Source: a virus. From it: DNA of 64,000 nt. This document shows, one piece after another, positions 1 to 64,000 of the stretch (position 1 is its first letter; every line of letters begins with the position of its first letter). The position numbers and the translations under genes are program-made. Below the pieces are notes generated by a model. The model was not told where the DNA came from. It was given only the letters and a program-made list of their open reading frames with translations, and did not search any database. The DNA is taken from IMG/VR virus record IMGVR_UViG_3300025015_000001; one strand, written 5' to 3'.

Positions 1-2
1 CA

Positions 3-632
3 GTCCCAGGTGCCTACGGTGCAGGAACTGCCGGATACATACTGGGTACTAATCTTAATACTACGGTAAGCAGCAGGTCTACTCACAGCGCAGCTGATGT
101 ATGGTCTGTGGCTACAAGAGTACTCACAGCAGGCACTAACATAGCCCTTGCTAAAGGAACAGGAGTTACTGGCTTTAACGACGTAAGTACCACTGATGTG
201 GCTACAGCAGTATGGAATGCTGCAACAGCAACTTATGGAACAGCTGGTAGCTATGGATTACTTGTAGAGACTAACCTAGATGCGGCTGTAAGCAGTAAAG
301 CATCCCAGGCATCTGTAAACGACATACCAATTAACCCTTTATTGACTAACGATAGTAGACTAAATAATCTAGACACTACAATTGGAAGTAGGCTTGCTTC
401 TGCTTCATATATCGCACCAGATAATAGTAGTATTACAGCTATAAAATTAAAAACAGATAACATTCAATGGGGGGATATAACTGATATTAAGGATGAGGCG
501 TTGGGTAAATGGGTACTCGATCCAGATTTAAATACACTAACGTTATATCGTCAAGATGGTGTTACTATACTTAAAACATTTAGTCTCACCTCTACCACAC
601 AAATCGTCCCAGCATACATACAGAGAACTTAA
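3..632 (+). CDS. 5'-partial virion-associated repeat protein (carries one 74-aa unit shared with 6270..7844)
   Basis: Frame is open from position 3 (VPGAYGAGTAGYILGTNLNTTVSSRSTHSAADVWSVATR...), so the track start at 108 is internal; Thr/Ala-rich. Confidence 0.7.
   Translation, partial: VPGAYGAGTAGYILGTNLNTTVSSRSTHSAADVWSVATRVLTAGTNIALAKGTGVTGFNDVSTTDVATAVWNAATATYGTAGSYGLLVETNLDAAVSSKASQASVNDIPINPLLTNDSRLNNLDTTIGSRLASASYIAPDNSSITAIKLKTDNIQWGDITDIKDEALGKWVLDPDLNTLTLYRQDGVTILKTFSLTSTTQIVPAYIQRT
66..295 (+). repeat. Dispersed copy of the 222-bp unit tandemly repeated at 7074-7517
   Basis: gtaagcag recurs at 66 and 288 (222 bp apart); near-identical to 7251-7480. Confidence 0.95.
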
Positions 633-764
633 ATGTCTATAGTAACTAAGGGGTATGGTACGGGCGGATTGGTAACTAAGGGGTATGGTGGTATTACTCT
701 AATTCTACGTTTTATACGTCGGTTATGGAGAAGACGTACCTTTGGGATAAGGTTTATTAGATAG
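633..764 (+). CDS. Small ORF (43 aa) with duplicated VTKGYG motif and Arg-rich tail; not in ORF track
   Basis: ATG directly follows the upstream TAA; MSIVTKGYGTGGLVTKGYGGITLILRFIRRLWRRRTFGIRFIR*. Confidence 0.6.
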   Translation: MSIVTKGYGTGGLVTKGYGGITLILRFIRRLWRRRTFGIRFIR

Positions 765-795
765 CTATTTAGATAGCGGGGACAAGGGGGGGCTA

Positions 796-1506
796 ATGTT
801 CAGGATATTTAAGAAATTTAAAGATTTACTAGATACACCAGTATCATACTCAGGACAATCAGGTAAAGTAGTAGCAGTTAAAGGAACTGAGGATGGTGTA
901 GAGTTTATAACACCCTCAAGTGGGACATCCACATTTTTGGGTTTAACCGATACACCAGCGTCATACTCAGGACAAGCTAATAAGGTGGTAGCAGTTAATG
1001 GGTCAGCAACTGGATTAGCATTTGCAACTGCAAGTGGTGGGGATGGTGGAATTTTTGTCGCCAGCTACCTAACATCATCGGGTGGTGGCGCAGCTCCAAC
1101 CCAAACTACAATACGTACCTTAAATTGGACACTTGCTAATACTATACTAGGGTCTACTTTGGCATCTAATCAGATATATCTACCACCAGGATCATACAGA
1201 GTACAGGGAAACTTTCCAGCATCCGTGGTAAATGGACACCAAGCTTACTTATGGAATGTATCAATAAGTCAAGCACAACTCTTTGGTAGTTCAGCATATT
1301 CAAGCGCTTTGTTTGGTGCGGATTATTTTAGTACTCAGAGTATAATACTTGGAAGAATAGTTTTATCTTCCTCTCCAACTACTACTTTAGAAGTTAGACA
1401 TTTTGTTCAGACTGTAAACCTTACAGGGACTGCCTTGGGAATACCTTCAGGGAATCCTTTAGGGCAGGAAATACAAGGAATAATACAATTTATTAAAGAA
1501 GCCTAG
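796..1506 (+). CDS. Tail-fibre-like virion protein
   Basis: Two copies of F..L.DTP.SYSGQ..KVVAV.....G..F, a motif I recognise from phage fibre proteins; beta-rich C-terminal domain. Confidence 0.55.
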   Translation: MFRIFKKFKDLLDTPVSYSGQSGKVVAVKGTEDGVEFITPSSGTSTFLGLTDTPASYSGQANKVVAVNGSATGLAFATASGGDGGIFVASYLTSSGGGAAPTQTTIRTLNWTLANTILGSTLASNQIYLPPGSYRVQGNFPASVVNGHQAYLWNVSISQAQLFGSSAYSSALFGADYFSTQSIILGRIVLSSSPTTTLEVRHFVQTVNLTGTALGIPSGNPLGQEIQGIIQFIKEA

Positions 1507-1522
1507 TTAATATTTACAGAAG

Positions 1523-2809
1523 GTGATAATGACAGCATACATACGATATACTAAAAATTTAGGAAATTCTGCAATATACATACGTCTTAGAAACCACACA
1601 GGACAATTTTGGGATTTTGTAGGATTACTGTGGATTACTACAGAAATAAGCGACTGCCGTATTTTCTTAAATGAAAAAGCAGATAGCGACCCAACGGAAT
1701 CTCTATATGTCAATAATTTAGTTATTCCTATCGATGAATTTTATGTGCAGGAAGCTGTATTAGTATCTACTGGAGAGGTAGTAGGAATAGATACTACAGC
1801 ACATGATAGCTTACTTTCGGATGTTTTATCGATATCTACAGCTACCTGGTCTTATGCGGCACGAACACTAACAGAAGTATCCGGTTTTACTCAATTAAAT
1901 GTTAGTAATTTTTCATCACAATTTAAGGTTAACACTGATTTATATATTAACGTCAATATGGTAACAAGTAATGGTACACCAGTTTCTGGGCTAATCTATC
2001 CAACTACAATGAGCGTGTCGTTATATGAGGCCGGGATATTATTGAGTACATCATCTAGTAATATAACTAGTTCTGAATTGGAGCAAGGGGTATATAGAAT
2101 AAAGATAGATAAAAGTTTACTAGACATCCCAGCTATAGATTATGTTCTTATAGTAAAAGATCCTGCTGGTAATGCTTTGGCTGATAAACTAGAGTTTTCT
2201 TTATATGAAGCTTTAGGAGTGGATGGGGCTTATCAAACCACCATGACAATAAACGATAGTGTTACATCGCTACCAATACCAGATGTACAAGTGTATGTAA
2301 AAAATGTTGATCAATCTCTGATCATTAATAAAGGCATAACAGGAGTAGATGGAAAGTATGTTGTTGGGCTTGGGGAGGGCATATACAAAATTATTCTAAG
2401 GAAGTCATTTGTAGACTTTACTATACCAGAAACTATAACGGTAACTTCTTCAGGAACTAATACATTTACACTTGAAGGTTCTGGTTTTAATGCCAGTTCT
2501 CCTACCCAACCAGAAACGTGCGTAGTGTTTGGTACAGTCATTGATCTATCAGGTAATTATGTTAAGGGTGCTAAAGTAATAGCTAGTGAACCTAATGGAA
2601 GTAGGTATAATGGTACTAATAAGGTAGTTAAACTTAATAAACAAACAACTACTGATATTAATGGATACTTCGAGTTAGAGCTAATTAAGTCTTCTCAATT
2701 AACCCCGCAGGGCACTATGTACAAAATAGAAATCACTTACCCGGGGTTAGTATATTCTAAGAATGTACTAATTCCAGACGCAAGTACAGTTGAGTTTAGT
2801 ACACTATAA
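1523..2809 (+). CDS. Putative virion protein with carboxypeptidase-regulatory/prealbumin-like beta-sandwich domains
   Basis: TDINGYFELEL and TGVDGKYVVGLGEGIYKI motifs; structural-gene context. Confidence 0.5.
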   Translation: MIMTAYIRYTKNLGNSAIYIRLRNHTGQFWDFVGLLWITTEISDCRIFLNEKADSDPTESLYVNNLVIPIDEFYVQEAVLVSTGEVVGIDTTAHDSLLSDVLSISTATWSYAARTLTEVSGFTQLNVSNFSSQFKVNTDLYINVNMVTSNGTPVSGLIYPTTMSVSLYEAGILLSTSSSNITSSELEQGVYRIKIDKSLLDIPAIDYVLIVKDPAGNALADKLEFSLYEALGVDGAYQTTMTINDSVTSLPIPDVQVYVKNVDQSLIINKGITGVDGKYVVGLGEGIYKIILRKSFVDFTIPETITVTSSGTNTFTLEGSGFNASSPTQPETCVVFGTVIDLSGNYVKGAKVIASEPNGSRYNGTNKVVKLNKQTTTDINGYFELELIKSSQLTPQGTMYKIEITYPGLVYSKNVLIPDASTVEFSTL

Positions 2810-2937
2810 AGCAAAGCGACCCACAGTCACAGGTGGTGCGGTCAGAGGGAATAAAGTGGAGGACGGAACACAGGCAATAGTCAGGCTGTAGTAGTACAAA
2901 ATGCACCTATTTTTAGTATTATCATGTGGAGTATAAA

Positions 2938-3825
2938 ATGGCTTGGCTAGATTACTTATCACAATTTGGTTCATTAGGTAGTGGGGATGGTCAATTTGCT
3001 GGATGGGGCTATCCTCAAATATATGTGAAAGGTCCCCTTCTTTATGTAGCAGACCAGAATAACAGTAGAATACAAATATTTAATACTGATACTAATGCTT
3101 TTATTGCAAAGTTTAATGCTGAGTGGCCAACTGCTGTCACAGTAGATGATTCTAGAATTTATGTCGTAGGTTTAGTTAGTTCAGTTGACCGTATTTTAAT
3201 TTTTGATAAAGTTACATATGCACTAATAGATATATTTGGTACAACTGGTACTGGGGATGGGCAGTTTGCCTATCCGAGTGGTATAGCAGTTGACAATAAC
3301 TATATATATGTATCTGATACGAATAATGGAAGAATTCAAATATTTGATAAAATAACTTATGTTTTTGTAGATAAATTTGGTTCCTTCGGGGCAGGGGATG
3401 GGCAATTCTCTGATTGTTGGAGTCTTGCTATTGATGATAATTATCTATATGTAGCCGATGTCCAGAATTATCGTATTCAGATATTTGATAAAATAACTTA
3501 TGCTTTTGTAGGTAAATTTGGCTCATTTGGAGCTGGAGATGGTCAGTTCTATGAGGCATATGGAATAGCAGTTGACAATAACTACATATATGCAGCAGAT
3601 GCATTTAATTATAGAATTCAGATATTTAATAAAACTACATATGCATACATTGCACAAACAGGTTCTTTTGGATCTGGAAATGGACAATTTACTGACCCAT
3701 ATGGGATTGCAATAACTCCCAGTAAGATTTTTGTATTTGATGATGGAAATCATAGGATACAAGTGTTTGATGGGGCATCAGTCCCTACTGCGCCGTCAAA
3801 TTTAAGATTGGTTCGTGGATTATAA
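2938..3825 (+). CDS. NHL-repeat six-bladed beta-propeller protein
   Basis: Repeated FGS.G.GDGQF..P.GIAVD...IYV.D..N.RIQIF; ATG 2938 follows TGGAG (track start 2926 is GTG). Confidence 0.9.
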   Translation: MAWLDYLSQFGSLGSGDGQFAGWGYPQIYVKGPLLYVADQNNSRIQIFNTDTNAFIAKFNAEWPTAVTVDDSRIYVVGLVSSVDRILIFDKVTYALIDIFGTTGTGDGQFAYPSGIAVDNNYIYVSDTNNGRIQIFDKITYVFVDKFGSFGAGDGQFSDCWSLAIDDNYLYVADVQNYRIQIFDKITYAFVGKFGSFGAGDGQFYEAYGIAVDNNYIYAADAFNYRIQIFNKTTYAYIAQTGSFGSGNGQFTDPYGIAITPSKIFVFDDGNHRIQVFDGASVPTAPSNLRLVRGL

Positions 3826-3875
3826 ATTGGGTATTAAATATAATCTGATTTATTTTATCTACCGTGAGGGTGATA

Positions 3876-4391
3876 ATGAAGATACTATCAATTTGGGGAC
3901 ATACTGAACGCCCGTGGGGTTATGAAGTTAGAGCTGAATTACAGGACACTGAGGGGAATATCTTTAGTGAAGTTTTAGCATTCCCTGAAGCGCCAACTCA
4001 AATAGAGATTGATGCTGCTGTTGCAGAACGGCAGACCCTCGTCTCTACACGTTCTGAACTAACTCAGTCACAGGGACAAGAAGTACAAGTAGCCCCCATT
4101 AGTGCACAAATTGAGGCATCAAAGGAAGTTATCAAGATGGTAGTTATGGAGTTCATTTTGCTTCATCCTGCCGCCTCATTTTTAGATATGCAAGAGTACG
4201 TTACAACAACGTATGGATGGCAAGAAGGGATGCTTGCCTCGCGGTTAGTGTACGATTATGCGACAGTAGCAAAGAGCATGGGATTGATAACAATACCAGC
4301 TAATACACCAGAGGAGATGTATATTTCCTTGAGACAGTTTGTTGTGGATACACCATTAGAGCAGATTAAAGCCTTATTAGGGGTGGTATAA
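3876..4391 (+). CDS. Hypothetical protein
   Basis: Clean ORF after GAGG; stop overlaps next ATG. Confidence 0.7.
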   Translation: MKILSIWGHTERPWGYEVRAELQDTEGNIFSEVLAFPEAPTQIEIDAAVAERQTLVSTRSELTQSQGQEVQVAPISAQIEASKEVIKMVVMEFILLHPAASFLDMQEYVTTTYGWQEGMLASRLVYDYATVAKSMGLITIPANTPEEMYISLRQFVVDTPLEQIKALLGVV

Positions 4392-6277
4392 TGGCGGCGT
4401 ATACGTCAACCCAGTCAGGGGATTGGAATAATGTAGCAACATGGGGTGGTGGCGGATATCCATCCATTGCCGGAGATACAGCGACTATAGCCAGTGGGCA
4501 TACAGTGACATATAACGTGTCAAGCGCCATCGAGTTGGGGGACATTTCAATAACAGGAATTTTGTCTTTTTCGACAGCAATGAATACTAAGCTATCGTTG
4601 GGACATAACAATGTAACCGTTAACAATGGCGGGGAATTAAAGATAGGGACAAGTGGCACTCCGTTGGATAAGGCCTATACTGCCGATATACTATTTAATC
4701 CTACCGCTGACAATGTTAAAGGCATCCCCATAACTAATGGAGGTAAACTATCTTTATACGGTGATCCCACAATTTATGGAAATTCAGACAACACAACTCT
4801 AGCCGCGAACTGGTCAGCAGGACAAACCTTTACCATAGCAGGGGACTATACTACGAAATGGATAGTTGGGCAAGAGGTGTATGTCCATAAAGGAGCGTAC
4901 TCCAGTTATCTGACAGATGTCCAAAAGTATACCATTGCAACAATAGTTTTAAATGGTAGCAATACCGATATAACAATCAACGAGGCTGCACCAGGAGTAC
5001 TATTTAAATCCGGGGCACCAGTAATGAACCCAACCAGAAATATTAGAATAGGAAAAGTGGGTGCTTCTACTGCTGTAGGTACTTACAATGGCAATAGACC
5101 CCGAATGTACAACAATAATTTAACATGGGGAAACACAAACGTTAATGTCAGTAATGTATTATTTACAGGTTTGTATGGAATAGAATTAGGGGTATCAGGA
5201 ACCTATAATAATATCTGTTGTAGAAATTCTGAGAATGCTACGGTTAACCTGTCACAGGGACAATCTAAGGGATCTACAGTTTCAGGGCTGTTTATTTATT
5301 GTGCTAAGGGAGTTAATAGCGCAAATGCGATGACTTTTTCTGGGCTGATTTGTGGAAGTTACAGAAGCGGGATAGTTGGTGGTACGTATGCAAATATCTC
5401 AGGGAAAATATTTGGATGTGACCGTGCAATAACTAGCAAAGCAACATTAGGACCTCTTAGTAACTTAGAGATATTCGCGAATAGTACTGCTCTTCTATCT
5501 ACCATAGTAACTTTGGATGAATCGTGCAAGCTCGGCTGGACCGATGCGGTATCTATGCCGAATGTCACAGATATACAGTGGGAGGACGCTTGGGGAAGTT
5601 TAACACAAGTCAGGTTGAGGGGGACTAAACTACCCTCTGGCGGACTAATCCAAGGGAACAAAGGACTAAAAGGACAACAAGGATTTTATGTCATTTCCGA
5701 ACACCACAATCAAACAAAAGATGCACACTATGCTTATCATGGTCAAGGAGATGTGATTAAAAATGATAGCGTTATACGATCTGGTGGGGGTGTAAGTGCT
5801 GTTGAATGTATACCGAATAGTATATGTGCTACTGATGCACCGCTAATTCCGTTTGAGTGGGTAGAAACCGATGTCCTTGCATCTCCTCAAACTCGTTCAA
5901 TATTTCTTAAAGGTGGAGGATGGTCAAGTTGGCCTACAAATACAGAATTGTATTTAGAGGCAGAGTATATCTCTAATGCAACCACATTAAGTAGGAGTAA
6001 AGCTGTCTCGACCGCTGTTTTAACGGACAACGTTACCTGGATTGAATTCCCAGTGACGTTTACTCCAGCGACAGTCGGTGATGTAGTTTATCGGGTATAT
6101 CTGAAAAAGTACCAAGCAGCATCTAAAATATATATAGATACCATGCTGAACCGGCAAAGCATGGATTCAAAAAAAGCCAGTTGGGTCAAGGGAGAGAGTA
6201 CTTTAGTAACAGATCAAACTGTAGGCGGGAAATATGACAAGTTTGCCAAGAGGGGGATAAGAAGAATCTATGGCTAA
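4391..6277 (+). CDS. G8-like domain / beta-helix virion protein (possible spike or adhesin)
   Basis: N-terminal SGDW...TWGGG.YP..GD.ATI..GHTVTY (G8-like), followed by beta-helix-like repeats. Confidence 0.55.
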   Translation: MAAYTSTQSGDWNNVATWGGGGYPSIAGDTATIASGHTVTYNVSSAIELGDISITGILSFSTAMNTKLSLGHNNVTVNNGGELKIGTSGTPLDKAYTADILFNPTADNVKGIPITNGGKLSLYGDPTIYGNSDNTTLAANWSAGQTFTIAGDYTTKWIVGQEVYVHKGAYSSYLTDVQKYTIATIVLNGSNTDITINEAAPGVLFKSGAPVMNPTRNIRIGKVGASTAVGTYNGNRPRMYNNNLTWGNTNVNVSNVLFTGLYGIELGVSGTYNNICCRNSENATVNLSQGQSKGSTVSGLFIYCAKGVNSANAMTFSGLICGSYRSGIVGGTYANISGKIFGCDRAITSKATLGPLSNLEIFANSTALLSTIVTLDESCKLGWTDAVSMPNVTDIQWEDAWGSLTQVRLRGTKLPSGGLIQGNKGLKGQQGFYVISEHHNQTKDAHYAYHGQGDVIKNDSVIRSGGGVSAVECIPNSICATDAPLIPFEWVETDVLASPQTRSIFLKGGGWSSWPTNTELYLEAEYISNATTLSRSKAVSTAVLTDNVTWIEFPVTFTPATVGDVVYRVYLKKYQAASKIYIDTMLNRQSMDSKKASWVKGESTLVTDQTVGGKYDKFAKRGIRRIYG

Positions 6278-7844
6278 AACAATGATAGATCTAGCTGTTA
6301 CTGGAAAAGTAATTGGTGATTTAACATATTCCTGGTGTAAGAAGATGAGCGATAGTTCTACTGTATCTACATCGGGAAGCACTCTTACAGAAAGGGCTAA
6401 CGGGATATATATAATAGATAATCCTAATGTTACCGAAGATACAGATTTTAGAGTATACGTAACAGCTGATAGTTATAAATATGCTGTAGGAATTTTTAGC
6501 CCTGCTGATGGGGATATAGCCCTAGCCAGTGTATGTACAGAGACAAGACTTGCAGAACTTGATGCTGCTAACTTACCAACAGATATTGCCGCGGTAAAAG
6601 GCGATACAGCAGCAATCCTTGATGATACAGGAACAAGCGGGGTAGTTCTTCAGCCAGTAGAAAGAAATTATGGTCATGCGGGAACAGCACAAGCAGGAAG
6701 CTTATCTTCTATTACTCTTGCAGCTACAGCCTCTTCCATAAGCAATATTTTCATCGGGCAGAAAATATCTATTTATGAGGGTACAGGAATTAATCAGACA
6801 AGAGGGGTCTTAAGCTATAACGGGACTTCTAAAGTCCTTGGAGTCGCGCGAAGCTGGGAAGTTGCTCCAGACGCAACCAGTAAATATCGTATTGAGTATG
6901 ATTTCGGACCGAAAGTTGATAGCAGCCTGAATGTGACTACTGGTACAAATTTAGATAAGTCATCTTATGTTTTGGCTTCCGGTAACCACACCGGGGCTGT
7001 AATACCCACAGTTACCGCAATCACCAATGATGTAGGGATTACGCAAACTGGAGCAGATAAAGCATGGAGTACGGCCACAAGAGTGCTCACGGCAGGCACT
7101 AACATAGCCTTGGCTAAAGGAACAGGAGTTACTGGCTTTAACGATATAAGTACCACTGATGTGGCTACAGCAGTATGGAACGCTGCTACAGCTACCTACG
7201 GAACTGCTGGTAGCTATGGATTACTTGTAGAGACTAACCTAGATGCGGCTGTAAGCAGCAGGTCTACTCACAGCGCAGCTGATGTATGGTCTGTGGCCAC
7301 AAGAGTACTCACGGCAGGCACTAACATAGCCTTGGCTAAAGGAACTGGAGTTACTGGCTTTAACGACGTAAGTACCACTGATGTGGCTACAGCAGTATGG
7401 AATGCTGCTACAGCAACTTATGGAACTGCTGGTAGCTATGGATTACTTGTAGAGACTAACCTAGATGCGGCTGTAAGCAGCAGGTCTACTCACAGCGCAG
7501 CTGATGTATGGTCTGTGGCCACAAGAGCAATAACTGATAAGGATAATTTTAGTCTATCCTCTGTTTCAATATCTACTATCGTAGACGAGATATGGGATGA
7601 AAGTACGACCACACATCAGACATCCGGGTCTTTTGGTTACATCGTTAGTCAAAGTGAGAGCACCCAGATAGATGAGATTATTATAATACTTAATGAGATA
7701 AAGGGGGTCGGATGGACTACTGAATCGCTTAAGGCTATCAAGGAATTTGTTGATGATTTAGAGACAAGACTGTCCGCCCAACGTATGGCTAGTATAGATC
7801 AAAAGACTGCTGCAATCCCACCAGCAAATATGGGCAGATTATAG
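6270..7844 (+). CDS. Virion repeat protein with two 74-aa tandem units
   Basis: ATRVLTAGTNIALAKGTGVTGFND...STHSAADVWSV twice; also carries the shared virion beta-domain (see findings). Confidence 0.7.
   Translation: MAKTMIDLAVTGKVIGDLTYSWCKKMSDSSTVSTSGSTLTERANGIYIIDNPNVTEDTDFRVYVTADSYKYAVGIFSPADGDIALASVCTETRLAELDAANLPTDIAAVKGDTAAILDDTGTSGVVLQPVERNYGHAGTAQAGSLSSITLAATASSISNIFIGQKISIYEGTGINQTRGVLSYNGTSKVLGVARSWEVAPDATSKYRIEYDFGPKVDSSLNVTTGTNLDKSSYVLASGNHTGAVIPTVTAITNDVGITQTGADKAWSTATRVLTAGTNIALAKGTGVTGFNDISTTDVATAVWNAATATYGTAGSYGLLVETNLDAAVSSRSTHSAADVWSVATRVLTAGTNIALAKGTGVTGFNDVSTTDVATAVWNAATATYGTAGSYGLLVETNLDAAVSSRSTHSAADVWSVATRAITDKDNFSLSSVSISTIVDEIWDESTTTHQTSGSFGYIVSQSESTQIDEIIIILNEIKGVGWTTESLKAIKEFVDDLETRLSAQRMASIDQKTAAIPPANMGRL
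7074..7524 (+). repeat. 222-bp tandem repeat, 2 full copies plus a fragment
   Basis: gccacaagag at 7074, 7296 and 7518. Confidence 0.95.
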
Positions 7845-7921
7845 TTTAGCTAAAAGTATAAGCTTAACCGTGTATGGTTGGGAACCATAGTAAGATATTA
7901 AATTTATTGGAGGACAAACAA

Positions 7922-8038
7922 TTGGCAAAAGCTAAACAAGGTAACCTAACAAACAGTAAGTTAATAAATAAAAATAAACACAAGTTTAAAAAAACTACCC
8001 AAGGAAACAGCAAAAATAGTAAGAAACGTAAGGGGTAG
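7922..8038 (+). CDS. Small Lys-rich peptide (38 aa); not in ORF track
   Basis: GGAGG upstream, TTG start; MAKAKQGNLTNSKLINKNKHKFKKTTQGNSKNSKKRKG*. Confidence 0.65.
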   Translation: MAKAKQGNLTNSKLINKNKHKFKKTTQGNSKNSKKRKG

Positions 8039-8074
8039 TAGTTGTGTGATTTTTATATATAATTTGAGGTGAGT

Positions 8075-9256
8075 ATGTCTAATCTAGGAACTACAGAAAA
8101 ATTAATATTCACAATAACTTTTGCTGGCAGTGGTGTAACAGCCCAGATTCCCACAGTAGTTATACAAAAACAAAGTAACTCCTATTTCTTTAACGGCGCA
8201 GGATTTGTTCCAACTTACGTGGAACTAAACATGACTGAGGAAAGTTCTGTCAACTTTCCAGGTAGATATTTTTATAGTTTTAATCAGGCATTAGATAATA
8301 GTATTACAAATGCATCTGAATCATATAGCATAAGATATAAAAATACTGGTGCGTATGCTTTAGTTGTAGATGAAGAATTAAATTTTGGTGCTCCTGTCAC
8401 AGTATCATATACTGCTCAAGCTCAACCGGGGATAGAATTTGTAAGACCGGGATTTCAAAATCCGGAGCAAACTTATATAGTATTAAATGGAAATGAGAAA
8501 AGACTTAAAGCCGCGTTCGTAGATGTAAATTCTGTATACTATGATCCATATGAATTAACATTGCAGGTGTACGATTATGGTAAGACCTTAGTTATAAATG
8601 AAACTATATTACCGCCTTTAGTAGGTACGTATATAAAAAGAGATTCCGCTGGAAATTATTATGTTGATTATACTACTACTATAGCAGGTGATTATGATAT
8701 TGTTTGGAGCTATCGGGACGTAAGTGGCGGCGAGCGGTTCTACGCAAGCTCCTACCTATATAGTATTCCTATACATGTAAATAGTTTATTTCCTTTATTA
8801 AAGAATCAGATAGATAAAGCGCAGAAGGAATTAGGAATTTTCGGGTACACTGACAGTAATCTTTATCTATATTTAAAGGGCGGTTTGTCTGAGATAAATA
8901 GATTCTCGCCAGAAACTTCTTTAAATTTTGTAACTTATCCTTGGCAAGATTATTCTCAATTACTTATAGATGCAGCTAGTATATATTCATTTTTCTCACA
9001 AGGAATTATTTCAATAGATACAGATAGTAATTACAGTCTTCAAGGAAATTCGTTTACTGTCTCACATTGGGAAAAAATTAGCACGCTACTTACAATGATG
9101 AATGATAGAATTAATAAGCAGCTTTACCCATTCAAAATGAAATTCGCGTATAAGGGGTCTGTAAGGGTGGAAAGGGGCGCTGGTTTTAGGCAGCAATCAT
9201 TATTTTCCGCAGCGCCGCCAATGACAAATTTTGGTAATGTTTTGGGTACTCGATAA
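8075..9256 (+). CDS. Putative head-tail adaptor/neck protein with N-terminal Ig/BppU-like domains
   Basis: C-terminal helical part (LLIDAASIYSFFSQG...NYSLQGNSFTV) resembles gp15-type adaptors; inference from pattern and position. Confidence 0.45.
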   Translation: MSNLGTTEKLIFTITFAGSGVTAQIPTVVIQKQSNSYFFNGAGFVPTYVELNMTEESSVNFPGRYFYSFNQALDNSITNASESYSIRYKNTGAYALVVDEELNFGAPVTVSYTAQAQPGIEFVRPGFQNPEQTYIVLNGNEKRLKAAFVDVNSVYYDPYELTLQVYDYGKTLVINETILPPLVGTYIKRDSAGNYYVDYTTTIAGDYDIVWSYRDVSGGERFYASSYLYSIPIHVNSLFPLLKNQIDKAQKELGIFGYTDSNLYLYLKGGLSEINRFSPETSLNFVTYPWQDYSQLLIDAASIYSFFSQGIISIDTDSNYSLQGNSFTVSHWEKISTLLTMMNDRINKQLYPFKMKFAYKGSVRVERGAGFRQQSLFSAAPPMTNFGNVLGTR

Positions 9257-9261
9257 TTATG

Positions 9262-9290
9262 TTGATTTTATTATATTTTTATGTTATACT
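9262..9290 (+). promoter_or_regulatory. Sigma70-type promoter
   Basis: TTGATT-17-TATACT with extended TG; ATG 7 nt after the -10. Confidence 0.7.
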
Positions 9291-9296
9291 CATACT

Positions 9297-11132
9297 ATGC
9301 ATGAAATAAAACTATATACTAAAATTTGTGAACATTGTAAATTAAAATTTACTACAGATAAATACAAAAGACGCTACTGCAGTTATGATTGTGTTATTGC
9401 TCAACGCTTAATCATTAATAAAGAAAAGATAAAACAAAAAGGTTATCTACATAAGCCGTCTAAGAAAATAATTAAAATTTGTAAAAATTGTAACCTAGAA
9501 TTTATTATTAAAAAGGAATCAAAAGATAAACCAAGAAAGTATTGTAGCAGAAAGTGCTCTGCTATAGACGGGGCTAGCATTGTAAGTGAGAAACAAAAGT
9601 TAAATTGGAAAAAAGAAAAAGAATCTGGTGTTAAAAGAAAACCAGTTCGACCTAAACGATTACTAGATTTAGTATGTGAATATTGTAAGTCTGAGTTTAC
9701 TGTACCTTATAAAAGTAGGCATAGAAAATTTTGTTCGCACGAATGCTATTCCAGTAGTAGAAGTTTTGATAGAATAGTAAAATGCGAGTATTGTGGTAAT
9801 GATTTTACTGAGAAATCGTACAAACAGAAGTACTGTTCTATGTCTTGTTCTGGAAAAGCTATAGGGGAAAAGCAAACTGGCGAAAATGCCCCATTTTACG
9901 GGCGAACGCACACAGAAGAAAACAAAAAATTATTCTCTGAAAAAGCTACACAGTACATAGCGCAACATGGTGCGCCTTTTCTTGGTAAAAAACATAGTAT
10001 TGACTCTAGGTTAGCTATGTCATTAACAAAACACAATTTGTCAGTAGAAGATATAGTTGATATAGATTCTTATCTTAAAGAGCACATAGAAGCTAAAGTC
10101 TGTCCAATTTGCAGTGTTGACTTTAATCCTACCAAAAGAATACAAATCTGTTGTGGTAAAGACTGCGATGCTAAAAGAAGAGATTTCTTAAATAGAAAAC
10201 CAAAAGTATGCCGATGGTGTGCTAAAGAATTTTATTCGAATAAAAATGATCAAAAATGTTGTAGTTATCATTGCTATATGAAAAAAAGGATGAGTGACCC
10301 TGCCGAAGTAGAAAAAATTAGACAGTTTATGAAAGGTAGACCATCATTAAATAAAGGATTAAAAATGTCTGCTGAGTGGTGCGAGAAGCATAGACAAAGA
10401 GTAGTAGCACACTATGCGACAGAAGACGGGCAGAAAACCAAAGAACTAATTTCTGAGGCACTTAAAAAATTCTATAAAACTGATATTGGTAAACAACTAA
10501 GAATAATAATTAATAGTAAACTGAGTAAACTTTTCTTAGGAGAACTAAACCCTTTCTACGGCAAAATTCATTCTAAAGAAGTTATTAAAATTTTATCCGA
10601 AAAAGCTTTGGGCAGACCTTCTGCGTTTAAAGGAAAAACCCATTCAGATGAAACAAAGGCCGCTGCGTCTATACGTATGATATTGTATTGTATAGAACAC
10701 GGCAACACAGCAGATAAATTTTCTAAAAAAGGAACATATTTTTCTGAAAAGAATAAGACTACAATTAAGTACGATTCTTCTTATGAATTAACTGCATTTG
10801 AAAAACTGGAACACGATGATAAGGTTATATCATACGAAAAATGTAATTTTTATATTCCGTATAAATTAGATATACAGAGAAACTACTTACCAGATATTAT
10901 AGTAGTATTTAAGGACTCGCCAACCACGGTAATAGAAATTAAGCCAAAGTATAAATTAATACATGAGAAGCCGGAATATAAAGCTAAATTTTTAGCGGCC
11001 CTTACTTATTGTAAACTAAAAAATTGGAAGTTTAGAGTTTGGACAGAATTTCATATTTTCCCGGATGATGATAAGAGATATAAGCAAGCTGTACAAAAAG
11101 TAAAACCAAAGAATTATCTTGCTTTTATCTAA
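9297..11132 (+). CDS. Putative homing endonuclease: 6 CxxC..CS..C Zn fingers, NUMOD3-like motifs, C-terminal TnsA-like PD-(D/E)XK nuclease
   Basis: PFYGRTHTEE, PFYGKIHSKE and FKGKTHSDE motifs; YDSSYE...YLPDII...IEIKP; likely start ATG 9297 (track start 9231 overlaps the upstream gene). Confidence 0.75.
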   Translation: MHEIKLYTKICEHCKLKFTTDKYKRRYCSYDCVIAQRLIINKEKIKQKGYLHKPSKKIIKICKNCNLEFIIKKESKDKPRKYCSRKCSAIDGASIVSEKQKLNWKKEKESGVKRKPVRPKRLLDLVCEYCKSEFTVPYKSRHRKFCSHECYSSSRSFDRIVKCEYCGNDFTEKSYKQKYCSMSCSGKAIGEKQTGENAPFYGRTHTEENKKLFSEKATQYIAQHGAPFLGKKHSIDSRLAMSLTKHNLSVEDIVDIDSYLKEHIEAKVCPICSVDFNPTKRIQICCGKDCDAKRRDFLNRKPKVCRWCAKEFYSNKNDQKCCSYHCYMKKRMSDPAEVEKIRQFMKGRPSLNKGLKMSAEWCEKHRQRVVAHYATEDGQKTKELISEALKKFYKTDIGKQLRIIINSKLSKLFLGELNPFYGKIHSKEVIKILSEKALGRPSAFKGKTHSDETKAAASIRMILYCIEHGNTADKFSKKGTYFSEKNKTTIKYDSSYELTAFEKLEHDDKVISYEKCNFYIPYKLDIQRNYLPDIIVVFKDSPTTVIEIKPKYKLIHEKPEYKAKFLAALTYCKLKNWKFRVWTEFHIFPDDDKRYKQAVQKVKPKNYLAFI

Positions 11133-11147
11133 TACTTATGCTATATT
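11119..11147 (+). promoter_or_regulatory. Sigma70-type promoter
   Basis: TTGCTT-17-TATATT with extended TG. Confidence 0.6.
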
Positions 11148-11176
11148 ATTTTTATCAAAGCTTATAAGGAGTAACC

Positions 11177-11530
11177 ATGTCACAAGAAATTGAATTAAAA
11201 GATTTTGCATCTAAATTAGCACAAATATTAGATTTAGCAAAAGATGACTATTTCATAGAATATTCTACAGAAGAAGATTTTATAATATTTAGCACATTTG
11301 AATTTAATATAGTAATAAGATTTGATAATGATAAGTATATTTTAGAAACTAGCTTTTATCTTTCTGTTCACCCTAATCTAGCGGCCTCAGTTGCCATGAC
11401 ATTATCTAAGATAGGTAATACGCAAGTAGAACTGTTTGAGGGATATGACTATGATGAGGAAGGCAATATGGTATTTGAAAATGATTTGGATAATTTTGAT
11501 ATAGACGAAGAGAATTCTACTGTTCATTAA
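11177..11530 (+). CDS. Hypothetical acidic protein
   Basis: AAGGAG RBS, clean ORF. Confidence 0.75.
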   Translation: MSQEIELKDFASKLAQILDLAKDDYFIEYSTEEDFIIFSTFEFNIVIRFDNDKYILETSFYLSVHPNLAASVAMTLSKIGNTQVELFEGYDYDEEGNMVFENDLDNFDIDEENSTVH

Positions 11531-11565
11531 CGATTTATTTATAATATTTAAAATCGTCGTTAGAC

Positions 11566-11610
11566 GCCCCCTCAGTGTATTGCTATAGTCCTGATGGGGT
11601 TTATTTTTAT
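11566..11610 (+). terminator. Possible intrinsic terminator
   Basis: GCCCC(C)TCAG...CTGA(T)GGGGT stem followed by a T-rich tract; the loop is long (15 nt). Confidence 0.35.
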
Positions 11611-11638
11611 TGACTTCATCCTAAATCTATGATAGGAT
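11610..11638 (+). promoter_or_regulatory. Sigma70-type promoter
   Basis: TTGACT-17-TAGGAT with extended TG; ATG 7 nt after the -10. Confidence 0.6.
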
Positions 11639-11644
11639 ACGTAT

Positions 11645-11872
11645 ATGCCCAAAGCTAAATTAGAATTCGACTTACCACAAGAACAAGTAGAGTTTAATAT
11701 CGCAGTAAATGCTGTTAATTGGAAATATACTTTATATGATTTTGACCAATGGTTAAGAAGTGAACTAAAGTATAATGATGCACGACAGGATGCAGACTGT
11801 GTAATCATACAGGAAGTTCGTGATAGATTATGGAAATTTTTAGATGATAGAAATTTAGATTTTGATGAATAA
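11645..11872 (+). CDS. Small hypothetical phage protein
   Basis: AKLEFDLP.E..EF...W...YDFDQWLR pattern familiar from phage hypotheticals. Confidence 0.7.
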   Translation: MPKAKLEFDLPQEQVEFNIAVNAVNWKYTLYDFDQWLRSELKYNDARQDADCVIIQEVRDRLWKFLDDRNLDFDE

Positions 11873-11886
11873 TATTGAGGTCTGTT

Positions 11887-12423
11887 ATGAAAGACAAAAA
11901 CTTTAATTCCGATAATTATAAATATTTTGAAGATAGTGAGTTACCTAAGCTTATACTAGGTATAAAAATTAACCCAAAATATTCTTACCAGGAAGAATAT
12001 AAATTTAAATCAGATAAAGATTGGATTAGAATAGGCCATCAGTCCGCAGGACATGCTTGTCACCAGCAATATTTTATTGCTACAATACTCGCTCCTAAGT
12101 CAGAACTAACAAATAAAATTAAGGATATTTGTGATGAATATATAGATAGTGATATAGGGTGCCTTGGTGTGAATATACACGAGCTAAATTCATACGTAGA
12201 CTTACTTAAAAGTAACTTAGATGTTGATTGTAATTGGTCATATACTAATTTTGAAGAAGCTATCTACCCAATAGATTATAGTAAAGAAAATTTAGATAAA
12301 CTAACAAATGATATTTTTCCTGATAATTTAGATGATTTAATAGAGTGGAAAGAAGTACGGCAGCAAAGTATAGGATGTATACATAGATGGGGAATTTATA
12401 TATTAGGTAAAAATTGTGATTGA
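11887..12423 (+). CDS. Hypothetical protein
   Basis: GAGG then ATG 11887; clean ORF. Confidence 0.7.
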   Translation: MKDKNFNSDNYKYFEDSELPKLILGIKINPKYSYQEEYKFKSDKDWIRIGHQSAGHACHQQYFIATILAPKSELTNKIKDICDEYIDSDIGCLGVNIHELNSYVDLLKSNLDVDCNWSYTNFEEAIYPIDYSKENLDKLTNDIFPDNLDDLIEWKEVRQQSIGCIHRWGIYILGKNCD

Positions 12424-12493
12424 TTGGTCCTATAATCTTTAGAAGGAACACTAATTCTAGCAAAAATAAAAAATGAACTGATATGAATTTTTT

Positions 12494-12533
12494 ATTTTTT
12501 TGAAAATTTTTAAAAAATTAGATGTGATATAGT
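12494..12533 (+). promoter_or_regulatory. A/T-tract promoter motif, copy 1
   Basis: TTTTTTTGAAAATTTTTAAAAAATTAGATGTGATATAGT; similar sequences at 23298 and 31653. Confidence 0.55.
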
Positions 12534-12536
12534 ATT

Positions 12537-12860
12537 ATGAATCTTGCTGTAAGAGTAGAATATAAAAATTGTAATGAGTGCCCTATAGAGTACTGTATAA
12601 GAGAAAATGATACAAGAGGAATTTTTGTTAGTATCAATATCCACCTCACTCCCAAATGTTCTATAAATAAAAAAGGAGATACATTCAAATTATGTTTTTG
12701 GCAATCGAATAAAAACCTACCGATTAAAATAAAATATAAAAAATCTCTGCTTAAGAGTGTAAGCTATCTACTAGATAATTACAAAGAACTTGAATTTGAA
12801 GACTGTATAAAATTAACTGAAATTAAACAAAAATGTATTGTTCATAATGACAGTACATAA
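12537..12860 (+). CDS. Small Cys-containing protein, member of the EL.LED motif family
   Basis: N-terminal CNECPIEYC; C-terminal ELEFEDCIKLT. Confidence 0.65.
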   Translation: MNLAVRVEYKNCNECPIEYCIRENDTRGIFVSINIHLTPKCSINKKGDTFKLCFWQSNKNLPIKIKYKKSLLKSVSYLLDNYKELEFEDCIKLTEIKQKCIVHNDST

Positions 12861-12877
12861 AGGAGCAATAATTAGTA

Positions 12878-15800
12878 ATGAACATAGTCTACTATGCTAG
12901 CGATCAGGCAGGTTGTGGAAACATTCGCATGATAATTCCTGCTAATATTATTGCCAAAAATAACTTAGCTAATGTAAAAATTTCATTTGCTGTGACTGAC
13001 GAACTCATGCAGTGGGCTGATCTTATAATATGGCAACGTCAGCATAAGCTCAACTTATTAGACTTTGCTAAGAAGTACAAAGGAATAAAGAAACAAATAT
13101 TTGAATTAGATGATGATCTATTTTCCCTCACCCCAGCTAACCCCGCCTATATTCACTATCCTAATGCTACATTAAAACAATTAACAGAATTCATTAAAAT
13201 TTGTGATGCTGTCACTTGTTCTACAGAGCCCCTTAGACAAGTATTATTAAAGTATAATAATAATGTATACACACTACAAAATTGTATACTATCTAATTAT
13301 ATTATCCCTCCTAATAAAATAGAAAATGAAATTCGCGTAGGGTGGGTGGGATCAGCACATCATCATGATGATCTAAAATATGCTATACATGCTATTAAGG
13401 ATGTTCATAATAAATATAAAAATATTAAGTTAGTATTTATGGGCGGTACTGTAGATAAATACCTAAATATGTTCGATAGAAGCAGGCTAGAATTCCATAA
13501 CTGGGTAGATTTTAAAGATTACTATGATAAACTTAATTCATTAAATTTACATATAGGATTAGCTCCTATTGAGGACAATAAGTTTAATTGCAGCAAATGT
13601 TTAGTTGGGGGTACCATGATTGTGACATCTGATGGTATTCAAACAATAGAAGACTTAAGAACTAAATATAATAAAACCAAAGTTTGGCAAGAGACTGATT
13701 TTAAAAAAGTATCAAATTTTTTTGAATATAAAAAACAAAAAACTATTAAGCTAATAACTAAAAATGGATATGAAATAGAAGGTACACTACATCATAAATT
13801 AAGAAGTTCTGGTACTTTTATAGAAATGCAAAATTTTGTAATAGGGGATAAAGTAGATATTAGTTTTTATAAATTTCCAAAAGTTCCATACCAAAGAATA
13901 TCGGCACCATTCTTTTCTACATACATAGATAAAGATAGAATAGATTTTTCTGAGATAGATACTGACTTACTACCCAAAGTCGAGATTAATGAGAGATGGG
14001 GAAGATTTCTTGGGTATCTTCTGGGGGATGGGTGTATTGGGTGGAGCAATGCGATCAAAGTCTCATGCGACGCCCAGTATCAGGATATCATAGACGACCT
14101 ACTAAAACTAGGTAAACAATTAGGGCTAAATCCTTTTATTACTATTAAAAAAGATAAAGACAAAAGAGCCTCTGAGAGGGCTAGAGATGTAGCCTTTTGT
14201 AGTAAAAGTTTGAGATACTTTTTAGGAGAGAGTATAGGATTTACTGGTAGGAAAGAAAAAAATTTAGTTGTCCCTGATGTTATTTTCAAATCTCCGAAAT
14301 CAGTTATTGCTGCGTTTATAAGTGGATTATTTGAGACGGACGGATGTGTAACAGGAGGGGGCTGTTCGTTTACTACAAAAAATAAAAAATTAGCGCAACA
14401 AATTCAATTTTTACTTTTGGGGTTTGGTATAAAGAGTAAAATAATTATTAACACTGTGCATGAGGCTTTTGGTAGACATTATGGAAGACAGTACTATACT
14501 TTACATTTAGGTCGCCAAGCATGTGATATTTTTTATTTGGAAATAGGTTTCACATCAAAAATTAAACAGGAAAAATTAGAAAATATTTATAATAAATCTC
14601 ATTCTAATAAGTATAAAGAATGGGAATTGAATGAGGAGATTATTAGAATAGAGAACAGCGAAAATGATGTATTTGATATAGAGATACCCGATAATCATTA
14701 TTATTTAGCCAACGGAATAATAAGTCATAACAGTAGTTTAAGATTTCTGGAGTATAGCCTCTGTGGGGCAGCGACAATCGCATCTGATGTTTACCCATAT
14801 AATAATGTTATAGAAAGTGGTAAAGATGGAATAATTGTTAAGAAAAATAAGCATTTAGAGTGGGTAAAATCACTAAGCTTATTGATAGAAAATCCTAATA
14901 AAATTACAGAGTTATGTAGTAATTCTCAGATTAAAATAAAAGAAAAATATGATTATTATAAGAATATAGGATCGTGGATTAATGTTTACAATGAGGTTTT
15001 AGGGGAGAGAAAAAGAGTAATTATTAATTCAGAAGTATCTACAGACTATACCTATACCAGACCTGAGTATAAAGGTAAGAAAGAGATACAGGTACTTAGT
15101 CAGACTCCATCTATGGAAGGCATGGTTCCTGAATTACTTAAGCATACTGAGATAAATGAATCTGAAATTAAAAATATTCTTATAGTTAAGTTGGATCACC
15201 TTGGTGATGTCATACTGACAATCCCAGCAATGCGGATGGTTAGGAATAAATTTCCAGATGCTAATATCACACTATTATGTGGTAATTATGCCAAAGCTAT
15301 AGCTGAAAGAATACCTTACATAGATGACATAGTTACATTCGATTTCTTTAATGAGCGTTCCGAGAATGGACAACGACAGTTTACACAAGAAGAATTGAAA
15401 GACCTACACAAAATGTGTACATCTAAGGAGTTTGACCTAGCTATAGATCTACGCAGACACCCAGAAACTCGTGGTATCCTTAGTTTCACAAACGCTAAAT
15501 ATAAAATAGGCTATTGGTTTTATCAAAATAATTATGATTTTCTTACCACCTGTGTAAAAATTCCAGATAATGTTCATGATAAGAAAGGACCTGCTGGTAT
15601 TTTAAAACCACATATCACAGCTCAGATATGCCATATGATTAAATCTGTATTCAAAGATATACCAAACGAAATACCAGAAATAGAATTAAGATTAAAAGAT
15701 AGTGATAATAAAGTATTTGAAAAGTACCCACAGCTACTAAATAATGGTAACATAATTTGTATACACCCTGGAACAGGAGCCCCTGTACGCCAGTGGCCGG

Positions 15801-16252
15801 TAGAATACTATGCAGAATTATGTAATTTATTTATAGAAAAAGACGATGCTATAATACTGTTGGTGGGGGCTAAGGCTGAGAGAGGTTTAGCTGATTTAAC
15901 GTACAATAAAATAAATAAAAAAGAAAATGTGGTAATGTTGTGTGGAGAAATAGGATTAGGTGAATTTTTAACCGTTTTACCCAAATGTAAATTATTTATA
16001 GGTAATAATAGTGGGCCCTCTCATATGGCGGGAATATCTAAAGTACCTACGTTAGTTACATTTTCTGGGCAAGTTTCCCCTTATGAGTGGCAGCCACTGG
16101 GGCCAAAAACAGTTTTGGTAAGAACAGACATGGAGTGTGCTCCCTGTAGTTTAGGTCGGCCAGAACAATGTTTTTGGAATTTAGAATGCTTGCGGTTTAT
16201 TAAACCAGAGGTTGTTTATTCAGAAAGTACTAAATTTATAGGGGGTGTATAG
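12878..16252 (+). CDS. Intein-containing glycosyltransferase fusion: N-terminal GT-B (GT4-like) plus C-terminal GT9 (heptosyltransferase-like); 746 aa after splicing
   Basis: IRVGWVGS..HHDDL, IGLAP..DN.FN.SK|S.LRFLEYS; GT9 motifs ILIVKLDHLGDVILTIPA, IHPGTG...RQWP, GNNSGPSHMA. Confidence 0.85.
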   Translation: MNIVYYASDQAGCGNIRMIIPANIIAKNNLANVKISFAVTDELMQWADLIIWQRQHKLNLLDFAKKYKGIKKQIFELDDDLFSLTPANPAYIHYPNATLKQLTEFIKICDAVTCSTEPLRQVLLKYNNNVYTLQNCILSNYIIPPNKIENEIRVGWVGSAHHHDDLKYAIHAIKDVHNKYKNIKLVFMGGTVDKYLNMFDRSRLEFHNWVDFKDYYDKLNSLNLHIGLAPIEDNKFNCSKCLVGGTMIVTSDGIQTIEDLRTKYNKTKVWQETDFKKVSNFFEYKKQKTIKLITKNGYEIEGTLHHKLRSSGTFIEMQNFVIGDKVDISFYKFPKVPYQRISAPFFSTYIDKDRIDFSEIDTDLLPKVEINERWGRFLGYLLGDGCIGWSNAIKVSCDAQYQDIIDDLLKLGKQLGLNPFITIKKDKDKRASERARDVAFCSKSLRYFLGESIGFTGRKEKNLVVPDVIFKSPKSVIAAFISGLFETDGCVTGGGCSFTTKNKKLAQQIQFLLLGFGIKSKIIINTVHEAFGRHYGRQYYTLHLGRQACDIFYLEIGFTSKIKQEKLENIYNKSHSNKYKEWELNEEIIRIENSENDVFDIEIPDNHYYLANGIISHNSSLRFLEYSLCGAATIASDVYPYNNVIESGKDGIIVKKNKHLEWVKSLSLLIENPNKITELCSNSQIKIKEKYDYYKNIGSWINVYNEVLGERKRVIINSEVSTDYTYTRPEYKGKKEIQVLSQTPSMEGMVPELLKHTEINESEIKNILIVKLDHLGDVILTIPAMRMVRNKFPDANITLLCGNYAKAIAERIPYIDDIVTFDFFNERSENGQRQFTQEELKDLHKMCTSKEFDLAIDLRRHPETRGILSFTNAKYKIGYWFYQNNYDFLTTCVKIPDNVHDKKGPAGILKPHITAQICHMIKSVFKDIPNEIPEIELRLKDSDNKVFEKYPQLLNNGNIICIHPGTGAPVRQWPVEYYAELCNLFIEKDDAIILLVGAKAERGLADLTYNKINKKENVVMLCGEIGLGEFLTVLPKCKLFIGNNSGPSHMAGISKVPTLVTFSGQVSPYEWQPLGPKTVLVRTDMECAPCSLGRPEQCFWNLECLRFIKPEVVYSESTKFIGGV
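13598..14731 (+). mobile_element. Intein (378 aa) with LAGLIDADG homing endonuclease
   Basis: Starts CLVGGTMI, ends YLANGIISHN followed by Ser; LGYLLGDG and SGLFETDG motifs; removal restores FNCSK-SSLRFLEYS. Confidence 0.93.
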
Positions 16253-16254
16253 TA

Positions 16255-16899
16255 ATGTGTGCCTGTATTGTGTGCGGTAGTTCTGATGTTACTGATTTGG
16301 GTAGTATAGATAACGAAGTAATAAATAAATGCAATAATTGTACATTAATTTTCGTTAATAACGCTATGTTAAATGATGATAAAGTTGGGGGTGAATGTGA
16401 AGAAGAACGTAATTTAGATGAAGTTAATAAGCACAGAATATTGAGACTAAATAATCCAAAGAATATTTTAGATTTTGGATGTGGTCATGGTAAGTTTGTT
16501 AATTTTTGTAAATCAAACGGTATTAATGCTGAAGGCATAGATTTACACACAGAGTTAACCTTAGATAATTTAAGTAAAACTTATGATGCTATTACTATGA
16601 TAGAAGTTATAGAGCATATATCAGACCCAGTTAGCGTTTTAACTACGTTAAGTCAGCACCTTAATCCAAACGGAGTTTTGTACATAGAAGGATCTTTTAC
16701 AGATACAGAGTATCTTTATGGAAATTTAAATTTTGATATACTTACTTGGTGGTATCTGCGCCCAAGTATAGGTCACATTACTTTATTTAATCAAAAATCT
16801 ATGGAAATTATTTTATCTAAGTGTGGCTTGCGCTTAATGGAGCCTAGATTTAATCCAAATGTTTTCAGAGCCACCAAGGAGAATTTAATTGTCAACTAA
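16255..16899 (+). CDS. Class I SAM-dependent methyltransferase with N-terminal Cys motif
   Basis: ILDFGCGHG, EVIEHI, LNPNGVLYI. Confidence 0.85.
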   Translation: MCACIVCGSSDVTDLGSIDNEVINKCNNCTLIFVNNAMLNDDKVGGECEEERNLDEVNKHRILRLNNPKNILDFGCGHGKFVNFCKSNGINAEGIDLHTELTLDNLSKTYDAITMIEVIEHISDPVSVLTTLSQHLNPNGVLYIEGSFTDTEYLYGNLNFDILTWWYLRPSIGHITLFNQKSMEIILSKCGLRLMEPRFNPNVFRATKENLIVN

Positions 16900-17731
16900 A
16901 ACAGTAGTATTGGTTGTTAGGGATGAAGAATTTTATATAGACATGTGTTTACAATCCATACTTCCTTTTATAGATCATTTATACATACTAGATACGGGAA
17001 GTAAAGATAGAACTACAGAAATAATTAACGAATTCAGTATTAAGTACCCAAATAAGATAATATTGGAATGTGGTGATTTTGGTGGTAGTAGGCGATTCGG
17101 GGAAGGCTACAGGGAATTGGAAGCTAGAAATTATGCTTTAAGTAGAGCCAGGGCTCATTTCAATCCTGATTGGATTATATGTATGGATGCCGATGAGGTA
17201 TATAGCGAAATCTTTTTTTCATTTATGAATACCGCTATTAGTGAGAATAGGATTGGAGTAACCCACGCAACCAATATCCCAGTTTATCCTAATATGGTTA
17301 ATAACAATAAGGATGCCTTATCTAATGTTAGAGGAAATATTTTATTTGATGTGCATACAAGAATATGGAATGACAAGAGATTAACCGTAAATTGGACTCA
17401 ACAAATAGGCCAACATGTTACATTACCCATTCCCGTTGATTTTATTATTCCTAGCGTAGTTCATTATCATCTTCATCATATGTTTGGTCCAAAATCTATT
17501 TTTTCGTGGTTATTGTGGCGCGGAGATCCCCCCGTCGTTCCACCAGAAGTAGATATATATAAACAAGATTTTTATACAGATCGTTATCCAGAATTATTTG
17601 ATAGTGTTAGTAAGTTTATACCTCCGCCACATTTATTATTAAATATTAAAAATGATTCTGTTGTAGTACCTGACAGCAATAAACTACCGAATTATGTAGT
17701 AGATAGGTGGCTGCAATGGGGAAATTTTTAA
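16889..17731 (+). CDS. GT2-family glycosyltransferase
   Basis: VRDEE, LDTGSKDRT, EARNYAL, WIICMDADE (DxD); TTG start. Confidence 0.85.
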   Translation: MSTKTVVLVVRDEEFYIDMCLQSILPFIDHLYILDTGSKDRTTEIINEFSIKYPNKIILECGDFGGSRRFGEGYRELEARNYALSRARAHFNPDWIICMDADEVYSEIFFSFMNTAISENRIGVTHATNIPVYPNMVNNNKDALSNVRGNILFDVHTRIWNDKRLTVNWTQQIGQHVTLPIPVDFIIPSVVHYHLHHMFGPKSIFSWLLWRGDPPVVPPEVDIYKQDFYTDRYPELFDSVSKFIPPPHLLLNIKNDSVVVPDSNKLPNYVVDRWLQWGNF

Positions 17732-17747
17732 TAGTATGGGGATTTAA

Positions 17748-18635
17748 TTGTTAACTAAAACAGTAGTATTGGTTGTTAGAGATGAAGAGTTCTATATAGA
17801 TATGTGTTTAGACTCTATACTGCCGTACATAGACTGCTTGTATATATTAGATACGGGAAGTAAAGATAGAACTGTAGAAATAATTTTTGAATTTGGTGAA
17901 AAATATCCAAATAAGATATTATTAGAATTTGGTAATTTTGGTGGGGATAGAAGATTTGCTCTTGACTACAGGGAGTCAGAAGCAAGAAATTATGCGTTAA
18001 CTAGAGCCAAAGAATTATATAATTCTGATTGGATTATATGTATGGATGCCGATGAGGTATATACAAGTAATTTTTGGAATTTATTTAGTACAATAGATCC
18101 TGATGTAGGATCTATTGGGCATTCGACGGACTGCCCTACCACACCAACTACTATGAGTAGACATCCACTATCTATGGTAAATTGGGGGCCACATAAGTTA
18201 CATGACCCGCATTGTAGGATTTGGAATGTACATAAATATAATGTAGAGTGGATTAATCCAAAAAATAGACATGTTATTCTTAGTCATAATGGTAGTGATG
18301 ACCTTGTGTGTGATTTAATAATTGATGAAACTGTACATTTTCATTTTCATCATATATTTGGACCTAAAAGTTTTTATTCGTGGGTGAATAAAGGATTACT
18401 GACACAGCCTGGTAATGGTAGTGGTCTTTTATCAGAGGACATATATCATCAAGAAGTATATGAAAAAAATTATCCACAACTATTTAATGAAAGAAATAAG
18501 TTTGTTCCGCCCAAAGAGATGTTTAAAAATATTACAGATGTGTCTGTCCCAATATCAGAAAAAAGTAAACTATCTAATTTTGTTATTGAAAAATGGAATA
18601 ATTGGTGGGATATTTCTGAATTTAGTGTGGTATAA
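17748..18635 (+). CDS. GT2-family glycosyltransferase (paralog of 16889..17731)
   Basis: Same motifs; N-terminal DNA near-identical to the upstream gene. Confidence 0.85.
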   Translation: MLTKTVVLVVRDEEFYIDMCLDSILPYIDCLYILDTGSKDRTVEIIFEFGEKYPNKILLEFGNFGGDRRFALDYRESEARNYALTRAKELYNSDWIICMDADEVYTSNFWNLFSTIDPDVGSIGHSTDCPTTPTTMSRHPLSMVNWGPHKLHDPHCRIWNVHKYNVEWINPKNRHVILSHNGSDDLVCDLIIDETVHFHFHHIFGPKSFYSWVNKGLLTQPGNGSGLLSEDIYHQEVYEKNYPQLFNERNKFVPPKEMFKNITDVSVPISEKSKLSNFVIEKWNNWWDISEFSVV

Positions 18636-18656
18636 TTTAAAATAAAGGAGTTTTAG

Positions 18657-19115
18657 ATGTTAATGTTAAATTTAGGTTGTTGTGACAATATTTTGGCAGA
18701 CTATGTAAATATTGATTCACGTAAAGTAGCTGACAACGTTGTAGTTATGGATTTAGAAAATGGTATAGACTACCCAGACAATTCAGTAGATTACATACTT
18801 GCCGCAGACGTATTAGAGCACTTAACTGATAGACTAAAGATTATGAACGAAATATGGAGGGTACTCAAACCAGGAGCTAAAGTTCATATAGTACTTCCTA
18901 CAACAGACGGAAGAGGGGCATTTCAAGATCCGGATCACAAAAGTTTTTGGAATAGAAATACTTTTTGGTACTTTGAAAAGAGCAATGACCATTACAGAAG
19001 ATTCGCTAAATCTTATGGTGTTAAAGCGGCTTTTGTTGTTGATTTTGAAGAAGAGCAGCACCACCCAGATAAAATAGAAAAATTGAGTATAATATTAAGA
19101 AAGGTGGAACTATAA
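18657..19115 (+). CDS. SAM-dependent methyltransferase (type 11-like)
   Basis: LNLGC, DVLEHL, EIWRVLKPG, AFQDPDH. Confidence 0.85.
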   Translation: MLMLNLGCCDNILADYVNIDSRKVADNVVVMDLENGIDYPDNSVDYILAADVLEHLTDRLKIMNEIWRVLKPGAKVHIVLPTTDGRGAFQDPDHKSFWNRNTFWYFEKSNDHYRRFAKSYGVKAAFVVDFEEEQHHPDKIEKLSIILRKVEL

Positions 19116-19116
19116 A

Positions 19117-19818
19117 ATGATAAAGCACAAAGTTTCAATCATTGTTGCAACTTGGAATGCATTACCATATTTTAAGAAATGTATAGAATCAATTAAGCAG
19201 TTTACATCAAATGACTATGAAATAATAGTCGTGGACAACTATTCTAGACCTGATATGATAGAGTATATAAAGTCATTGAATTGTAAATCTATTTTTAACA
19301 GTAGTAATCTAGGCCCAGGTGCTGCATTTAATCAGGGCATAAATATTTCGGATGGGGAGTACATTTGTTTACTTAATTCGGACGCAGAGCCTACTATTGA
19401 TTGGTTGAATCATATGTTGGTTACGTTAAATAGCAATCCAAAGATTGGAATAGTTGGGCCTATGTGCAACAATATTTCATCAAGTCAATCAAATTTATCT
19501 AAAAGAGGTTTAGAAGATTTTGAGATACCTAATGGATACGTAATGCCATTTGTTTGCGTACTTATGAATAGAGAAATTTTTACCAAAAATGGTGTCGGTT
19601 TAATTGCCGAAAGATTTGTACAAGGCTGTTCAGAAGATTCGGAATATTGTAATAGATTAAATAATAACGGATATATCAAAATGGTATCAGCTAAAGCATA
19701 CGTAGCGCACGCATTAAATCAAAGCTATAGAGATAATAATGTTGATACTACTAAAGTTTGTTATGATATGGGTAGATTACTAGATCAAGCAGAAGAAATT
19801 AAATATCTTATAAAATAA
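19117..19818 (+). CDS. GT2-family glycosyltransferase
   Basis: VSIIVATWN, IIVVDNYS, GAAFNQG, LLNSD, SEDSEYC. Confidence 0.88.
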   Translation: MIKHKVSIIVATWNALPYFKKCIESIKQFTSNDYEIIVVDNYSRPDMIEYIKSLNCKSIFNSSNLGPGAAFNQGINISDGEYICLLNSDAEPTIDWLNHMLVTLNSNPKIGIVGPMCNNISSSQSNLSKRGLEDFEIPNGYVMPFVCVLMNREIFTKNGVGLIAERFVQGCSEDSEYCNRLNNNGYIKMVSAKAYVAHALNQSYRDNNVDTTKVCYDMGRLLDQAEEIKYLIK

Positions 19819-19827
19819 GAGTATACC

Positions 19828-21114
19828 TTGAAGATAGTTCAACTAATACATCCACCCCACTATAATTCTACTGATGATATGTTAGACCCTTGTTTGGGTC
19901 TTATTTACATTGCTACACACATTCAATCTAAGTTTAACGATAATGAAGTGTCTGTAACTATAAATGATTTAGCAGGTAAACAAGAGGTGGAGTGGACAAT
20001 AAAGTATGCTGATATTTACGGTATAACTGTTTATGCTCCGTCTCATAAAATTGTTGAAACTATTATAAAAAAATGTAAGGAAATAAATCCAAATTCTATT
20101 ATTGTAGTTGGTGGAGCGCACGCATCAGCAGTTCCAGAAATGTTTAGAGGTGTGGCTAATCACGTTGTTGTGGGTAAGGGTGAATTAGCTATGGTGGATA
20201 TTATCAATGGAGTTGATTCTTTTGTAGTAAGTAATCACACAGCATTTGATTGTTTTCCTTTACCTAAGTACGAGTTAGTAGCTATTAATTCTTATCATAG
20301 AACAATAGCTGGTAGGAAGAGTTTACCGATGCTTACAACTAGAGGATGCCCATTCCAATGTCAATTTTGTGGGTTATCTTATTTGCATACTATGGAAAAT
20401 ATTTCATTTGCAGATCCTGAGATTGTGGTTAATCAAATAAAAGCTATTAAGGATAAATTTGGAATAACAGCTATTGGGTTTCAGGATGACATTTTTACGT
20501 TAAAAAAAGAAAGATTTAAAAAATTAATGCAATTACTTAAACCATTAGATATAAAATTTAGGTGTCATGGTAGGGCTGGCATAGATGCAGAAGACACTTA
20601 TGCAATGTTGGCGGATTCTGGTTGCGCCCAAGTCGCCTGGGGTGTAGAAACGGGCAGTCAATATATGTTAGACAGAATGAATAAAAGGTCTACAGTTCAA
20701 GATAATTATAACGTGATTCAATGGGCTAAGAAGTATGGTATCGATTCTCGTTCATTTTTTGTTATAGGTTTTCCAGGCGAGACTAAAGAAACATTAGAAG
20801 AAACTAAACGATTCATAGAGTGGGCAGACCCAGATCAGTATTTTATTAGTAGCTTTATTCCATATCCCGGAACAGCATGTTGGAATTTTCCTGATAAATT
20901 TGGTATAACATATATTGATAAAGATTTTGAACAGTTTTATCAAGTTGATAAAGAAGGTTATGGTGGTTTAACTGTAGATACAGAATGGTTAACTCGTGAT
21001 AAATTTAGGGAGTTAGAAATAGAATTTCGTGGTTGGTTAGCTAAAAATAAGCCCTTACGTGGTAGTCTACTTAATTATGAAAATAAAATAAAAGAAAAAA
21101 ACAAGGAAAATTAA
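19828..21114 (+). CDS. Cobalamin-binding (class B-like) radical SAM enzyme
   Basis: B12-binding N-terminus (VVGGAHAS); TRGCPFQCQFC; FQDDIF; GVETGSQ. Confidence 0.9.
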   Translation: MKIVQLIHPPHYNSTDDMLDPCLGLIYIATHIQSKFNDNEVSVTINDLAGKQEVEWTIKYADIYGITVYAPSHKIVETIIKKCKEINPNSIIVVGGAHASAVPEMFRGVANHVVVGKGELAMVDIINGVDSFVVSNHTAFDCFPLPKYELVAINSYHRTIAGRKSLPMLTTRGCPFQCQFCGLSYLHTMENISFADPEIVVNQIKAIKDKFGITAIGFQDDIFTLKKERFKKLMQLLKPLDIKFRCHGRAGIDAEDTYAMLADSGCAQVAWGVETGSQYMLDRMNKRSTVQDNYNVIQWAKKYGIDSRSFFVIGFPGETKETLEETKRFIEWADPDQYFISSFIPYPGTACWNFPDKFGITYIDKDFEQFYQVDKEGYGGLTVDTEWLTRDKFRELEIEFRGWLAKNKPLRGSLLNYENKIKEKNKEN

Positions 21115-21930
21115 ATGGAATTGTGGTCACCCATATACATGGTAGTTCCTGAATTAGTGGATGGATGTAACATGTCCTGTGCACTTTGCTGGAATAGTAC
21201 CAGAAAAGGCTCTATGAAAAATATGTCTGTTGGGACTATTACTAAAATAATAGAAAAACATGGTCATGTTTTAGGGTGTTGGTATAATTGGGGGGAGCCT
21301 ACACTACATAAGCAATTTGTAGAGGTGTCTGAAATTATTAAAAAACAAGTACAATCCTTTATCAGTACTAATCTATCGCTACCTTTATCTGATGCATATT
21401 TAAAAGCATTACTAAATTATACAAGGGTATACGTATCAGTATCTGGTATCACTAAAGAAGTCTATGCGATATATAATAAAGGTGGTAATTTTGATTTGGT
21501 TTTTTCTAATCTTGCTAAACTACTTCAACTTAAGAAAGATACGAATTCAAATTGTATTATAATACTTCGTTTTGAAAAACACCCTTTAAATGGGCATCAA
21601 TATGAAGAAGTACTTAAGTTCTGCAATGAAAATAAAATACTATTTGAACCTATCAATCTGTCATGTGAGGTTGAAAGGAATATGGTTGGGTTTACTAATG
21701 AACTTTTAAGAACTCCTCAATTTAATACTGATCAACTATCTTGTGCATTATCCACTCAATTTCCTATAGATGTTGATGGGAATTATTTAGTCTGTTGTGC
21801 CTCAAGAAATGTTAAATTAAATTATACCGTTTATGATGACGTCACAATGGAGCAGCTTATAGAGGATAGAGACAATAATGAATTTTGTATAAATTGTCGT
21901 GAAAAAGGATTGTTTAAAGCCTATTTTTAA
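21115..21930 (+). CDS. Radical SAM protein with C-terminal SPASM/twitch-like Cys cluster
   Basis: GCNMSCALC; NWGEP; YLVCC...FCINC. Confidence 0.85.
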   Translation: MELWSPIYMVVPELVDGCNMSCALCWNSTRKGSMKNMSVGTITKIIEKHGHVLGCWYNWGEPTLHKQFVEVSEIIKKQVQSFISTNLSLPLSDAYLKALLNYTRVYVSVSGITKEVYAIYNKGGNFDLVFSNLAKLLQLKKDTNSNCIIILRFEKHPLNGHQYEEVLKFCNENKILFEPINLSCEVERNMVGFTNELLRTPQFNTDQLSCALSTQFPIDVDGNYLVCCASRNVKLNYTVYDDVTMEQLIEDRDNNEFCINCREKGLFKAYF

Positions 21931-21942
21931 AGGTTCTGTATA

Positions 21943-23160
21943 ATGTCTATTCCTGATGTAACTTTTATCAATCTTCCGTCACCCTTTCTTGAGGATAATA
22001 CTTGGGTATATCCTTTAGGAATACTAAATATAGCTACGTATACTAAAAATTTAGGATACAGTGTTGATTTCTTGGATTTGGCTCCTTTAACTAAAGAATG
22101 TATTGACGATGATAGACTAACTCAGTTAATTACTGAAATGGTTCAGAAAATAAAATCTCCATATATAGGGGTATCAGCAGTTACTCCCCAATATAAATAT
22201 CTATCGCTTATTCCTAAAATAAGTAATAAGCGATTAATTGCTGGCGGTGCTCATGCTACAATTTTCCCACAGGATGTTTTAGAATTAGGGTATGAATCTG
22301 TAGTAGCTGGTGAAGGGGAATTAGTAATAGATTCAATTTTAAAAGGCTCCACAGGTATCCACAGAAGTAATCAAATAGTTAATATTGATGACATACCTTT
22401 TCCAGATAGATCATATTTTAAAGGGTATAGAGGGCCAAGCCCTGTTATGGCAGGTAGAGGTTGCCCGTTCCAGTGTACTTTTTGTGCAAAGATAGACGGT
22501 GAGGCCAAAACACGATTTAGAAATCCTAAATCAGTTATTGAAGAATTATTAACAATACCAAATGATAATATAATTTTTTATGACGATACATTTACATTAA
22601 AGAAATCATGGTTAGAAGAATTATGTAATGGAATTATTGACGCTGGTATTAAAAAATCCTTTAGATGCTCTACAAGAGCAGACAGATTGACTCCTGAAGT
22701 AGTTCAATTATTGAAATCAGCAGGATTTGTTGAAGTCTGTGTAGGTGTGGAGAGTGGGAGTCAAAGAATATTAGATAATCTTCAGAAGAAAACTAAAGTT
22801 ATTGACAATAGCGAAGCTATTAAAATTTGTCATGAGCAGGGCTTAAAGTTTAAAGCGTTTATGATGCTTGGGAATCCTGGAGAAGGTGAAGAAAGTGTGC
22901 AGGAAACATATGACTGGATAAGACAAAATAGACCCGACAAGTTAGGTTTATACGTGTTCTATCCGCTGCCAGGATGTGATATTTATGATAACCCACAAAG
23001 ATACGACATACAATTTGAAAAAGAAAGTTTTGATAAATGTTATTATGGCGGAAAAAGAAATGAAATACTATCCAAAGTATCTACATCCTCTTTAACTAGA
23101 GAAAAAATAACAAAATATTATAATAAATTTTTAATTGATTTTAAAGGAATGTTGTACTGA
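21943..23160 (+). CDS. Cobalamin-binding radical SAM enzyme
   Basis: AGGAHAT; GRGCPFQCTFC; FYDDTF; GVESGSQ. Confidence 0.9.
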   Translation: MSIPDVTFINLPSPFLEDNTWVYPLGILNIATYTKNLGYSVDFLDLAPLTKECIDDDRLTQLITEMVQKIKSPYIGVSAVTPQYKYLSLIPKISNKRLIAGGAHATIFPQDVLELGYESVVAGEGELVIDSILKGSTGIHRSNQIVNIDDIPFPDRSYFKGYRGPSPVMAGRGCPFQCTFCAKIDGEAKTRFRNPKSVIEELLTIPNDNIIFYDDTFTLKKSWLEELCNGIIDAGIKKSFRCSTRADRLTPEVVQLLKSAGFVEVCVGVESGSQRILDNLQKKTKVIDNSEAIKICHEQGLKFKAFMMLGNPGEGEESVQETYDWIRQNRPDKLGLYVFYPLPGCDIYDNPQRYDIQFEKESFDKCYYGGKRNEILSKVSTSSLTREKITKYYNKFLIDFKGMLY

Positions 23161-23273
23161 CCAAAGTATTAGTTACAGGCAGATCTGGTTTTATTGGGGT
23201 TAGTATTGTTGGCACATATATGGGGGGCATGGGTATTACTAAAACTTATTGGCGGATTAAGGAACAAATATAA
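23157..23273 (+). pseudogene. Relic of an NAD-dependent sugar epimerase/dehydratase
   Basis: (L)TKVLVTGRSGFIG...GITKTYWRIKEQI*; Rossmann TGxxGFIG motif in a 38-codon frame with no ATG. Confidence 0.6.
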
Positions 23274-23297
23274 AAAATAAATTATAAATTTTTTTCA

Positions 23298-23334
23298 TTT
23301 TTTGAAAATTTTTTAAAAAATAATGTGTTATAAT
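23298..23334 (+). promoter_or_regulatory. A/T-tract promoter motif, copy 2
   Basis: TTTTTTGAAAATTTTTTAAAAAATAATGTGTTATAAT (perfect TATAAT, extended TG). Confidence 0.65.
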
Positions 23335-23353
23335 ATAAGAGTCTAAAAATATA

Positions 23354-23572
23354 ATGGATAATTTTACAGAAAAAAATCTTATAGACAAATGGCTTAAAAC
23401 TAATTGTTTAGGTAAATGTCCCACTTTTAGAGCCAAAATATCAGAGGAGAGTTGTAAAGCTCTGAAGGAAAAATGTAAAAATAGATTAGATAATTATGAA
23501 TACGATAATGAGCTCATGGGAGCATTTTTAAAAATTTGTGTAAATGATTGTCCTGGTCTTAAATATGATTAA
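23354..23572 (+). CDS. Small Cys-rich hypothetical protein
   Basis: Clean ORF downstream of the promoter. Confidence 0.6.
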   Translation: MDNFTEKNLIDKWLKTNCLGKCPTFRAKISEESCKALKEKCKNRLDNYEYDNELMGAFLKICVNDCPGLKYD

Positions 23573-23596
23573 CAAATAAATTTATAGGAGTATAAA

Positions 23597-24223
23597 ATGG
23601 CCGATGCAAAATTAAGTATCAGTGATGTAAAAAAGGATAAGGCAGTAATGAAGAAGATAGACCAACTTCCTAAGCCTGAGCAGGAGAAGTGGCTCAAGAC
23701 TTATGTTGGTACATATAATGGTTATATCAAGGATGGTAGATCTGATAAAGAGGCTAAAGCCGCAGCCGCAAAGACTGCCTGGGATAAGGTTCCTGCTAAG
23801 TTTTTAGAGAAGCCTACTAAGGAGCACGGCCCCAAGAAGAAAGGTCCACTTGCTGCATTCAAAGAAGCATTCCTAAAGGATACAGATGAAGTAATGAAAA
23901 CAGCTTCTGCGGAAGAAGTTGCTGCGCTACCTACAGATCCTATTGATGGATTTCTTATGTGGATGGAGGCCAATAATTATAAGTTTGCCAAGGATACAGA
24001 AGTATCTAAGGAGTTCACTCCAGAAGAGCAGGAATTTCTTAAGGCTGTCACTGGATATAGCGTAAAAGAAGAAAAGGGTGGATTTACAATCTGCTTGCAC
24101 GGTCCAGAAGGTCCTGAAGCTGGTAATGCTATTGAGATATCTATTTCCCAAGGAGAAGAGGATTCTCTTGAAGAAGAGATAGAAGAGGAAGCAGAAGAGA
24201 TACTCGAAGAAGGACTTAAGTAA
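23597..24223 (+). CDS. ChaB-like domain protein with acidic tail
   Basis: LPKPEQEKWLKTYVGTYN...AKAAAAKTAWDKV fits the ChaB pattern; Glu-rich C-terminus. Confidence 0.6.
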   Translation: MADAKLSISDVKKDKAVMKKIDQLPKPEQEKWLKTYVGTYNGYIKDGRSDKEAKAAAAKTAWDKVPAKFLEKPTKEHGPKKKGPLAAFKEAFLKDTDEVMKTASAEEVAALPTDPIDGFLMWMEANNYKFAKDTEVSKEFTPEEQEFLKAVTGYSVKEEKGGFTICLHGPEGPEAGNAIEISISQGEEDSLEEEIEEEAEEILEEGLK

Positions 24224-24240
24224 TATAAAGGACGTATAAT

Positions 24241-25101
24241 GTGAGCTTCTGGGTCGCACCTTACAAAAGTATTGATAGCTGGACAAACTGGTCACATGCC
24301 CTTAGCCAGCATAAGCAGCTCTTAGAAGTAAGTGGATTCCCTTGTAAAGTTCTATTTAAGAAAACAAGAGGGGAGGAAGTAGGTAATGAAGTGGAGCCTA
24401 TTACTATATCTACATGGGATGCTTCTTCCCCCGCTCCTAAAAAGATAATATGGCAGACAGGGAATGATGAGGATATCTTCCCTGATGTGAGATCACTAAG
24501 AGTATGGGTGGATGGGATAGAGTTAACTAAAACATATGACTCCACCACTATACAGACTAACAATGAATTTTATGTAGTAGCCCAAGTTAATATAGTAGAC
24601 ATAGTAGATAATGTCGCAATATATCTTAAGGATGGGTTTGATTTAGCTGGAAAAATAGTAACTTTCCTCTACACTACTATAGCAAAGAATATAAATGTAG
24701 TGGAAAATTTACACCCCGGTGACTATCCAAATACATTTAGAACAGAATTTGTAGATGGATTCACGCAGTATATAAATGCTAGTAGCAAGTTTAGAGGAAG
24801 AAGTTATCCTAATACTATATTAATAACATTTCCAGTTAATCCGTTTGAGACTGTTTATATCGGTGGTGGTAAATATCAACAACAAGAAGCAACCTGTTGG
24901 ACTATGGGGGATAGAATAGGATACCCAAAGTTAAGTGAATTTGATATTATTTACAGAACTGACACACAAGAATGGTATGAAATAAAAACATATAATCCTA
25001 ACTATTTATATTTTAATCACCAAAGTATTTTGGCAACACAAAGTTTTACCACGGCACTAGTTAGCCCAACAGATAGTATAAGACAATTTCAGTTACTATA
25101 G
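24241..25101 (+). CDS. Putative head-closure/neck protein
   Basis: Position before tail completion and sheath; CWT...PKLSEFDIIYR...WYEI pattern; GTG start. Confidence 0.45.
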   Translation: MSFWVAPYKSIDSWTNWSHALSQHKQLLEVSGFPCKVLFKKTRGEEVGNEVEPITISTWDASSPAPKKIIWQTGNDEDIFPDVRSLRVWVDGIELTKTYDSTTIQTNNEFYVVAQVNIVDIVDNVAIYLKDGFDLAGKIVTFLYTTIAKNINVVENLHPGDYPNTFRTEFVDGFTQYINASSKFRGRSYPNTILITFPVNPFETVYIGGGKYQQQEATCWTMGDRIGYPKLSEFDIIYRTDTQEWYEIKTYNPNYLYFNHQSILATQSFTTALVSPTDSIRQFQLL

Positions 25102-25113
25102 GGTCTAAAAATT

Positions 25114-25311
25114 ATGGTTTTATTTATGTATATAAAATTTTATATGTATAAAGTTATAGCATGGATAAAAAAATACTCTATTTGTGATAGGTGTTTTACT
25201 TTAGAGCAGGAAGTTGCACAACTACAGTACAAAATTATTATGCTGGAACAGGCTATCAAACCAAAACATATAGTAAGGAATGGTAGAATAGAAATAGATT
25301 ATGGCATTTAA
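25114..25311 (+). CDS. Small hypothetical protein
   Basis: Fills the gap and overlaps the next start. Confidence 0.45.
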   Translation: MVLFMYIKFYMYKVIAWIKKYSICDRCFTLEQEVAQLQYKIIMLEQAIKPKHIVRNGRIEIDYGI

Positions 25312-26161
25312 TTTTCGTATAGCAGAGCGGCAGAAAAGACACCTTGTAGATTTTTTTCAGAAGATCTTTGTTTTATATAGTGAAAATAAAGTTCAGTTAA
25401 ATGATGGTTATAATAAAATAGTATTTAGTAAATCACCTAAATGCCAAGTAGTAGATACATATGATTTTAAATACTTCCCTGTTCTTTTAATAGGAGTTAG
25501 TAATGTTGCTACTAAAGATTGTTCTTTAAATAAGTTTAAAGACTACTACACAGATGAATTAGGTATTGTATCGGCTATATATGGAGGGTTTGCGACTGTC
25601 ACATTAAATTTTCAAATTCGTGCACAAAGTGAGGATGAGAGGAATAATCTAGCGGACATAGTGTGCTCTTATCTAACTAGTGTAGAAACAAAACGTTTTT
25701 TGCTTAAGACATATGGTATGCGGATTTTAGGGGCCCCGTCCTATACAGGAGAATCATCTGAGGATGATCCACAGACAAATGTAAAACAATTTGTTATTAA
25801 TTTGTCTCTGACGTTTGAAAGTGATTATGAAGAAGGTCAGGATATAGTAGATACATTAGGTAACATTGGTATTACATTAGAAGATGTAATAGCATACACC
25901 CCAGTAGTACATGGAAAAGTAGTAGTTGGAGACAATTCCCCGGCGTATAATACTTTTACTGCTGTGGCTGTAGCCCCGGATATATTTACAAATGCAGATG
26001 GGTATTACACCGATTTTACATTAAGATTTACATCTGATACGGTTAATAGTATAGTAGTTAATGTACTAGGATATACGGCTGCTACGGGAACATTTGTAGT
26101 AGATAATGTAGGTATTGTGATACCAAATAATGCTACATTTGAACTTCGTGGCGGAAGTTAA
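25301..26161 (+). CDS. Putative tail completion/terminator protein
   Basis: Directly upstream of the sheath; FPVLLIG...LNFQIRAQSEDERNNLADIV pattern. Confidence 0.55.
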   Translation: MAFNFRIAERQKRHLVDFFQKIFVLYSENKVQLNDGYNKIVFSKSPKCQVVDTYDFKYFPVLLIGVSNVATKDCSLNKFKDYYTDELGIVSAIYGGFATVTLNFQIRAQSEDERNNLADIVCSYLTSVETKRFLLKTYGMRILGAPSYTGESSEDDPQTNVKQFVINLSLTFESDYEEGQDIVDTLGNIGITLEDVIAYTPVVHGKVVVGDNSPAYNTFTAVAVAPDIFTNADGYYTDFTLRFTSDTVNSIVVNVLGYTAATGTFVVDNVGIVIPNNATFELRGGS

Positions 26162-26194
26162 TAAATTATGCTTATAGGATAATAGGAGGAATAA

Positions 26195-27820
26195 ATGTCT
26201 GATAGACTTCCGGGAGTTATTGCGTCTGTAACAACCAACCAAGCCCTGGTTTCGGGAATCGCTAGCATACGGACTCCCATAATTTTGGGTGCTGGAGATG
26301 TTAAAGTTTTAGTAGAAAATGAGAAAGTACTTAAAGGATCTAGCGGGAGTGATACCTTATCACAAACTATCTACGCAGGTACTCTTACTGCTAATGAGTA
26401 CCTAGCCAATGTAGTAAGAATAGGTGACACACCAAATAGTTCTGATTATGCAAAAACTACAACTTTTACTGCTTCTGGAAATCAGATCACCTGGGTAAGT
26501 GGCGCACCATCGACAGGGGCAGAGTACTATATAACATATTATAAGAGTATCTCTAATTTTATTCTCACCGAGTATTCAGCTGAATCTGATGTTAAGTCTG
26601 CCCACGGCGATATAGTCTTTTCAGCGACGAAGCAGTTTGCTACAGCCACGGTAGGGTCTACTGGTGGTAATACTTTAGCCTGGAATAACCAAGAGACTAT
26701 TAATACTCCATACACTAACTGGAGTATACAATTTGTTTCTGGGAGTAACGCCGGTATTAGTAGAACTGTATCTAATTATAGTACCGGCACCTTTACATTT
26801 TCCACGGCTTTCCCTAGTGCTATTTCTGTCGGTGATATATTTTTAATACAAAATAGCAGTCCAATGGTTAACATGCTTACAACAGGAACACTACTAGCTC
26901 TAAGAAACGGGGCGCAGAGTGCTATAGTAGGTCAGTTGAGCAATGCTAGTTTTTCTGATAAATTGGCACCATCGGCTAGCGAGTATGGTACTGCATTAGC
27001 CACACATCTAGAATCTCTAAAGAGTATAGCGGAGCAGCCGTATTTCATAGTCCCAATGTTACCAGATAATACCACTACATTTACGCTAAATTCCAGCGCA
27101 CAGACAAATGCTATTAATCTTGTTTGGAATCATTGCAAATTAATGTCCACTCCAGAAAATAAAGGTGAGAGGACCTGTATCGCTGGTTTCTTATCTACTA
27201 CTACAGAAGCAGATTTTAAAGGGTTTGGTCCAGCTTATTTTTCCCAGAGAATGGTAGTTATCGCACCAGGGGACCTTCGTTTCAATGAGGTTTCTAGTAA
27301 GACACTAAATGGTTCTATAGGAGCGGCGGCTTGGGCTGGTAAATACTGCAGTAGAAGTGATTTTAGGTCGATGCTGAATGAGTCTTTAACTGGGGTTTCT
27401 GTGGCGTCAACATTTTATAATCCAATTCAACAGAGAAGTTTAACTGGGAAAGGTATTTCTTTCTTAGTGGCTGATGCTGGAGTGGTTAGAATAATAGCAA
27501 GTAAGACTACAGACACCTCTACTGCAGACACAGAAGATGTTGCTGTAGTGAGTATAGCCGATCATATAAAGAAAGTAACAAGAGAGGATTTAGGTAGAAC
27601 ATTTATAGGACAGGCTATAACTAGTAGACTTGTGGGTGCTATGGGAGCTAAATTATCTTCATTATTTGAAGGTATGATAAATTCCCAAGTAATTACAGCG
27701 TATAAGGATATTAAGGTGAGACAGAGTTTAGCTGAGCCTAGGCTTATAGAAGTTAGTGCACAAGTTTCCCCACAGTATTCTTTGTGGTGGGTTTCACTTG
27801 ATTTTTCATTCTATGTATAA
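26195..27820 (+). CDS. Contractile tail sheath protein
   Basis: MSDRLPGV start; C-terminal VRII..KT...SIADHIKK..R...FIG...IEVSAQVSP.YSL.WV fits the sheath C-domain; followed by tube. Confidence 0.88.
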   Translation: MSDRLPGVIASVTTNQALVSGIASIRTPIILGAGDVKVLVENEKVLKGSSGSDTLSQTIYAGTLTANEYLANVVRIGDTPNSSDYAKTTTFTASGNQITWVSGAPSTGAEYYITYYKSISNFILTEYSAESDVKSAHGDIVFSATKQFATATVGSTGGNTLAWNNQETINTPYTNWSIQFVSGSNAGISRTVSNYSTGTFTFSTAFPSAISVGDIFLIQNSSPMVNMLTTGTLLALRNGAQSAIVGQLSNASFSDKLAPSASEYGTALATHLESLKSIAEQPYFIVPMLPDNTTTFTLNSSAQTNAINLVWNHCKLMSTPENKGERTCIAGFLSTTTEADFKGFGPAYFSQRMVVIAPGDLRFNEVSSKTLNGSIGAAAWAGKYCSRSDFRSMLNESLTGVSVASTFYNPIQQRSLTGKGISFLVADAGVVRIIASKTTDTSTADTEDVAVVSIADHIKKVTREDLGRTFIGQAITSRLVGAMGAKLSSLFEGMINSQVITAYKDIKVRQSLAEPRLIEVSAQVSPQYSLWWVSLDFSFYV

Positions 27821-27846
27821 TTAACCTTTTATAAAGGAGAGTAAAA

Positions 27847-28299
27847 ATGGCGTTATTAATACCCCGTACGCAGACTGTGAGTGCATTTAGCTATAGTGTA
27901 CTTTTTAATGGTAATGAAGTAGGTAACTTTCAAAGTTTTACCCCGAGCTCATCAAGGGCCTTGACAAGAGTAAGGGCGCTGGCCCAAGGTTCTATAGCAG
28001 GGGAGTGCCTTGAGATAGTAGAGGGGGTAACAGACCACACTATATCAGTTACTGCTTTAGAATTGTATAGAAAAGAGGTTTTAGAATTTATGGGGTATAG
28101 TAATTTTGCTTCCATTGAAGATCTTAAAGACCCCATAGATATAAGAGAAGTTAGGACTGATCCTAATGGTGTAGATTCTGTGCTTGACTGGCAGGGATGT
28201 AAGATTAATACGTACTCAAGGGCCGGAATCACTGTTGGTGGTAATGTAATAACGGCTACAGCAGCTTTTTGGGTAACTAGGGTCAGAAAAGTAAGCTAA
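27847..28299 (+). CDS. Tail tube protein
   Basis: 150 aa directly after the sheath; all-beta pattern (GNFQSFTP, GCKINTYS). Confidence 0.8.
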   Translation: MALLIPRTQTVSAFSYSVLFNGNEVGNFQSFTPSSSRALTRVRALAQGSIAGECLEIVEGVTDHTISVTALELYRKEVLEFMGYSNFASIEDLKDPIDIREVRTDPNGVDSVLDWQGCKINTYSRAGITVGGNVITATAAFWVTRVRKVS

Positions 28300-28314
28300 G
28301 GGGTGTAGAACAAT

Positions 28315-28794
28315 ATGGGGCGCTCAAAAGAGCAAAATTTTTTAGGGGTTCCACACGAGGATGATTTTAATTCTGCTTTCTATGATAATTTCTTAAATCA
28401 TCTTTTTACTTTTGGTAATATAGAAAATAAGACATTTGAAATATTTGATGGGTTTAAAGTTACACTTAGGGTTCTTACTGTAGCGGAGAACATAGAAGTA
28501 TCTAGGGCACTGGACAACGAGGCCAGTGTACATACTAAAGAAATACTTCTTAGAGTAGAAGTATTAGTTAGAGCTATTGTTAGGATTAATGGGCAACTTT
28601 TACGGTTCCCTGATTCTGAGATAGAACCATGGAAAGATTTTAGAAATACAAAAGAAAATCCTTCTGAAATAGAACAACAAAGATATTATCTTAGACATAA
28701 ATTTTCCCCAGAATTACTTCATATTATTTATGAAAAATATATGGAACTTTTAAAAGAACAAGAAACTAAGTTCGATAATCTAAAAAAAAAATAG
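28315..28794 (+). CDS. Tail assembly chaperone (G-like)
   Basis: Between tube and tape measure; ends CTA AAA AAA AAA TAG. Confidence 0.8.
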   Translation: MGRSKEQNFLGVPHEDDFNSAFYDNFLNHLFTFGNIENKTFEIFDGFKVTLRVLTVAENIEVSRALDNEASVHTKEILLRVEVLVRAIVRINGQLLRFPDSEIEPWKDFRNTKENPSEIEQQRYYLRHKFSPELLHIIYEKYMELLKEQETKFDNLKKK

Positions 28795-29114
28795 AAGATA
28801 ATTCTCTTTTACAGATAGATTTAGCCATATGTGAACACTTCAAAGTTTTACCCACCGAACAAAGATTTACCTCTCTCAGTATATATCAAAAATTATTATT
28901 ATATGATAAAATAAATAAAGAAGATGATAAGTTAATGAAGTTAATCACGTCATGCTTCAATGCTTTAAAACCTTGGTTAGACAAAGATATGTATTTTGAT
29001 ATTAAAGAAAAGGAAGAAAATACGCATATCAATTCTAATTGGGGCAAAAAACGACTCCCAGTACAAAATGTTATTGAAGATCCTACTGGAGATAATATAA
29101 TAATTGAGGAATAG
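28791..29114 (+). CDS. -1 frameshift extension of the tail chaperone (GT-like); not in ORF track
   Basis: A10 run at 28782-28791; the -1 frame is open for 107 codons (IEDNSLLQIDLAICEHFKVLP...DNIIIEE*) up to the tape-measure start. Confidence 0.85.
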   Translation: MEDNSLLQIDLAICEHFKVLPTEQRFTSLSIYQKLLLYDKINKEDDKLMKLITSCFNALKPWLDKDMYFDIKEKEENTHINSNWGKKRLPVQNVIEDPTGDNIIIEE

Positions 29115-29120
29115 TAACTT

Positions 29121-31148
29121 ATGTCTGACTTAGACGACAGAATAAAATCAGCTTCTACAACAGCTAAAGCAGATTTTTCCGCGCAAATGGGAATTAGCGC
29201 ATTAGAAAAAGAGGGCGCATCAGCGGCTCGTGAACTTATTGATAGATTGAAGCTTCTTGAGAAAGTGTATGTCGACCTAAATGTACAAGCAGAAACATTA
29301 AATAAACACACAAAAGCTGGTAAGGAAGCTTATGCTGAGATACAAGCTAAAATGGAGGAAATATCTGAAGAAGCTAAAACTGTTAATGAGGCTTTGCTTG
29401 GGTGGGAGAAAACTTCTAATAATCTAAAAAATGTATTTGGTATATTAGATAACACTATTGGTAAACTAGGAAATACATTGGGGCAAGGTAGTTTAGACAT
29501 AGCTAAATGGGTTACTGGAATAGGTTCTTTCTATCAAATAGCTATGCTCGCAGCAAAAACATTATTTGATTGGTACGAGCACACTGCAGCTATTAATAGA
29601 AATATTTATGATACTAATGCCGCCATGGGAGACTTAGGTATTGCTGGAAGTAAGTTTGAGGATACAATTACTAGCACAGCATGGAAATTTAAAGAGAATA
29701 CAGACAATGTAGCAAATACTGTCAATCTATTAGCTAAAGCCGGGGTTCATCAGAAAGATATGGATGATGCTGTTAGGGGCGTATACACCTATTCTAAATT
29801 ATGGTCAGAGCTAACCCCAGAAAAACAAGTAGCTTTGATGAGTACTTTTATGAAAGAATTTAATATGACTGGCAAAGAGGCTGGGGCTACTATGATTGGG
29901 ATTTTCGAGACAGCTCAGCATTTAAAGAGTGAGTACCCAAGTTTAGTCATGGATGCTGGTAAATTTACTGAGCAGACAGCAGAAGTAGCTTTACACATGC
30001 GAAAATATGGATTGGAGGCAGCAGAAGCTGTAGCACTTACGTCCACACTAACAAGATTGGGAGTAGAACAGGCTAGAATTCCTGAATTGGCCAAGAGTAT
30101 CGGTACTATAGCATTGGAACAAACTGCAGTTAGAGCGGCTATGACGCAAGAACTTTTGCTCCCAAAGATGGGAGCTGAGTATAGAAGGATTCAAGCTAAA
30201 GCCGCTGAGGGAGAGGCTCTCTCAGAACGAGAGGCTGGATTAGTAATAGAGTATCAAAAAATGCAAAAACTACCTGCTGGTATGAGAGAGGTCGGTGCTT
30301 ATGGTGTGGCTGAGAAGTACGCCCCAGAGACATTAATTGAATCCCAGGTGGAATGGCTGCAGAAAAGATATAAAGAACAGATGGGGACAACAGTAGAGGG
30401 CGGTGGGCGTGCTGGGATTATGTCTTTTCTTGAATTGGCTGGCCCGACATTAGGTATGGAATTTTCTAAAGCAGCAATGGGTCAGTTTGCTGATGTTATG
30501 GACAAAGTGGCACCAAAAGAGTTTAATAAAGAACTCGTAGCCAGATTTAAAGAAGCTAGAGATAGTGCAAAAAGCACAGAAGACATGCTCAAGGCTAGGG
30601 AACAACAAGCAGCCACCGTAGCTGTAGCAACGCAGACTATGGCCACTTCAGTAGGTAATATCGAATCTATACTTGGTAGGTGGTCTGCGCATGCTATGGG
30701 CGTTACACAAACTTTGTCTATAGCTGGGGAAGCCTACGCAGAAAGCGTAAGTCAAGGTAAGCCATTGTCCACAGAAGAGTTAATGAAACAATATGGGTTA
30801 ACTAGACAACAAGCTGCTACTATGGCAGCGTTGGGGAGTTATGGGATAGAGAAGGCGTCCATGGCAGGCTGGGGAGATGTGGGGGAATTCGATCCAACTA
30901 GAGATGTAAAGAAGGAGCGAGAAGAACGTATAAAGTCAGAAATACAACAACAAAAAGAATGGAAAGAAAAAGCAACGCAAATAAATGCTGAAGTAGCTGC
31001 GGGGGGAGTGCCTAATTATGTTATGCGTGAAATACCTGATGCCTATGAAGCCGGCGCAAGAGATGCATTGAATGGTATTACTAATGTAATAGTTTCCTGG
31101 GCTACAAATACTAAGCAATTAATGGATAAAGTAACTCCAGGACAGTAA
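29121..31148 (+). CDS. Tape measure protein
   Basis: Ala/Glu/Lys-rich helical 675 aa in the canonical position. Confidence 0.85.
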   Translation: MSDLDDRIKSASTTAKADFSAQMGISALEKEGASAARELIDRLKLLEKVYVDLNVQAETLNKHTKAGKEAYAEIQAKMEEISEEAKTVNEALLGWEKTSNNLKNVFGILDNTIGKLGNTLGQGSLDIAKWVTGIGSFYQIAMLAAKTLFDWYEHTAAINRNIYDTNAAMGDLGIAGSKFEDTITSTAWKFKENTDNVANTVNLLAKAGVHQKDMDDAVRGVYTYSKLWSELTPEKQVALMSTFMKEFNMTGKEAGATMIGIFETAQHLKSEYPSLVMDAGKFTEQTAEVALHMRKYGLEAAEAVALTSTLTRLGVEQARIPELAKSIGTIALEQTAVRAAMTQELLLPKMGAEYRRIQAKAAEGEALSEREAGLVIEYQKMQKLPAGMREVGAYGVAEKYAPETLIESQVEWLQKRYKEQMGTTVEGGGRAGIMSFLELAGPTLGMEFSKAAMGQFADVMDKVAPKEFNKELVARFKEARDSAKSTEDMLKAREQQAATVAVATQTMATSVGNIESILGRWSAHAMGVTQTLSIAGEAYAESVSQGKPLSTEELMKQYGLTRQQAATMAALGSYGIEKASMAGWGDVGEFDPTRDVKKEREERIKSEIQQQKEWKEKATQINAEVAAGGVPNYVMREIPDAYEAGARDALNGITNVIVSWATNTKQLMDKVTPGQ

Positions 31149-31634
31149 CTATCTTCTATTTAAAAATAACAGCAAACTTCCTATTATAGATGACGCTTTA
31201 ATATAGTCTTTTTGTTTTTTAACATCATTTTTGTATAGAATCTTTGCCATTTTATTTATACCCAGATAAGCATATAGGAAACAGCATCCCAATATAATTA
31301 TAAATGGAAACCCTTTAACAAATAGAAATGGAATAACTTTCATTACAATAAATATGAATATTTTGAACATTTCCCTGTATGCCATGGTTAGTTTTTGATT
31401 ATGCCACCACGCCATGGTGCCAACAAATGCTAGTATAGCTACGATAGCTGGAACAACAGAAGACCGAATAAAAAGTAACAATCCAGAAAGAATACTGTCA
31501 AAAGCACCGCTCAGGAAAGACGTTGTATCAAAATTTCGTACATCATTTTTTAAAGATTGATACCCATTTTCTGTGTGCTCTATGTTTATCTGGGTTGGAT
31601 TATTAACGTTTATAGTTTTTTTATTGGTGGGCAT
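31149..31634 (-). CDS. Inverted multi-pass membrane protein (moron-like); track strand label + is wrong
   Basis: MPTNKK is read from the reverse complement of 31634 leftwards, with AGGAG RBS; about 3 hydrophobic segments. Confidence 0.8.
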   Translation of the reverse strand: MPTNKKTINVNNPTQINIEHTENGYQSLKNDVRNFDTTSFLSGAFDSILSGLLLFIRSSVVPAIVAILAFVGTMAWWHNQKLTMAYREMFKIFIFIVMKVIPFLFVKGFPFIIILGCCFLYAYLGINKMAKILYKNDVKKQKDYIKASSIIGSLLLFLNRR

Positions 31635-31652
31635 ACACTCTCCTTTTTTTAC

Positions 31653-31689
31653 TTTTTTAAAAATTTTTAAAATTTATATATGCTATACT
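31653..31689 (+). promoter_or_regulatory. A/T-tract promoter motif, copy 3 (re-start for baseplate genes)
   Basis: TTTTTTAAAAATTTTTAAAATTTATATATGCTATACT. Confidence 0.55.
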
Positions 31690-31697
31690 TCTGTTAT

Positions 31698-31727
31698 AGA
31701 GTACCATAGTAAATATAGTACTGTCAA
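31698..31727 (-). promoter_or_regulatory. Possible leftward promoter for the membrane gene
   Basis: Reverse strand TTGACA-18-TACTCT with extended TG. Confidence 0.45.
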
Positions 31728-31738
31728 GGAATTTTTTA

Positions 31739-32518
31739 ATGGGATATGTACAAGAGCCTTTAAGATTTAGATACAAACCACCAACAGATGACTCTACAGC
31801 CATTACGCTAAGCATCAACCCAGAGGCACTTACTTTAAATTTCAAAAAAATAGTTACTCCAGTAAGAACTAAAACACGGATTGTTACATTCTATTGGGGG
31901 CAGCAACCTATAAATTTTACATATCAAGGACAGACAGGCAATCTCTACCCAAGTGAAGAACTTAGATCCGCGCATGTAGCCACAAAAAATAATGAAGCTA
32001 CTGCTGATATTGATTTTTTTTCAAAAAGACAAGATGAATTAATTAGCCTAATATCTGAATTAGAAGACAATATAACTGTACTAGCTGAAAGATATGGCAA
32101 AACAAGTTTTCAAGTGGCCGAAGCAGATAGACAATTACAAGAATATAAGATTGAGTTAAATACTGCGCAAACAACTATAAACTCAAGAGCTATAGATATG
32201 GGAACACCATTACCATTTGTGGGGGAAAATTTTTTAAGCCAATCAGTTTTTGCAAATACGTCTCACACCGATGTTTTAAAACTATCACCAAAATATCAGT
32301 TATTTAAAAAACTTCAAAAATTTTATGAAAACTCTCGTGCTAGTAGTAACTTAATCCAAGTAGTATACCGTCATTATATATTTGATGGGTATTTTGAATC
32401 TTTTGGATTTACTGATTCTGCTAAGGACCCCTGGAATTGGAAATATAGTATAAACTTTACAATACTATCATGGGAGGAGATGGCATCTACTGCGCAGATG
32501 GAACAGATGCTTATCTAA
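31739..32518 (+). CDS. Baseplate/tube-initiator-like protein with coiled-coil insertion
   Basis: LSINPEAL...FTYQGQTG...FDGYFESFGF...W.YSINFTI pattern; follows the tape measure. Confidence 0.6.
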   Translation: MGYVQEPLRFRYKPPTDDSTAITLSINPEALTLNFKKIVTPVRTKTRIVTFYWGQQPINFTYQGQTGNLYPSEELRSAHVATKNNEATADIDFFSKRQDELISLISELEDNITVLAERYGKTSFQVAEADRQLQEYKIELNTAQTTINSRAIDMGTPLPFVGENFLSQSVFANTSHTDVLKLSPKYQLFKKLQKFYENSRASSNLIQVVYRHYIFDGYFESFGFTDSAKDPWNWKYSINFTILSWEEMASTAQMEQMLI

Positions 32519-32523
32519 GAATA

Positions 32524-34344
32524 ATGAGCAAGATTGATCAGCCGGGAGCAGACGAATTACATTATGCCCCATCTAACTATATTATTGTTAATGATGATGT
32601 CGATCATGGGTTACGTGGTAACTCTTTTTTGATATTATTTGATTGGGAGCAGTTCCACACACTAATATTGAGTAATAATAAAAACTTAGAGGAGCAATTT
32701 AAGAAGGCTGTTTGGGGGGCCCTAGACAAGATTTATCCAGGGGCTTATCAGGGTGGTAGTGGTTATGGAGCGCTGCTAAATAAAGCGATAAATGAGTCTA
32801 TAACAAATTTTACTGTAACATTACGTACTACTCTGGGTGGGAACTCTTGTACGTTTACTGTGGAAAATATTAATTATCAATGGATAGTTACTAACCTAGA
32901 CAATTACTTTTATGGGCAGTCTATCTTCCAAGAGGGATTACGTTTTACAATCGATGCTAGAGGTCGTATAGATACTGATAACTTATACAGAATATGGACA
33001 GGGTACATTACAGGTACTAATGAAGTTGATAATCCGACTGAAAAAAATATCTCTATATCGTCATCAGATGCTAGTAGATGGTTGTCTTACACTAGGTATA
33101 ATGTACATCCTGCTGTTTTTGAAGCTAATTTAGCTAGTATACCTAAAGGCTATACAACATATTCTAATGTGTTAGCTGGAAAACCGGGAGACGAAATAGT
33201 AAGGCTAATGACGGATTTAAACCCAAAGAATTTAGTAGAAAAAGAGTTAAGAAAATTAGAGGATTTAACCGTTCAGTGGACAGAAGCGTTGCCTGATGAT
33301 GTTGACGACAATAATGGGGATATTAAAGATGATTACAACTATAACTATCATATTGTAATTCCAGTGGCGTCAGCTAATGATTACAGTTTTAGAGCTAACA
33401 TTTATCCCAAAAGATTGATTTGGGGAAATACTGGAGTAGTGTATCAACAGTTATTCAAGTTTTCTAATTTATATAATAGCGAATGGAAGACAAGAAAAGA
33501 TATAATAACTGATACTGCCAATTTAACACACTACCTATCCTATATAGACGGGGCGGGAAATATACATTATCACCCTGCTAAGTATAATGAGAAAGTATAC
33601 CTACAAGTTAAAAATGGAACTGATTTAACTAGTAAAAACCTGGAGCATCCGTATACGCATTTTTTAGCCCCAGACGAAGTTTCTCAGCAATCCTACAGCC
33701 AGAATGAGCAGGAGATAGTAACAGTAGCCATAGGCAACGCACAAGGTCATTTTGGAATAATTGAAAAAACCGGAGAAAAATTGCCTAATAGTTATACAGC
33801 CACAATAGTGTGGCCGGATGGAATACGTAGATTTGGCTACAGAGAAGCCACCATAGACACAGCATCTACAACCGATAACTTTGTCCTGGATGTGTACACG
33901 GCAGCTTTTCTTTTAAAGAGAAATCAAGAAAGATTTCAAATGTCAGCTACTATTCCTCTGCGCCCCGAACTACAAATAGATAGACCTATTTGGGATTATG
34001 GTAAGCGTAAGTTTTACCAGATAAGGCAAGTAACGCACACGTATATATCAGGGTCTGTCAACAGTGGTGGGCAATGGCAGACATCTATTGATTGCTTTGC
34101 TGGCAGACGTGAGGGGGAAGACATCAGTGGTAATGTATTTGCTATAGCGCATAAGTATAAAAACGTAAAAGAAATGCTTGCTGATTTAAGAACCAAGAGT
34201 ATTATATCATTAGATTTAGAGGATTTACGTAGTACTGGAGTTAAGGAACTTACAAACAGGAACAGCGAGGATAAGACAAAAGAGGTAGCAACAACAGCAA
34301 CTCAAAACTCTAATGTCAGAAAAGGCAACGACTATGTTCGGTAG
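32524..34344 (+). CDS. Baseplate hub protein (gp27/gp44-like)
   Basis: Position before the spike; GNIHYHP, RFGYR, IPLRPELQIDRPI, YQIRQVTH.Y...WQTSI patterns. Confidence 0.7.
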   Translation: MSKIDQPGADELHYAPSNYIIVNDDVDHGLRGNSFLILFDWEQFHTLILSNNKNLEEQFKKAVWGALDKIYPGAYQGGSGYGALLNKAINESITNFTVTLRTTLGGNSCTFTVENINYQWIVTNLDNYFYGQSIFQEGLRFTIDARGRIDTDNLYRIWTGYITGTNEVDNPTEKNISISSSDASRWLSYTRYNVHPAVFEANLASIPKGYTTYSNVLAGKPGDEIVRLMTDLNPKNLVEKELRKLEDLTVQWTEALPDDVDDNNGDIKDDYNYNYHIVIPVASANDYSFRANIYPKRLIWGNTGVVYQQLFKFSNLYNSEWKTRKDIITDTANLTHYLSYIDGAGNIHYHPAKYNEKVYLQVKNGTDLTSKNLEHPYTHFLAPDEVSQQSYSQNEQEIVTVAIGNAQGHFGIIEKTGEKLPNSYTATIVWPDGIRRFGYREATIDTASTTDNFVLDVYTAAFLLKRNQERFQMSATIPLRPELQIDRPIWDYGKRKFYQIRQVTHTYISGSVNSGGQWQTSIDCFAGRREGEDISGNVFAIAHKYKNVKEMLADLRTKSIISLDLEDLRSTGVKELTNRNSEDKTKEVATTATQNSNVRKGNDYVR

Positions 34345-35539
34345 TAGAAGTTCGATGGGATTTATTCCCTCATATTATTTAGCTGAGATAAAGGCAGTTA
34401 ATACAAATAATCATACTTGTAGTGTGCAACTCTTACGAGGTACAGAACAGTATCATGACGTATTATTGATACGCGATCCAGGAAATTTTAATTTACCTAA
34501 GATTGGCGATATATGTGTTGTTATTTGGGATAATAAAAGTACTCCGTGTGTAATTGGTTTTTACCCAGCGTACTATAAGGATCAGCTAGATGAAAATAGA
34601 TTTTATAATGTACAAGAGGGAGAGGTTGTCACACAGTCGAGATACGGACAAAAATTACTCTTCAACAAACGTGGAGAAATTTTTCTAACAAATTGGCTGT
34701 CCCAAGGGCTTGAGATTTTTCAAAATGATGGCCTAGCTGTGTTACGGTCAAACACACTTGAACAAGATACTGCAGGGATAGATAGGGCTACTGGGTATGC
34801 TAAACGGTATTCTTTTTTACTACACAAAGATACCAATATATCAACTGTTACTGGTTTAGGTGGTGTAGCTGATGCTACAACTACTACGGGGTTAAAAACT
34901 ATTGTAGAAGATTCTACTAAAATAACTGAAGTTGGTTTGACTGGGCAAACTATATATACAAAAAAAATTGGAAACTATGTAGTAGCAGATACACAGACCA
35001 CTGCAGAAACCTACGAAGTTAAGGTGCACCCTTCCACACTTGTCCCCCTTATATCCGAAACTATTCACTATGTGAATGGTAGTATTGGTGTAGAGCAATT
35101 GGTAGATAATCTAGGTAATACATACCTAAAGTTACCAACAACTGCAACTAACCCCATAAATCCCACTAGCAAACTTACTGGTGGATTAGAGATAATCGGG
35201 GATAATAGTAATATAACTATAAAATTTGAAGTAGCTAATATAGTAAGTAATGAAGTAAACTTAGGTAATTTTACCGATGCTACATTAGCGAACCTAAAAG
35301 CTTTAGTTAAAGCAGAGGTTTTGGCTGAGATAGAGACTAAATTTAATAATCATCTGCACGGGTATGTCGATGTTACCCAGGCCACAACTGACAAGCGATT
35401 CACTACAGTTCCTATAGTTGCTGTTGGGACTGGCACACCCGTACCTATAACAGCGATACCTGCTGTGGAACCAGTATACCCCGGAAGCATAACTATAAAT
35501 ATTGGTGACTACAAAACACAGAATGTAAAGGCGACATAA
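34334..35539 (+). CDS. Baseplate central spike (gpV/gp5-like)
   Basis: N-terminal OB-fold pattern (LPKIGDICVV); beta-repeat body; HxH in FNNHLH near the C-terminus. Confidence 0.75.
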   Translation: MFGSRSSMGFIPSYYLAEIKAVNTNNHTCSVQLLRGTEQYHDVLLIRDPGNFNLPKIGDICVVIWDNKSTPCVIGFYPAYYKDQLDENRFYNVQEGEVVTQSRYGQKLLFNKRGEIFLTNWLSQGLEIFQNDGLAVLRSNTLEQDTAGIDRATGYAKRYSFLLHKDTNISTVTGLGGVADATTTTGLKTIVEDSTKITEVGLTGQTIYTKKIGNYVVADTQTTAETYEVKVHPSTLVPLISETIHYVNGSIGVEQLVDNLGNTYLKLPTTATNPINPTSKLTGGLEIIGDNSNITIKFEVANIVSNEVNLGNFTDATLANLKALVKAEVLAEIETKFNNHLHGYVDVTQATTDKRFTTVPIVAVGTGTPVPITAIPAVEPVYPGSITINIGDYKTQNVKAT

Positions 35540-36189
35540 TGTCAGCATTAGCGGAGTGTACAAAAGGATTTATTAATGCACTAACAGCCAGACCACGGCA
35601 GCAATTAAGAGTACTGCTGTCTACAGTAAAGACACTTACTCAAATTGAATTGGCTAGAATTCAAGCTATGCTAGCACAACAGGATGTGTTAGCTAATACG
35701 TTTACCACAGTTATCAGTGGGTTTGAAGAAACACTAAAACCTTTGGAAGAGGCTCTTAATCAAATACCCTTTAAAGAATTTAAAGCATGTGAGTCGGTTT
35801 CTAAATTAGACTTGGATATACAGAACATATATTTTGATAGAAAAAATGAACTAAGGTCTCTTACGTATAAGTATACACAATTTGGGTTTGCAAATACTTA
35901 CTTTGGAGATTACCGTAGCAAGTTAGAAAATCAGCTAGATCAGGTCACAGCCATGCTTAACTATTTAGATAATTTAGCAACCTTTAATTTAGAGCGCGGA
36001 GATGTGGTGCGTGTATACACACAGAATGAAGATTCTAAAGGCAATAAATATCCTGTAACGTTATCGGGACACATTCCTACTGTTGGAGAATACCCAAGTG
36101 CTGTTATTGTCGGGATTAATATTGTTGTGAAATTAGATGATACCGGGGACATAAAACAATTTAAAGGTACTGAGGTACAAAAAACTTAA
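35539..36189 (+). CDS. Hypothetical baseplate-region protein
   Basis: Translationally coupled; coiled-coil N-terminus. Confidence 0.65.
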   Translation: MSALAECTKGFINALTARPRQQLRVLLSTVKTLTQIELARIQAMLAQQDVLANTFTTVISGFEETLKPLEEALNQIPFKEFKACESVSKLDLDIQNIYFDRKNELRSLTYKYTQFGFANTYFGDYRSKLENQLDQVTAMLNYLDNLATFNLERGDVVRVYTQNEDSKGNKYPVTLSGHIPTVGEYPSAVIVGINIVVKLDDTGDIKQFKGTEVQKT

Positions 36190-36962
36190 TGGCGATATAT
36201 TATACAAATAATAGTAAATTAATTCCGGATGGTACACAACTATTTGATTCTAAGTCTATTAAGACTGGGTATGGCTATGATATAGATATTAACTCATCGG
36301 GCGCGATAAGCCGACTTATCGGGCTAGATAAACTTGAGCAACAAGTTCAAAAAGCTGTTATAGTAAAAAAAGGCAGTTATCCGACCGCCAAATCTTTGGG
36401 ATCTAATATTATTAATGCTACTATTAAGGATAAAATTTTTCTGAATGCTGAGATTAGGGAGACACTAGCTACCTACGCTAAACTACAACAACAAACTAGC
36501 ACTTCTTTTTTAAAAGTACTAGGTAAAAATATATACAGGACAATGGATATAACAGACGCCTCTTCTTGGAGAAAAATAAATTCTCATATTATCTCTTCTA
36601 ATACTTATACAGATAGTAATCTAATACCTAGCATATTTTATTATTATGCAGTAACTACTGTGTACAGGGATACTCTTGGGAACACATCAGAAACTAATAT
36701 AGATAAGTACGAGAACATTATTGCTAGCACCGTCAACTCTCTTCAGGCTAAAGTTAATGATACTTTTGTACTAGTTAGTGGAAATAAGTCAGCTATTTTG
36801 TATTGGAGCATCCCAGTGAAGTTAAATGAGGAAGAGCAATTAAGGAGTATTATAGACATTATACTTACACAATTTGGGGATCCTAGGGGATTAAACATAA
36901 AAATAAAAGTCACAAATAAAAGTATGACACAATCACAAATTAACTTATTGAAAACAAGATAA
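36189..36962 (+). CDS. gp25/gp46-like baseplate wedge protein with FN3-like insertion
   Basis: GYDIDI...GLDKLEQQVQK at the N-terminus; DPRGLNIKIKV at the C-terminus; directly before the J-like gene. Confidence 0.65.
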   Translation: MAIYYTNNSKLIPDGTQLFDSKSIKTGYGYDIDINSSGAISRLIGLDKLEQQVQKAVIVKKGSYPTAKSLGSNIINATIKDKIFLNAEIRETLATYAKLQQQTSTSFLKVLGKNIYRTMDITDASSWRKINSHIISSNTYTDSNLIPSIFYYYAVTTVYRDTLGNTSETNIDKYENIIASTVNSLQAKVNDTFVLVSGNKSAILYWSIPVKLNEEEQLRSIIDIILTQFGDPRGLNIKIKVTNKSMTQSQINLLKTR

Positions 36963-36975
36963 TACTGAGGTATCC

Positions 36976-38676
36976 ATGGCAACTAACATACTAACTACTA
37001 GTGATATACTTAACTACATAAAATCTTTCATTAAAGCTAAAAATCCTCAGATAGATGTGCAAACTGGGACTGACATTTATGATCTGATTTTTGGAGGTAA
37101 TGCACAGACCTCTGCTAGAATCTTTGAATCTATACAAGAGGTGGAAAATCTACAAAGTGTTTTTACTACATTTGGCAGCAGTTTGGATACAGTATCTAGG
37201 AACTATAGTCTAGTAAGAAAACCAGCCACAGTAAGTTTAGGATATGTTATATTTTACACCACAACTTGGACAACTGATATAATTATACCAGAGGGTACTG
37301 TACTTAGCACTAAGAATACTGTAGGACTTCCGAACGTCACTTTCAGAACTATAGGAGACATTTCTCTATTATTCAGCAATAAATCTGCATATTTTAATTC
37401 TACTACCGGACGATATGAGTCTACAGCTATCCCCATAGCATGTACCATTCCGGGTAAGGTGGGTAACGTAGATATGGGAACTGTTACCACTCTCCAGACG
37501 AATATTCCACAAATAGAAGGTATTACAAATAATGATGCTATAAGTGGTGGAACTGATGAGGAGACAGATGTCGATTTGCAACAAAGGTGTGCTCTATCCT
37601 TAGTAGTGTCTTCTGTAGGAACACAAGATGGTTATAAAAAGTTAATACTAGATAACGAAGTAGTTAAAGACGTATATGCTGTTGGGCCTTTTGATACGGA
37701 ATCAGTAAGGTCCGGGGTTGATATATATGCGCTCACGGTTTCAGCCCCTGTAACGTACACGCAAACCAATACATATGGGGGGGCTAATTTTACAGAGTTA
37801 ATCAACCAGCCAGTACTAGATATTAATAGTGTAATAGCATATGGTACATGGAGTATGTTAGAAAATGTTTCTTATCAATTTAATAAGCAAGCACAATCGG
37901 CTTATGCAAACTCGACTATATCAGATTCCACAGTAGCTAGAATAGATTGGGTTCCTTCATGGGCTGGGGTAACTTTAATAGGCTCTATAGGAGGTGACAC
38001 ATTTACCTATGCTGTATCTGGTGGGGAAATTAGTGTAACTTCTGCTGATGCATATGTAAACACACGAGTAACTATGACTCTTGGGAGCAACAATCCGGGG
38101 GAGACGCAGACTGTTTTAACTTATAGCTATAATACTACATCTAATATTGTGACTTTTACAACTACCCCCTTCACTAACGCAATTAATGCAGGAGACCCAT
38201 TTACGTTAGACCCAAGACCAAATATAGGAGATTCAGTAAGTATAAATTATAATTATAATCCAGACATTGCAGTATTACAGGATTTTGTAGAACAATCACA
38301 ATATAATGTTGTAGGGGCTAATACATTAGTTAAAAATGGACTACGTGGAAAGTTGGCACTAACCCTATCTATTAAAGTATTTAGTGGCTATGATTTCGTA
38401 GCTGCTAAAACAAAAGTAGAGGGGGCGGTGTCACAGTACATAAATAACTTAAAATTTGGAGATGATATACAGACATCAGATATTATTGTTACCGCACAGA
38501 CTGGAATAGGTACTGATTATGTTATAACAGAAGTAGACTACGTGTCCGTAGACACTTTATCAAGTAGTACTTTTTTTGAACATTGGGATGAGACTATAGA
38601 TGATTTTTCTGCTGTTGACATAATAACACTCTCTAATAGAGAGTATGCGATTTTAAAAACTTTAACTATTAATTAA
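36976..38676 (+). CDS. Baseplate J-like wedge protein
   Basis: LDTV..NYSLVRKPAT, GKVGNV, GGTDEETD.DL..R, GTQDGY motifs. Confidence 0.88.
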   Translation: MATNILTTSDILNYIKSFIKAKNPQIDVQTGTDIYDLIFGGNAQTSARIFESIQEVENLQSVFTTFGSSLDTVSRNYSLVRKPATVSLGYVIFYTTTWTTDIIIPEGTVLSTKNTVGLPNVTFRTIGDISLLFSNKSAYFNSTTGRYESTAIPIACTIPGKVGNVDMGTVTTLQTNIPQIEGITNNDAISGGTDEETDVDLQQRCALSLVVSSVGTQDGYKKLILDNEVVKDVYAVGPFDTESVRSGVDIYALTVSAPVTYTQTNTYGGANFTELINQPVLDINSVIAYGTWSMLENVSYQFNKQAQSAYANSTISDSTVARIDWVPSWAGVTLIGSIGGDTFTYAVSGGEISVTSADAYVNTRVTMTLGSNNPGETQTVLTYSYNTTSNIVTFTTTPFTNAINAGDPFTLDPRPNIGDSVSINYNYNPDIAVLQDFVEQSQYNVVGANTLVKNGLRGKLALTLSIKVFSGYDFVAAKTKVEGAVSQYINNLKFGDDIQTSDIIVTAQTGIGTDYVITEVDYVSVDTLSSSTFFEHWDETIDDFSAVDIITLSNREYAILKTLTIN

Positions 38677-38689
38677 TTTGGGGGATGGC

Positions 38690-39811
38690 ATGGCAGATTT
38701 ACCTGCAGTAGGAGGAAGTAATAACACATGGGGACAAGAGCTTAACGATTTTATGTCTATTGCACACGAATCAGCCGGTGCCAATGGCGGTAAACTTAAA
38801 ACATCTGCATTAAATGGAATATCTTTTACAGGCACTATTAACCTAAATAGCGCTACAGCAGCCAACCTCCCAGCTAACACCAATGTTGGGACTGTTTTAG
38901 CAGCCGAATTAAGTTATCTATCTGGGGTTACATCTGGTATACAAGGACAACTAAGTGGTAAGTCAAGTACTACACATACACATGCTGTATCTGCTGGAGC
39001 TATTGATGTGACTGCAACAGCCGCAGAATTAAACATTTTGGATGGTGTAATAGCCACCACTGCAGAAATAAATTATTCTTCTGGGGTTACATCTGGTATA
39101 CAAGGACAATTAAGTGGTAAGGCGAGTACCACACATACACACGCTGTATCCGCCGGAGCTACTGATGTGACTGCAACAGCTGCAGAGTTAAACATTTTGG
39201 ATGGTGTAACAGCTACCACTGCAGAAATAAATTATTCTTCTGGGGTTACATCTGGTATACAAGGACAATTAAGCAGTAAGATAGCTATATCAGGGACAGT
39301 TACACAAGCTAACCTTACAACATTAACTGCCGGAAGTGGTAGCATTGCAGATAGCTTACACGGGCATTCTATATCTATAACTAATGCCGATACAGTGGAC
39401 AGTTACCATGCCTCGGATTTACTTGCAAGAGGCAACCATACAGGAACCCAGAATGGGTCAACTATATCAGGAGGGACGTTAGGGAGTACAGTCGTGCCTC
39501 TGGCGAGGATGGGGACTGCGGTGGCGAGTGGGAGCCAGACAGTTAATGCAGATACAGCATATGGGATAACTATTAGCGGTAGTAGTGGGGCGGCGCATGA
39601 GTTCTATCATTATTCTGCATATTTAAGTAGTTCCCCTACGTCTGACATCATAACGTATGGTGCTAGAGTCACAGAAACAGAAACTGTTAATGCTTCTGTG
39701 CATTTTACTCTAACAAGGCGGGCAGATGTAGGAACGATAATTGACATTATCAACGGCTATGGGGCGAGTAAAACTATAGAATATAAAGTCTACAAACTCA
39801 CAGAATCTTAA
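38690..39811 (+). CDS. Tail fibre protein with 53-aa repeats
   Basis: ATAAELNILDG and THTH motifs. Confidence 0.7.
   Translation: MADLPAVGGSNNTWGQELNDFMSIAHESAGANGGKLKTSALNGISFTGTINLNSATAANLPANTNVGTVLAAELSYLSGVTSGIQGQLSGKSSTTHTHAVSAGAIDVTATAAELNILDGVIATTAEINYSSGVTSGIQGQLSGKASTTHTHAVSAGATDVTATAAELNILDGVTATTAEINYSSGVTSGIQGQLSSKIAISGTVTQANLTTLTAGSGSIADSLHGHSISITNADTVDSYHASDLLARGNHTGTQNGSTISGGTLGSTVVPLARMGTAVASGSQTVNADTAYGITISGSSGAAHEFYHYSAYLSSSPTSDIITYGARVTETETVNASVHFTLTRRADVGTIIDIINGYGASKTIEYKVYKLTES
38921..39275 (+). repeat. 159-bp tandem repeat, about 2.2 copies
   Basis: tctggggttacatctggtatacaaggacaa at 38921, 39080 and 39239. Confidence 0.95.
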
Positions 39812-39822
39812 AGGAGAGCTCA

Positions 39823-40257
39823 ATGGCACATAAATGGATTGATTCACAAGCAGGAAAGTTAAAGATTGACGAAGCAGGAAGCATCATAGATAAACATCCT
39901 TACAAATATTATAGCGTGGCAAACAAGACTATCAAGGTTACATTAAACCCTGACGGGACAGAAGGAGATGCAGAGTTTTTTGTCCCTCGGAATATCCTTA
40001 TGGTTCATCCCATAACGGGGGAAGTGATGGGACTTAATCAAGGTTTTGTTGAGGCCGTAGAACTTGAGGGGATTCAGTCAATCAAGGCTAAAGGACCAGA
40101 CGGGATGGAGAGCATGTCTGTGGAGGTTCGGGCCTCCGATATCCCCGCAGACTTTATAGTAGACGTAACTCTGCCAGATGGAAAACAGATTAAGAAGATT
40201 GCTTACAAATGGGATGGGGCAAAACTTAAGAAGAAGACTAAGTCTGAGATGAATTAG
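39823..40257 (+). CDS. Hypothetical protein (possible fibre-associated)
   Basis: AAGGAG RBS; follows the fibre gene. Confidence 0.7.
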   Translation: MAHKWIDSQAGKLKIDEAGSIIDKHPYKYYSVANKTIKVTLNPDGTEGDAEFFVPRNILMVHPITGEVMGLNQGFVEAVELEGIQSIKAKGPDGMESMSVEVRASDIPADFIVDVTLPDGKQIKKIAYKWDGAKLKKKTKSEMN

Positions 40258-40296
40258 TATTAAGTATTTTCCACTTTATTAAAAATAGGATAAATA

Positions 40297-41361
40297 ATGC
40301 CCTTAGATCTAACATTCGACCCCAGTGCCAGTGCAGCCATACTAGGAATAGCAACACAAAGTGATGGGAAGATTTTAGTTTGTGGAGGTTTTTCTACCAT
40401 AGGTGGGCACACTAAGAATGGCCTAGCTCGTTTAAATTTAGATGGTACAGTTGATACTGGATTCACGGCTACATTGCCGGATTTTACTTCGGGAATAGTC
40501 ATCCAGCCAGACAACAAAATTATTGTACGTATTGCTAATGCTAGCATACAAAAATTAAATTACAATGGCACTTCTGATAGTACTTTTTCTATTCCTACCA
40601 TGAATGATTATATATTATCCTTAAACCTACAAAGTGATGGGGCATTATTTGTTGGTGGGGCTTTCACCACTGTTAATGGTAATCCGCAAAGTAGAGTAGT
40701 TAAGTTAAATATAGATGGCACAGTAGACACGTCCTTCAATGTTTCTATAAATTCTTGGGTAAGAAATACTATTACACAATCGGATGGAAATATACTAATA
40801 GGGGGTTCATTCAGTACCGTAAATGGAATAACAAGAAATGGCATGGCCAGGGTATATCCAGACGGAAGTTTGGATATGACATTTGATCCTAACATATTAG
40901 GCACAGTTTATTCAATAATCGTAGAACCAAACGGTGATATGATAGTAGGGGGTAATTTTGCTTCTGTGGGTAATGAGAGCAGAAATAATATGGCTAAACT
41001 TACTTCTATGGGGACATTAGACATGTCATTTAACCCAAATGTTTCAGGTGATATATTAGTTATAACTAAGCAAGTGGATGAAAAAATTTTAATGGGTGGG
41101 TTAATACAGTCAGTTAATACTGTACCACGTAACTATATTGCTAGGATACATTCAAATGGTACATTAGATACATCTTTCAATCCAAACGCTAATAATCAAG
41201 TATACTCTATAGGTGTTCAATCAAATAATGATATCCTTATAGGTGGAAATTTTACTGTAATTAACAGTGTATTACGTAATTATATAGCAAGATGGACAGA
41301 GACAATTAACCTAATTGCGCCAACTAATTTAGTCGCACAATGCGGGATTTACGCTGTTTAA
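40297..41361 (+). CDS. Delta-60-repeat beta-propeller protein
   Basis: Repeated QSDGKIL.GG.F....G..RN..ARL..DG.LD.SF. Confidence 0.9.
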   Translation: MPLDLTFDPSASAAILGIATQSDGKILVCGGFSTIGGHTKNGLARLNLDGTVDTGFTATLPDFTSGIVIQPDNKIIVRIANASIQKLNYNGTSDSTFSIPTMNDYILSLNLQSDGALFVGGAFTTVNGNPQSRVVKLNIDGTVDTSFNVSINSWVRNTITQSDGNILIGGSFSTVNGITRNGMARVYPDGSLDMTFDPNILGTVYSIIVEPNGDMIVGGNFASVGNESRNNMAKLTSMGTLDMSFNPNVSGDILVITKQVDEKILMGGLIQSVNTVPRNYIARIHSNGTLDTSFNPNANNQVYSIGVQSNNDILIGGNFTVINSVLRNYIARWTETINLIAPTNLVAQCGIYAV

Positions 41362-41374
41362 AATAGGGGAATAA

Positions 41375-42724
41375 ATGAGTTTAGATGCAACCTTTATACC
41401 AGATGTAAACAGTTACACTCAGGCAATAGCAGTACAAACAGATGGTAAAATATTAATAGCCGGTGAGTTTACTGTTGTAAATTCTGTTTCTAAAGTGTGT
41501 ATAGCAAGGTTAAATTCAGATGGGTCATTAGATACTTCTTTTTCTGCGTTGCTTTCTTACGGAGTTAATTCTATAGTGATACAGTCAGATGGTAGAATTC
41601 TGGTAGGGGGGAGGTTCACGACCGTTAATGGAGTAACTAGGTATTATCTTGCCAGGCTTACCTCTACAGGTGCAACGGATAATACATTTACTGGTTATAC
41701 TAATGGGTATGTGCACTCAATAATAGTTCAACCAGACAATAAAATATTAATTGGCGGAGAATTTACCACAGTTAACGGTGTAGTAAAAAATCATATAGCA
41801 AGACTAACCTCAACAGGTAGTTTAGACACGTCTTTCACTGCGGACGCAGATAGATCTGTGCATGCTATGTATATACAGTCGGACGGGAAGTTACTAATCG
41901 GAGGAAAATTTAACACAGTAAATGGTACTACTAAGCACTACATAGCTAGACTTACTTCTAATGGTGGGTTAGATAATTCTTTTGCTGTAACATCGATTAA
42001 TGGGTATGTTTATACTATTGAAGCATACCCAAATAATAGATTTATACTAGGTGGTACTTTTACACAAGTGGATAATACTGCACAGCAATGTGTTACTAGA
42101 GTACACTCAAATGGTAACTTAGACACAGAATTTAATAATGTTGGTGTGGGGGCCCTTTTTGGGTATGCGTGGCCAACAGCTGTATATGATGCTGTAGTTC
42201 AGCTCAGTGGTAAAGTTATATTTGTTGGTAGTTTTAATTCAATAGGAACAACACGAAGAAACTATATTGCTAGAATCACCCCCGATGGTATTTTAGACCC
42301 TGATTTTAATCCAGATTTAAATTGGCCAGGGAGCGTACTGCTTACACAGACAGACGGTAAATTACTAATTGGCGGAAAATTTAATATCGTTAATGGGGAG
42401 ACGAGAACTTATATAGCAAGATGGGTGGATAGTGAGACAGCTTCTGGTCCTAATACAATTGTTCTTACTTGGCAGGATAACAATATAGGAGAGGATGGTT
42501 CTAGGATAGAGCAAAGTATTAATGGTATTGATTTTACTCAGATAGCCACTGTAGGGCCAGGTACAACTTCTTATGTCATCACTGGGGTTGGCAGTGGGCA
42601 AGAACGGTGGTTTAGGGTAAGAGCCTACCAGGGGGAGGATAATAGCAGCTATAGCAACATAGTTTATATACAGTGTAGCTGGATCGTCAGCCCGACTGGC
42701 TTAAAACTCATCCGGGGAAGCTAA
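41375..42724 (+). CDS. Delta-60-repeat propeller plus C-terminal FN3 domain
   Basis: Same repeats; LTWQDN..GEDG.RIE...FRVRAY...SSYSN. Confidence 0.9.
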   Translation: MSLDATFIPDVNSYTQAIAVQTDGKILIAGEFTVVNSVSKVCIARLNSDGSLDTSFSALLSYGVNSIVIQSDGRILVGGRFTTVNGVTRYYLARLTSTGATDNTFTGYTNGYVHSIIVQPDNKILIGGEFTTVNGVVKNHIARLTSTGSLDTSFTADADRSVHAMYIQSDGKLLIGGKFNTVNGTTKHYIARLTSNGGLDNSFAVTSINGYVYTIEAYPNNRFILGGTFTQVDNTAQQCVTRVHSNGNLDTEFNNVGVGALFGYAWPTAVYDAVVQLSGKVIFVGSFNSIGTTRRNYIARITPDGILDPDFNPDLNWPGSVLLTQTDGKLLIGGKFNIVNGETRTYIARWVDSETASGPNTIVLTWQDNNIGEDGSRIEQSINGIDFTQIATVGPGTTSYVITGVGSGQERWFRVRAYQGEDNSSYSNIVYIQCSWIVSPTGLKLIRGS

Positions 42725-42772
42725 ATTAAGGTTAATATGATATATCTAGTAACTATTAAAGGAATATATTAA

Positions 42773-43780
42773 ATGTCTACTTATGGATCAGGTGTATATG
42801 GAAGTGGTACGTATAGCTTAGGAGAATCTATTGCTATAAGTAGAATCCGGATATTTAAATCTATTAATGATAAAGTAACCAACTTTCAAGTACTAGCAGA
42901 TAAGGAAAGAATATTATTATATTGGGATCCTATTAGTAGAAGTATACCATTCAAAGCTTTAGCTGTGGATGGTAATGACATACACCTATCTACTATAGTA
43001 GATGTGGGTGATAGTACATATCCGTATGATACGTTTACTGTAGCGGCTTCTGCTGGAGTAAGTAGTATAGACGACATATACAATAATAGTAATATTATAT
43101 TTTTTACTGGTATGAATTTTGGGTCTCCACCAAAGAAAATAAAAGATTACGCAGGAAGTAGTAGAACATTTACTACTGATAAATTAGAGTTCCCTATTGC
43201 TACCGGAGACAGGTTTGGTTTGGTGGAGAGCATGGGGTTAATTGATGACTCTTTGATGTATGTCGGTAGTACTATAACTTATACAGATAGTGAGCATACT
43301 CTTACTAACTATGATAGCAGCACAAAAACCTTTACTGTATCTGGTGGGTTAACACTACTCCCCGGAGAAAATTTCGTATTAACAAATGCATACTATCCTA
43401 AACTATATATTAGCAAGAATAAAGGTGAGACCTTTGATGTTAGTGCACATTTAACTTATATGGTGTCTGCGCTCCCAACGGGAACTTTACTAGAGAGTAA
43501 CTATTATTACAATTCTTTTAGAGACGAAAATTCTACATTGCTAAATATTACTGATCCTGTATTTTATATAGGGTCAGTAATAACATTTATTACTGGGGTT
43601 AACAAAGGCTTGTCAAGGACAGTAAGAAATTTTGATATGAATACAAGAGAATTCACCACGGATTATTTTCCTAATATCATAGAAATAGGAGATGTCTTTT
43701 CGGTAAACACATTCAGTTTGCCTTTGGTTAGTGATATTGAGAATTACTTGTTTAAAATGATACTTACTAACGGAATTTAA
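42773..43780 (+). CDS. Virion protein with repeated shared beta-domains
   Basis: Two clear and one degenerate copy of Y.G..I.F.TG.N.G..R....Y.....FT....GD.F. Confidence 0.6.
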   Translation: MSTYGSGVYGSGTYSLGESIAISRIRIFKSINDKVTNFQVLADKERILLYWDPISRSIPFKALAVDGNDIHLSTIVDVGDSTYPYDTFTVAASAGVSSIDDIYNNSNIIFFTGMNFGSPPKKIKDYAGSSRTFTTDKLEFPIATGDRFGLVESMGLIDDSLMYVGSTITYTDSEHTLTNYDSSTKTFTVSGGLTLLPGENFVLTNAYYPKLYISKNKGETFDVSAHLTYMVSALPTGTLLESNYYYNSFRDENSTLLNITDPVFYIGSVITFITGVNKGLSRTVRNFDMNTREFTTDYFPNIIEIGDVFSVNTFSLPLVSDIENYLFKMILTNGI

Positions 43781-43810
43781 CTACTACTAAACGTAGTGCA
43801 GCAGGGGGAT

Positions 43811-45841
43811 ATGGCGACTCACAGTGTTATACTAGTATGGCAAGATAATTCTCTCGATGAGGATGGATTTAAAATTGAGAAGAGCTCTGATGGTGTATCA
43901 TGGGTGCAAATAGACACAGTAGCCCCCAGTGTAAATACATATACCGCTACCGGTATAATAGATGGGGAACCTATTTATTTTAGAGTAAAAGCATTTAATA
44001 CGGGAGGAGATTCTGGTTATTCTAATGTTGCGTCCGCCACTTTTACATGGCAACCTATACTTGGCACTGAGACTGTAACCTACCCAGCAGTAAGCACACA
44101 GAATTATCTTACTACACTTAATAATGGTTATTGGGATACTAATCTAAATACAAATGTGTACAGTTTGGTGCATAGTGTTACAAAAGAAGGGCATGCTAGA
44201 GCTGAGATAGAGGTAAAAGATCAAGTTTCTGATTTTGGGATAGAGACAGTTAGAGATATAAAACTTTATAATAACTTTGGTATAAACTTTGGTTTTGAAA
44301 AAAATACAAATACTTCTTATATACGATACAGAAAAAGTATTATGGATTTAATTTCTGGATTTAGAAACACAGGAACCACAGAGGGATTATATAATATTGT
44401 AAGAGCATTTTATAGGATTACCCCACAAATTGAATCGTTAGCACAAACTGGGTGGAGGTACGGGAGAAATAGGTTAGGTTACGCACAATCAGCGCAGTCA
44501 TTAACTGTTACTGCGGTACCGATTGGGCCAGAGAGATATTATACTTTTACTACATCTTCATCTGGGTTGGATGTGGATCACACTGGTGATTATATAGCAT
44601 TTGTATCTGTTCCAACTGGGGTTGTGTTTAATCAATCATTGTATGGTGAGATGTTTTCTGTTATAAACTATAGTACTAGTGGTGGTAATGCAACATTTAC
44701 TATTGAATCTATTGACTATGAAATACCTGTAGGTGCAGTAGTACAATTATTTAATACAGATACATCTACCAATTTTAATACATCACCACACAGCACATTA
44801 TCATATACATTTGGGGCTAGAGTAACAGTGCACGGGCCATACTTAGATGATACTGATAAAACATCATTTGAAACATTGTTACGTAAGTTTATGCCACTTC
44901 ATGTAGACTATATAACAACCTATCAACCTATTGTCTTAGGAGAATCTTCATGGGATAAGTGGATGGGGGATAAGACTAATCTGGAGGTCAATTATGAGAC
45001 TAACACTTTAGTACCAGTAGTTGATAGCTTATTAGAATATAGTAGACTTTCAGATAATTTTAACAGTACAGTAACCACTGTAGTTAGTGGTGACTATGTT
45101 TTTACTGGGGATAATATCACTACTAAGTACAATTATTATAAGAATAAAGATATCCTATTTTTAACAGGAAATAACGCCGGAATAAGCAAGAGAGTACTGA
45201 GCTACTTGGGTGGAGAAAAACAGTTCACAACTGACTCATTCCCATATACAATAATGCCAGGAGATATATTTAGGGTAGAACATATAGCGTATCAAACAAA
45301 GTATGTCACACCATTAATTAATATACAACCAGTTGAATTAGGGATAAATTTGACTAATTCTCTATACACTTTTGGGTGGTTTACTAGAAAGTTGGATCCT
45401 GCTATAGAGGAATATCTATATATAGAATCTAGTGATGATGGAGTCATATACACACTTCCCAGAAGAGTACAGCAGAATGAAAGGTTGAACACGACAGTAG
45501 ATGGTACTGTAACTGTAGGAATTGGTTCCTACCCATATAATACATTTACTATTTCTGCAAGTGGTTTAAATCACTTAAGTAATATTGATGATTATTATGC
45601 GGGAAGTTATTTAAAATTTACTACTGGAGTAAATGCAAGTTATTACGAAAAAATATTATCATATGATGCGACTACTAAGGTAGTAGTAACAGATACGTTT
45701 AGTTCTCTTATAGATACTGGAGATAATTTTACAATTATAACAACAGATATTAAGCAATATGTTCGAGTAACTGCATATCACAATAAATTAAAAAATAAAA
45801 ATGATATAGAGATAGAGAGTATTGTTATTAAAGTTATTTAA
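43811..45841 (+). CDS. Baseplate wedge (tail protein I-like) with N-terminal FN3
   Basis: VWQDNSLDEDGFKIEKS FN3; YRKSI...TGTTEGL..IV and FMPLHV wedge-like motifs. Confidence 0.6.
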   Translation: MATHSVILVWQDNSLDEDGFKIEKSSDGVSWVQIDTVAPSVNTYTATGIIDGEPIYFRVKAFNTGGDSGYSNVASATFTWQPILGTETVTYPAVSTQNYLTTLNNGYWDTNLNTNVYSLVHSVTKEGHARAEIEVKDQVSDFGIETVRDIKLYNNFGINFGFEKNTNTSYIRYRKSIMDLISGFRNTGTTEGLYNIVRAFYRITPQIESLAQTGWRYGRNRLGYAQSAQSLTVTAVPIGPERYYTFTTSSSGLDVDHTGDYIAFVSVPTGVVFNQSLYGEMFSVINYSTSGGNATFTIESIDYEIPVGAVVQLFNTDTSTNFNTSPHSTLSYTFGARVTVHGPYLDDTDKTSFETLLRKFMPLHVDYITTYQPIVLGESSWDKWMGDKTNLEVNYETNTLVPVVDSLLEYSRLSDNFNSTVTTVVSGDYVFTGDNITTKYNYYKNKDILFLTGNNAGISKRVLSYLGGEKQFTTDSFPYTIMPGDIFRVEHIAYQTKYVTPLINIQPVELGINLTNSLYTFGWFTRKLDPAIEEYLYIESSDDGVIYTLPRRVQQNERLNTTVDGTVTVGIGSYPYNTFTISASGLNHLSNIDDYYAGSYLKFTTGVNASYYEKILSYDATTKVVVTDTFSSLIDTGDNFTIITTDIKQYVRVTAYHNKLKNKNDIEIESIVIKVI

Positions 45842-45855
45842 TCGGGGGGGTATGT

Positions 45856-48444
45856 ATGAAAGGTACACGTTATTTAAATGGTGTTCTTGCTACACAAGAA
45901 CATTTACAAACTTCAGATAATTCTAAAACAGCTGGAATTAAAGAACGCTTTGGGACAGTCGCAGGTAAAGGCATTGTTAATGAGGACGGTGTTAGTGGTC
46001 CTTTATACCTCTACCCAGCCCCAACCGCCTCTGTCATCAATGTAACTGCTGGGGAGGCATATACTGATTTTAATATTGATAGTGCTGATGAGATGTACAC
46101 TGGAAGTGGGGAACGTATTTATGTCCCCTCTGCATTGACAAATATTAGTAGACGGTTAACAGCAGAGGACACCTATGTGTACCTTGTATACATAGAAATA
46201 CATAAAAATAGAGAGGCGGATGAGGCTGGGGTTAACTACTATACTAAAAAAGAGGATGGGTATGTTATAGCCCAATTATCTACTGGGGAGCATAATCAGG
46301 TAGCTACTACTGGTATAGAATCTGACTGGACGGCGGTTAATCACTCCGCGATAACATCATTAACTCAAGAGGAACTTGGGGATACATTCGGTGCTGGTAA
46401 GTACACAGACGTACCATCCCCAAGAGTTAGGGTGTCTGTTACAAAATATAATTCTGTATTTTTAGGAAGAATTTTAGTCAGTCCAGCAAATACTGTAGAT
46501 GGTAGTGGCCGCACTAAGTTTACATTAGATAATGATGTTATAGATGTAAGCAGTATATTACAGAGTGCACAAACTGCACATGTTAGGGAAGAACATTCTA
46601 CTGGAATTATAGGTAGTCATAGTGCATACCAATGTTTTATAGACGCCAGTGTAACTACAGATAAGATAGTTATTATAGATTTATTATCAGATGAATATGC
46701 TTTTATTAAGGGAAATAGAGTTGGTATAAATGATCTTCCTCTGGCAGAGAGAGAAATTTTAATGGCTGATTTTGCAACCACTAATACATATTATATCTAT
46801 TTAAAATATAATGAGACAACTAATGAGTTAACTTCTGAAATCAGTATCGCATACCCAACAGATGGTACTGGGTATGGAGTTTTGATTTTGGGGTCTGTGT
46901 ATGCAGATACTACTACCCCAAAGATTTCTGCGTTTAATGGAGACAAAAGATACGATGCTAGTATCTCTACAAATCCTATAACTGATTTAAGAGTTTTCGG
47001 TACGATGGGGGCGGATAGACTTAGTGATGATGGCAAGAATAGTTTTAATGGAGATAGCCTAATAGTCAATGGGGACTTTGAGGAAGGTACTATTGGGGGG
47101 CTTCCTACTGGATGGATTGGTACAGGTACTTTAGATAGTTCTTTAGATGCTGGGCGTAAAGTCCTTAAATTAACTCCAGGACAATATGTTATTTCTGCTC
47201 CTATCCCTTTTAATAGTAACAATATTTATCAAATAAAAGCAGTAGTAAAAGGGGCTACTAGTGAATCATTTTTTTCTTCCTATATTAGAGGCTATCCAAG
47301 TAAAGATTATATAGCCGCAGAAGTTAATGCTGATGCAACATACCCGATTAACATAGGGTATAACTATGCGTTCTATAATGGGGCAGTAACTACTTCTTGG
47401 GCATCATTAGCGGGGGATATTTTATTAGCTAACTGGACGTATACCACACCAGCTTATGGTGGGAATCACACTTCAGCAGATCTGCCTAATATAAAATATG
47501 CCAGAGTAGTACTTAGAAATGAATCCGGGGCGGCGCAAGCTATTTATATAGACAATATAAAACTTATAGATAAAAACGGAGTAACTGCTACTGCTGCTGA
47601 GTTGAATTTAACTGCATCTGCTACATCCTCTAATACAGCGAATACTTTAGTTAAACGTGATGGTAGTGGCAATTTTTCTGCTGGAACTATTACCGGTAAT
47701 ATCACGGGTAATGCAGCTACCGTAACTACCAATGCTAATTTGACTGGTCATGTTACTTCTGTGGGTAACGCTACAGCACTTGGAAGTTTTACTCTTGCAC
47801 AATTGAATACAGCAATATCTGACGCTGATATTGCTGTCTCATCTAATTTCCATAAAATGAGAGTTTTTACAAGCAGTACATCCTGGGATGCCGCTACTGA
47901 TGCTCCTGGGATTGTGAGTTTTGTGGTAATAGGTATAGGGGGTGGTGGTGGTGGGGGTTACTCTGGACAGACCAGTGGCTATGCTGGTGGGGGTGGTGGC
48001 GGAGCCTATTGGCACGGGACTGTTACCACTGCGGGGGCGTCACCCATTAGTGTTGTTATTGGAGCTGGTGGGCCTGGCGGAATCTTCGGTACTCCCAATG
48101 GAACAAGTGGCGGAACAACTTCTTTTAATGGGAATGACTTAGCTTACGGTGGGGTTGGCTGTGGGCAGGCTTCTGATAGAGATTATGGTGGGGATGGGGG
48201 GACCGTAGGAGCTATCATTCCGGGATGGTCGCTCGGTAGCTCAGGGACAACTGGTGGTAACGCTAACCCTGGTGTAGCTCATGGAGCTGGTGGGAACGCT
48301 GCCAGAGACTTCCCAGCAACTTTTGCTGGATTTGGTGGTGTTGCTGTTGGTGCCGATGGAAAGCTTTATGGTGGGGGCGGAGCTGGTGGGGTCACTAGTG
48401 ATGGTGGGGATGGAAAACAGGGTATTGTTATAGTCATGTGGTAA
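45856..48444 (+). CDS. Long tail fibre with CBM-like and Gly-rich C-terminal domains
   Basis: LIVNGDFEEG (CBM4/9-like); NTANTLVKRDGSGNFSAGTIT shaft; GGGGGG...GAGG C-terminus. Confidence 0.75.
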   Translation: MKGTRYLNGVLATQEHLQTSDNSKTAGIKERFGTVAGKGIVNEDGVSGPLYLYPAPTASVINVTAGEAYTDFNIDSADEMYTGSGERIYVPSALTNISRRLTAEDTYVYLVYIEIHKNREADEAGVNYYTKKEDGYVIAQLSTGEHNQVATTGIESDWTAVNHSAITSLTQEELGDTFGAGKYTDVPSPRVRVSVTKYNSVFLGRILVSPANTVDGSGRTKFTLDNDVIDVSSILQSAQTAHVREEHSTGIIGSHSAYQCFIDASVTTDKIVIIDLLSDEYAFIKGNRVGINDLPLAEREILMADFATTNTYYIYLKYNETTNELTSEISIAYPTDGTGYGVLILGSVYADTTTPKISAFNGDKRYDASISTNPITDLRVFGTMGADRLSDDGKNSFNGDSLIVNGDFEEGTIGGLPTGWIGTGTLDSSLDAGRKVLKLTPGQYVISAPIPFNSNNIYQIKAVVKGATSESFFSSYIRGYPSKDYIAAEVNADATYPINIGYNYAFYNGAVTTSWASLAGDILLANWTYTTPAYGGNHTSADLPNIKYARVVLRNESGAAQAIYIDNIKLIDKNGVTATAAELNLTASATSSNTANTLVKRDGSGNFSAGTITGNITGNAATVTTNANLTGHVTSVGNATALGSFTLAQLNTAISDADIAVSSNFHKMRVFTSSTSWDAATDAPGIVSFVVIGIGGGGGGGYSGQTSGYAGGGGGGAYWHGTVTTAGASPISVVIGAGGPGGIFGTPNGTSGGTTSFNGNDLAYGGVGCGQASDRDYGGDGGTVGAIIPGWSLGSSGTTGGNANPGVAHGAGGNAARDFPATFAGFGGVAVGADGKLYGGGGAGGVTSDGGDGKQGIVIVMW

Positions 48445-48463
48445 TTATAAAAAGTGGATTTAA

Positions 48464-48946
48464 ATGAAAACTTTTGCTATCATACAAAATAATTGTGTTA
48501 TTAATTTTACCCACGTAGAAGATAAGCCAAAATACACCAGATGGTATTTACGCGGTAGAAGTAACAAATAAAAATATTTTATTAGGGACTATTTATAATG
48601 AAACTTCAAATTCTTTTGGTGATATTGACTCTACGTATTTAGCTAATACAAAAATTGGTAAAAAACACAGGTAAAAATATTTGCGGCTGATAAGATTTCA
48701 ACACTATGTCCAGAATATAAGCAGCGCAATCTCTTAGCACGTTCTACAGAATTGTTAGGTAAAAAGGTGGCACTTTCACTGACTGTAATTGAAGAACAGG
48801 AATTACGAGATAATCAGTCACTGTGGAATAAAATAGAAGCTATGAGAGAAGCCTCAAATTTAATAGAAGCTAGGATAAATAGTCTTCAAACAGTAGAAGA
48901 GATACAGAACTATGATATAGCTAATAATCCGCTATGGCCTGAATAA
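48464..48946 (+). pseudogene. Tail-fibre assembly chaperone-like gene broken by two compensating frameshifts
   Basis: MKTFAIIQ...DKP / NTPDGIY...KIGK / KTQVK...PEYKQRN...NPLWPE*; shifts at A4 (48529-32) and A6 (48660-65); repaired length 160 aa. Confidence 0.7.
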
Positions 48947-48958
48947 TTTTTTTTGTAC

Positions 48959-48987
48959 TTGCATTTTATAAAAAATTTGTGTATACT
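48959..48987 (+). promoter_or_regulatory. Sigma70-type promoter
   Basis: TTGCAT-17-TATACT with TGTG extension. Confidence 0.7.
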
Positions 48988-49024
48988 ATTGTTAGTAGTA
49001 TATCTCATTTTAAGGAGCACGAAA

Positions 49025-50260
49025 TTGGCTAACCGTGGTACTGATGGCTTTTATAGCAGTGAAGAAATGGAGTTGATTAAAGAGTTACTTAATAAAGAAT
49101 ATGCCTATAGAGAGGTGGCCGAAGAGGTATCTATGCGGCTAAGTGTGGCGAGGACTAGGAATGGGATTAGAAAACATGTGAATAGAAATAGAAATTACTA
49201 TGATAAACCGTTTAAGAAAACGGAGAAGAAAGTAGTTTCTGTAGAAGAAAAAATAGATTTTGAAAAAGAAGTAGAAGACGATATCATACAAAGGCGCTTG
49301 CGAGATGATAAAAAGAACACTGATCAGAAGTACAAAATACTTTTGAGTAGAATAGATAAGGTAGAAAAAGAACGAGATGCTTTACTACAACTAGGGCAAA
49401 ACTTTAAAACCTATTCAATAGAGCATGATACAATGCTAAAATCAGAGGCCACTGCATTTATGCTGGCATCAGATTGGCACATAGCAGAAAGAATTGATTC
49501 CCATAAGGTAAATGGACTTAACGAATATAATCTAACAATTGCCAAGAAACGTGCTGAAACATTCTTTAGAAATGGCCTTAGATTACTTAAACTACAACAA
49601 AGAGACGTTACGATAAACACTCTTGTCTTAGCTTTGCTGGGGGATTTCATTTCAAATAATATCCATCCGGAGTTGATGGAAAGCAACTATCTTCTTCCCA
49701 TTGAAGAGGCTATATTTGTACAAAATTTGTTAGCTTCTGGTATAGAGTTTCTATTAGAAGATAAATCATTAGAACATATAATTGTCCCATGCCACTCAGG
49801 TAATCATGGCCGTCAAACAATTGACAGAAGAATATCTACTGAAGCTGGTAATAGTTTAGAGTATTTTATATACCATCAGATAGCCAACCATTTTAGAAAT
49901 GAACCGCGTGTTACTTTCCTTATTGCAGAAGGTTACCATTCCTATATAGACGTGTATTCATACAAAGTTCGTATGCATCATGGTCACTGTATTCAATACA
50001 GCGGTGGGATTTTAGGACTATCTGTACCTGTTAATAAAGCAGTTAGTCAGTGGGATAAATTACAAAGGGCGGACCTTGATTGCTTTGGGCATTATCATAG
50101 CTTCTTAGACGGCGGTAAATTTATATCTAATGGAAGTTTAATAGGCTACTCACCTTTTGCTCTTTCAATTAAAGCAAATTTTGAGCCACCAAAACAAGCA
50201 TTTTTTCTAATAGATAAAAAAAGATTTAAAACAATTGTAGCCCCAATACTTTTTGTATAG
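49025..50260 (+). CDS. Calcineurin-like metallophosphoesterase with N-terminal HTH-like/coiled-coil region
   Basis: SDWH, LGD, SGNHG, HHGH, FGHYH; AAGGAG then TTG 49025 (track start lies upstream of the promoter). Confidence 0.8.
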   Translation: MANRGTDGFYSSEEMELIKELLNKEYAYREVAEEVSMRLSVARTRNGIRKHVNRNRNYYDKPFKKTEKKVVSVEEKIDFEKEVEDDIIQRRLRDDKKNTDQKYKILLSRIDKVEKERDALLQLGQNFKTYSIEHDTMLKSEATAFMLASDWHIAERIDSHKVNGLNEYNLTIAKKRAETFFRNGLRLLKLQQRDVTINTLVLALLGDFISNNIHPELMESNYLLPIEEAIFVQNLLASGIEFLLEDKSLEHIIVPCHSGNHGRQTIDRRISTEAGNSLEYFIYHQIANHFRNEPRVTFLIAEGYHSYIDVYSYKVRMHHGHCIQYSGGILGLSVPVNKAVSQWDKLQRADLDCFGHYHSFLDGGKFISNGSLIGYSPFALSIKANFEPPKQAFFLIDKKRFKTIVAPILFV

Positions 50261-50268
50261 GAGGTGTG

Positions 50269-50580
50269 ATGGATAAACCTGATGGTGGTCTTGATATAGT
50301 TAGCACAGAGATTAACCAGAAAAAGAATGACTTTACTATTAAAATTTTATTTAAAGATAATAAAAATAATTTATGGGTGCTGCCCACATGGTTTACTTAT
50401 GGGCATTTAACACCATTTAGTTATGAGTTATGGGAGCAAGAGGTGCATAGTATTTTAGAAAAGAGAAAGTTTAAACTTACATTAGATACAGAACAGCTTA
50501 AACTTTGTTACGCTATGCAGCCAATACCTAAAATTGCTGTAGAAGAACTTATCACCATAAACACTAAGGTCTATTATTAA
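50269..50580 (+). CDS. Hypothetical protein
   Basis: GGAGG RBS. Confidence 0.65.
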   Translation: MDKPDGGLDIVSTEINQKKNDFTIKILFKDNKNNLWVLPTWFTYGHLTPFSYELWEQEVHSILEKRKFKLTLDTEQLKLCYAMQPIPKIAVEELITINTKVYY

Positions 50581-50599
50581 ATAGATGTAGGAGGATAAA

Positions 50600-51001
50600 A
50601 TGAATAAATTATTACTTATATTTATGCTATTATTTATTCCTGTTACTGGATTTTGTAAGGAAATAAAAGCGCCTGAAAAGGTGGTTAAAGAATTTTATGC
50701 TAGTATAAGACAGCAAGATGATGCTTCTTTAGAAAAAGCATATGCAATGTTAGCTAAGAATCATACGGTATTAGATATAGATACATTTAAACATGTTGTA
50801 TTATCTTTTAGTAAAGATATGACCGTGACTATAGTAAGCAAGAAAATAGTAAGTTCCTACGCGATAGTCACTATTAAGTGTACAGTACCATCATATGTTG
50901 GTGGGGCACTTGAAGTATTATCGGATGTTCATCTGATTCTTGATAAGGATACTGACTCATGGGGGATACGATTAGATGCTGATGCGGAGAGTGATATTTA
51001 A
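50600..51001 (+). CDS. Signal-peptide-bearing NTF2-like (DUF4878-like) protein
   Basis: Hydrophobic N-terminus; PEKVVKEFY...AY..L pattern. Confidence 0.55.
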   Translation: MNKLLLIFMLLFIPVTGFCKEIKAPEKVVKEFYASIRQQDDASLEKAYAMLAKNHTVLDIDTFKHVVLSFSKDMTVTIVSKKIVSSYAIVTIKCTVPSYVGGALEVLSDVHLILDKDTDSWGIRLDADAESDI

Positions 51002-51443
51002 TTATATAATAGTTGCTTGCCTGCAATTCAATACATCGATAGCTTCTATCCCCAAATACTCACAGCTATCTGATGTTAGTGAAAAACTTTCTATAGAACA
51101 TCATAATAAGGCACTGTACTACGATGAAGAGGGAATTTTTGATAGAGCTTCAGTAGAATACAAAAAAGCATTACTACACAATCCAGATAATATTAATAGT
51201 CTTTTTAACTTGGGATTAATTTATTTAAAAGTAAATAACCCAGCAGAAGCGGTAGTTATTTTAAAAAGATTAATATTATTGGCACCATACGACTATGAAG
51301 CATATAATTTACTGGGTATCGCTTATAGTGGTGTTGGAGATAAATCTGCTGCTATAGACATATGGAATAAATCTTTACTGATAAATAAAGAGCAACCTGA
51401 TGTATTGAATATGCTTAATGAATTTACTAAACTTAGTAAGTAA
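50976..51443 (+). CDS. TPR-repeat protein, probably exported
   Basis: About 3 TPRs (SLFNLGLIY, AYNLLGIAY); hydrophobic N-terminus. Confidence 0.85.
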   Translation: MLMRRVIFNYIIVACLQFNTSIASIPKYSQLSDVSEKLSIEHHNKALYYDEEGIFDRASVEYKKALLHNPDNINSLFNLGLIYLKVNNPAEAVVILKRLILLAPYDYEAYNLLGIAYSGVGDKSAAIDIWNKSLLINKEQPDVLNMLNEFTKLSK

Positions 51444-51449
51444 AGGTGA

Positions 51450-52022
51450 ATGATGGGGTATACAGAAGATGTAGCAGAAGAGACTATAGAGTATAGTACA
51501 GACAAAATTCAGGTGGAGCTATTTGAGGATAGAAAAATAATACTCAACGGTGATGTAACAAACGATATCATATATACTATTTTTCACAATATGGAGCTAA
51601 TGAAAAAGGATAGTAAGAAGAGTCCAATTCACCTTTATATCAATTCTTCTGGTGGGGATATTACTACTGCATTTTTTGTCATTTCATATATCTTGTCTTC
51701 TACAACCCCTGTGTATACTTACTGTATGGGTATGGCTGGAAGTGCCGCTGCTTTTCTATTAGTTAGTGGGCATAAAAGATTCGCTTATAAGTACTCAAAC
51801 GTCATGCTTCATTTGGTTCGTATGGAAGGGGAAGTTTCAACTAAAAGAAAAGATCTTATGGCCCAAGGGCATGGATTAAAATTACTAGACGATAGCATCT
51901 ATGATTTACTTGTTAGTAAAACCAACATGACTAAACACAAGCTTAGAAATAAAATGGAGACAGATTGGTATATCAGTGCTAAAGAAGCCCTTAAGTATGG
52001 TATAATAGATGATATTCTTTAA
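51450..52022 (+). CDS. clpP: ClpP-like serine protease
   Basis: LYINSSGG, GMAGSAA (Ser), VMLH (His), TDWY (Asp), EALKYGIID. Confidence 0.9.
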   Translation: MMGYTEDVAEETIEYSTDKIQVELFEDRKIILNGDVTNDIIYTIFHNMELMKKDSKKSPIHLYINSSGGDITTAFFVISYILSSTTPVYTYCMGMAGSAAAFLLVSGHKRFAYKYSNVMLHLVRMEGEVSTKRKDLMAQGHGLKLLDDSIYDLLVSKTNMTKHKLRNKMETDWYISAKEALKYGIIDDIL

Positions 52023-52210
52023 TAATATCTATTATTAGTTTCCCAATATTTACCTTCTTTTCCGCATGAGGTTGGGGAAAGTCTTTGTGTAGAACAATAG
52101 TATTTAGGAGCACCCATAGAATTTAATTCTTTACTGCATTTAGCAAATCTAGAATCTTTATCATAGGGCACATAATATTTACAGTTTCTACATCTTCTGA
52201 TCTCAGTCAA
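52019..52210 (-). CDS. Small Cys-rich protein
   Basis: CRNC...C...C...CGKEG; AAGGAG RBS. Confidence 0.65.
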   Translation of the reverse strand: MTEIRRCRNCKYYVPYDKDSRFAKCSKELNSMGAPKYYCSTQRLSPTSCGKEGKYWETNNRYY

Positions 52211-52233
52211 TGATTTCTCCTTAAATATTTGTA

Positions 52234-52437
52234 TTATACTCCTGGTTTTATCTCTTCAGTTGATCTTTTAAATTCACTTTTTTGTTCTTCGCTTCTTAGA
52301 AATACCCCACACTCTTCACAGTAATAATTAAAATATGTTTTGTACTGTCTACCGCCGTCTTCTAGTACTATAGGAATAACGGATGAGGACTCAGTGCTAT
52401 TTTTTAGACAATTACAAACTGGACAATATAACTGCAT
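52234..52437 (-). CDS. Zn-ribbon protein
   Basis: CPVC...CEEC; AGGAG before ATG 52437. Confidence 0.65.
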   Translation of the reverse strand: MQLYCPVCNCLKNSTESSSVIPIVLEDGGRQYKTYFNYYCEECGVFLRSEEQKSEFKRSTEEIKPGV

Positions 52438-52447
52438 ATCTACACTC

Positions 52448-52636
52448 CTATTTATGTTTTTTTGATTTAAAAAATATTTTATTATGTGTAACACAATCTA
52501 TGTAAGGAGCTAGATCTCCTATAGATAAAAAAGATTTAACTAATAGATTTGTTAGTGCCCTCATTTCTATCCCATGATCAGGAGACTTAGTTACTTGACG
52601 TATTATCTTATTGAGATGATACTGTTTTATTGGCAT
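52448..52636 (-). CDS. Hypothetical protein
   Basis: AGGA RBS, packed operon. Confidence 0.55.
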   Translation of the reverse strand: MPIKQYHLNKIIRQVTKSPDHGIEMRALTNLLVKSFLSIGDLAPYIDCVTHNKIFFKSKKHK

Positions 52637-52677
52637 TTATTCCTTCCTATTAAGTTTATTTACTTATACAAAGATAG

Positions 52678-52899
52678 CTAAAGTATGCCGCTTTTCTTTA
52701 GCTTTTCCACTAGGCTATCCTTATCTGTTTTAATATAGTCATCAAACAGTAAATCAGTTATAAGTTTTTTATTTTTAGTAAATTCTAACAACATATAGCG
52801 TTTACCCAAACCAACTCCTATTTTTATTCCGTAGTACATACCAACCAATAATGCTAAAGTAAGTATTAGCATCTCAAATATTATTGTATACCAATTCAT
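52678..52899 (-). CDS. Small membrane protein
   Basis: One N-terminal hydrophobic helix. Confidence 0.65.
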   Translation of the reverse strand: MNWYTIIFEMLILTLALLVGMYYGIKIGVGLGKRYMLLEFTKNKKLITDLLFDDYIKTDKDSLVEKLKKSGIL

Positions 52900-52917
52900 A
52901 CAAACCCCCCTAATAAT

Positions 52918-54009
52918 TTATAGTCGAGGATCTATTTCTCTTGCACCGTAGTCTACCGCCATGCAGGCTATTATGAATTTATGATAAGCTTCAAATTTAT
53001 CGGGATTATTTAGATAAACTTTAAGAGCATTATCACTTAGTATAGTCTCATAATAAGCAATTTTCATTTTTCTATCTAGTCTTCTATTATGTTTTAATTT
53101 TTCTAATATTTCAGGTTCTTGATAATTAGCTCCATATATTATTTTGAGGTAGTCGCTACTTCGTACTTTTAGTTGTTGCTGTGGATATTTTGTGTTAGAG
53201 TATTGATGTACATTATTATATTTCAATACGAATCCTTCATATTTAAATTTATCTGTAATAGTATACCATAAAGAATTTAATATGTCAAGTTGATCTTTAC
53301 TAATAACTTCTGAAAATACGTATTGATAATAATTTTTGTTTTCAAAAATACTGCCCAAAGCTACCAGGTGTTCTTTATGAGTTTTATATACATTTTTGCC
53401 CATTCTATTTCCTATAGCTAATATAAAGAATGGAGCTATTCTAATATTATCTATGTTAACATCCCAACAATATCTTTTAATCACTTCGATATAGTCTTTT
53501 AAATTGCTGATATCATTATTTAAGTTAGCATCATTTAGATAGTTGTTTAGTTCTTTTTTAGTGACTAGACCGCTGTATCCTGCTAGTAAAAAATCTTCTT
53601 CTACTAATCCTGCGGCTTTAAAATTCCAAGGAAGTACTTCCGCATCTATACATATAAAATCCTCCTCTATCTTTTCAAATATATCTTTATTCATTTGATC
53701 TAGTAATGGTTCATATTCTTTACCAAAAAAAGTAAATCCATTTCTAGACCACGCCACAGACTCACCGTCCCTCCAAAATGCAAATGTACATCGACTACCC
53801 ATGTGCTTTACTTCAGCAATCAACTCAGTACTAGGCTCATCTGAATTATTAAACATCCATTCCGCAGTAGTAATAGGATCCTCCATATATTGAGGGAGGT
53901 CTGATACTGGACCTGGACACATTGTCGGTGACAACCATATAAGTTTATTTGGTGGTATTGTTTTTGTTGATAGCTTATTTATAATGTCTTGTACTATTTC
54001 AATTTTCAT
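52918..54009 (-). CDS. pnkp: Stand-alone Pnkp-type RNA ligase (adenylyltransferase) domain
   Basis: WLSPTMCP, EVKHMGSR (motif I Lys), DAEVLPW, EGFVLK, KVR..DYLKIIYG, terminal IDPRL; own AAGGAG RBS and in-frame upstream stop. Confidence 0.9.
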   Translation of the reverse strand: MKIEIVQDIINKLSTKTIPPNKLIWLSPTMCPGPVSDLPQYMEDPITTAEWMFNNSDEPSTELIAEVKHMGSRCTFAFWRDGESVAWSRNGFTFFGKEYEPLLDQMNKDIFEKIEEDFICIDAEVLPWNFKAAGLVEEDFLLAGYSGLVTKKELNNYLNDANLNNDISNLKDYIEVIKRYCWDVNIDNIRIAPFFILAIGNRMGKNVYKTHKEHLVALGSIFENKNYYQYVFSEVISKDQLDILNSLWYTITDKFKYEGFVLKYNNVHQYSNTKYPQQQLKVRSSDYLKIIYGANYQEPEILEKLKHNRRLDRKMKIAYYETILSDNALKVYLNNPDKFEAYHKFIIACMAVDYGAREIDPRL

Positions 54010-54156
54010 TAGTAAGCTCCTTTACTTCTTGTCTAAGTTTTCCTTTTAATTTATTACGGTTCTGCTTATCATATTTACTATCCATAACTCCAGCCGAGTT
54101 TCTAAATTTAGCAGCTTCTACTAGTGGATTTCTAATTTTTATTTTTTATTCTTCAT
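53999..54156 (-). pseudogene. Small basic ORF with a 1-nt frameshift in an A-run
   Basis: ATG AAG AAT AAA AAA TAA; one more A gives MKNKKIKIRNPLVEAAKFRNSAG...KELTNEN*. Confidence 0.45.
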
Positions 54157-54481
54157 TTAATATCAACTCTTTTTTTGGAAATTCTTTTATAATATCATTA
54201 TAGAATTTATTAGCGAAATTATTTATTATGGTATCCAGTTGCGATGGTTTATACATACTAATGTTTTTTTCTACTATGTCTAACCAGCAGTCAAATTTAA
54301 AATCCCATTTATTTTCTATTGTAATAAAATTTAGCTTATGTATACTCTCGTACTCTGTCAATTCTTTATTCACCCCAAAAGAGGATAAAGCTGATGTTAG
54401 AGCGGGACTATGCGACCTATGTGTACGTAAAGTCTCTCTTTTTAGATTGTACCATTTGTGCATAAGATTTTCTGTTAACAT
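54146..54481 (-). CDS. Hypothetical protein
   Basis: Packed operon ORF. Confidence 0.65.
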   Translation of the reverse strand: MLTENLMHKWYNLKRETLRTHRSHSPALTSALSSFGVNKELTEYESIHKLNFITIENKWDFKFDCWLDIVEKNISMYKPSQLDTIINNFANKFYNDIIKEFPKKELILNEE

Positions 54482-54838
54482 TTACTCTCCTTTGTCTACC
54501 ATAAATTTTAGTTGCTTATTTCTTAGGTTGGTAATTTTAATTGCGTCTTCTAATTGTAATTCCTTAAAATCATTTAATATATAAGTAAATATTAATAATA
54601 AACTCTTATTTTCATAAATAACTGGCCCACTCAACCTAGGCGAAATAGAATGTCCTATAATACTGCTGCTGGCCATACACATCGTATCAATATTAAAATT
54701 TACACCATCAACTAAAAATCTAAATTCACTATCTAAAGGAACATAGTCCACATCTGTATTGTCATGAACATTTTTACATATCTCTTTTATGCACCTTTTG
54801 CAAACTTCCCATTTCTCTAAATAAGATTCACTATTCAT
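54482..54838 (-). CDS. EL.LED motif family protein
   Basis: WEVCKRCIKEIC; ELQLEDAIKIT. Confidence 0.7.
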   Translation of the reverse strand: MNSESYLEKWEVCKRCIKEICKNVHDNTDVDYVPLDSEFRFLVDGVNFNIDTMCMASSSIIGHSISPRLSGPVIYENKSLLLIFTYILNDFKELQLEDAIKITNLRNKQLKFMVDKGE

Positions 54839-55209
54839 ATATATTCCTCCACATAATTAGGGTAGTAAGAGGTAGTATATATTATTTTTTTAATATTCTT
54901 TTCCCTTATAAGTATTTGACAAAATATACAAGGTTTACATATAGCCAATTCGCCATTCTTATTTTCTCTATAAACATATAAAGTTCCTCCGGCGGAGTTA
55001 CCTGCTTTTAACAAACAATCTATTTCAGCGTGAACAGAGTTTTGCCATCTACTGTATTGTCTATGTCTGTTGTGTCTAAGTTTATTAAAACCAGTACTTA
55101 CTACCTTTCCTTTATTCACAAGTATTGCTCCTATCTTAACTTTGTAATGATTTGATTTTTTGCTTTCTATTTTTGCTTTGTTAAGATAGTATAATATAGG
55201 GGTTTTCAT
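54835..55209 (-). CDS. Zn-dependent cytidine/dCMP-deaminase-fold protein
   Basis: HAE...KPCIFC. Confidence 0.85.
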   Translation of the reverse strand: MKTPILYYLNKAKIESKKSNHYKVKIGAILVNKGKVVSTGFNKLRHNRHRQYSRWQNSVHAEIDCLLKAGNSAGGTLYVYRENKNGELAICKPCIFCQILIREKNIKKIIYTTSYYPNYVEEYI

Positions 55210-55844
55210 GATTTAAAATCTCTACATTTTATTTTAGTTATAATACGATGGCCTCCGCGTGTAAAAAGTTCTATGACAGGACGTGCTACTATTCCCTCTG
55301 CTTTAAAATTTCCATATGTAGATTGCATACCAGTTTTAGCTAAAGTTACTGCATCATCTAAAGTTCCTGCTCCTATAATAGGGACTATTTCTAAGTTTAG
55401 TTTATTAGCAATATTTTCTACATCTTTACGCTGAAGCCACCACTCACCAATTTTAATATCGAATAAAACAAACTTTTGAACAGTAGAATAGCCTCCCCCA
55501 GATTGGATACCTGCGCCTATTCCTTCTCCATACAGACATATGTTGCATGGAGCGCCTTCTTCTATTCTAAATATTTCTTTGAATTTATTTTCCAATGGAA
55601 GAAAGAATGAATTAAGGTTATTTAATAATTTGGCGGGGATACTAGCATTATCTGTCTTCCCACCAAATGTTATACGATTACCATCATATAGAGTTCTTAT
55701 GCACATTCCATCAAGCTTCTCACTAAAAGACCACATGTTATTTTTAAGATATTCAAATTCAGGAATAGAATAATATCCCTCTAGTATTTTCTTAGTATGC
55801 TCATCCCTTTTGTATATTGTATTAATTTTATGGTATTCTCTCAT
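55206..55844 (-). CDS. Rnl2-type RNA ligase
   Basis: FSEKLDG, YGEGIG, FVLFDI, AEGIV, ITKIK. Confidence 0.85.
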   Translation of the reverse strand: MREYHKINTIYKRDEHTKKILEGYYSIPEFEYLKNNMWSFSEKLDGMCIRTLYDGNRITFGGKTDNASIPAKLLNNLNSFFLPLENKFKEIFRIEEGAPCNICLYGEGIGAGIQSGGGYSTVQKFVLFDIKIGEWWLQRKDVENIANKLNLEIVPIIGAGTLDDAVTLAKTGMQSTYGNFKAEGIVARPVIELFTRGGHRIITKIKCRDFKS

Positions 55845-56155
55845 CCCAACCTCCCATGTAGTTTGTTATGGCAATCATCACATACTATTATTCCTATATT
55901 ATTATCATGCTGATATTTTAATACATCTACTATAACATTTTTAATAAAATCTCTATTGCGCAAACCTAAGTTTGTAAACTTTAATTTAGCATTTTTTATT
56001 AACATGTTTAATTCTATCATATGGTGTACTTGTTTTTCTTCGAGGAGTAAATAGGCACCGCACTCCCTGCAAGTATCGTTACTAATTTTTAATTCGTTTT
56101 TCCAATTTTTGTAAGCACTATTATCTTTAATTTTTTGTCTGATAGATGCACTCAT
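55841..56155 (-). CDS. HNH endonuclease
   Basis: CRECG...QVHH...N...CDDCHNKLH. Confidence 0.8.
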   Translation of the reverse strand: MSASIRQKIKDNSAYKNWKNELKISNDTCRECGAYLLLEEKQVHHMIELNMLIKNAKLKFTNLGLRNRDFIKNVIVDVLKYQHDNNIGIIVCDDCHNKLHGRLG

Positions 56156-56379
56156 ATTTTATTATATTCTCTAGTAAGTTTTATCATAGATTCTAATGAC
56201 AATTCAAGTTCATTATTAAGAGTCATATTATATACGTAACAGATTGCATCTTCATACGTATTGAATTTATTCCGGTTCTCATGAGTCTCTTTATCGTACC
56301 ATACTCTAAAGTACTGCTGGAAGCTGTTTGGGCATACGGTGCTTATTTCTACTTCTGGTAGATTAAAATATGGTCCCAT
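56152..56379 (-). CDS. EL.LED motif family protein
   Basis: FNTYEDAICY...ELELSLESMIKLT. Confidence 0.7.
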   Translation of the reverse strand: MGPYFNLPEVEISTVCPNSFQQYFRVWYDKETHENRNKFNTYEDAICYVYNMTLNNELELSLESMIKLTREYNKI

Positions 56380-56381
56380 TA

Positions 56382-56603
56382 TTACGCCGCCTTTAATTTA
56401 TTATATTCCTTAGTAAGTTTTATCATAGATTCTAACGATAGTTCTAGGGCATTATTATACACCATATTATAGATGTAACAAATTGCATCTTCATACGTAT
56501 TAAACTGCCTGTACTGTGCAGATACGAGATACAACATATAGTTATTAGCTACTGTGTCCCACGCTAGCGTAAGTTCAGGCACTATAAATGCTTTCCACAT
56601 CAT
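56382..56603 (-). CDS. EL.LED motif family protein (paralog of 56152..56379)
   Basis: C-terminal half near-identical to its neighbour at DNA level. Confidence 0.7.
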   Translation of the reverse strand: MMWKAFIVPELTLAWDTVANNYMLYLVSAQYRQFNTYEDAICYIYNMVYNNALELSLESMIKLTKEYNKLKAA

Positions 56604-57973
56604 AGCCTCAAATTAATAATTTCGCCTCTATGATTTTCTACTTCTATCATAGAAGTATTTATCATATCCTGAATTGTTAAATCTGTATTCTCCTGTATCT
56701 CAAACAACTCAGGTTTACTACCATCATAAATTTGCTTAGATTTTACTTGTACTATTTCTTTCGCAGGAAAAGAATAAGAACTTAGCATTCCCCCGAAAAC
56801 CGCGCCAGTGTCGATGTTGATTGCGTTCTTATACTTTTTGGGGGATACCCCGCATACCGCATGACCAAAGACTACAAACGGACCAGTATAGGACCTCGCC
56901 CAATCAATTCTTATTGGGTGACCATTATCATCTTCTCCTTGGGTAGGACCATACATACAATAATCTGATATGTCTCTATGATATTTTCCTATAAATTTTT
57001 TATTAAACGCACCATGAGTTACTACTATCTCTTCTCCATTAGTATGCTTAAAATGATAATAAGATTTTAAATTCTTATACATAAACTCTCTTAAAGATTC
57101 TTTAGCTTCTTCCGGAATTTGATCTATTGTTTTCTGTAGGCCGTCCGCTATCCTAACTTTTCTTCCTGATAGCCATCTCATAAGTTTATTATCATGATTG
57201 CTCATGACCCACCATCCGGTGTTATTTTCCATCATATGTCTAGCCAGTTCTAAACACCGCCAATTATCCGGGCCACGATCTGCAATGTCCCCAACAAATA
57301 CTATCTTACGCCCACTAGGGTGCCATATTTTTTGCCCACCTATTATGTACCCTAACTTACCGAGTAATTCATTAAGCTCTGAGAACGTTCCATGAACATC
57401 TCCTATTATGTCTATTCCGTGGTCTATATTAATTATATTATTTGTATCTAATAATTCTACAGTAATTTCATCTTCTGGGTTTACTATGAAAACATTATTT
57501 TGTTTTTCGAGGAAAGAATATGCAGACTTAAATCTTGTTGCGTGTTTTTTGACCACGCTTTCCCCTACTTTAGCAAACTCATCCCTAAGATTGTCTCTTT
57601 CAATACAAGTTTCTAGTGGAGTATTCATTACTATATAATATATAGGAACATGACTAGCCTTAGCTATTTCCTCTAGTTTGTGTCTAGACTCAGGGCTAAG
57701 ATTAGTAGCATTAGCTACTGTAAGTTGATTATGCTTTAACTTAGCTTCTATCATTGCGTGGAAAATAGTGAAAGCGCCATCGTTAAATTTTTGTAATTCT
57801 TGTTGTGTGAGATTATTATATTCTGTATGTAACATTATTCTACACTTATCTGATGATACTATTGCATTAATATTTCTTACAGATTTAAAATATTTATTAG
57901 CAAAGTAGTCTTTACCGCTACCAGAAATACCTACCATTGCTATTAAAGAATTATTTGGTATTTTTATTAGCAT
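56600..57973 (-). CDS. pnkp: Pnkp kinase plus metallophosphoesterase half (no ligase domain)
   Basis: P-loop GISGSGK, SSD.CR; GDVHG, GDIADRG, NHD, HG, FGH, IDTG. Confidence 0.9.
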   Translation of the reverse strand: MLIKIPNNSLIAMVGISGSGKDYFANKYFKSVRNINAIVSSDKCRIMLHTEYNNLTQQELQKFNDGAFTIFHAMIEAKLKHNQLTVANATNLSPESRHKLEEIAKASHVPIYYIVMNTPLETCIERDNLRDEFAKVGESVVKKHATRFKSAYSFLEKQNNVFIVNPEDEITVELLDTNNIINIDHGIDIIGDVHGTFSELNELLGKLGYIIGGQKIWHPSGRKIVFVGDIADRGPDNWRCLELARHMMENNTGWWVMSNHDNKLMRWLSGRKVRIADGLQKTIDQIPEEAKESLREFMYKNLKSYYHFKHTNGEEIVVTHGAFNKKFIGKYHRDISDYCMYGPTQGEDDNGHPIRIDWARSYTGPFVVFGHAVCGVSPKKYKNAINIDTGAVFGGMLSSYSFPAKEIVQVKSKQIYDGSKPELFEIQENTDLTIQDMINTSMIEVENHRGEIINLRL

Positions 57974-58283
57974 TCTTTATCCCCTGTTTAATTTTAGTTA
58001 ACTGTAGCGCACTTTCAAAATCTAATTCTTTCTTAAATTTTTTGTCTATGTAATCAATACATTCTTTTAATGTATCAAAATTTTTATGCGGGACATAACG
58101 AAGTGCGTCAGCTGTTTTTAAATATAGTCTAAATTTGTTTGCCATAACACCCCATTCACATTTCGGGAATACTAAGATGTTAGTTATCCAAATAAGCCAA
58201 GTAGGACTGTTAATATCTTTGGTCTTATCTTTATACTCATCACATAAATATTTAGGACATTTTTTACAAGTTTCCCATTTCAT
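57951..58283 (-). CDS. EL.LED motif family protein
   Basis: WETCKKCPKYLC; ELDFESALQLT. Confidence 0.7.
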   Translation of the reverse strand: MKWETCKKCPKYLCDEYKDKTKDINSPTWLIWITNILVFPKCEWGVMANKFRLYLKTADALRYVPHKNFDTLKECIDYIDKKFKKELDFESALQLTKIKQGIKNANKNTK

Positions 58284-58866
58284 TTTTCACCTTTGTAATT
58301 GTGATTGCATCTTCTAAGCTAAGATTTTTCATCTGAAATAATAACATACTTAAGTTATCATTGATATCTATTTCATAACTCCTTCCAAATTCATATAGCA
58401 TAAATTTATTATCTACTGTAGATTTACATGGAGGTAACATTTTCCATTCATCGCTTGCTAATTCATTTGTTTTAAATATTGTACATAGTTCTTTGTTACA
58501 ATTAGTCCACCCACATGGGGCAGAATCCAGCCTACTGGCTAGACTAGATATAGTTGTGTAACTCTGATGGGCTGTTGTAAAACCGGCTGGAGGCAGCTTT
58601 ACGCTTAGTTCCCGGCCCAATGCAAGTGTTATCTTCAGCAACGTCTCGGTGGTCAGATTAGGCGTCCCGTTCAGCAATTTGGAAATAAAAGCGCGAGATA
58701 CGCCCAGTTTGTCAGCCAGCTCCGCCCTGTCGATACCCTTTTCCTCCATCGCGTTGCATATCTGTTCGGTGATACCCAATACCAACTCTTCGTGCTTGAA
58801 ATCAAAGGAGTCTTCATATTTTGCTATTTTTTCTTTCATCCATTCTGCGGCAGTTTTATTTGTCAT
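58264..58866 (-). CDS. XRE/HigA-like HTH domain fused to an EL.LED-family C-terminus
   Basis: RAELADKLGVSRAFISKLLNG..NLT..TL; AGGAG before ATG 58866; NLSLEDAITIT. Confidence 0.8.
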   Translation of the reverse strand: MTNKTAAEWMKEKIAKYEDSFDFKHEELVLGITEQICNAMEEKGIDRAELADKLGVSRAFISKLLNGTPNLTTETLLKITLALGRELSVKLPPAGFTTAHQSYTTISSLASRLDSAPCGWTNCNKELCTIFKTNELASDEWKMLPPCKSTVDNKFMLYEFGRSYEIDINDNLSMLLFQMKNLSLEDAITITKVKNEMGNL

Positions 58867-58901
58867 TTCATTTCTCCTGATAGAAGGCAATTCTCAGTTC
58901 T

Positions 58902-59162
58902 TTAGCCCTCTCGATTTCTTTCTTCGGCAACTTCTGTGTCTCTATCTATACTAAATGGGTGGTTTGCTTTTAGTGCGGCATTAGCTTTGACTATTAATTG
59001 TTGATTAAATTCGTACCTAAAGTTTTGTAAACTACTAATGGCTGTATCGAGTATTTTAATATTCTCCATTACTAATACAAAAATCCTACTAGTAGAATCG
59101 TTTTTCACAGTTACTCTTGACACATGCATATCCTTATCAAAATTTCTAATCACATGTTCCAT
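58902..59162 (-). CDS. Hypothetical protein
   Basis: GAGG RBS. Confidence 0.6.
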   Translation of the reverse strand: MEHVIRNFDKDMHVSRVTVKNDSTSRIFVLVMENIKILDTAISSLQNFRYEFNQQLIVKANAALKANHPFSIDRDTEVAEERNREG

Positions 59163-59230
59163 ATGTTAACACCTCGGAAAGCACTTAGGACAATTTACAC
59201 TATAGCTGTCACAAACATTTAATACTACTT

Positions 59231-60589
59231 TCATACCGCCCTCCTCTTAAGCACAACTCCAAACGTAGGATAATCTAAGACTCCTTTTTGTGTTACTTCT
59301 TTACCTTCTCCTATAGGGGAGGGTACTTCTAGTACTTGATATTGTTTATATTTATCTTGTACACCGAAAGCCCAGTTAGTCACCTCTGTATCTGTAAACT
59401 CAAACTTATGATCTTTATGCCGCAGCCCAGTAATCCCGAAGATACTATTATATAACGTATTAGGTGTAGTTATAAGAACGTATTTAGGCTTATAATAACC
59501 AAATATATTATCTATACTTTTACTTAATTGAAATTCTTCCATATGCTCGATAACCTCTTGCAGCACAAAGCAATCTTTGTTTAATAATTTTTCATCTTTA
59601 TATAGTAAAGAACTAAACCATATGTTATCCTGTAGTTTTCTATTATGTCTCTTAGCATGTATTATTGACGTTGGATTACAATCTACTCCATATAATTCTA
59701 AATTTTTATTAGGACTTAGTCTTTCTAATAATCTTCCGCTCCCACAGCCACAATCAACCACTGAAGTTACGTTAAGATTTTTTATCTGTTCTTCTATCCA
59801 CCTCAGTCTGTGTTCTCCTAAGTTTACTTTTTCTTCTAAGTTTACTTTTTCTTCTAAGGAAGTTTCTGTTTCCTGGTTCTCTGTAGTATTGGCAAAGTAC
59901 TTTTCTACTAACTTCTTTTTATACCTCATAAATCTATTTAGTATCAATGTCTGTAGTGGATGCTTCTTCACCCAGCCCTGCCCATGTTTTTCAAACTGGT
60001 TTGATAACAGTTCAGCATCTGGATTGAAATGAATGTAGTTATCTACAGTAGGAATCAGTATCATCAGCTTACTAAACAAATCTGAGATGGTTCCTATAGA
60101 TTTATATTCTATAGAATATACTTTAAATTTATTCCGCAGATACTCTATATCTTCTGATAGCTGTGTAACCACCACACCAGTATAGCCACAACCAGTAAAT
60201 AACTGTTCTATTATATCTGTTGGTAACGACGTGGTAAAAGGTAATAATTTTATTTCAAAATTAAAAACTATATCTTTATATTCTATAATGTCTTCTGCAT
60301 AGCTGTTGTTAATTGCTGTATTGAATGAGATCTTCAATTCTTTTAAAAATAAGGAGGACAATGCATACTCCCGATCTGTTACGTAGCCGTCTATATCATA
60401 TGCATTAGATTCTTTCCATAGTTTGTATTCTGGAAACTTGCAAGATATTACTACTTCACATTCATCTTGTAAATATTTAGGAAAGAAACATGTAAGATTA
60501 TCTTTAGTAAATATTTTAGCTGGGTGCTTCATTAGTGCGTAAGATAACTTATCAGCATTTGTCCCTTTAGTTTTTATTGATAGAAACAT
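59231..60589 (-). CDS. hen1: Hen1 RNA 2'-O-methyltransferase (N-terminal ligase-activating domain plus MTase)
   Basis: LSYALMKHPAK and YVTDREYALSS (Hen1-N); DCGCGSG, EVIEH, TPN..YN, RHKDHKFEF. Confidence 0.92.
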   Translation of the reverse strand: MFLSIKTKGTNADKLSYALMKHPAKIFTKDNLTCFFPKYLQDECEVVISCKFPEYKLWKESNAYDIDGYVTDREYALSSLFLKELKISFNTAINNSYAEDIIEYKDIVFNFEIKLLPFTTSLPTDIIEQLFTGCGYTGVVVTQLSEDIEYLRNKFKVYSIEYKSIGTISDLFSKLMILIPTVDNYIHFNPDAELLSNQFEKHGQGWVKKHPLQTLILNRFMRYKKKLVEKYFANTTENQETETSLEEKVNLEEKVNLGEHRLRWIEEQIKNLNVTSVVDCGCGSGRLLERLSPNKNLELYGVDCNPTSIIHAKRHNRKLQDNIWFSSLLYKDEKLLNKDCFVLQEVIEHMEEFQLSKSIDNIFGYYKPKYVLITTPNTLYNSIFGITGLRHKDHKFEFTDTEVTNWAFGVQDKYKQYQVLEVPSPIGEGKEVTQKGVLDYPTFGVVLKRRAV

Positions 60590-60599
60590 TTCCCCCCCT

Positions 60600-60938
60600 T
60601 TAATTTATTTGTTCCCCCAATTTAGGCAGCCTTGTAGTATACAAAATCTCTATGGGGTCTGTATAATAAGGAACTTCAGTAGTAATAGAAACTATATAAA
60701 TTTGATCATTAGAATTGGCTATTGATATTGATGATATATATTTGGGGCTGGTCTGAATCAATATTTGTCTATGATGATGCACTCCTATTATTACACCAAG
60801 AAGTAGCAATGCACATATGAATTTTATTATCCCTTTCTTATAGTAATCATAGTCTACGATATTTACTATCCCAAACGTACACAGAACTACTATTCCAATT
60901 ACCACAAAAATTGTTATAGGTATTTCCATTTTAACCAC
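60600..60938 (-). CDS. Membrane protein
   Basis: Two hydrophobic segments; GGAGG RBS. Confidence 0.7.
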   Translation of the reverse strand: MVKMEIPITIFVVIGIVVLCTFGIVNIVDYDYYKKGIIKFICALLLLGVIIGVHHHRQILIQTSPKYISSISIANSNDQIYIVSITTEVPYYTDPIEILYTTRLPKLGEQIN

Positions 60939-61566
60939 CTCCTTTTAATAAATATTCAATATTTAATTTTTTACTTTTCTTGTGCCCAGATAGGATGCAG
61001 TATAAATAACTCATAGAGTAACCAGTTGCCTCTGAATATTCTTTAGGTGAAGCATATTGTTTTCCTGTAATTTTATCTATTAAAGGTTTATATGAGCCTT
61101 TAATTATTTTATCTCTATATTTTAACCAAAATTCTTTACCTAGTTTATGATTTTTGTTTCCTTTTAATTTTACTGAAATTTTAGAGATAGATTCTTTGCT
61201 ATGCTTTTTTCCATACATCGGGTGATTGCCACCCGTTAAGGCCTTAGAAATTTTTTGTTTAGCGTCTTCTCGGTGCTTATAACCAATCCTAGTAGCCCCA
61301 CCATCTCCACCACAGGTTATATTATAGACTGGTTTTAATTCTCTAATCAATCTAATCTCAGTATTATTTAGTTCCTCTACGGAAGAACATACTACTAATA
61401 TTTCTACTAAAAAATTTTCTTTTCCATATTTGGCTACGGCTGCTTTAAATTTAACACACCCACTACTGTTAGAGAAATGTCTTTGAATTCTGTGGGAAAG
61501 TTTTTTGGTAGTTTTACCTATATAAAAATCACCATTCACACAATTAACAATTTTATATACTATCAT
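60931..61566 (-). CDS. GIY-YIG homing endonuclease with NUMOD3 motifs
   Basis: IVYKI...FYIGKT; YNITCGGDG; HPMYGKKHSKES. Confidence 0.9.
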   Translation of the reverse strand: MIVYKIVNCVNGDFYIGKTTKKLSHRIQRHFSNSSGCVKFKAAVAKYGKENFLVEILVVCSSVEELNNTEIRLIRELKPVYNITCGGDGGATRIGYKHREDAKQKISKALTGGNHPMYGKKHSKESISKISVKLKGNKNHKLGKEFWLKYRDKIIKGSYKPLIDKITGKQYASPKEYSEATGYSMSYLYCILSGHKKSKKLNIEYLLKGGG

Positions 61567-62693
61567 ACATCTTCCCTAATACGCAAACCGATTGGGAATC
61601 TTGGTATGCCATAAGATGTGTAATCTTGAAATTGCACCGTAAGCAGCTTGTCTTTCCATAAGCTATGATTTTCAAAATACTCTTTTAACTTAGCAGTACC
61701 CCCCGACATCTTAGTTTTGAATATTTCATTTCCTATAGCACAAACAAAAGCCCCAACATGCCCTGCGAGCTTTCCTCTGCCCTCCTCTATCCCCACAATT
61801 TTAAATTCGGAGTCCTGCATTTCTTTCACCTTTATTAAGTCCGAAGAACGTTTGTTTACATAGAGGCCTTTAGCATTACGCAGCATTGCTCCTTCTTTTC
61901 CTTCTGCTTTAAATTTAGTGTAGAAGTCTGTTACTTGTTCCTCATTGTCTACTATAAATGTTTCTACTAATTTTAGATATTTAAATTTAGAAGTATTCTC
62001 AAAATGTTTAAGTAAACTTTTATATCTATTCTCAAATGTATCTTTATTAACTACGTCATAGACATGATAAGATATTTCTGTACAATCTTTATCCGGCTCT
62101 TCTTGCTTAACTAAATGAACTATGTGTTCAAAATTATTACTTAATTTATCGGAGTAGCCCTCACCGTCTAGTATAATATCTTCTTTAAAATTTCTTTCTA
62201 TCTCAGCAATGACATGTGGAAGTGAGAAAATCTGTTTCCTGGTGCGGCTCCACAGAGTAGCCTTACCATCCTTTAAAATACAGATAATTCTTAATCCATC
62301 AAGTTTGGGCTGAGAGAAGCATGGGTACTTAATTTTACTCCCTTGCTTCTCGAATGTAAAGGCTAGCATAGGAAGTACACCACCTTCTACTATGCTATCT
62401 ACTTTTCCACTAGTAGCTTCTTCTTCTGATTTTACATAACCACTTTTTAATTTTTTATTCCATGTTGCTTCTGCTTCTTTAATAGCCTGTTCATATGGTG
62501 TAGTCTCATTAGTTTTACCATTATTCTTTCCTACAGAAATAATATCAGTAGTTATCTGAGGCTTATCCGTCCTCAGTTGGCCATACTCTGTGATGATTTT
62601 ACCATAGTTACATATGAACTCTTCAACAGATATTTTCCAATATTGTATGGCATTAGTGGATGTGAGTTTAAAAAGTGTAGGAAATTTTTTCAT
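61563..62693 (-). CDS. ATP-dependent DNA ligase
   Basis: QPKLDGLR, LDGE, YHVYDV, EGAMLR, LIKVK, C-terminal OB fold (GIPRFP). Confidence 0.92.
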   Translation of the reverse strand: MKKFPTLFKLTSTNAIQYWKISVEEFICNYGKIITEYGQLRTDKPQITTDIISVGKNNGKTNETTPYEQAIKEAEATWNKKLKSGYVKSEEEATSGKVDSIVEGGVLPMLAFTFEKQGSKIKYPCFSQPKLDGLRIICILKDGKATLWSRTRKQIFSLPHVIAEIERNFKEDIILDGEGYSDKLSNNFEHIVHLVKQEEPDKDCTEISYHVYDVVNKDTFENRYKSLLKHFENTSKFKYLKLVETFIVDNEEQVTDFYTKFKAEGKEGAMLRNAKGLYVNKRSSDLIKVKEMQDSEFKIVGIEEGRGKLAGHVGAFVCAIGNEIFKTKMSGGTAKLKEYFENHSLWKDKLLTVQFQDYTSYGIPRFPIGLRIREDV

Positions 62694-62968
62694 ATTTTAT
62701 TCTCCTTTATAAATTTAGTCCACATTAATGTATCTTCTAATGTTAGTTCTTCACAATTCTCTATCATGTCTTGTAATGAATTATATAATCTGGGTTCTTT
62801 AGTTGGTTGTCTAGTTTCTACTCGGATCACCCCTTTATCAGATTTTTTCACCCTACACAGTAGTTTTATTTGTAAACTAGATTTGTTCTTGGTATCAATA
62901 TATTTGTTTGTAGCGCAGTATACTGCATGTGTACATCCTCTACAGATTGACACATAAGAGGGTATCAT
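62690..62968 (-). CDS. EL.LED motif family protein
   Basis: CRGC....YC; YNSLQDMIENCEELTLEDTLMWT. Confidence 0.7.
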   Translation of the reverse strand: MIPSYVSICRGCTHAVYCATNKYIDTKNKSSLQIKLLCRVKKSDKGVIRVETRQPTKEPRLYNSLQDMIENCEELTLEDTLMWTKFIKENKI

Positions 62969-63969
62969 TTCCCAAACCCCACACTACTAGCCTCTCCTGC
63001 TACACTAAAGTTATTTAATACTATGTTAACAGAATCTTCAAATACATCTAAAATTTCTTTTTGTCTTTTCTTAGATAATAACATAGAAGTCCTTTGTATT
63101 TCTTTGATATGTGATCCTGTTAGTTTTTTGTTATGACATAATTTTTTAAGATCATAATCTACAATATCACTACCAAAGAACATATCAATCATTTTATTTA
63201 TCTCATCATTAGTGGGTAATTTAAATTCATACTTTCTATTAAATCTACAAGGTCTATTTGCGATAGCAGAGTCTAAATGTTCAATATAATTGGTAGTGGC
63301 TATTACAATTATTGCATCATCTCTTTCATATAGTCCTGACATAAATTGTAGGAAATCAGCTAAGCCTCCACCATGATCCCGTACTACATCTCTGCTTTGC
63401 CCAAAGGAATCTATATCCTCAAATATTAATATACATGGTGCAAGGAAGTTATTTATAAATTCTGACAATGCTGTATAATATACTTGTGATATAACAAAAC
63501 AAGTAGAATATTTCTTTTCTAATGCTTTATTAATTATAGCTTGACATATTGCAGATTTACCCACACCAGGATTTCCATAAAATATTATTCCATTATTATC
63601 ATTTAGATTTTCTAAATGAAATATAGTATTATCATATATGTCCTCCTTAATTTTTTCATCCATTATTATATCATCAAATGTAGTTGACGGCGGATTTTTA
63701 AATATATAATTGACGCCATCACTACCATTAGTTATTTGAATATGTTTATTTCTTATTGGATTATTATACTTTATTTCATATTTTATTTTTTCTATAATCT
63801 CAGATATATCGTTGTTACTATTTATTGTAACTGTACCACAGTTGCTGTTAATGTCTATTACATACAATTTATTTTCATAATTAAATACCTGCTGACCGTG
63901 AACATTAATTATATCTTGCTTCTTATAGTCATATTCAAATTCCTGTGTAGCCTCTACATTGTAGGACAA
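62965..63969 (-). CDS. AAA+ ATPase
   Basis: GNPGVGKS, ILIFEDID, ATTN, NRPCRF. Confidence 0.9.
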   Translation of the reverse strand: MSYNVEATQEFEYDYKKQDIINVHGQQVFNYENKLYVIDINSNCGTVTINSNNDISEIIEKIKYEIKYNNPIRNKHIQITNGSDGVNYIFKNPPSTTFDDIIMDEKIKEDIYDNTIFHLENLNDNNGIIFYGNPGVGKSAICQAIINKALEKKYSTCFVISQVYYTALSEFINNFLAPCILIFEDIDSFGQSRDVVRDHGGGLADFLQFMSGLYERDDAIIVIATTNYIEHLDSAIANRPCRFNRKYEFKLPTNDEINKMIDMFFGSDIVDYDLKKLCHNKKLTGSHIKEIQRTSMLLSKKRQKEILDVFEDSVNIVLNNFSVAGEASSVGFGK

Positions 63970-64000
63970 TACTTCTCCAGCAATTGATTTAACATAGTTC

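Follow-up and report, generated by a model that had tools for sequence, protein, structure and literature searches.

Orphan FN3 first strands on phage propeller proteins and a plausible split-domain joint to the fibre

Results

The uncultured phage IMGVR_UViG_3300025015_000001 (194 kb, from groundwater metagenomes) encodes proteins that run into the first strand (strand A) of an FN3 domain and then stop, together with an FN3 that begins at strand B. We regard it as plausible, if a little short of an even bet, that these parts act as a plug and socket, in which propeller proteins would be held on the fibre by strand complementation in trans. The features lie in a window of 64,000 nucleotides, the whole stretch of DNA that was analysed (Table 1); one further tail-bearing gene, ORF X, lies outside it.

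Table 1 Features of the propeller and fibre genes, in window coordinates
Feature	Position	Strand	Support or remark
NHL six-blade propeller protein	2926..3825	+	299 aa; Pfam NHL 2e-23; phrog_22523; ATG at 2938 as alternative start
NHL C-terminal orphan strand A VPTAPSNLRLVRGL, then stop	3781..3822	+	A-strand matrix
p6, Delta-60 (DUF5122) propeller protein	40297..41361	+	354 aa; Pfam PF17164 1.2e-66
p6 C-terminal tail: canonical strand A, a few strand-B-like residues, stop	41311..41358	+	
p7 seven-blade Delta-60 propeller, residues 1-348	41375..42418	+	Pfam 4.9e-78; AlphaFold2 pLDDT 93-98
p7 FN3 domain, residues 349-436	42419..42682	+	AlphaFold2, Foldseek, phmmer
p7 C-terminal tail IVSPTGLKLIRGS, candidate donor strand	42683..42721	+	
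p8, proximal half of fibre protein	42773..43780	+	Aligns with N-terminal parts of P0122-P0126
p8 in-frame TAA stop and 15-nt gap, then GTG start of p9	43778..43795	+	
p9 N-terminal FN3, canonical strand A lacking (candidate acceptor)	43796..44050	+	Pfam fn3 partial match
p9 remainder, distal fibre part, BR0599-like repeats	44051..45841	+	Matches C-terminal parts of P0122-P0126

C-terminal tails of the propeller proteins

To judge from their sequences, the tails of the NHL protein, p6 and p7 are real orphan FN3 first strands. An earlier sequence-only reading of this DNA had singled out these three tails as isolated A strands and had quoted the starts of two FN3 domains; all five strings are present (tails, Table 1; FN3 starts, 42416-42481 in p7 and 43811-43852 in p9), and the assignment of the tails is upheld by their scores and alignments. 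When the 60,979 13-mers of the phage were ranked with a matrix based on the nearest FN3 family (930 canonical A strands), the NHL tail reached 15.7 bits (rank 2) and the p6 tail 12.3 bits (rank 6), and the tail of ORF X came first with 20.3 bits. These tails, each no more than five residues from a stop codon, make up three of the six best 13-mers phage-wide. In ordinary multi-FN3 proteins, strand A is kept by complete N-terminal FN3s, and a full A strand at the end of the C-terminal FN3 was found in 0 of 34 cases. The p7 tail scores only 0.6 bits on the same matrix, but phmmer alignments to tandem FN3 proteins, which extend to query positions 104-107, pair it with strand A of the following domain.

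The NHL and p7 tails have in common the motif L-[RK]-[LIV]-[LIV]-[RK]-G, with an identical stop position, and in the two proteins this motif comes after unrelated domains. Among 936 ordinary A strands it was not seen once; taken singly, four of its positions have frequencies of 1.5-3.4% and the fifth has 10.9%. The codons of the two tails differ at two of the five shared residues. The sharing of so atypical a motif fits the idea that the propellers clip on. The same is true of the architecture of NHL and p6, in which Pfam scans and translations reveal a propeller and a tail with no further element that could serve for attachment; in particular, an N-terminal anchor domain is absent from the NHL protein. 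No signal peptide was found in the translations of p6, p7, p9 and NHL.

Two of the tails also bear marks of truncation. The p6 tail ceases to match the p7 FN3 directly past the loop Gly, and its sequence reaches the ribosome-binding region of p7. ORF X, a secreted FN3 whose register is shifted in the same way, has a tail that takes in part of strand B; the stop codon of this gene overlaps the next gene's start and is read through as Trp in the variant P0159. That both tails run into strand B in the manner of a truncated domain weakens the case for strand donation. These features favour a reading of the tails as vestiges, the stubs of FN3s that were cut by insertion or replacement of a neighbouring gene, with only stubs of about one strand being tolerated. 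No tail would then dock in trans; p7 would use its own segment, p9 would do without the edge strand, and both would fold alone. This account is the main rival to trans complementation and is considered unlikely, though a serious contender. It leaves unexplained the NHL/p7 motif with its same stop residue after unrelated domains, the absence of such a stub from the 34 ordinary C-terminal FN3s, and the presence in one phage of two strand-poor FN3s alongside three to four stubs.

The FN3 domains of p7 and p9

The AlphaFold2 model of the p7 FN3 (pLDDT of 83, pTM of 0.72) has the FN3 beta-sandwich fold, with a Foldseek probability of 1.00 and a TM of about 0.6-0.7 to solved FN3 domains; a Pfam fn3 match to p7 at E ≤ 0.01 is absent. 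With this domain as the phmmer query, 14,989 proteins were retrieved at E ≤ 0.001, tandem FN3 proteins being on top, and the homology begins at strand B. Giant tandem FN3 proteins likewise ranked first in a representative search with the p7 FN3 and tail, which was used for alignment limits and as a baseline. Full-length p7 was folded with a propeller-only alignment, since propeller homologues were misplaced by MAFFT into the columns of the FN3, and the FN3 has low confidence in that model.

The two FN3s differ in what precedes strand B. In p7, ARW and the Trp of strand B are spaced as strands A and B are in canonical domains, which indicates that the residues of a first strand are present. Their sequence (VDSETAS) is not A-like, at −14 bits, and the stretch ARWVDS is predicted as a short strand with a pLDDT of only 55-59. 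The N-terminal segment of the p7 FN3 is thus full-length but non-canonical, and the domain may fill its own strand-A slot, a possibility that weakens the clip-on idea and, through the internal first strand of the model, favours vestiges. In p9, the Pfam fn3 profile (PF00041) is matched at positions 12/13-83 only, with positions 1-11 unmatched, at 16.5-21.9 bits against a curated cut-off of 25. Strand B is preceded by just 5-9 residues, so that the complete seven-strand set, strand A included, is not found in one chain, and canonical strand A is absent. The view that both FN3s lack their first strand, as the sequence-only reading had it, is therefore sustained for p9 and only arguable for p7, where an internal strand, which that reading took as a sign against its idea, is modelled with low confidence.

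The p7 tail is unstructured in the monomer model and does not pack back on its own FN3. Self-complementation in cis by this tail is judged unlikely from that model. The N and C termini of an FN3 lie at opposite poles of the domain, and the linker to the tail is only about 5-7 residues, both of which count against it.

Co-fold of the p7 tail with the p9 FN3

One of the six tail/socket pairs was co-folded, namely the p7 FN3 with its tail against residues 1-96 of p9. The pair scored 0.78, the best control scoring 0.00, and passed a mark at which 58 of 80 solved complexes pass, as do 2 of 110 mismatched pairs; these counts apply only roughly here because our own alignments were used. At least 92% of contacts were common to three runs, with a partner pLDDT of at least 77. 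In the model, Leu443, Leu445 and Ile446 of p7 run antiparallel to p9 residues 11-16 and contact Phe62, Val64 and Ala79, which corresponds to the canonical strand-A position; the p9 interface comprises residues 9-22 and 62-85. The docking that the sequence-only reading had proposed to model is thus reproduced in silico for this pair, and from this one co-fold we infer that the p7 tail may bind the p9 FN3. It may be that the pair passed simply because it resembles tandem FN3s of known structure, and a vestigial strand would dock equally well in silico.

The fit of the phage's own tail and socket in this co-fold also speaks against a role at the boundary between phage and host, where strand insertion would serve adsorption instead of virion assembly, either with tails entering strand-less FN3 anchors of the host or with the p9 FN3 capturing host proteins that end in a strand. 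The groundwater metagenomes from which the phage was sourced and its secreted, register-shifted ORF X are in keeping with such a role, which we rate as improbable.

The fibre-gene junction

In the relatives P0122-P0126, p8 and p9 form one ORF, which has no FN3 at this place, and the distal part of p9 is 38-49% identical to the C-terminal parts of those proteins. The p9 FN3 appears, on this comparison, to be an insertion at the fibre-gene junction that is peculiar to the phage studied. Because p9 corresponds to the distal half of what relatives have as one fused fibre gene, attachment at the baseplate, as the sequence-only reading envisaged it, is weakened; what remains plausible of that proposal is clipping on by strand complementation, with which the p7/p9 co-fold and the NHL/p7 motif agree.

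The p8 TAA is retained across independent assemblies, which rules out a sequencing error at the p8/p9 stop. In one independent assembly, the ATG at 43811 is changed to ATT, which makes the GTG at 43796 the likelier start of p9. The in-frame gap residues LLLNVVQQ were considered as a decayed strand A, and at −15.6 bits on the A-strand matrix this is unsupported. The origin of p9 from a TAA-split fibre gene, with non-coding residues in the place of strand A, is a further point for vestiges.

The same junction could allow completion of the domain in cis, if the TAA at 43778 were read through or bypassed and the linker of a p8-p9 fusion filled the A slot, lone p9 being a by-product. Although p8 and p9 share a reading frame, are separated by 15 nt and form a single chain in relatives, and although the p9 GTG has no Shine-Dalgarno sequence, a suppressor tRNA was not found in the phage (only tRNA-Thr and tRNA-Gln were), TAA is its commonest stop codon, the gap residues score poorly as strand A, and the three tails would be left unaddressed. 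This reading is considered more improbable still.

Relatives and population

The phage population is clonal, with loci 99.97-100% identical. None of the relatives found has the split-FN3 arrangement, which weakens the case for strand donation and, as a layout conserved in no relative, favours vestiges. Those with a fused fibre gene have neither FN3 nor Delta-60 genes. Searched against the phage collection at the DNA level, 40297-45841 gave zero matches, IMG/VR scans with p7, p9 and baseplate J yielded only distant loci with no FN3 or tails, and a search with the last 60 NHL residues found no tail-bearing NHL homologue. The search for homologues of whole p7 was dominated by bacterial Delta-60 proteins. 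The comparison with homologues suggested by the sequence-only reading thus went against it, the split being found only in the studied clonal population. Within the phage, the donor genes are not directly upstream of the acceptor genes.

Discussion

In the proposed plug-and-socket arrangement, the p9 FN3 would be the socket, with strands B to G in place and canonical strand A missing. NHL, p7 and probably p6, which are assumed to be virion proteins, would each present a free FN3 strand A at the end of a chain with no other attachment element. On insertion, the tail would run antiparallel to p9 FN3 strand B and bury its two Leu residues in the core of the sandwich. One domain would thereby be rebuilt from two chains and a propeller head fixed to the fibre; the assignment of a given tail to a given socket is presumptive, and the p7 FN3 may be a second socket.

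If this reading is correct, one fibre could carry an NHL and two Delta-60 receptor-binding heads, each joined through a strand of 13 residues and a domain that is small and common, which would be a compact, swappable route to host-range change and a natural counterpart of engineered split-domain tags. It would also give reason to look again at the many proteins of phages and bacteria whose last element is an 'unfinished' FN3 strand. If the tails are vestigial, the locus is instead a record of a fibre-gene split and of FN3 cassettes cut at the A-B loop. Least probable of the readings considered is that strand insertion is itself the receptor-binding step, with the p9 FN3 capturing strand-A tags of the host or the propellers plugging into host anchors, in which case the split-FN3 parts would be compatible with an orphan-strand docking system of a groundwater host.

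The proposed joint can be compared with solved systems in which a chain end completes a partner's fold. In the baseplate tripod of Lactococcus phage Tuc2009 (PMC4742702), a C-terminal hairpin of BppU completes the beta-sheet of BppA. The resulting titin-like composite domain, which is a solved structure, holds an accessory carbohydrate-binding protein. The likeness lies in a C-terminal extension that completes a partner's Ig-like domain within an adhesion device, which in the present phage is a model only. In Tuc2009, the structural protein BppU is the donor, and its hairpin of 25 residues goes to BppA, the accessory protein, whereas here single-strand tails of 13-16 residues are carried by the accessory heads, the socket would be an FN3 on the fibre, and the two systems are unrelated in sequence.

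Type V pili of Bacteroidota (FimA, Mfa1; PMC13655056, PMC8512630) share with the modelled p7/p9 pair an N-terminal strand slot that is filled by the C-terminal strand of another subunit, a likeness that rests here on the co-fold model. In those pili, proteolytic cleavage of a lipoprotein precursor frees the slot, and a filament forms by polymerisation of the subunits. In this phage, the gene itself lacks the strand, the domain is an FN3, and there is no evident protease or polymer. Chaperone-usher pili, the donor-strand exchange with which the sequence-only reading had drawn its parallel, also complete an incomplete Ig-like fold in trans with a strand of another chain (reviewed in PMC9046445). 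There the C-terminal G strand is missing, the donated strand comes from an N-terminal extension, and both an usher and a chaperone in the periplasm are required. Here the N-terminal strand is missing, the donors are C-terminal, and no chaperone or usher family was matched among the phage proteins scanned, so that none of these hallmarks is found in the phage.

A further parallel is the complex of the myomesin My4-linker with obscurin-like-1 Ig3 (PMC5222588), in which a segment that follows an FN3 enters the partner's incomplete Ig as a beta-strand; its structures, PDB 5fm5 and 5fm4, occupy ranks 3-4 in the Foldseek search with the p7 FN3. That system belongs to the eukaryotic sarcomere, with an I-set Ig as acceptor and an interdomain linker as donor in place of the C-terminal tail proposed here, and the joint that it forms is mechanically strong (PMC5222588).

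Genome setting and gene order

The window corresponds to positions 130270-194269, minus strand, in a virus record that is complete at 194,269 bp and carries direct terminal repeats; near-identical copies of the phage occur in many groundwater metagenome assemblies. On the 3' side of baseplate J, the genes encode, in order, a 377-aa protein, a 144-aa protein, the Delta-60 propeller proteins p6 and p7, the proximal (p8) and distal (p9) fibre parts and a further fibre protein, with p7, p8 and p9 sharing one reading frame. An internal direct repeat of ~159 nt (91% identity, window 38903-39280) is present in the 377-aa protein and was seen as secondary BLAST alignments. The fibre-like gene group around the gene for NHL, a six-blade propeller protein, spans window 1-7844; window 9231-11132 encodes a protein of 633 aa, probably a mobile nuclease, that combines NUMOD3 motifs with a TnsA-like endonuclease domain at its N-terminus. 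One 7.9-kb metagenome contig (L024) consists entirely of the p6-p7 region duplicated as a perfect inverted repeat, which most likely arose as an artefact of assembly. In another IMG/VR phage, a 1106-aa tail-fibre protein (L010:4276-7596) has a seven-blade Delta-60-like propeller within the fibre chain, which indicates that such propellers serve as fibre modules in phages.

Features considered in the split FN3 analysis (window coordinates unless marked as record)
Feature	Location	Strand	Description
Contractile tail and baseplate genes	26195-38676		Sheath, baseplate J/wedge
p6	40297-41361		Delta-60 (DUF5122) propeller protein
p7	41375-42724		Delta-60 (DUF5122) propeller protein
p8	42773-43780
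p9	43796-45841
NHL propeller gene	2926-3825		In second fibre-like gene group near genome end
DTPxSYxG protein	796-1506		Fibre motif; neighbour of NHL gene
428-aa protein	1523-2809		Neighbour of NHL gene
G8-domain protein	4391-6277		Neighbour of NHL gene
ORF X (122 aa)	record 10159-10527 (L016:1163-1528:-)	minus	Signal peptide, FN3 starting at strand B, C-terminal orphan strand A and part of strand B
ORF Y	record 9806-10195 (in L016)	minus	Lipoprotein-type signal peptide, then FN3 with N-terminal strand

Propeller proteins end in orphan strand-A tails

The sequence-only reading had propeller proteins ending in an isolated FN3 strand A, and all of its sequence strings were found where it placed them. 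In a reference set drawn from the best database matches (~940 domains, nearest FN3 family), the consensus ahead of the strand-B Trp is P-A-A-P-S-N-L-T-A-T-A-V-S-S-T-Q-I-N-L-T-W. A scoring matrix built from 930 A strands was applied to all 60,979 13-mers in phage ORFs of at least 100 aa. The best A-strand match of the whole phage is the tail of ORF X, an FN3 protein outside the window (20.3 bits, rank 1), and the NHL (15.7 bits, rank 2) and p6 (12.3 bits, rank 6) tails also rank highly; each of the three lies at most five residues from the stop codon. The p7 tail scores just 0.6 bits but is aligned by phmmer, in tandem FN3 proteins, with strand A of the domain that comes next. Among ordinary multi-FN3 proteins, 0 of 34 C-terminal FN3 domains carry a full A strand at the end, terminating instead a few residues past strand G, and complete N-terminal FN3 domains behind signal peptides retain strand A. 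Based on these ranks and baselines, the tails are real and unusual. No attachment element other than the tail was found on NHL or p6.

The domains that precede the NHL and p7 tails are unrelated (an NHL blade and FN3 strand G, respectively), and both tails have the pattern P-[ST]-x-L-[RK]-L-[VI]-R-G-x-stop. Against a background of 936 ordinary A strands, Arg/Lys is seen at -13 in 2.5% and at -10 in 1.5%, Leu at -12 in 3.4% and Gly at -9 in 1.9%; no strand has the combined motif. Five residues are identical between the two tails, with different codons at two of the five. Together, the motif rarity and the differing codons argue for a specialized, related element rather than two random stubs. 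The p6 and ORF X tails are of another type, each being a canonical strand A extended by a few residues that resemble strand B, after which comes the stop. In one ORF X variant (P0159), Trp is read at this stop and nine residues are added to the protein. The ATG of the neighbouring ORF Y overlaps the ORF X stop.

The p9 FN3 domain lacks its first strand

The proposal of FN3 domains without a first strand holds for p9, which the Pfam fn3 model matches from profile position 12/13 only. Truncation is less clear for the p7 FN3: from ARW to the strand-B Trp it has as many residues as a canonical domain, and the N-terminal FN3 segment is not A-like (-14 bits). AlphaFold2 models p7 ARWVDS, at low confidence (pLDDT 55-59), as a short strand extending the last propeller strand. 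For the fold of the p7 FN3 as such, confidence is high (pLDDT 83; Foldseek matches to solved FN3 domains at probability 1.00). The monomer model leaves the p7 tail unstructured, and thus the tail does not fill its own domain there.

In five homologues (899-1180 aa, 38-49% identity), p8 and p9 are a single chain, and none has an FN3 at the junction. In L014, the sole relative with readable DNA, the fused fibre gene comes immediately after baseplate J, and a Delta-60 gene was not found; for the contig of P0122, judged by its gene table only, one 277-aa gene separates the two and nothing matches Delta-60. Here, the junction consists of an in-frame TAA, 15 nt and a GTG, followed by FN3 from strand B on. 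The TAA is also present in independent assemblies. In one of these, the ATG at 43811 is ATT, making GTG 43796 the likelier p9 start, probably coupled to p8 termination. Completion of the p9 FN3 in cis by read-through of this stop is improbable, as the phage genome encodes no suppressor tRNA and the gap-encoded residues are not A-like (-15.6 bits). The whole genome has only two tRNA genes (Thr-TGT and Gln-TTG), and phage ORFs of at least 150 codons end in TAA (89), TAG (30) or TGA (28).

The p7 tail is modelled in the strand-A position of p9

For one pair, p9 residues 1-96 and the p7 FN3 with its tail were co-folded; the alignment supplied for each chain comprised 31 FN3 units from four loci. 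The score was 0.78, compared with 0.00 for the best of three controls. This passes a mark that 58 of 80 solved complexes reach, as do 2 of 110 mismatched pairs; these rates are only approximate here because custom alignments were used. At least 92% of contacts were common to the three runs, and partner pLDDT was at least 77. The p7 side of the interface comprises residues 435-449 (tool numbering 96-110): Leu443, Leu445 and Ile446 pair in antiparallel orientation with p9 residues 11-16 and contact Phe62, Val64 and Ala79, placing the tail at the canonical strand-A position of the p9 FN3. Because a split FN3 resembles a tandem FN3 whose chain has been broken, similarity to solved structures may account for the pass.

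Trans complementation and its alternatives

Trans strand complementation of FN3 is put forward tentatively, as a model that could quite plausibly apply. It is favoured by the rarity and placement of the tails, the specialized motif common to NHL and p7, the lack of another attachment element on NHL and p6, the joint presence, seen only in this lineage, of the p9 FN3 insertion and the propeller genes, the canonical co-fold geometry and a solved phage precedent, Tuc2009 BppU-BppA (PMC4742702). It is weakened by its dependence on a single pair modelled in silico, by the possibility that p7 fills its own slot and by p9 being the distal half of a split fibre. Comparative support is absent, since the population is clonal and the parts are missing from the relatives found. 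A less probable account is that the tails are vestigial strands. The p6 and ORF X tails do look like truncated domains, which, with the ORF X stop read as Trp in one variant, also counts against trans complementation, and in silico docking would come out just as well for a vestigial strand. A strand interaction between phage and host is given smaller weight, as is cis read-through.

Comparison with known systems

Trans complementation as proposed would be a variant of donor-strand complementation. No such system was found described in literature searched for donor-strand or strand complementation in connection with FN3 or Ig-like domains and phage tails. The closest topology is that of type V pili, in which a C-terminal strand occupies an N-terminal slot (PMC13655056). 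The split FN3 is not classed in the chaperone-usher or type V families, whose defining features are in part absent here. A eukaryotic analogue is myomesin, in which a linker completes an incomplete Ig domain (PMC5222588). The nearest phage counterpart is the composite Ig-like domain of Tuc2009 BppU-BppA.

Follow-up and report, generated by a model that had tools for sequence, protein, structure and literature searches.

Hen1 and a two-chain Pnkp in an uncultured phage

The window analysed here, a 64,000-nt stretch of DNA, belongs to an uncultured groundwater phage with a 100% complete genome of 194 kb. We confirmed in it three minus-strand ORFs with the coordinates and ends originally predicted: hen1, a gene for the kinase–phosphatase half of Pnkp (KP) and a gene for a stand-alone Pnkp-type RNA ligase. 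All genes of the locus are co-oriented, with three ORFs separating hen1 from the KP gene and at least seven separating the latter from the ligase gene, which lies 2.6 kb downstream. The layout departs from that of bacterial Pnkp-Hen1: kinase, phosphatase and ligase do not share one polypeptide, a stop following KP residue 457, and hen1 and pnkp are not adjacent in one operon. A scan for promoters and terminators returned matches at chance level (58 versus 45.7 ± 8.0).

The proposed identity of the three genes was borne out by Pfam and profile matches as well as by catalytic motifs. hen1 (59231..60589, minus strand) encodes a 452-aa protein with a ligase-activating N-domain (residues 1–231; Pfam Hen1_L, E = 4.8e-27) and a 2′-O-methyltransferase, and matches the structures 3jwg and 4dqz. 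Both the Hen1_L N-domain and the metal and SAM motifs of the methyltransferase, as found in bacterial Pnkp-Hen1, are present, and E345, E348, H349 and H394 are invariant among 58 homologues; the match to TIGR04074 (E = 2e-69) lies below the equivalog cut-off (234 versus 340 bits). The KP gene (56600..57973, minus strand) encodes 457 aa of the Clostridium thermocellum (Cth) type, comprising a P-loop kinase (AAA_33) and a calcineurin-like phosphoesterase (Metallophos). Its AlphaFold2 model (mean pLDDT 91.5) gave 4j6o and 4gp7 as best Foldseek matches. All nine phosphatase residues reported to be essential (PMC3675462) are kept (D192, H194, D229, R233, N259, H260, H320, H371 and D388), the T4-like HAD phosphatase typical of Pnkp1 is absent, and the kinase retains K21, D42, R45, T90 and the lid arginines.

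The ligase (52918..54009, minus strand; 363 aa; PF16542, E = 6.7e-52) has the motifs I–V, insertion and C-terminal module of a PNKP ligase, with Lys68 in motif I, the C-terminal DPRL and the other invariant residues kept. Its Hen1-binding insertion module is present but lacks ∼20–26 residues relative to Cth, P0123 and P0002, which counts against the pathway proposed below. A GGAG Shine–Dalgarno sequence 7 nt upstream agrees with the prediction that the gene has its own ribosome-binding site. Against TIGR04075, KP and ligase scored 333 + 156 bits for a cut-off of 750, of which the fused homologue P0123 likewise fell short (522). In the tree, the ligase shares a clade (SH-aLRT 100) with the cellular contigs L009/L187 and with P0123, L184 and L186, the last three being unsplit relatives of the phage clade.

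The split in Pnkp is real and not an assembly error, since a single contig with a depth of 127 spans the whole stretch (its run may be the source of the window), contigs of a run from a second study cross the KP stop and cross the ligase start, no joint skipping the insert was found across four DNA runs, and two related phages, whose KPs are 84–88% identical, have the same split. An identical KP was present on 19 contigs. Single-sequence and clade-alignment scans of IMG/VR returned no further members of the split clade. Every domain is under purifying selection (dN/dS 0.03–0.17), with values of 0.13 for KP against L004 and 0.088 for the ligase.

Clean fission and the KP tail

The prediction that nothing was lost at the split proved correct: the C terminus of KP and the N terminus of the ligase abut exactly, with zero residues missing relative to fused P0123 and 38 fused bacterial and viral Pnkps. 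The two ends do not, as had been proposed, meet in the linker. This flexible segment lies ∼25 residues upstream, and the break falls inside the ligase N-terminal module, near Cth residue 466. The overlapping stop and start codons would fit an origin by a one-base frameshift at an internal Met codon, but this is not supported, as no Met is present at that position in fused relatives.

Of the original interpretation, the retention of catalytic motifs in phosphatase, ligase and Hen1, the origin from a phage and a probable chemistry of repair and methylation are also supported. Judged from the sequences, a fused phage-clade Pnkp gene probably underwent clean fission, with 7–8 small genes now separating the halves, and the products would still run the Pnkp-Hen1 pathway of repair and methylation. 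Hen1 would methylate the 3′-terminal 2′-OH, with its N-domain activating the stand-alone ligase, and the ligase would seal a junction that then resists recutting; this chemistry and the dependence on the Hen1 N-domain are known from earlier work. The kinase would use an Asp22/Asn88 metal site (see below), and KP may also heal ends for the Rnl1 and Rnl2-like ligases of the phage; CthPnkp(1-472) can heal tRNA ends for sealing by a separate ligase, and T4 Rnl1 works together with full CthPnkp (PMC1920235). The substrate may be tRNA or rRNA cleaved by defence systems of the host; in vivo substrates were reported as unknown even for bacterial Pnkp-Hen1 (PMC4411300). We infer that the proteins are active, assemble as three chains and have an anti-defence role.

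KP residues 430–457 (56603..56686, minus strand), a helix and β-hairpin that in fused Pnkp are an element of the ligase N-terminal module, form a candidate docking tail. Whether these 28 residues re-dock on the first helix of the ligase and so tether the chains seems to us about evenly balanced. In the models, the tail reached a pLDDT of ∼50 in KP alone and of 83–90 in fused P0123. It is identical in 28 of 28 positions to that of L004 and in 22 of 28 to that of P0005, and the three phages, at a dS of ∼0.5, keep the same tail length and hydrophobic pattern and exactly the same end, with six synonymous changes versus one non-synonymous. The conserved tail is a plausible, putative docking latch.

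An alternative to which we give appreciable weight, while doubting it on balance, is that there is no tether and that KP is a free healing enzyme serving three ligases in trans, its tail being vestigial or for KP itself. Assembly of a complex is the sole difference between this and our preferred explanation. Consistent with a free KP, Cth(1-472) works in trans, independent splits yield KPs without a tail, and conservation of the tail above the rest of KP was not significant (Fisher p = 0.25). The stand-alone KPs of L187 and L188 both end without it; the missing ligase of L188 is uninformative because this record is 23% complete. Furthermore, the tail is dispensable for ligase folding and adenylylation, since the ligase structures 3TY8 and 3TY9 begin after the tail region and Rnl lacks it. 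A free KP is harder to reconcile with a tail of preserved length, hydrophobic pattern and exact end that was modelled as unfolded alone and as ordered when the ligase follows. Building on a tethered complex, a reversible latch together with a rewired Asp22/Asn88 Mg site might let KP switch between the Hen1-coupled methylating route and two ligases independent of Hen1, Rnl1 and the Rnl2-like one, defeating host tRNA and rRNA nucleases that unmethylated repair cannot; this extension is tentative, and we consider it rather unlikely.

Kinase substitutions and the genes between the halves

The substitution of NATN for DATN noted in the original prediction is real: codon 88 (57710..57712, minus strand) has Asn in place of a conserved Asp (Cth Asp78). 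A second change had been missed, namely Asp at codon 22 (57908..57910, minus strand), which replaces the P-loop Ser that binds Mg (GKD versus GKS), so that the P-loop reads GKDY where GKST is expected. Among the essential residues of the Cth kinase (Lys21, Ser22, Asp38 and Arg41), three are kept and Ser22 is Asp. Asp22 and Asn88 occurred together in all three split phages and in none of the 96 other scored homologues, and the close relative P0006 retains the canonical pair. A GKD P-loop is also present in the phage's own dNMP-kinase-like ORF. Asp85 of T4 is one residue off Cth Asp78 and was left out of the evidence.

The kinase may be impaired, because Ser22 was essential in CthPnk by alanine scanning (PMC3902929) and a Walker B Asp-to-Asn change usually blocks catalysis, inactivating many P-loop enzymes. 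A kinase that is dead or weak could have been retained as a scaffold for dimerisation or RNA binding, with 3′ phosphate removal and methylation relying on a host kinase or a pre-existing 5′-phosphate, and retention of the canonical pair in P0006 would accord with such a loss. We nevertheless consider it unlikely: the kinase domain has the lowest dN/dS among the catalytic domains (0.078), K21, D42 and R45 are kept, and no other polynucleotide kinase was found in the 100% complete genome, KP being its only AAA_33/phrog_505 kinase. Moreover, in P-loop enzymes the Ser/Thr (K+1) and the Walker B Asp form a hydrogen-bonded pair (10.1101/2022.06.23.497301), and both changes are at contacting positions, as would be expected of compensation. 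If the kinase does use an Asp22/Asn88 site, the coupled Ser-to-Asp and Asp-to-Asn change offers a natural test of the Walker A–Walker B pair.

The 7–8 small genes between KP and ligase are packed and selected, and their content varies among relatives, one of which has a TnpB-like gene in its insert. A second RNA ligase with a minimal Rnl2-like adenylyltransferase domain (55206..55844, minus strand; 212 aa; PF09414, E = 1.4e-14; T4 Rnl2 1s68, E = 3.9e-5; dN/dS 0.13) is found in the insert of each of the three split phages. It is accompanied by a Zn-dependent deaminase, dCMP deaminase/TadA-like (54835..55209, minus strand; 124 aa), which is conserved in the insert (dN/dS 0.08), and by a small HNH-like protein (55841..56155, minus strand; 104 aa; PF01844, E = 6e-5) with an orthologue in L004 (dN/dS 0.12). 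Compared with homing-endonuclease ‘genes in pieces’ of the Aeh1 nrdA/mobE type, where the endonuclease gene sits at the break, the HNH-like gene scores weakly and is one or two genes away from the break. Rnl1 (G000:83326-84453), RlaP and Thg1 are also encoded in the genome, giving three RNA ligases (Pnkp-type, Rnl1 and Rnl2-like) and KP as the only polynucleotide kinase found.

Removal of the 2.6-kb insert in infection, by DNA excision, RNA splicing or ribosomal bypass, would restore a fused Pnkp and would fit both the zero residues lost and the presence, in the window as well as in L004, of a Leu-type codon before the KP stop and another before the ligase ATG. This is very improbable, given that the four DNA runs contained no joint, there was no Rfam match, no conserved repeat borders the break, and the insert is packed, selected and variable and followed by a ligase gene with its own ribosome-binding site. 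Nothing but the unusual gene layout and the substitutions in the kinase favours an artefact of assembly or a pair of decaying pseudogenes, and the probability of this reading is negligible in view of the 19 contigs with identical KP, the second study covering the insert ends, the occurrence in three phages and purifying selection.

Relation to known Hen1 repair systems

Bacterial Pnkp-Hen1 (C. thermocellum, Anabaena variabilis; TIGR04075/TIGR04074; 4GP7, 4J6O, 3TY5/8/9, 4DRF/4E6N) has the same four catalytic domain families and shares with the phage the calcineurin-like phosphatase, Hen1_L N-domain, ligase motifs and C-terminal DPRL, whereas the phage has a two-chain Pnkp, non-adjacent genes, Asp22/Asn88, a shorter insertion and scores below the equivalog cut-offs. 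The Pnkp1-Rnl-Hen1 system of Capnocytophaga gingivalis (PMC4411300; 4XRP, 4XRU) likewise has three chains, encoded by genes that, as in the phage, can be apart, and includes a stand-alone ligase, Rnl, which functions as a separate chain (PMC4411300). Contrary to the original prediction, Rnl is not of another type: it and the ligase domain of Pnkp are homologous (PMC4411300). The phage ligase matched Rnl (4xrp_B) with a phmmer E of 1.4e-9, and Rnl matched the P0123 model with a structural Z of 30.5 and nearly the same N-terminal boundary, natural Rnl (4xru) starting within ∼2 residues of the structural start position of the phage ligase. The two ligases are ∼17–20% identical and of separate origin. 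The Capnocytophaga healing enzyme, in contrast, consists of a T4-like kinase and HAD phosphatase, and its Hen1 N-domain belongs to PF22032, whereas that of the phage matches PF12623 and not PF22032. In its architecture, the phage system stands between the two characterised Hen1 repair systems, combining C. thermocellum-type healing domains with a free ligase that resembles Rnl and is cut at almost the same position.

Phage Hen1/Pnkp genes have been published for XacN1 (PMC5852040). This cultured phage and four others, the Vibrio phages RYC and sm033 and the Stenotrophomonas phages CM1 and RAS14, all have a stand-alone Pnkp-type ligase alongside Hen1/Pnkp genes, and Borg Pnkp1-Rnl-Hen1 clusters (PMC11208441) similarly represent Hen1-type repair on a mobile element with a stand-alone Pnkp-family ligase. 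Neither the five phages nor the Borgs have a Cth-type KP with a tail; in RYC and sm033, a T4-type kinase–HAD is fused to Hen1, which matches PF22032. The cellular contigs L009/L187 carry an undescribed three-gene hen1-KP-ligase operon with a Cth-type KP and Hen1 as neighbour. L187 represents an independent fission, in which the cut lies directly after the phosphatase and the genes are adjacent; its kinase is canonical.

The same split occurs in the two related phages. Decoupling of the ligase from the healing domains is frequent in phages, as are Hen1–ligase fusions. We found no published description of this split; ‘undescribed’ is provisional, as Burroughs and Aravind 2016 may list such architectures. 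The split Pnkp is a real variant, though a moderate one, of a system often rearranged by phages. Its impact is limited because neither phage nor host is in culture and phages commonly show rearrangements of this kind. A natural split with a short linker could aid structural work on the Pnkp-Hen1 holoenzyme, reported as unsolved in 2015 (PMC4411300), and a phage-borne copy makes it possible to test directly whether tRNA-cleaving defences are countered by methylated repair. T4 Pnkp and Rnl1, which act against PrrC, are likewise separate phage-borne healing and sealing enzymes, with a HAD phosphatase and no methylation, and the phage described here has an Rnl1 as well.

Gene layout and recurrence of the split

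The virus record of which the window is part (194,269 bp, direct terminal repeats, estimated completeness 100%) originates from groundwater metagenomes and carries genes for tail-sheath, baseplate-wedge and head-closure proteins. Three of its genes share the same orientation on the minus strand: hen1 at 59231-60589, the gene for a kinase-phosphatase (KP) at 56600-57973 and, at 52918-54009, one for a ligase of the Pnkp family. The closest solved structures to their products are the kinase, phosphatase, ligase and Hen1 domains of Clostridium thermocellum (Cth). A single contig of depth 127, whose run may be the source of the record, covers the entire stretch, contigs from a second study cover both ends of the insert between KP and ligase, and no joint skipping the insert was found among the sequencing-run contigs examined. 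The split is also present in two related phages, L004 and the SRR22387808 contigs, whose KP is 88% and 84% identical to that of the window, respectively (80% for the ligase of the latter). The gene content of the insert varies, with an Rnl2-like ligase and a deaminase present in all split phages. Compared with L004, dN/dS ranged from 0.03 in the KP tail (residues 430-457) through 0.078 in the kinase, 0.088 in the ligase and 0.131 in the Rnl2-like gene to 0.168 in the phosphatase. Both Pnkp halves are maintained genes; the split arrangement is real, under selection and reproducible.

Smaller features surround the three genes. An XRE-type HTH gene (58264-58890) between hen1 and KP is missing in the SRR22387808 relative. 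A 111-nt direct repeat (84%; 56155-56265 and 56394-56504) encodes a C-terminal domain common to two small paralogous ORFs, and similar C-termini recur in several small genes nearby. A 53-aa ORF (53999-54155) overlaps the ligase start in L004 and seems frameshifted near its start in the window genome.

Position of the break and the KP tail

In an alignment to P0123, the closest unsplit relative (847 aa, 47% identity across the ligase), and 38 other fused Pnkps, the last KP residue and the first ligase residue were adjacent, with zero loss. The original prediction that these ends abut in the linker did not hold: AlphaFold2 modelling of P0123 places the disordered linker at residues 422-426, after which come an ordered helix (429-436), a beta-hairpin (439-452) and a second helix (456-468), and the break maps after residue 453. 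From model residue 436 onward, the P0123 module could be overlaid on Pnkp-C in 4E6N, the complex with Hen1-N (Z 44.3). The natural stand-alone Rnl of the Capnocytophaga gingivalis Pnkp1-Rnl-Hen1 system (4XRU) begins to align at model residue 456, which corresponds to its own residue 2 (Z 30.5). By these superpositions, the phage ligase boundary is essentially that of Rnl, and the last 28 residues of KP belong to the ligase module.

When KP was modelled by itself, this tail had a pLDDT of ∼50, and its equivalent reached 83-90 in the fused P0123 model, a difference between disorder and order that is only suggestive, as the models used different sequences and alignments. It is identical at 28/28 positions in L004 and 22/28 in P0005, similar to the rest of KP, with no significant excess of conservation. 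A docking role is a candidate that we judge about evenly balanced. For catalysis the piece is dispensable, because isolated Cth ligase constructs start past its equivalent, yet form ligase-AMP.

Active sites and coupled kinase substitutions

All nine phosphatase residues reported as essential (PMC3675462) are present in KP. The ligase keeps the invariant residues K68, E124, E258, K263, K281 and R283 and the terminal DPRL. Relative to Cth, P0123 and P0002, its Hen1-N-binding insertion module is ∼20-26 residues shorter in the window genome and in L004, but the module of the fused P0124 has a similar length. Hen1 retains E345, E348, H349 and H394, which we take to be the metal ligands and which are invariant across 58 homologues.

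K21, D42, R45 and T90 are intact in the kinase, but Asp replaces the Ser that the Cth kinase has at P-loop position 22, and Asn stands at the equivalent of Asp78, putatively the Walker B position. All split phages (3/3) have both changes, and none of the 96 further homologues that were scored does, P0006 with its 85% identity among them; since the tree leaves the branching among these four unresolved, the two changes probably represent a single event. Ser22 alone among the protein residues coordinates Mg, and it is essential (PMC3902929); in P-loop enzymes the two positions are typically hydrogen-bonded, such that single changes usually inactivate (10.1101/2022.06.23.497301). An impaired kinase is nevertheless improbable, and a compensated Asp22/Asn site appears likelier, because of the low kinase dN/dS, the GKD P-loop that a dNMP-kinase-like ORF of the same phage also has, and the lack of any further polynucleotide kinase found in the genome, estimated as complete.

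Related architectures and proposed function

In best-match rather than random samples, the best 80 GTDB-genome loci were all fused (80/80), 80 metagenome loci comprised 72 fused, 6 truncated and 2 unfused, and 11 IMG/VR loci comprised 3 fused, 4 Hen1-ligase fusions and 4 with a separate ligase ORF; 149 cluster representatives combined the ligase with Hen1 domains (68), with kinase or phosphatase (41) or with neither (40, many perhaps fragments). Hen1-ligase fusions lacking kinase and phosphatase (∼810-920 aa; P0135, P0140 and 66 more cluster representatives; further loci L015, L016, L017, L019, L195 and L197), several on viral contigs, mostly group as their own clade and are possibly a bigger story than the split Pnkp. 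One viral open frame of 1424 codons (L016/L196) has ∼600 unexplained residues besides its Hen1 and ligase domains. Stand-alone kinase-phosphatases of 415-495 aa were also numerous (P0021, P0037, P0044, P0064, P0074 and others), often with a DSTA motif and some on long Chloroflexota contigs; some may be fragments.

The tree groups the split clade with L009 and three fused proteins, with strong support. In the related phage-like contigs L184 and L186, hen1 adjoins a fused pnkp. The cellular-looking contigs L187 (10001-13815) and L009 (4183-8000) carry a three-gene hen1-KP-ligase operon amid tRNA synthetase and dnaX genes, cut immediately past the phosphatase, a fission independent of that in the split phages. 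A TROVE/Ro60 gene lies 10 kb away.

By analogy with bacterial Pnkp-Hen1, the model for the heal-methylate-seal order (PMC3675462, PMC4411300), KP would most likely heal both RNA ends, Hen1 would methylate the 2'-OH and activate the ligase, and the ligase would seal an immunised junction. That Pnkp can be divided here is no surprise biochemically, because a separate ligase can use tRNA ends healed by CthPnkp(1-472) and T4 Rnl1 functions together with CthPnkp (PMC1920235). The phage has a broad RNA-repair kit, with Rnl1, RlaP and Thg1 (83326-84453, 85179-85784 and 103024-103533 of the whole genome) and two tRNAs, so KP probably serves three ligases, which is possible without the split. Anti-defence use against tRNA/rRNA nucleases may be envisaged from T4 and jumbo-phage surveys (PMC7824862).

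The phage system likely works like bacterial Pnkp-Hen1, but without a single-chain Pnkp or an operon, and it differs from Pnkp1-Rnl-Hen1 in its healing enzyme and is not a member. PNKP and Hen1 of XacN1 (PMC5852040) and Borg Pnkp1-Rnl-Hen1 clusters (PMC11208441) have been reported; a literature search with incomplete coverage of key papers returned none describing a Cth-type KP with free ligase and Hen1. What sets the phage system apart is a break that coincides with the Rnl boundary and leaves a tail on KP, together with the coupled substitutions in the kinase. A stand-alone Pnkp-family ligase is also present in five cultured phages, among which Vibrio phages RYC and sm033 pair it with a Hen1-kinase-HAD fusion, and in these two the RNA-repair system could be tested in culture. 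Their Rnl is unannotated, beside a fusion annotated only as polynucleotide kinase (L001:12094-15311 in RYC, L002:4256-7665 in sm033).
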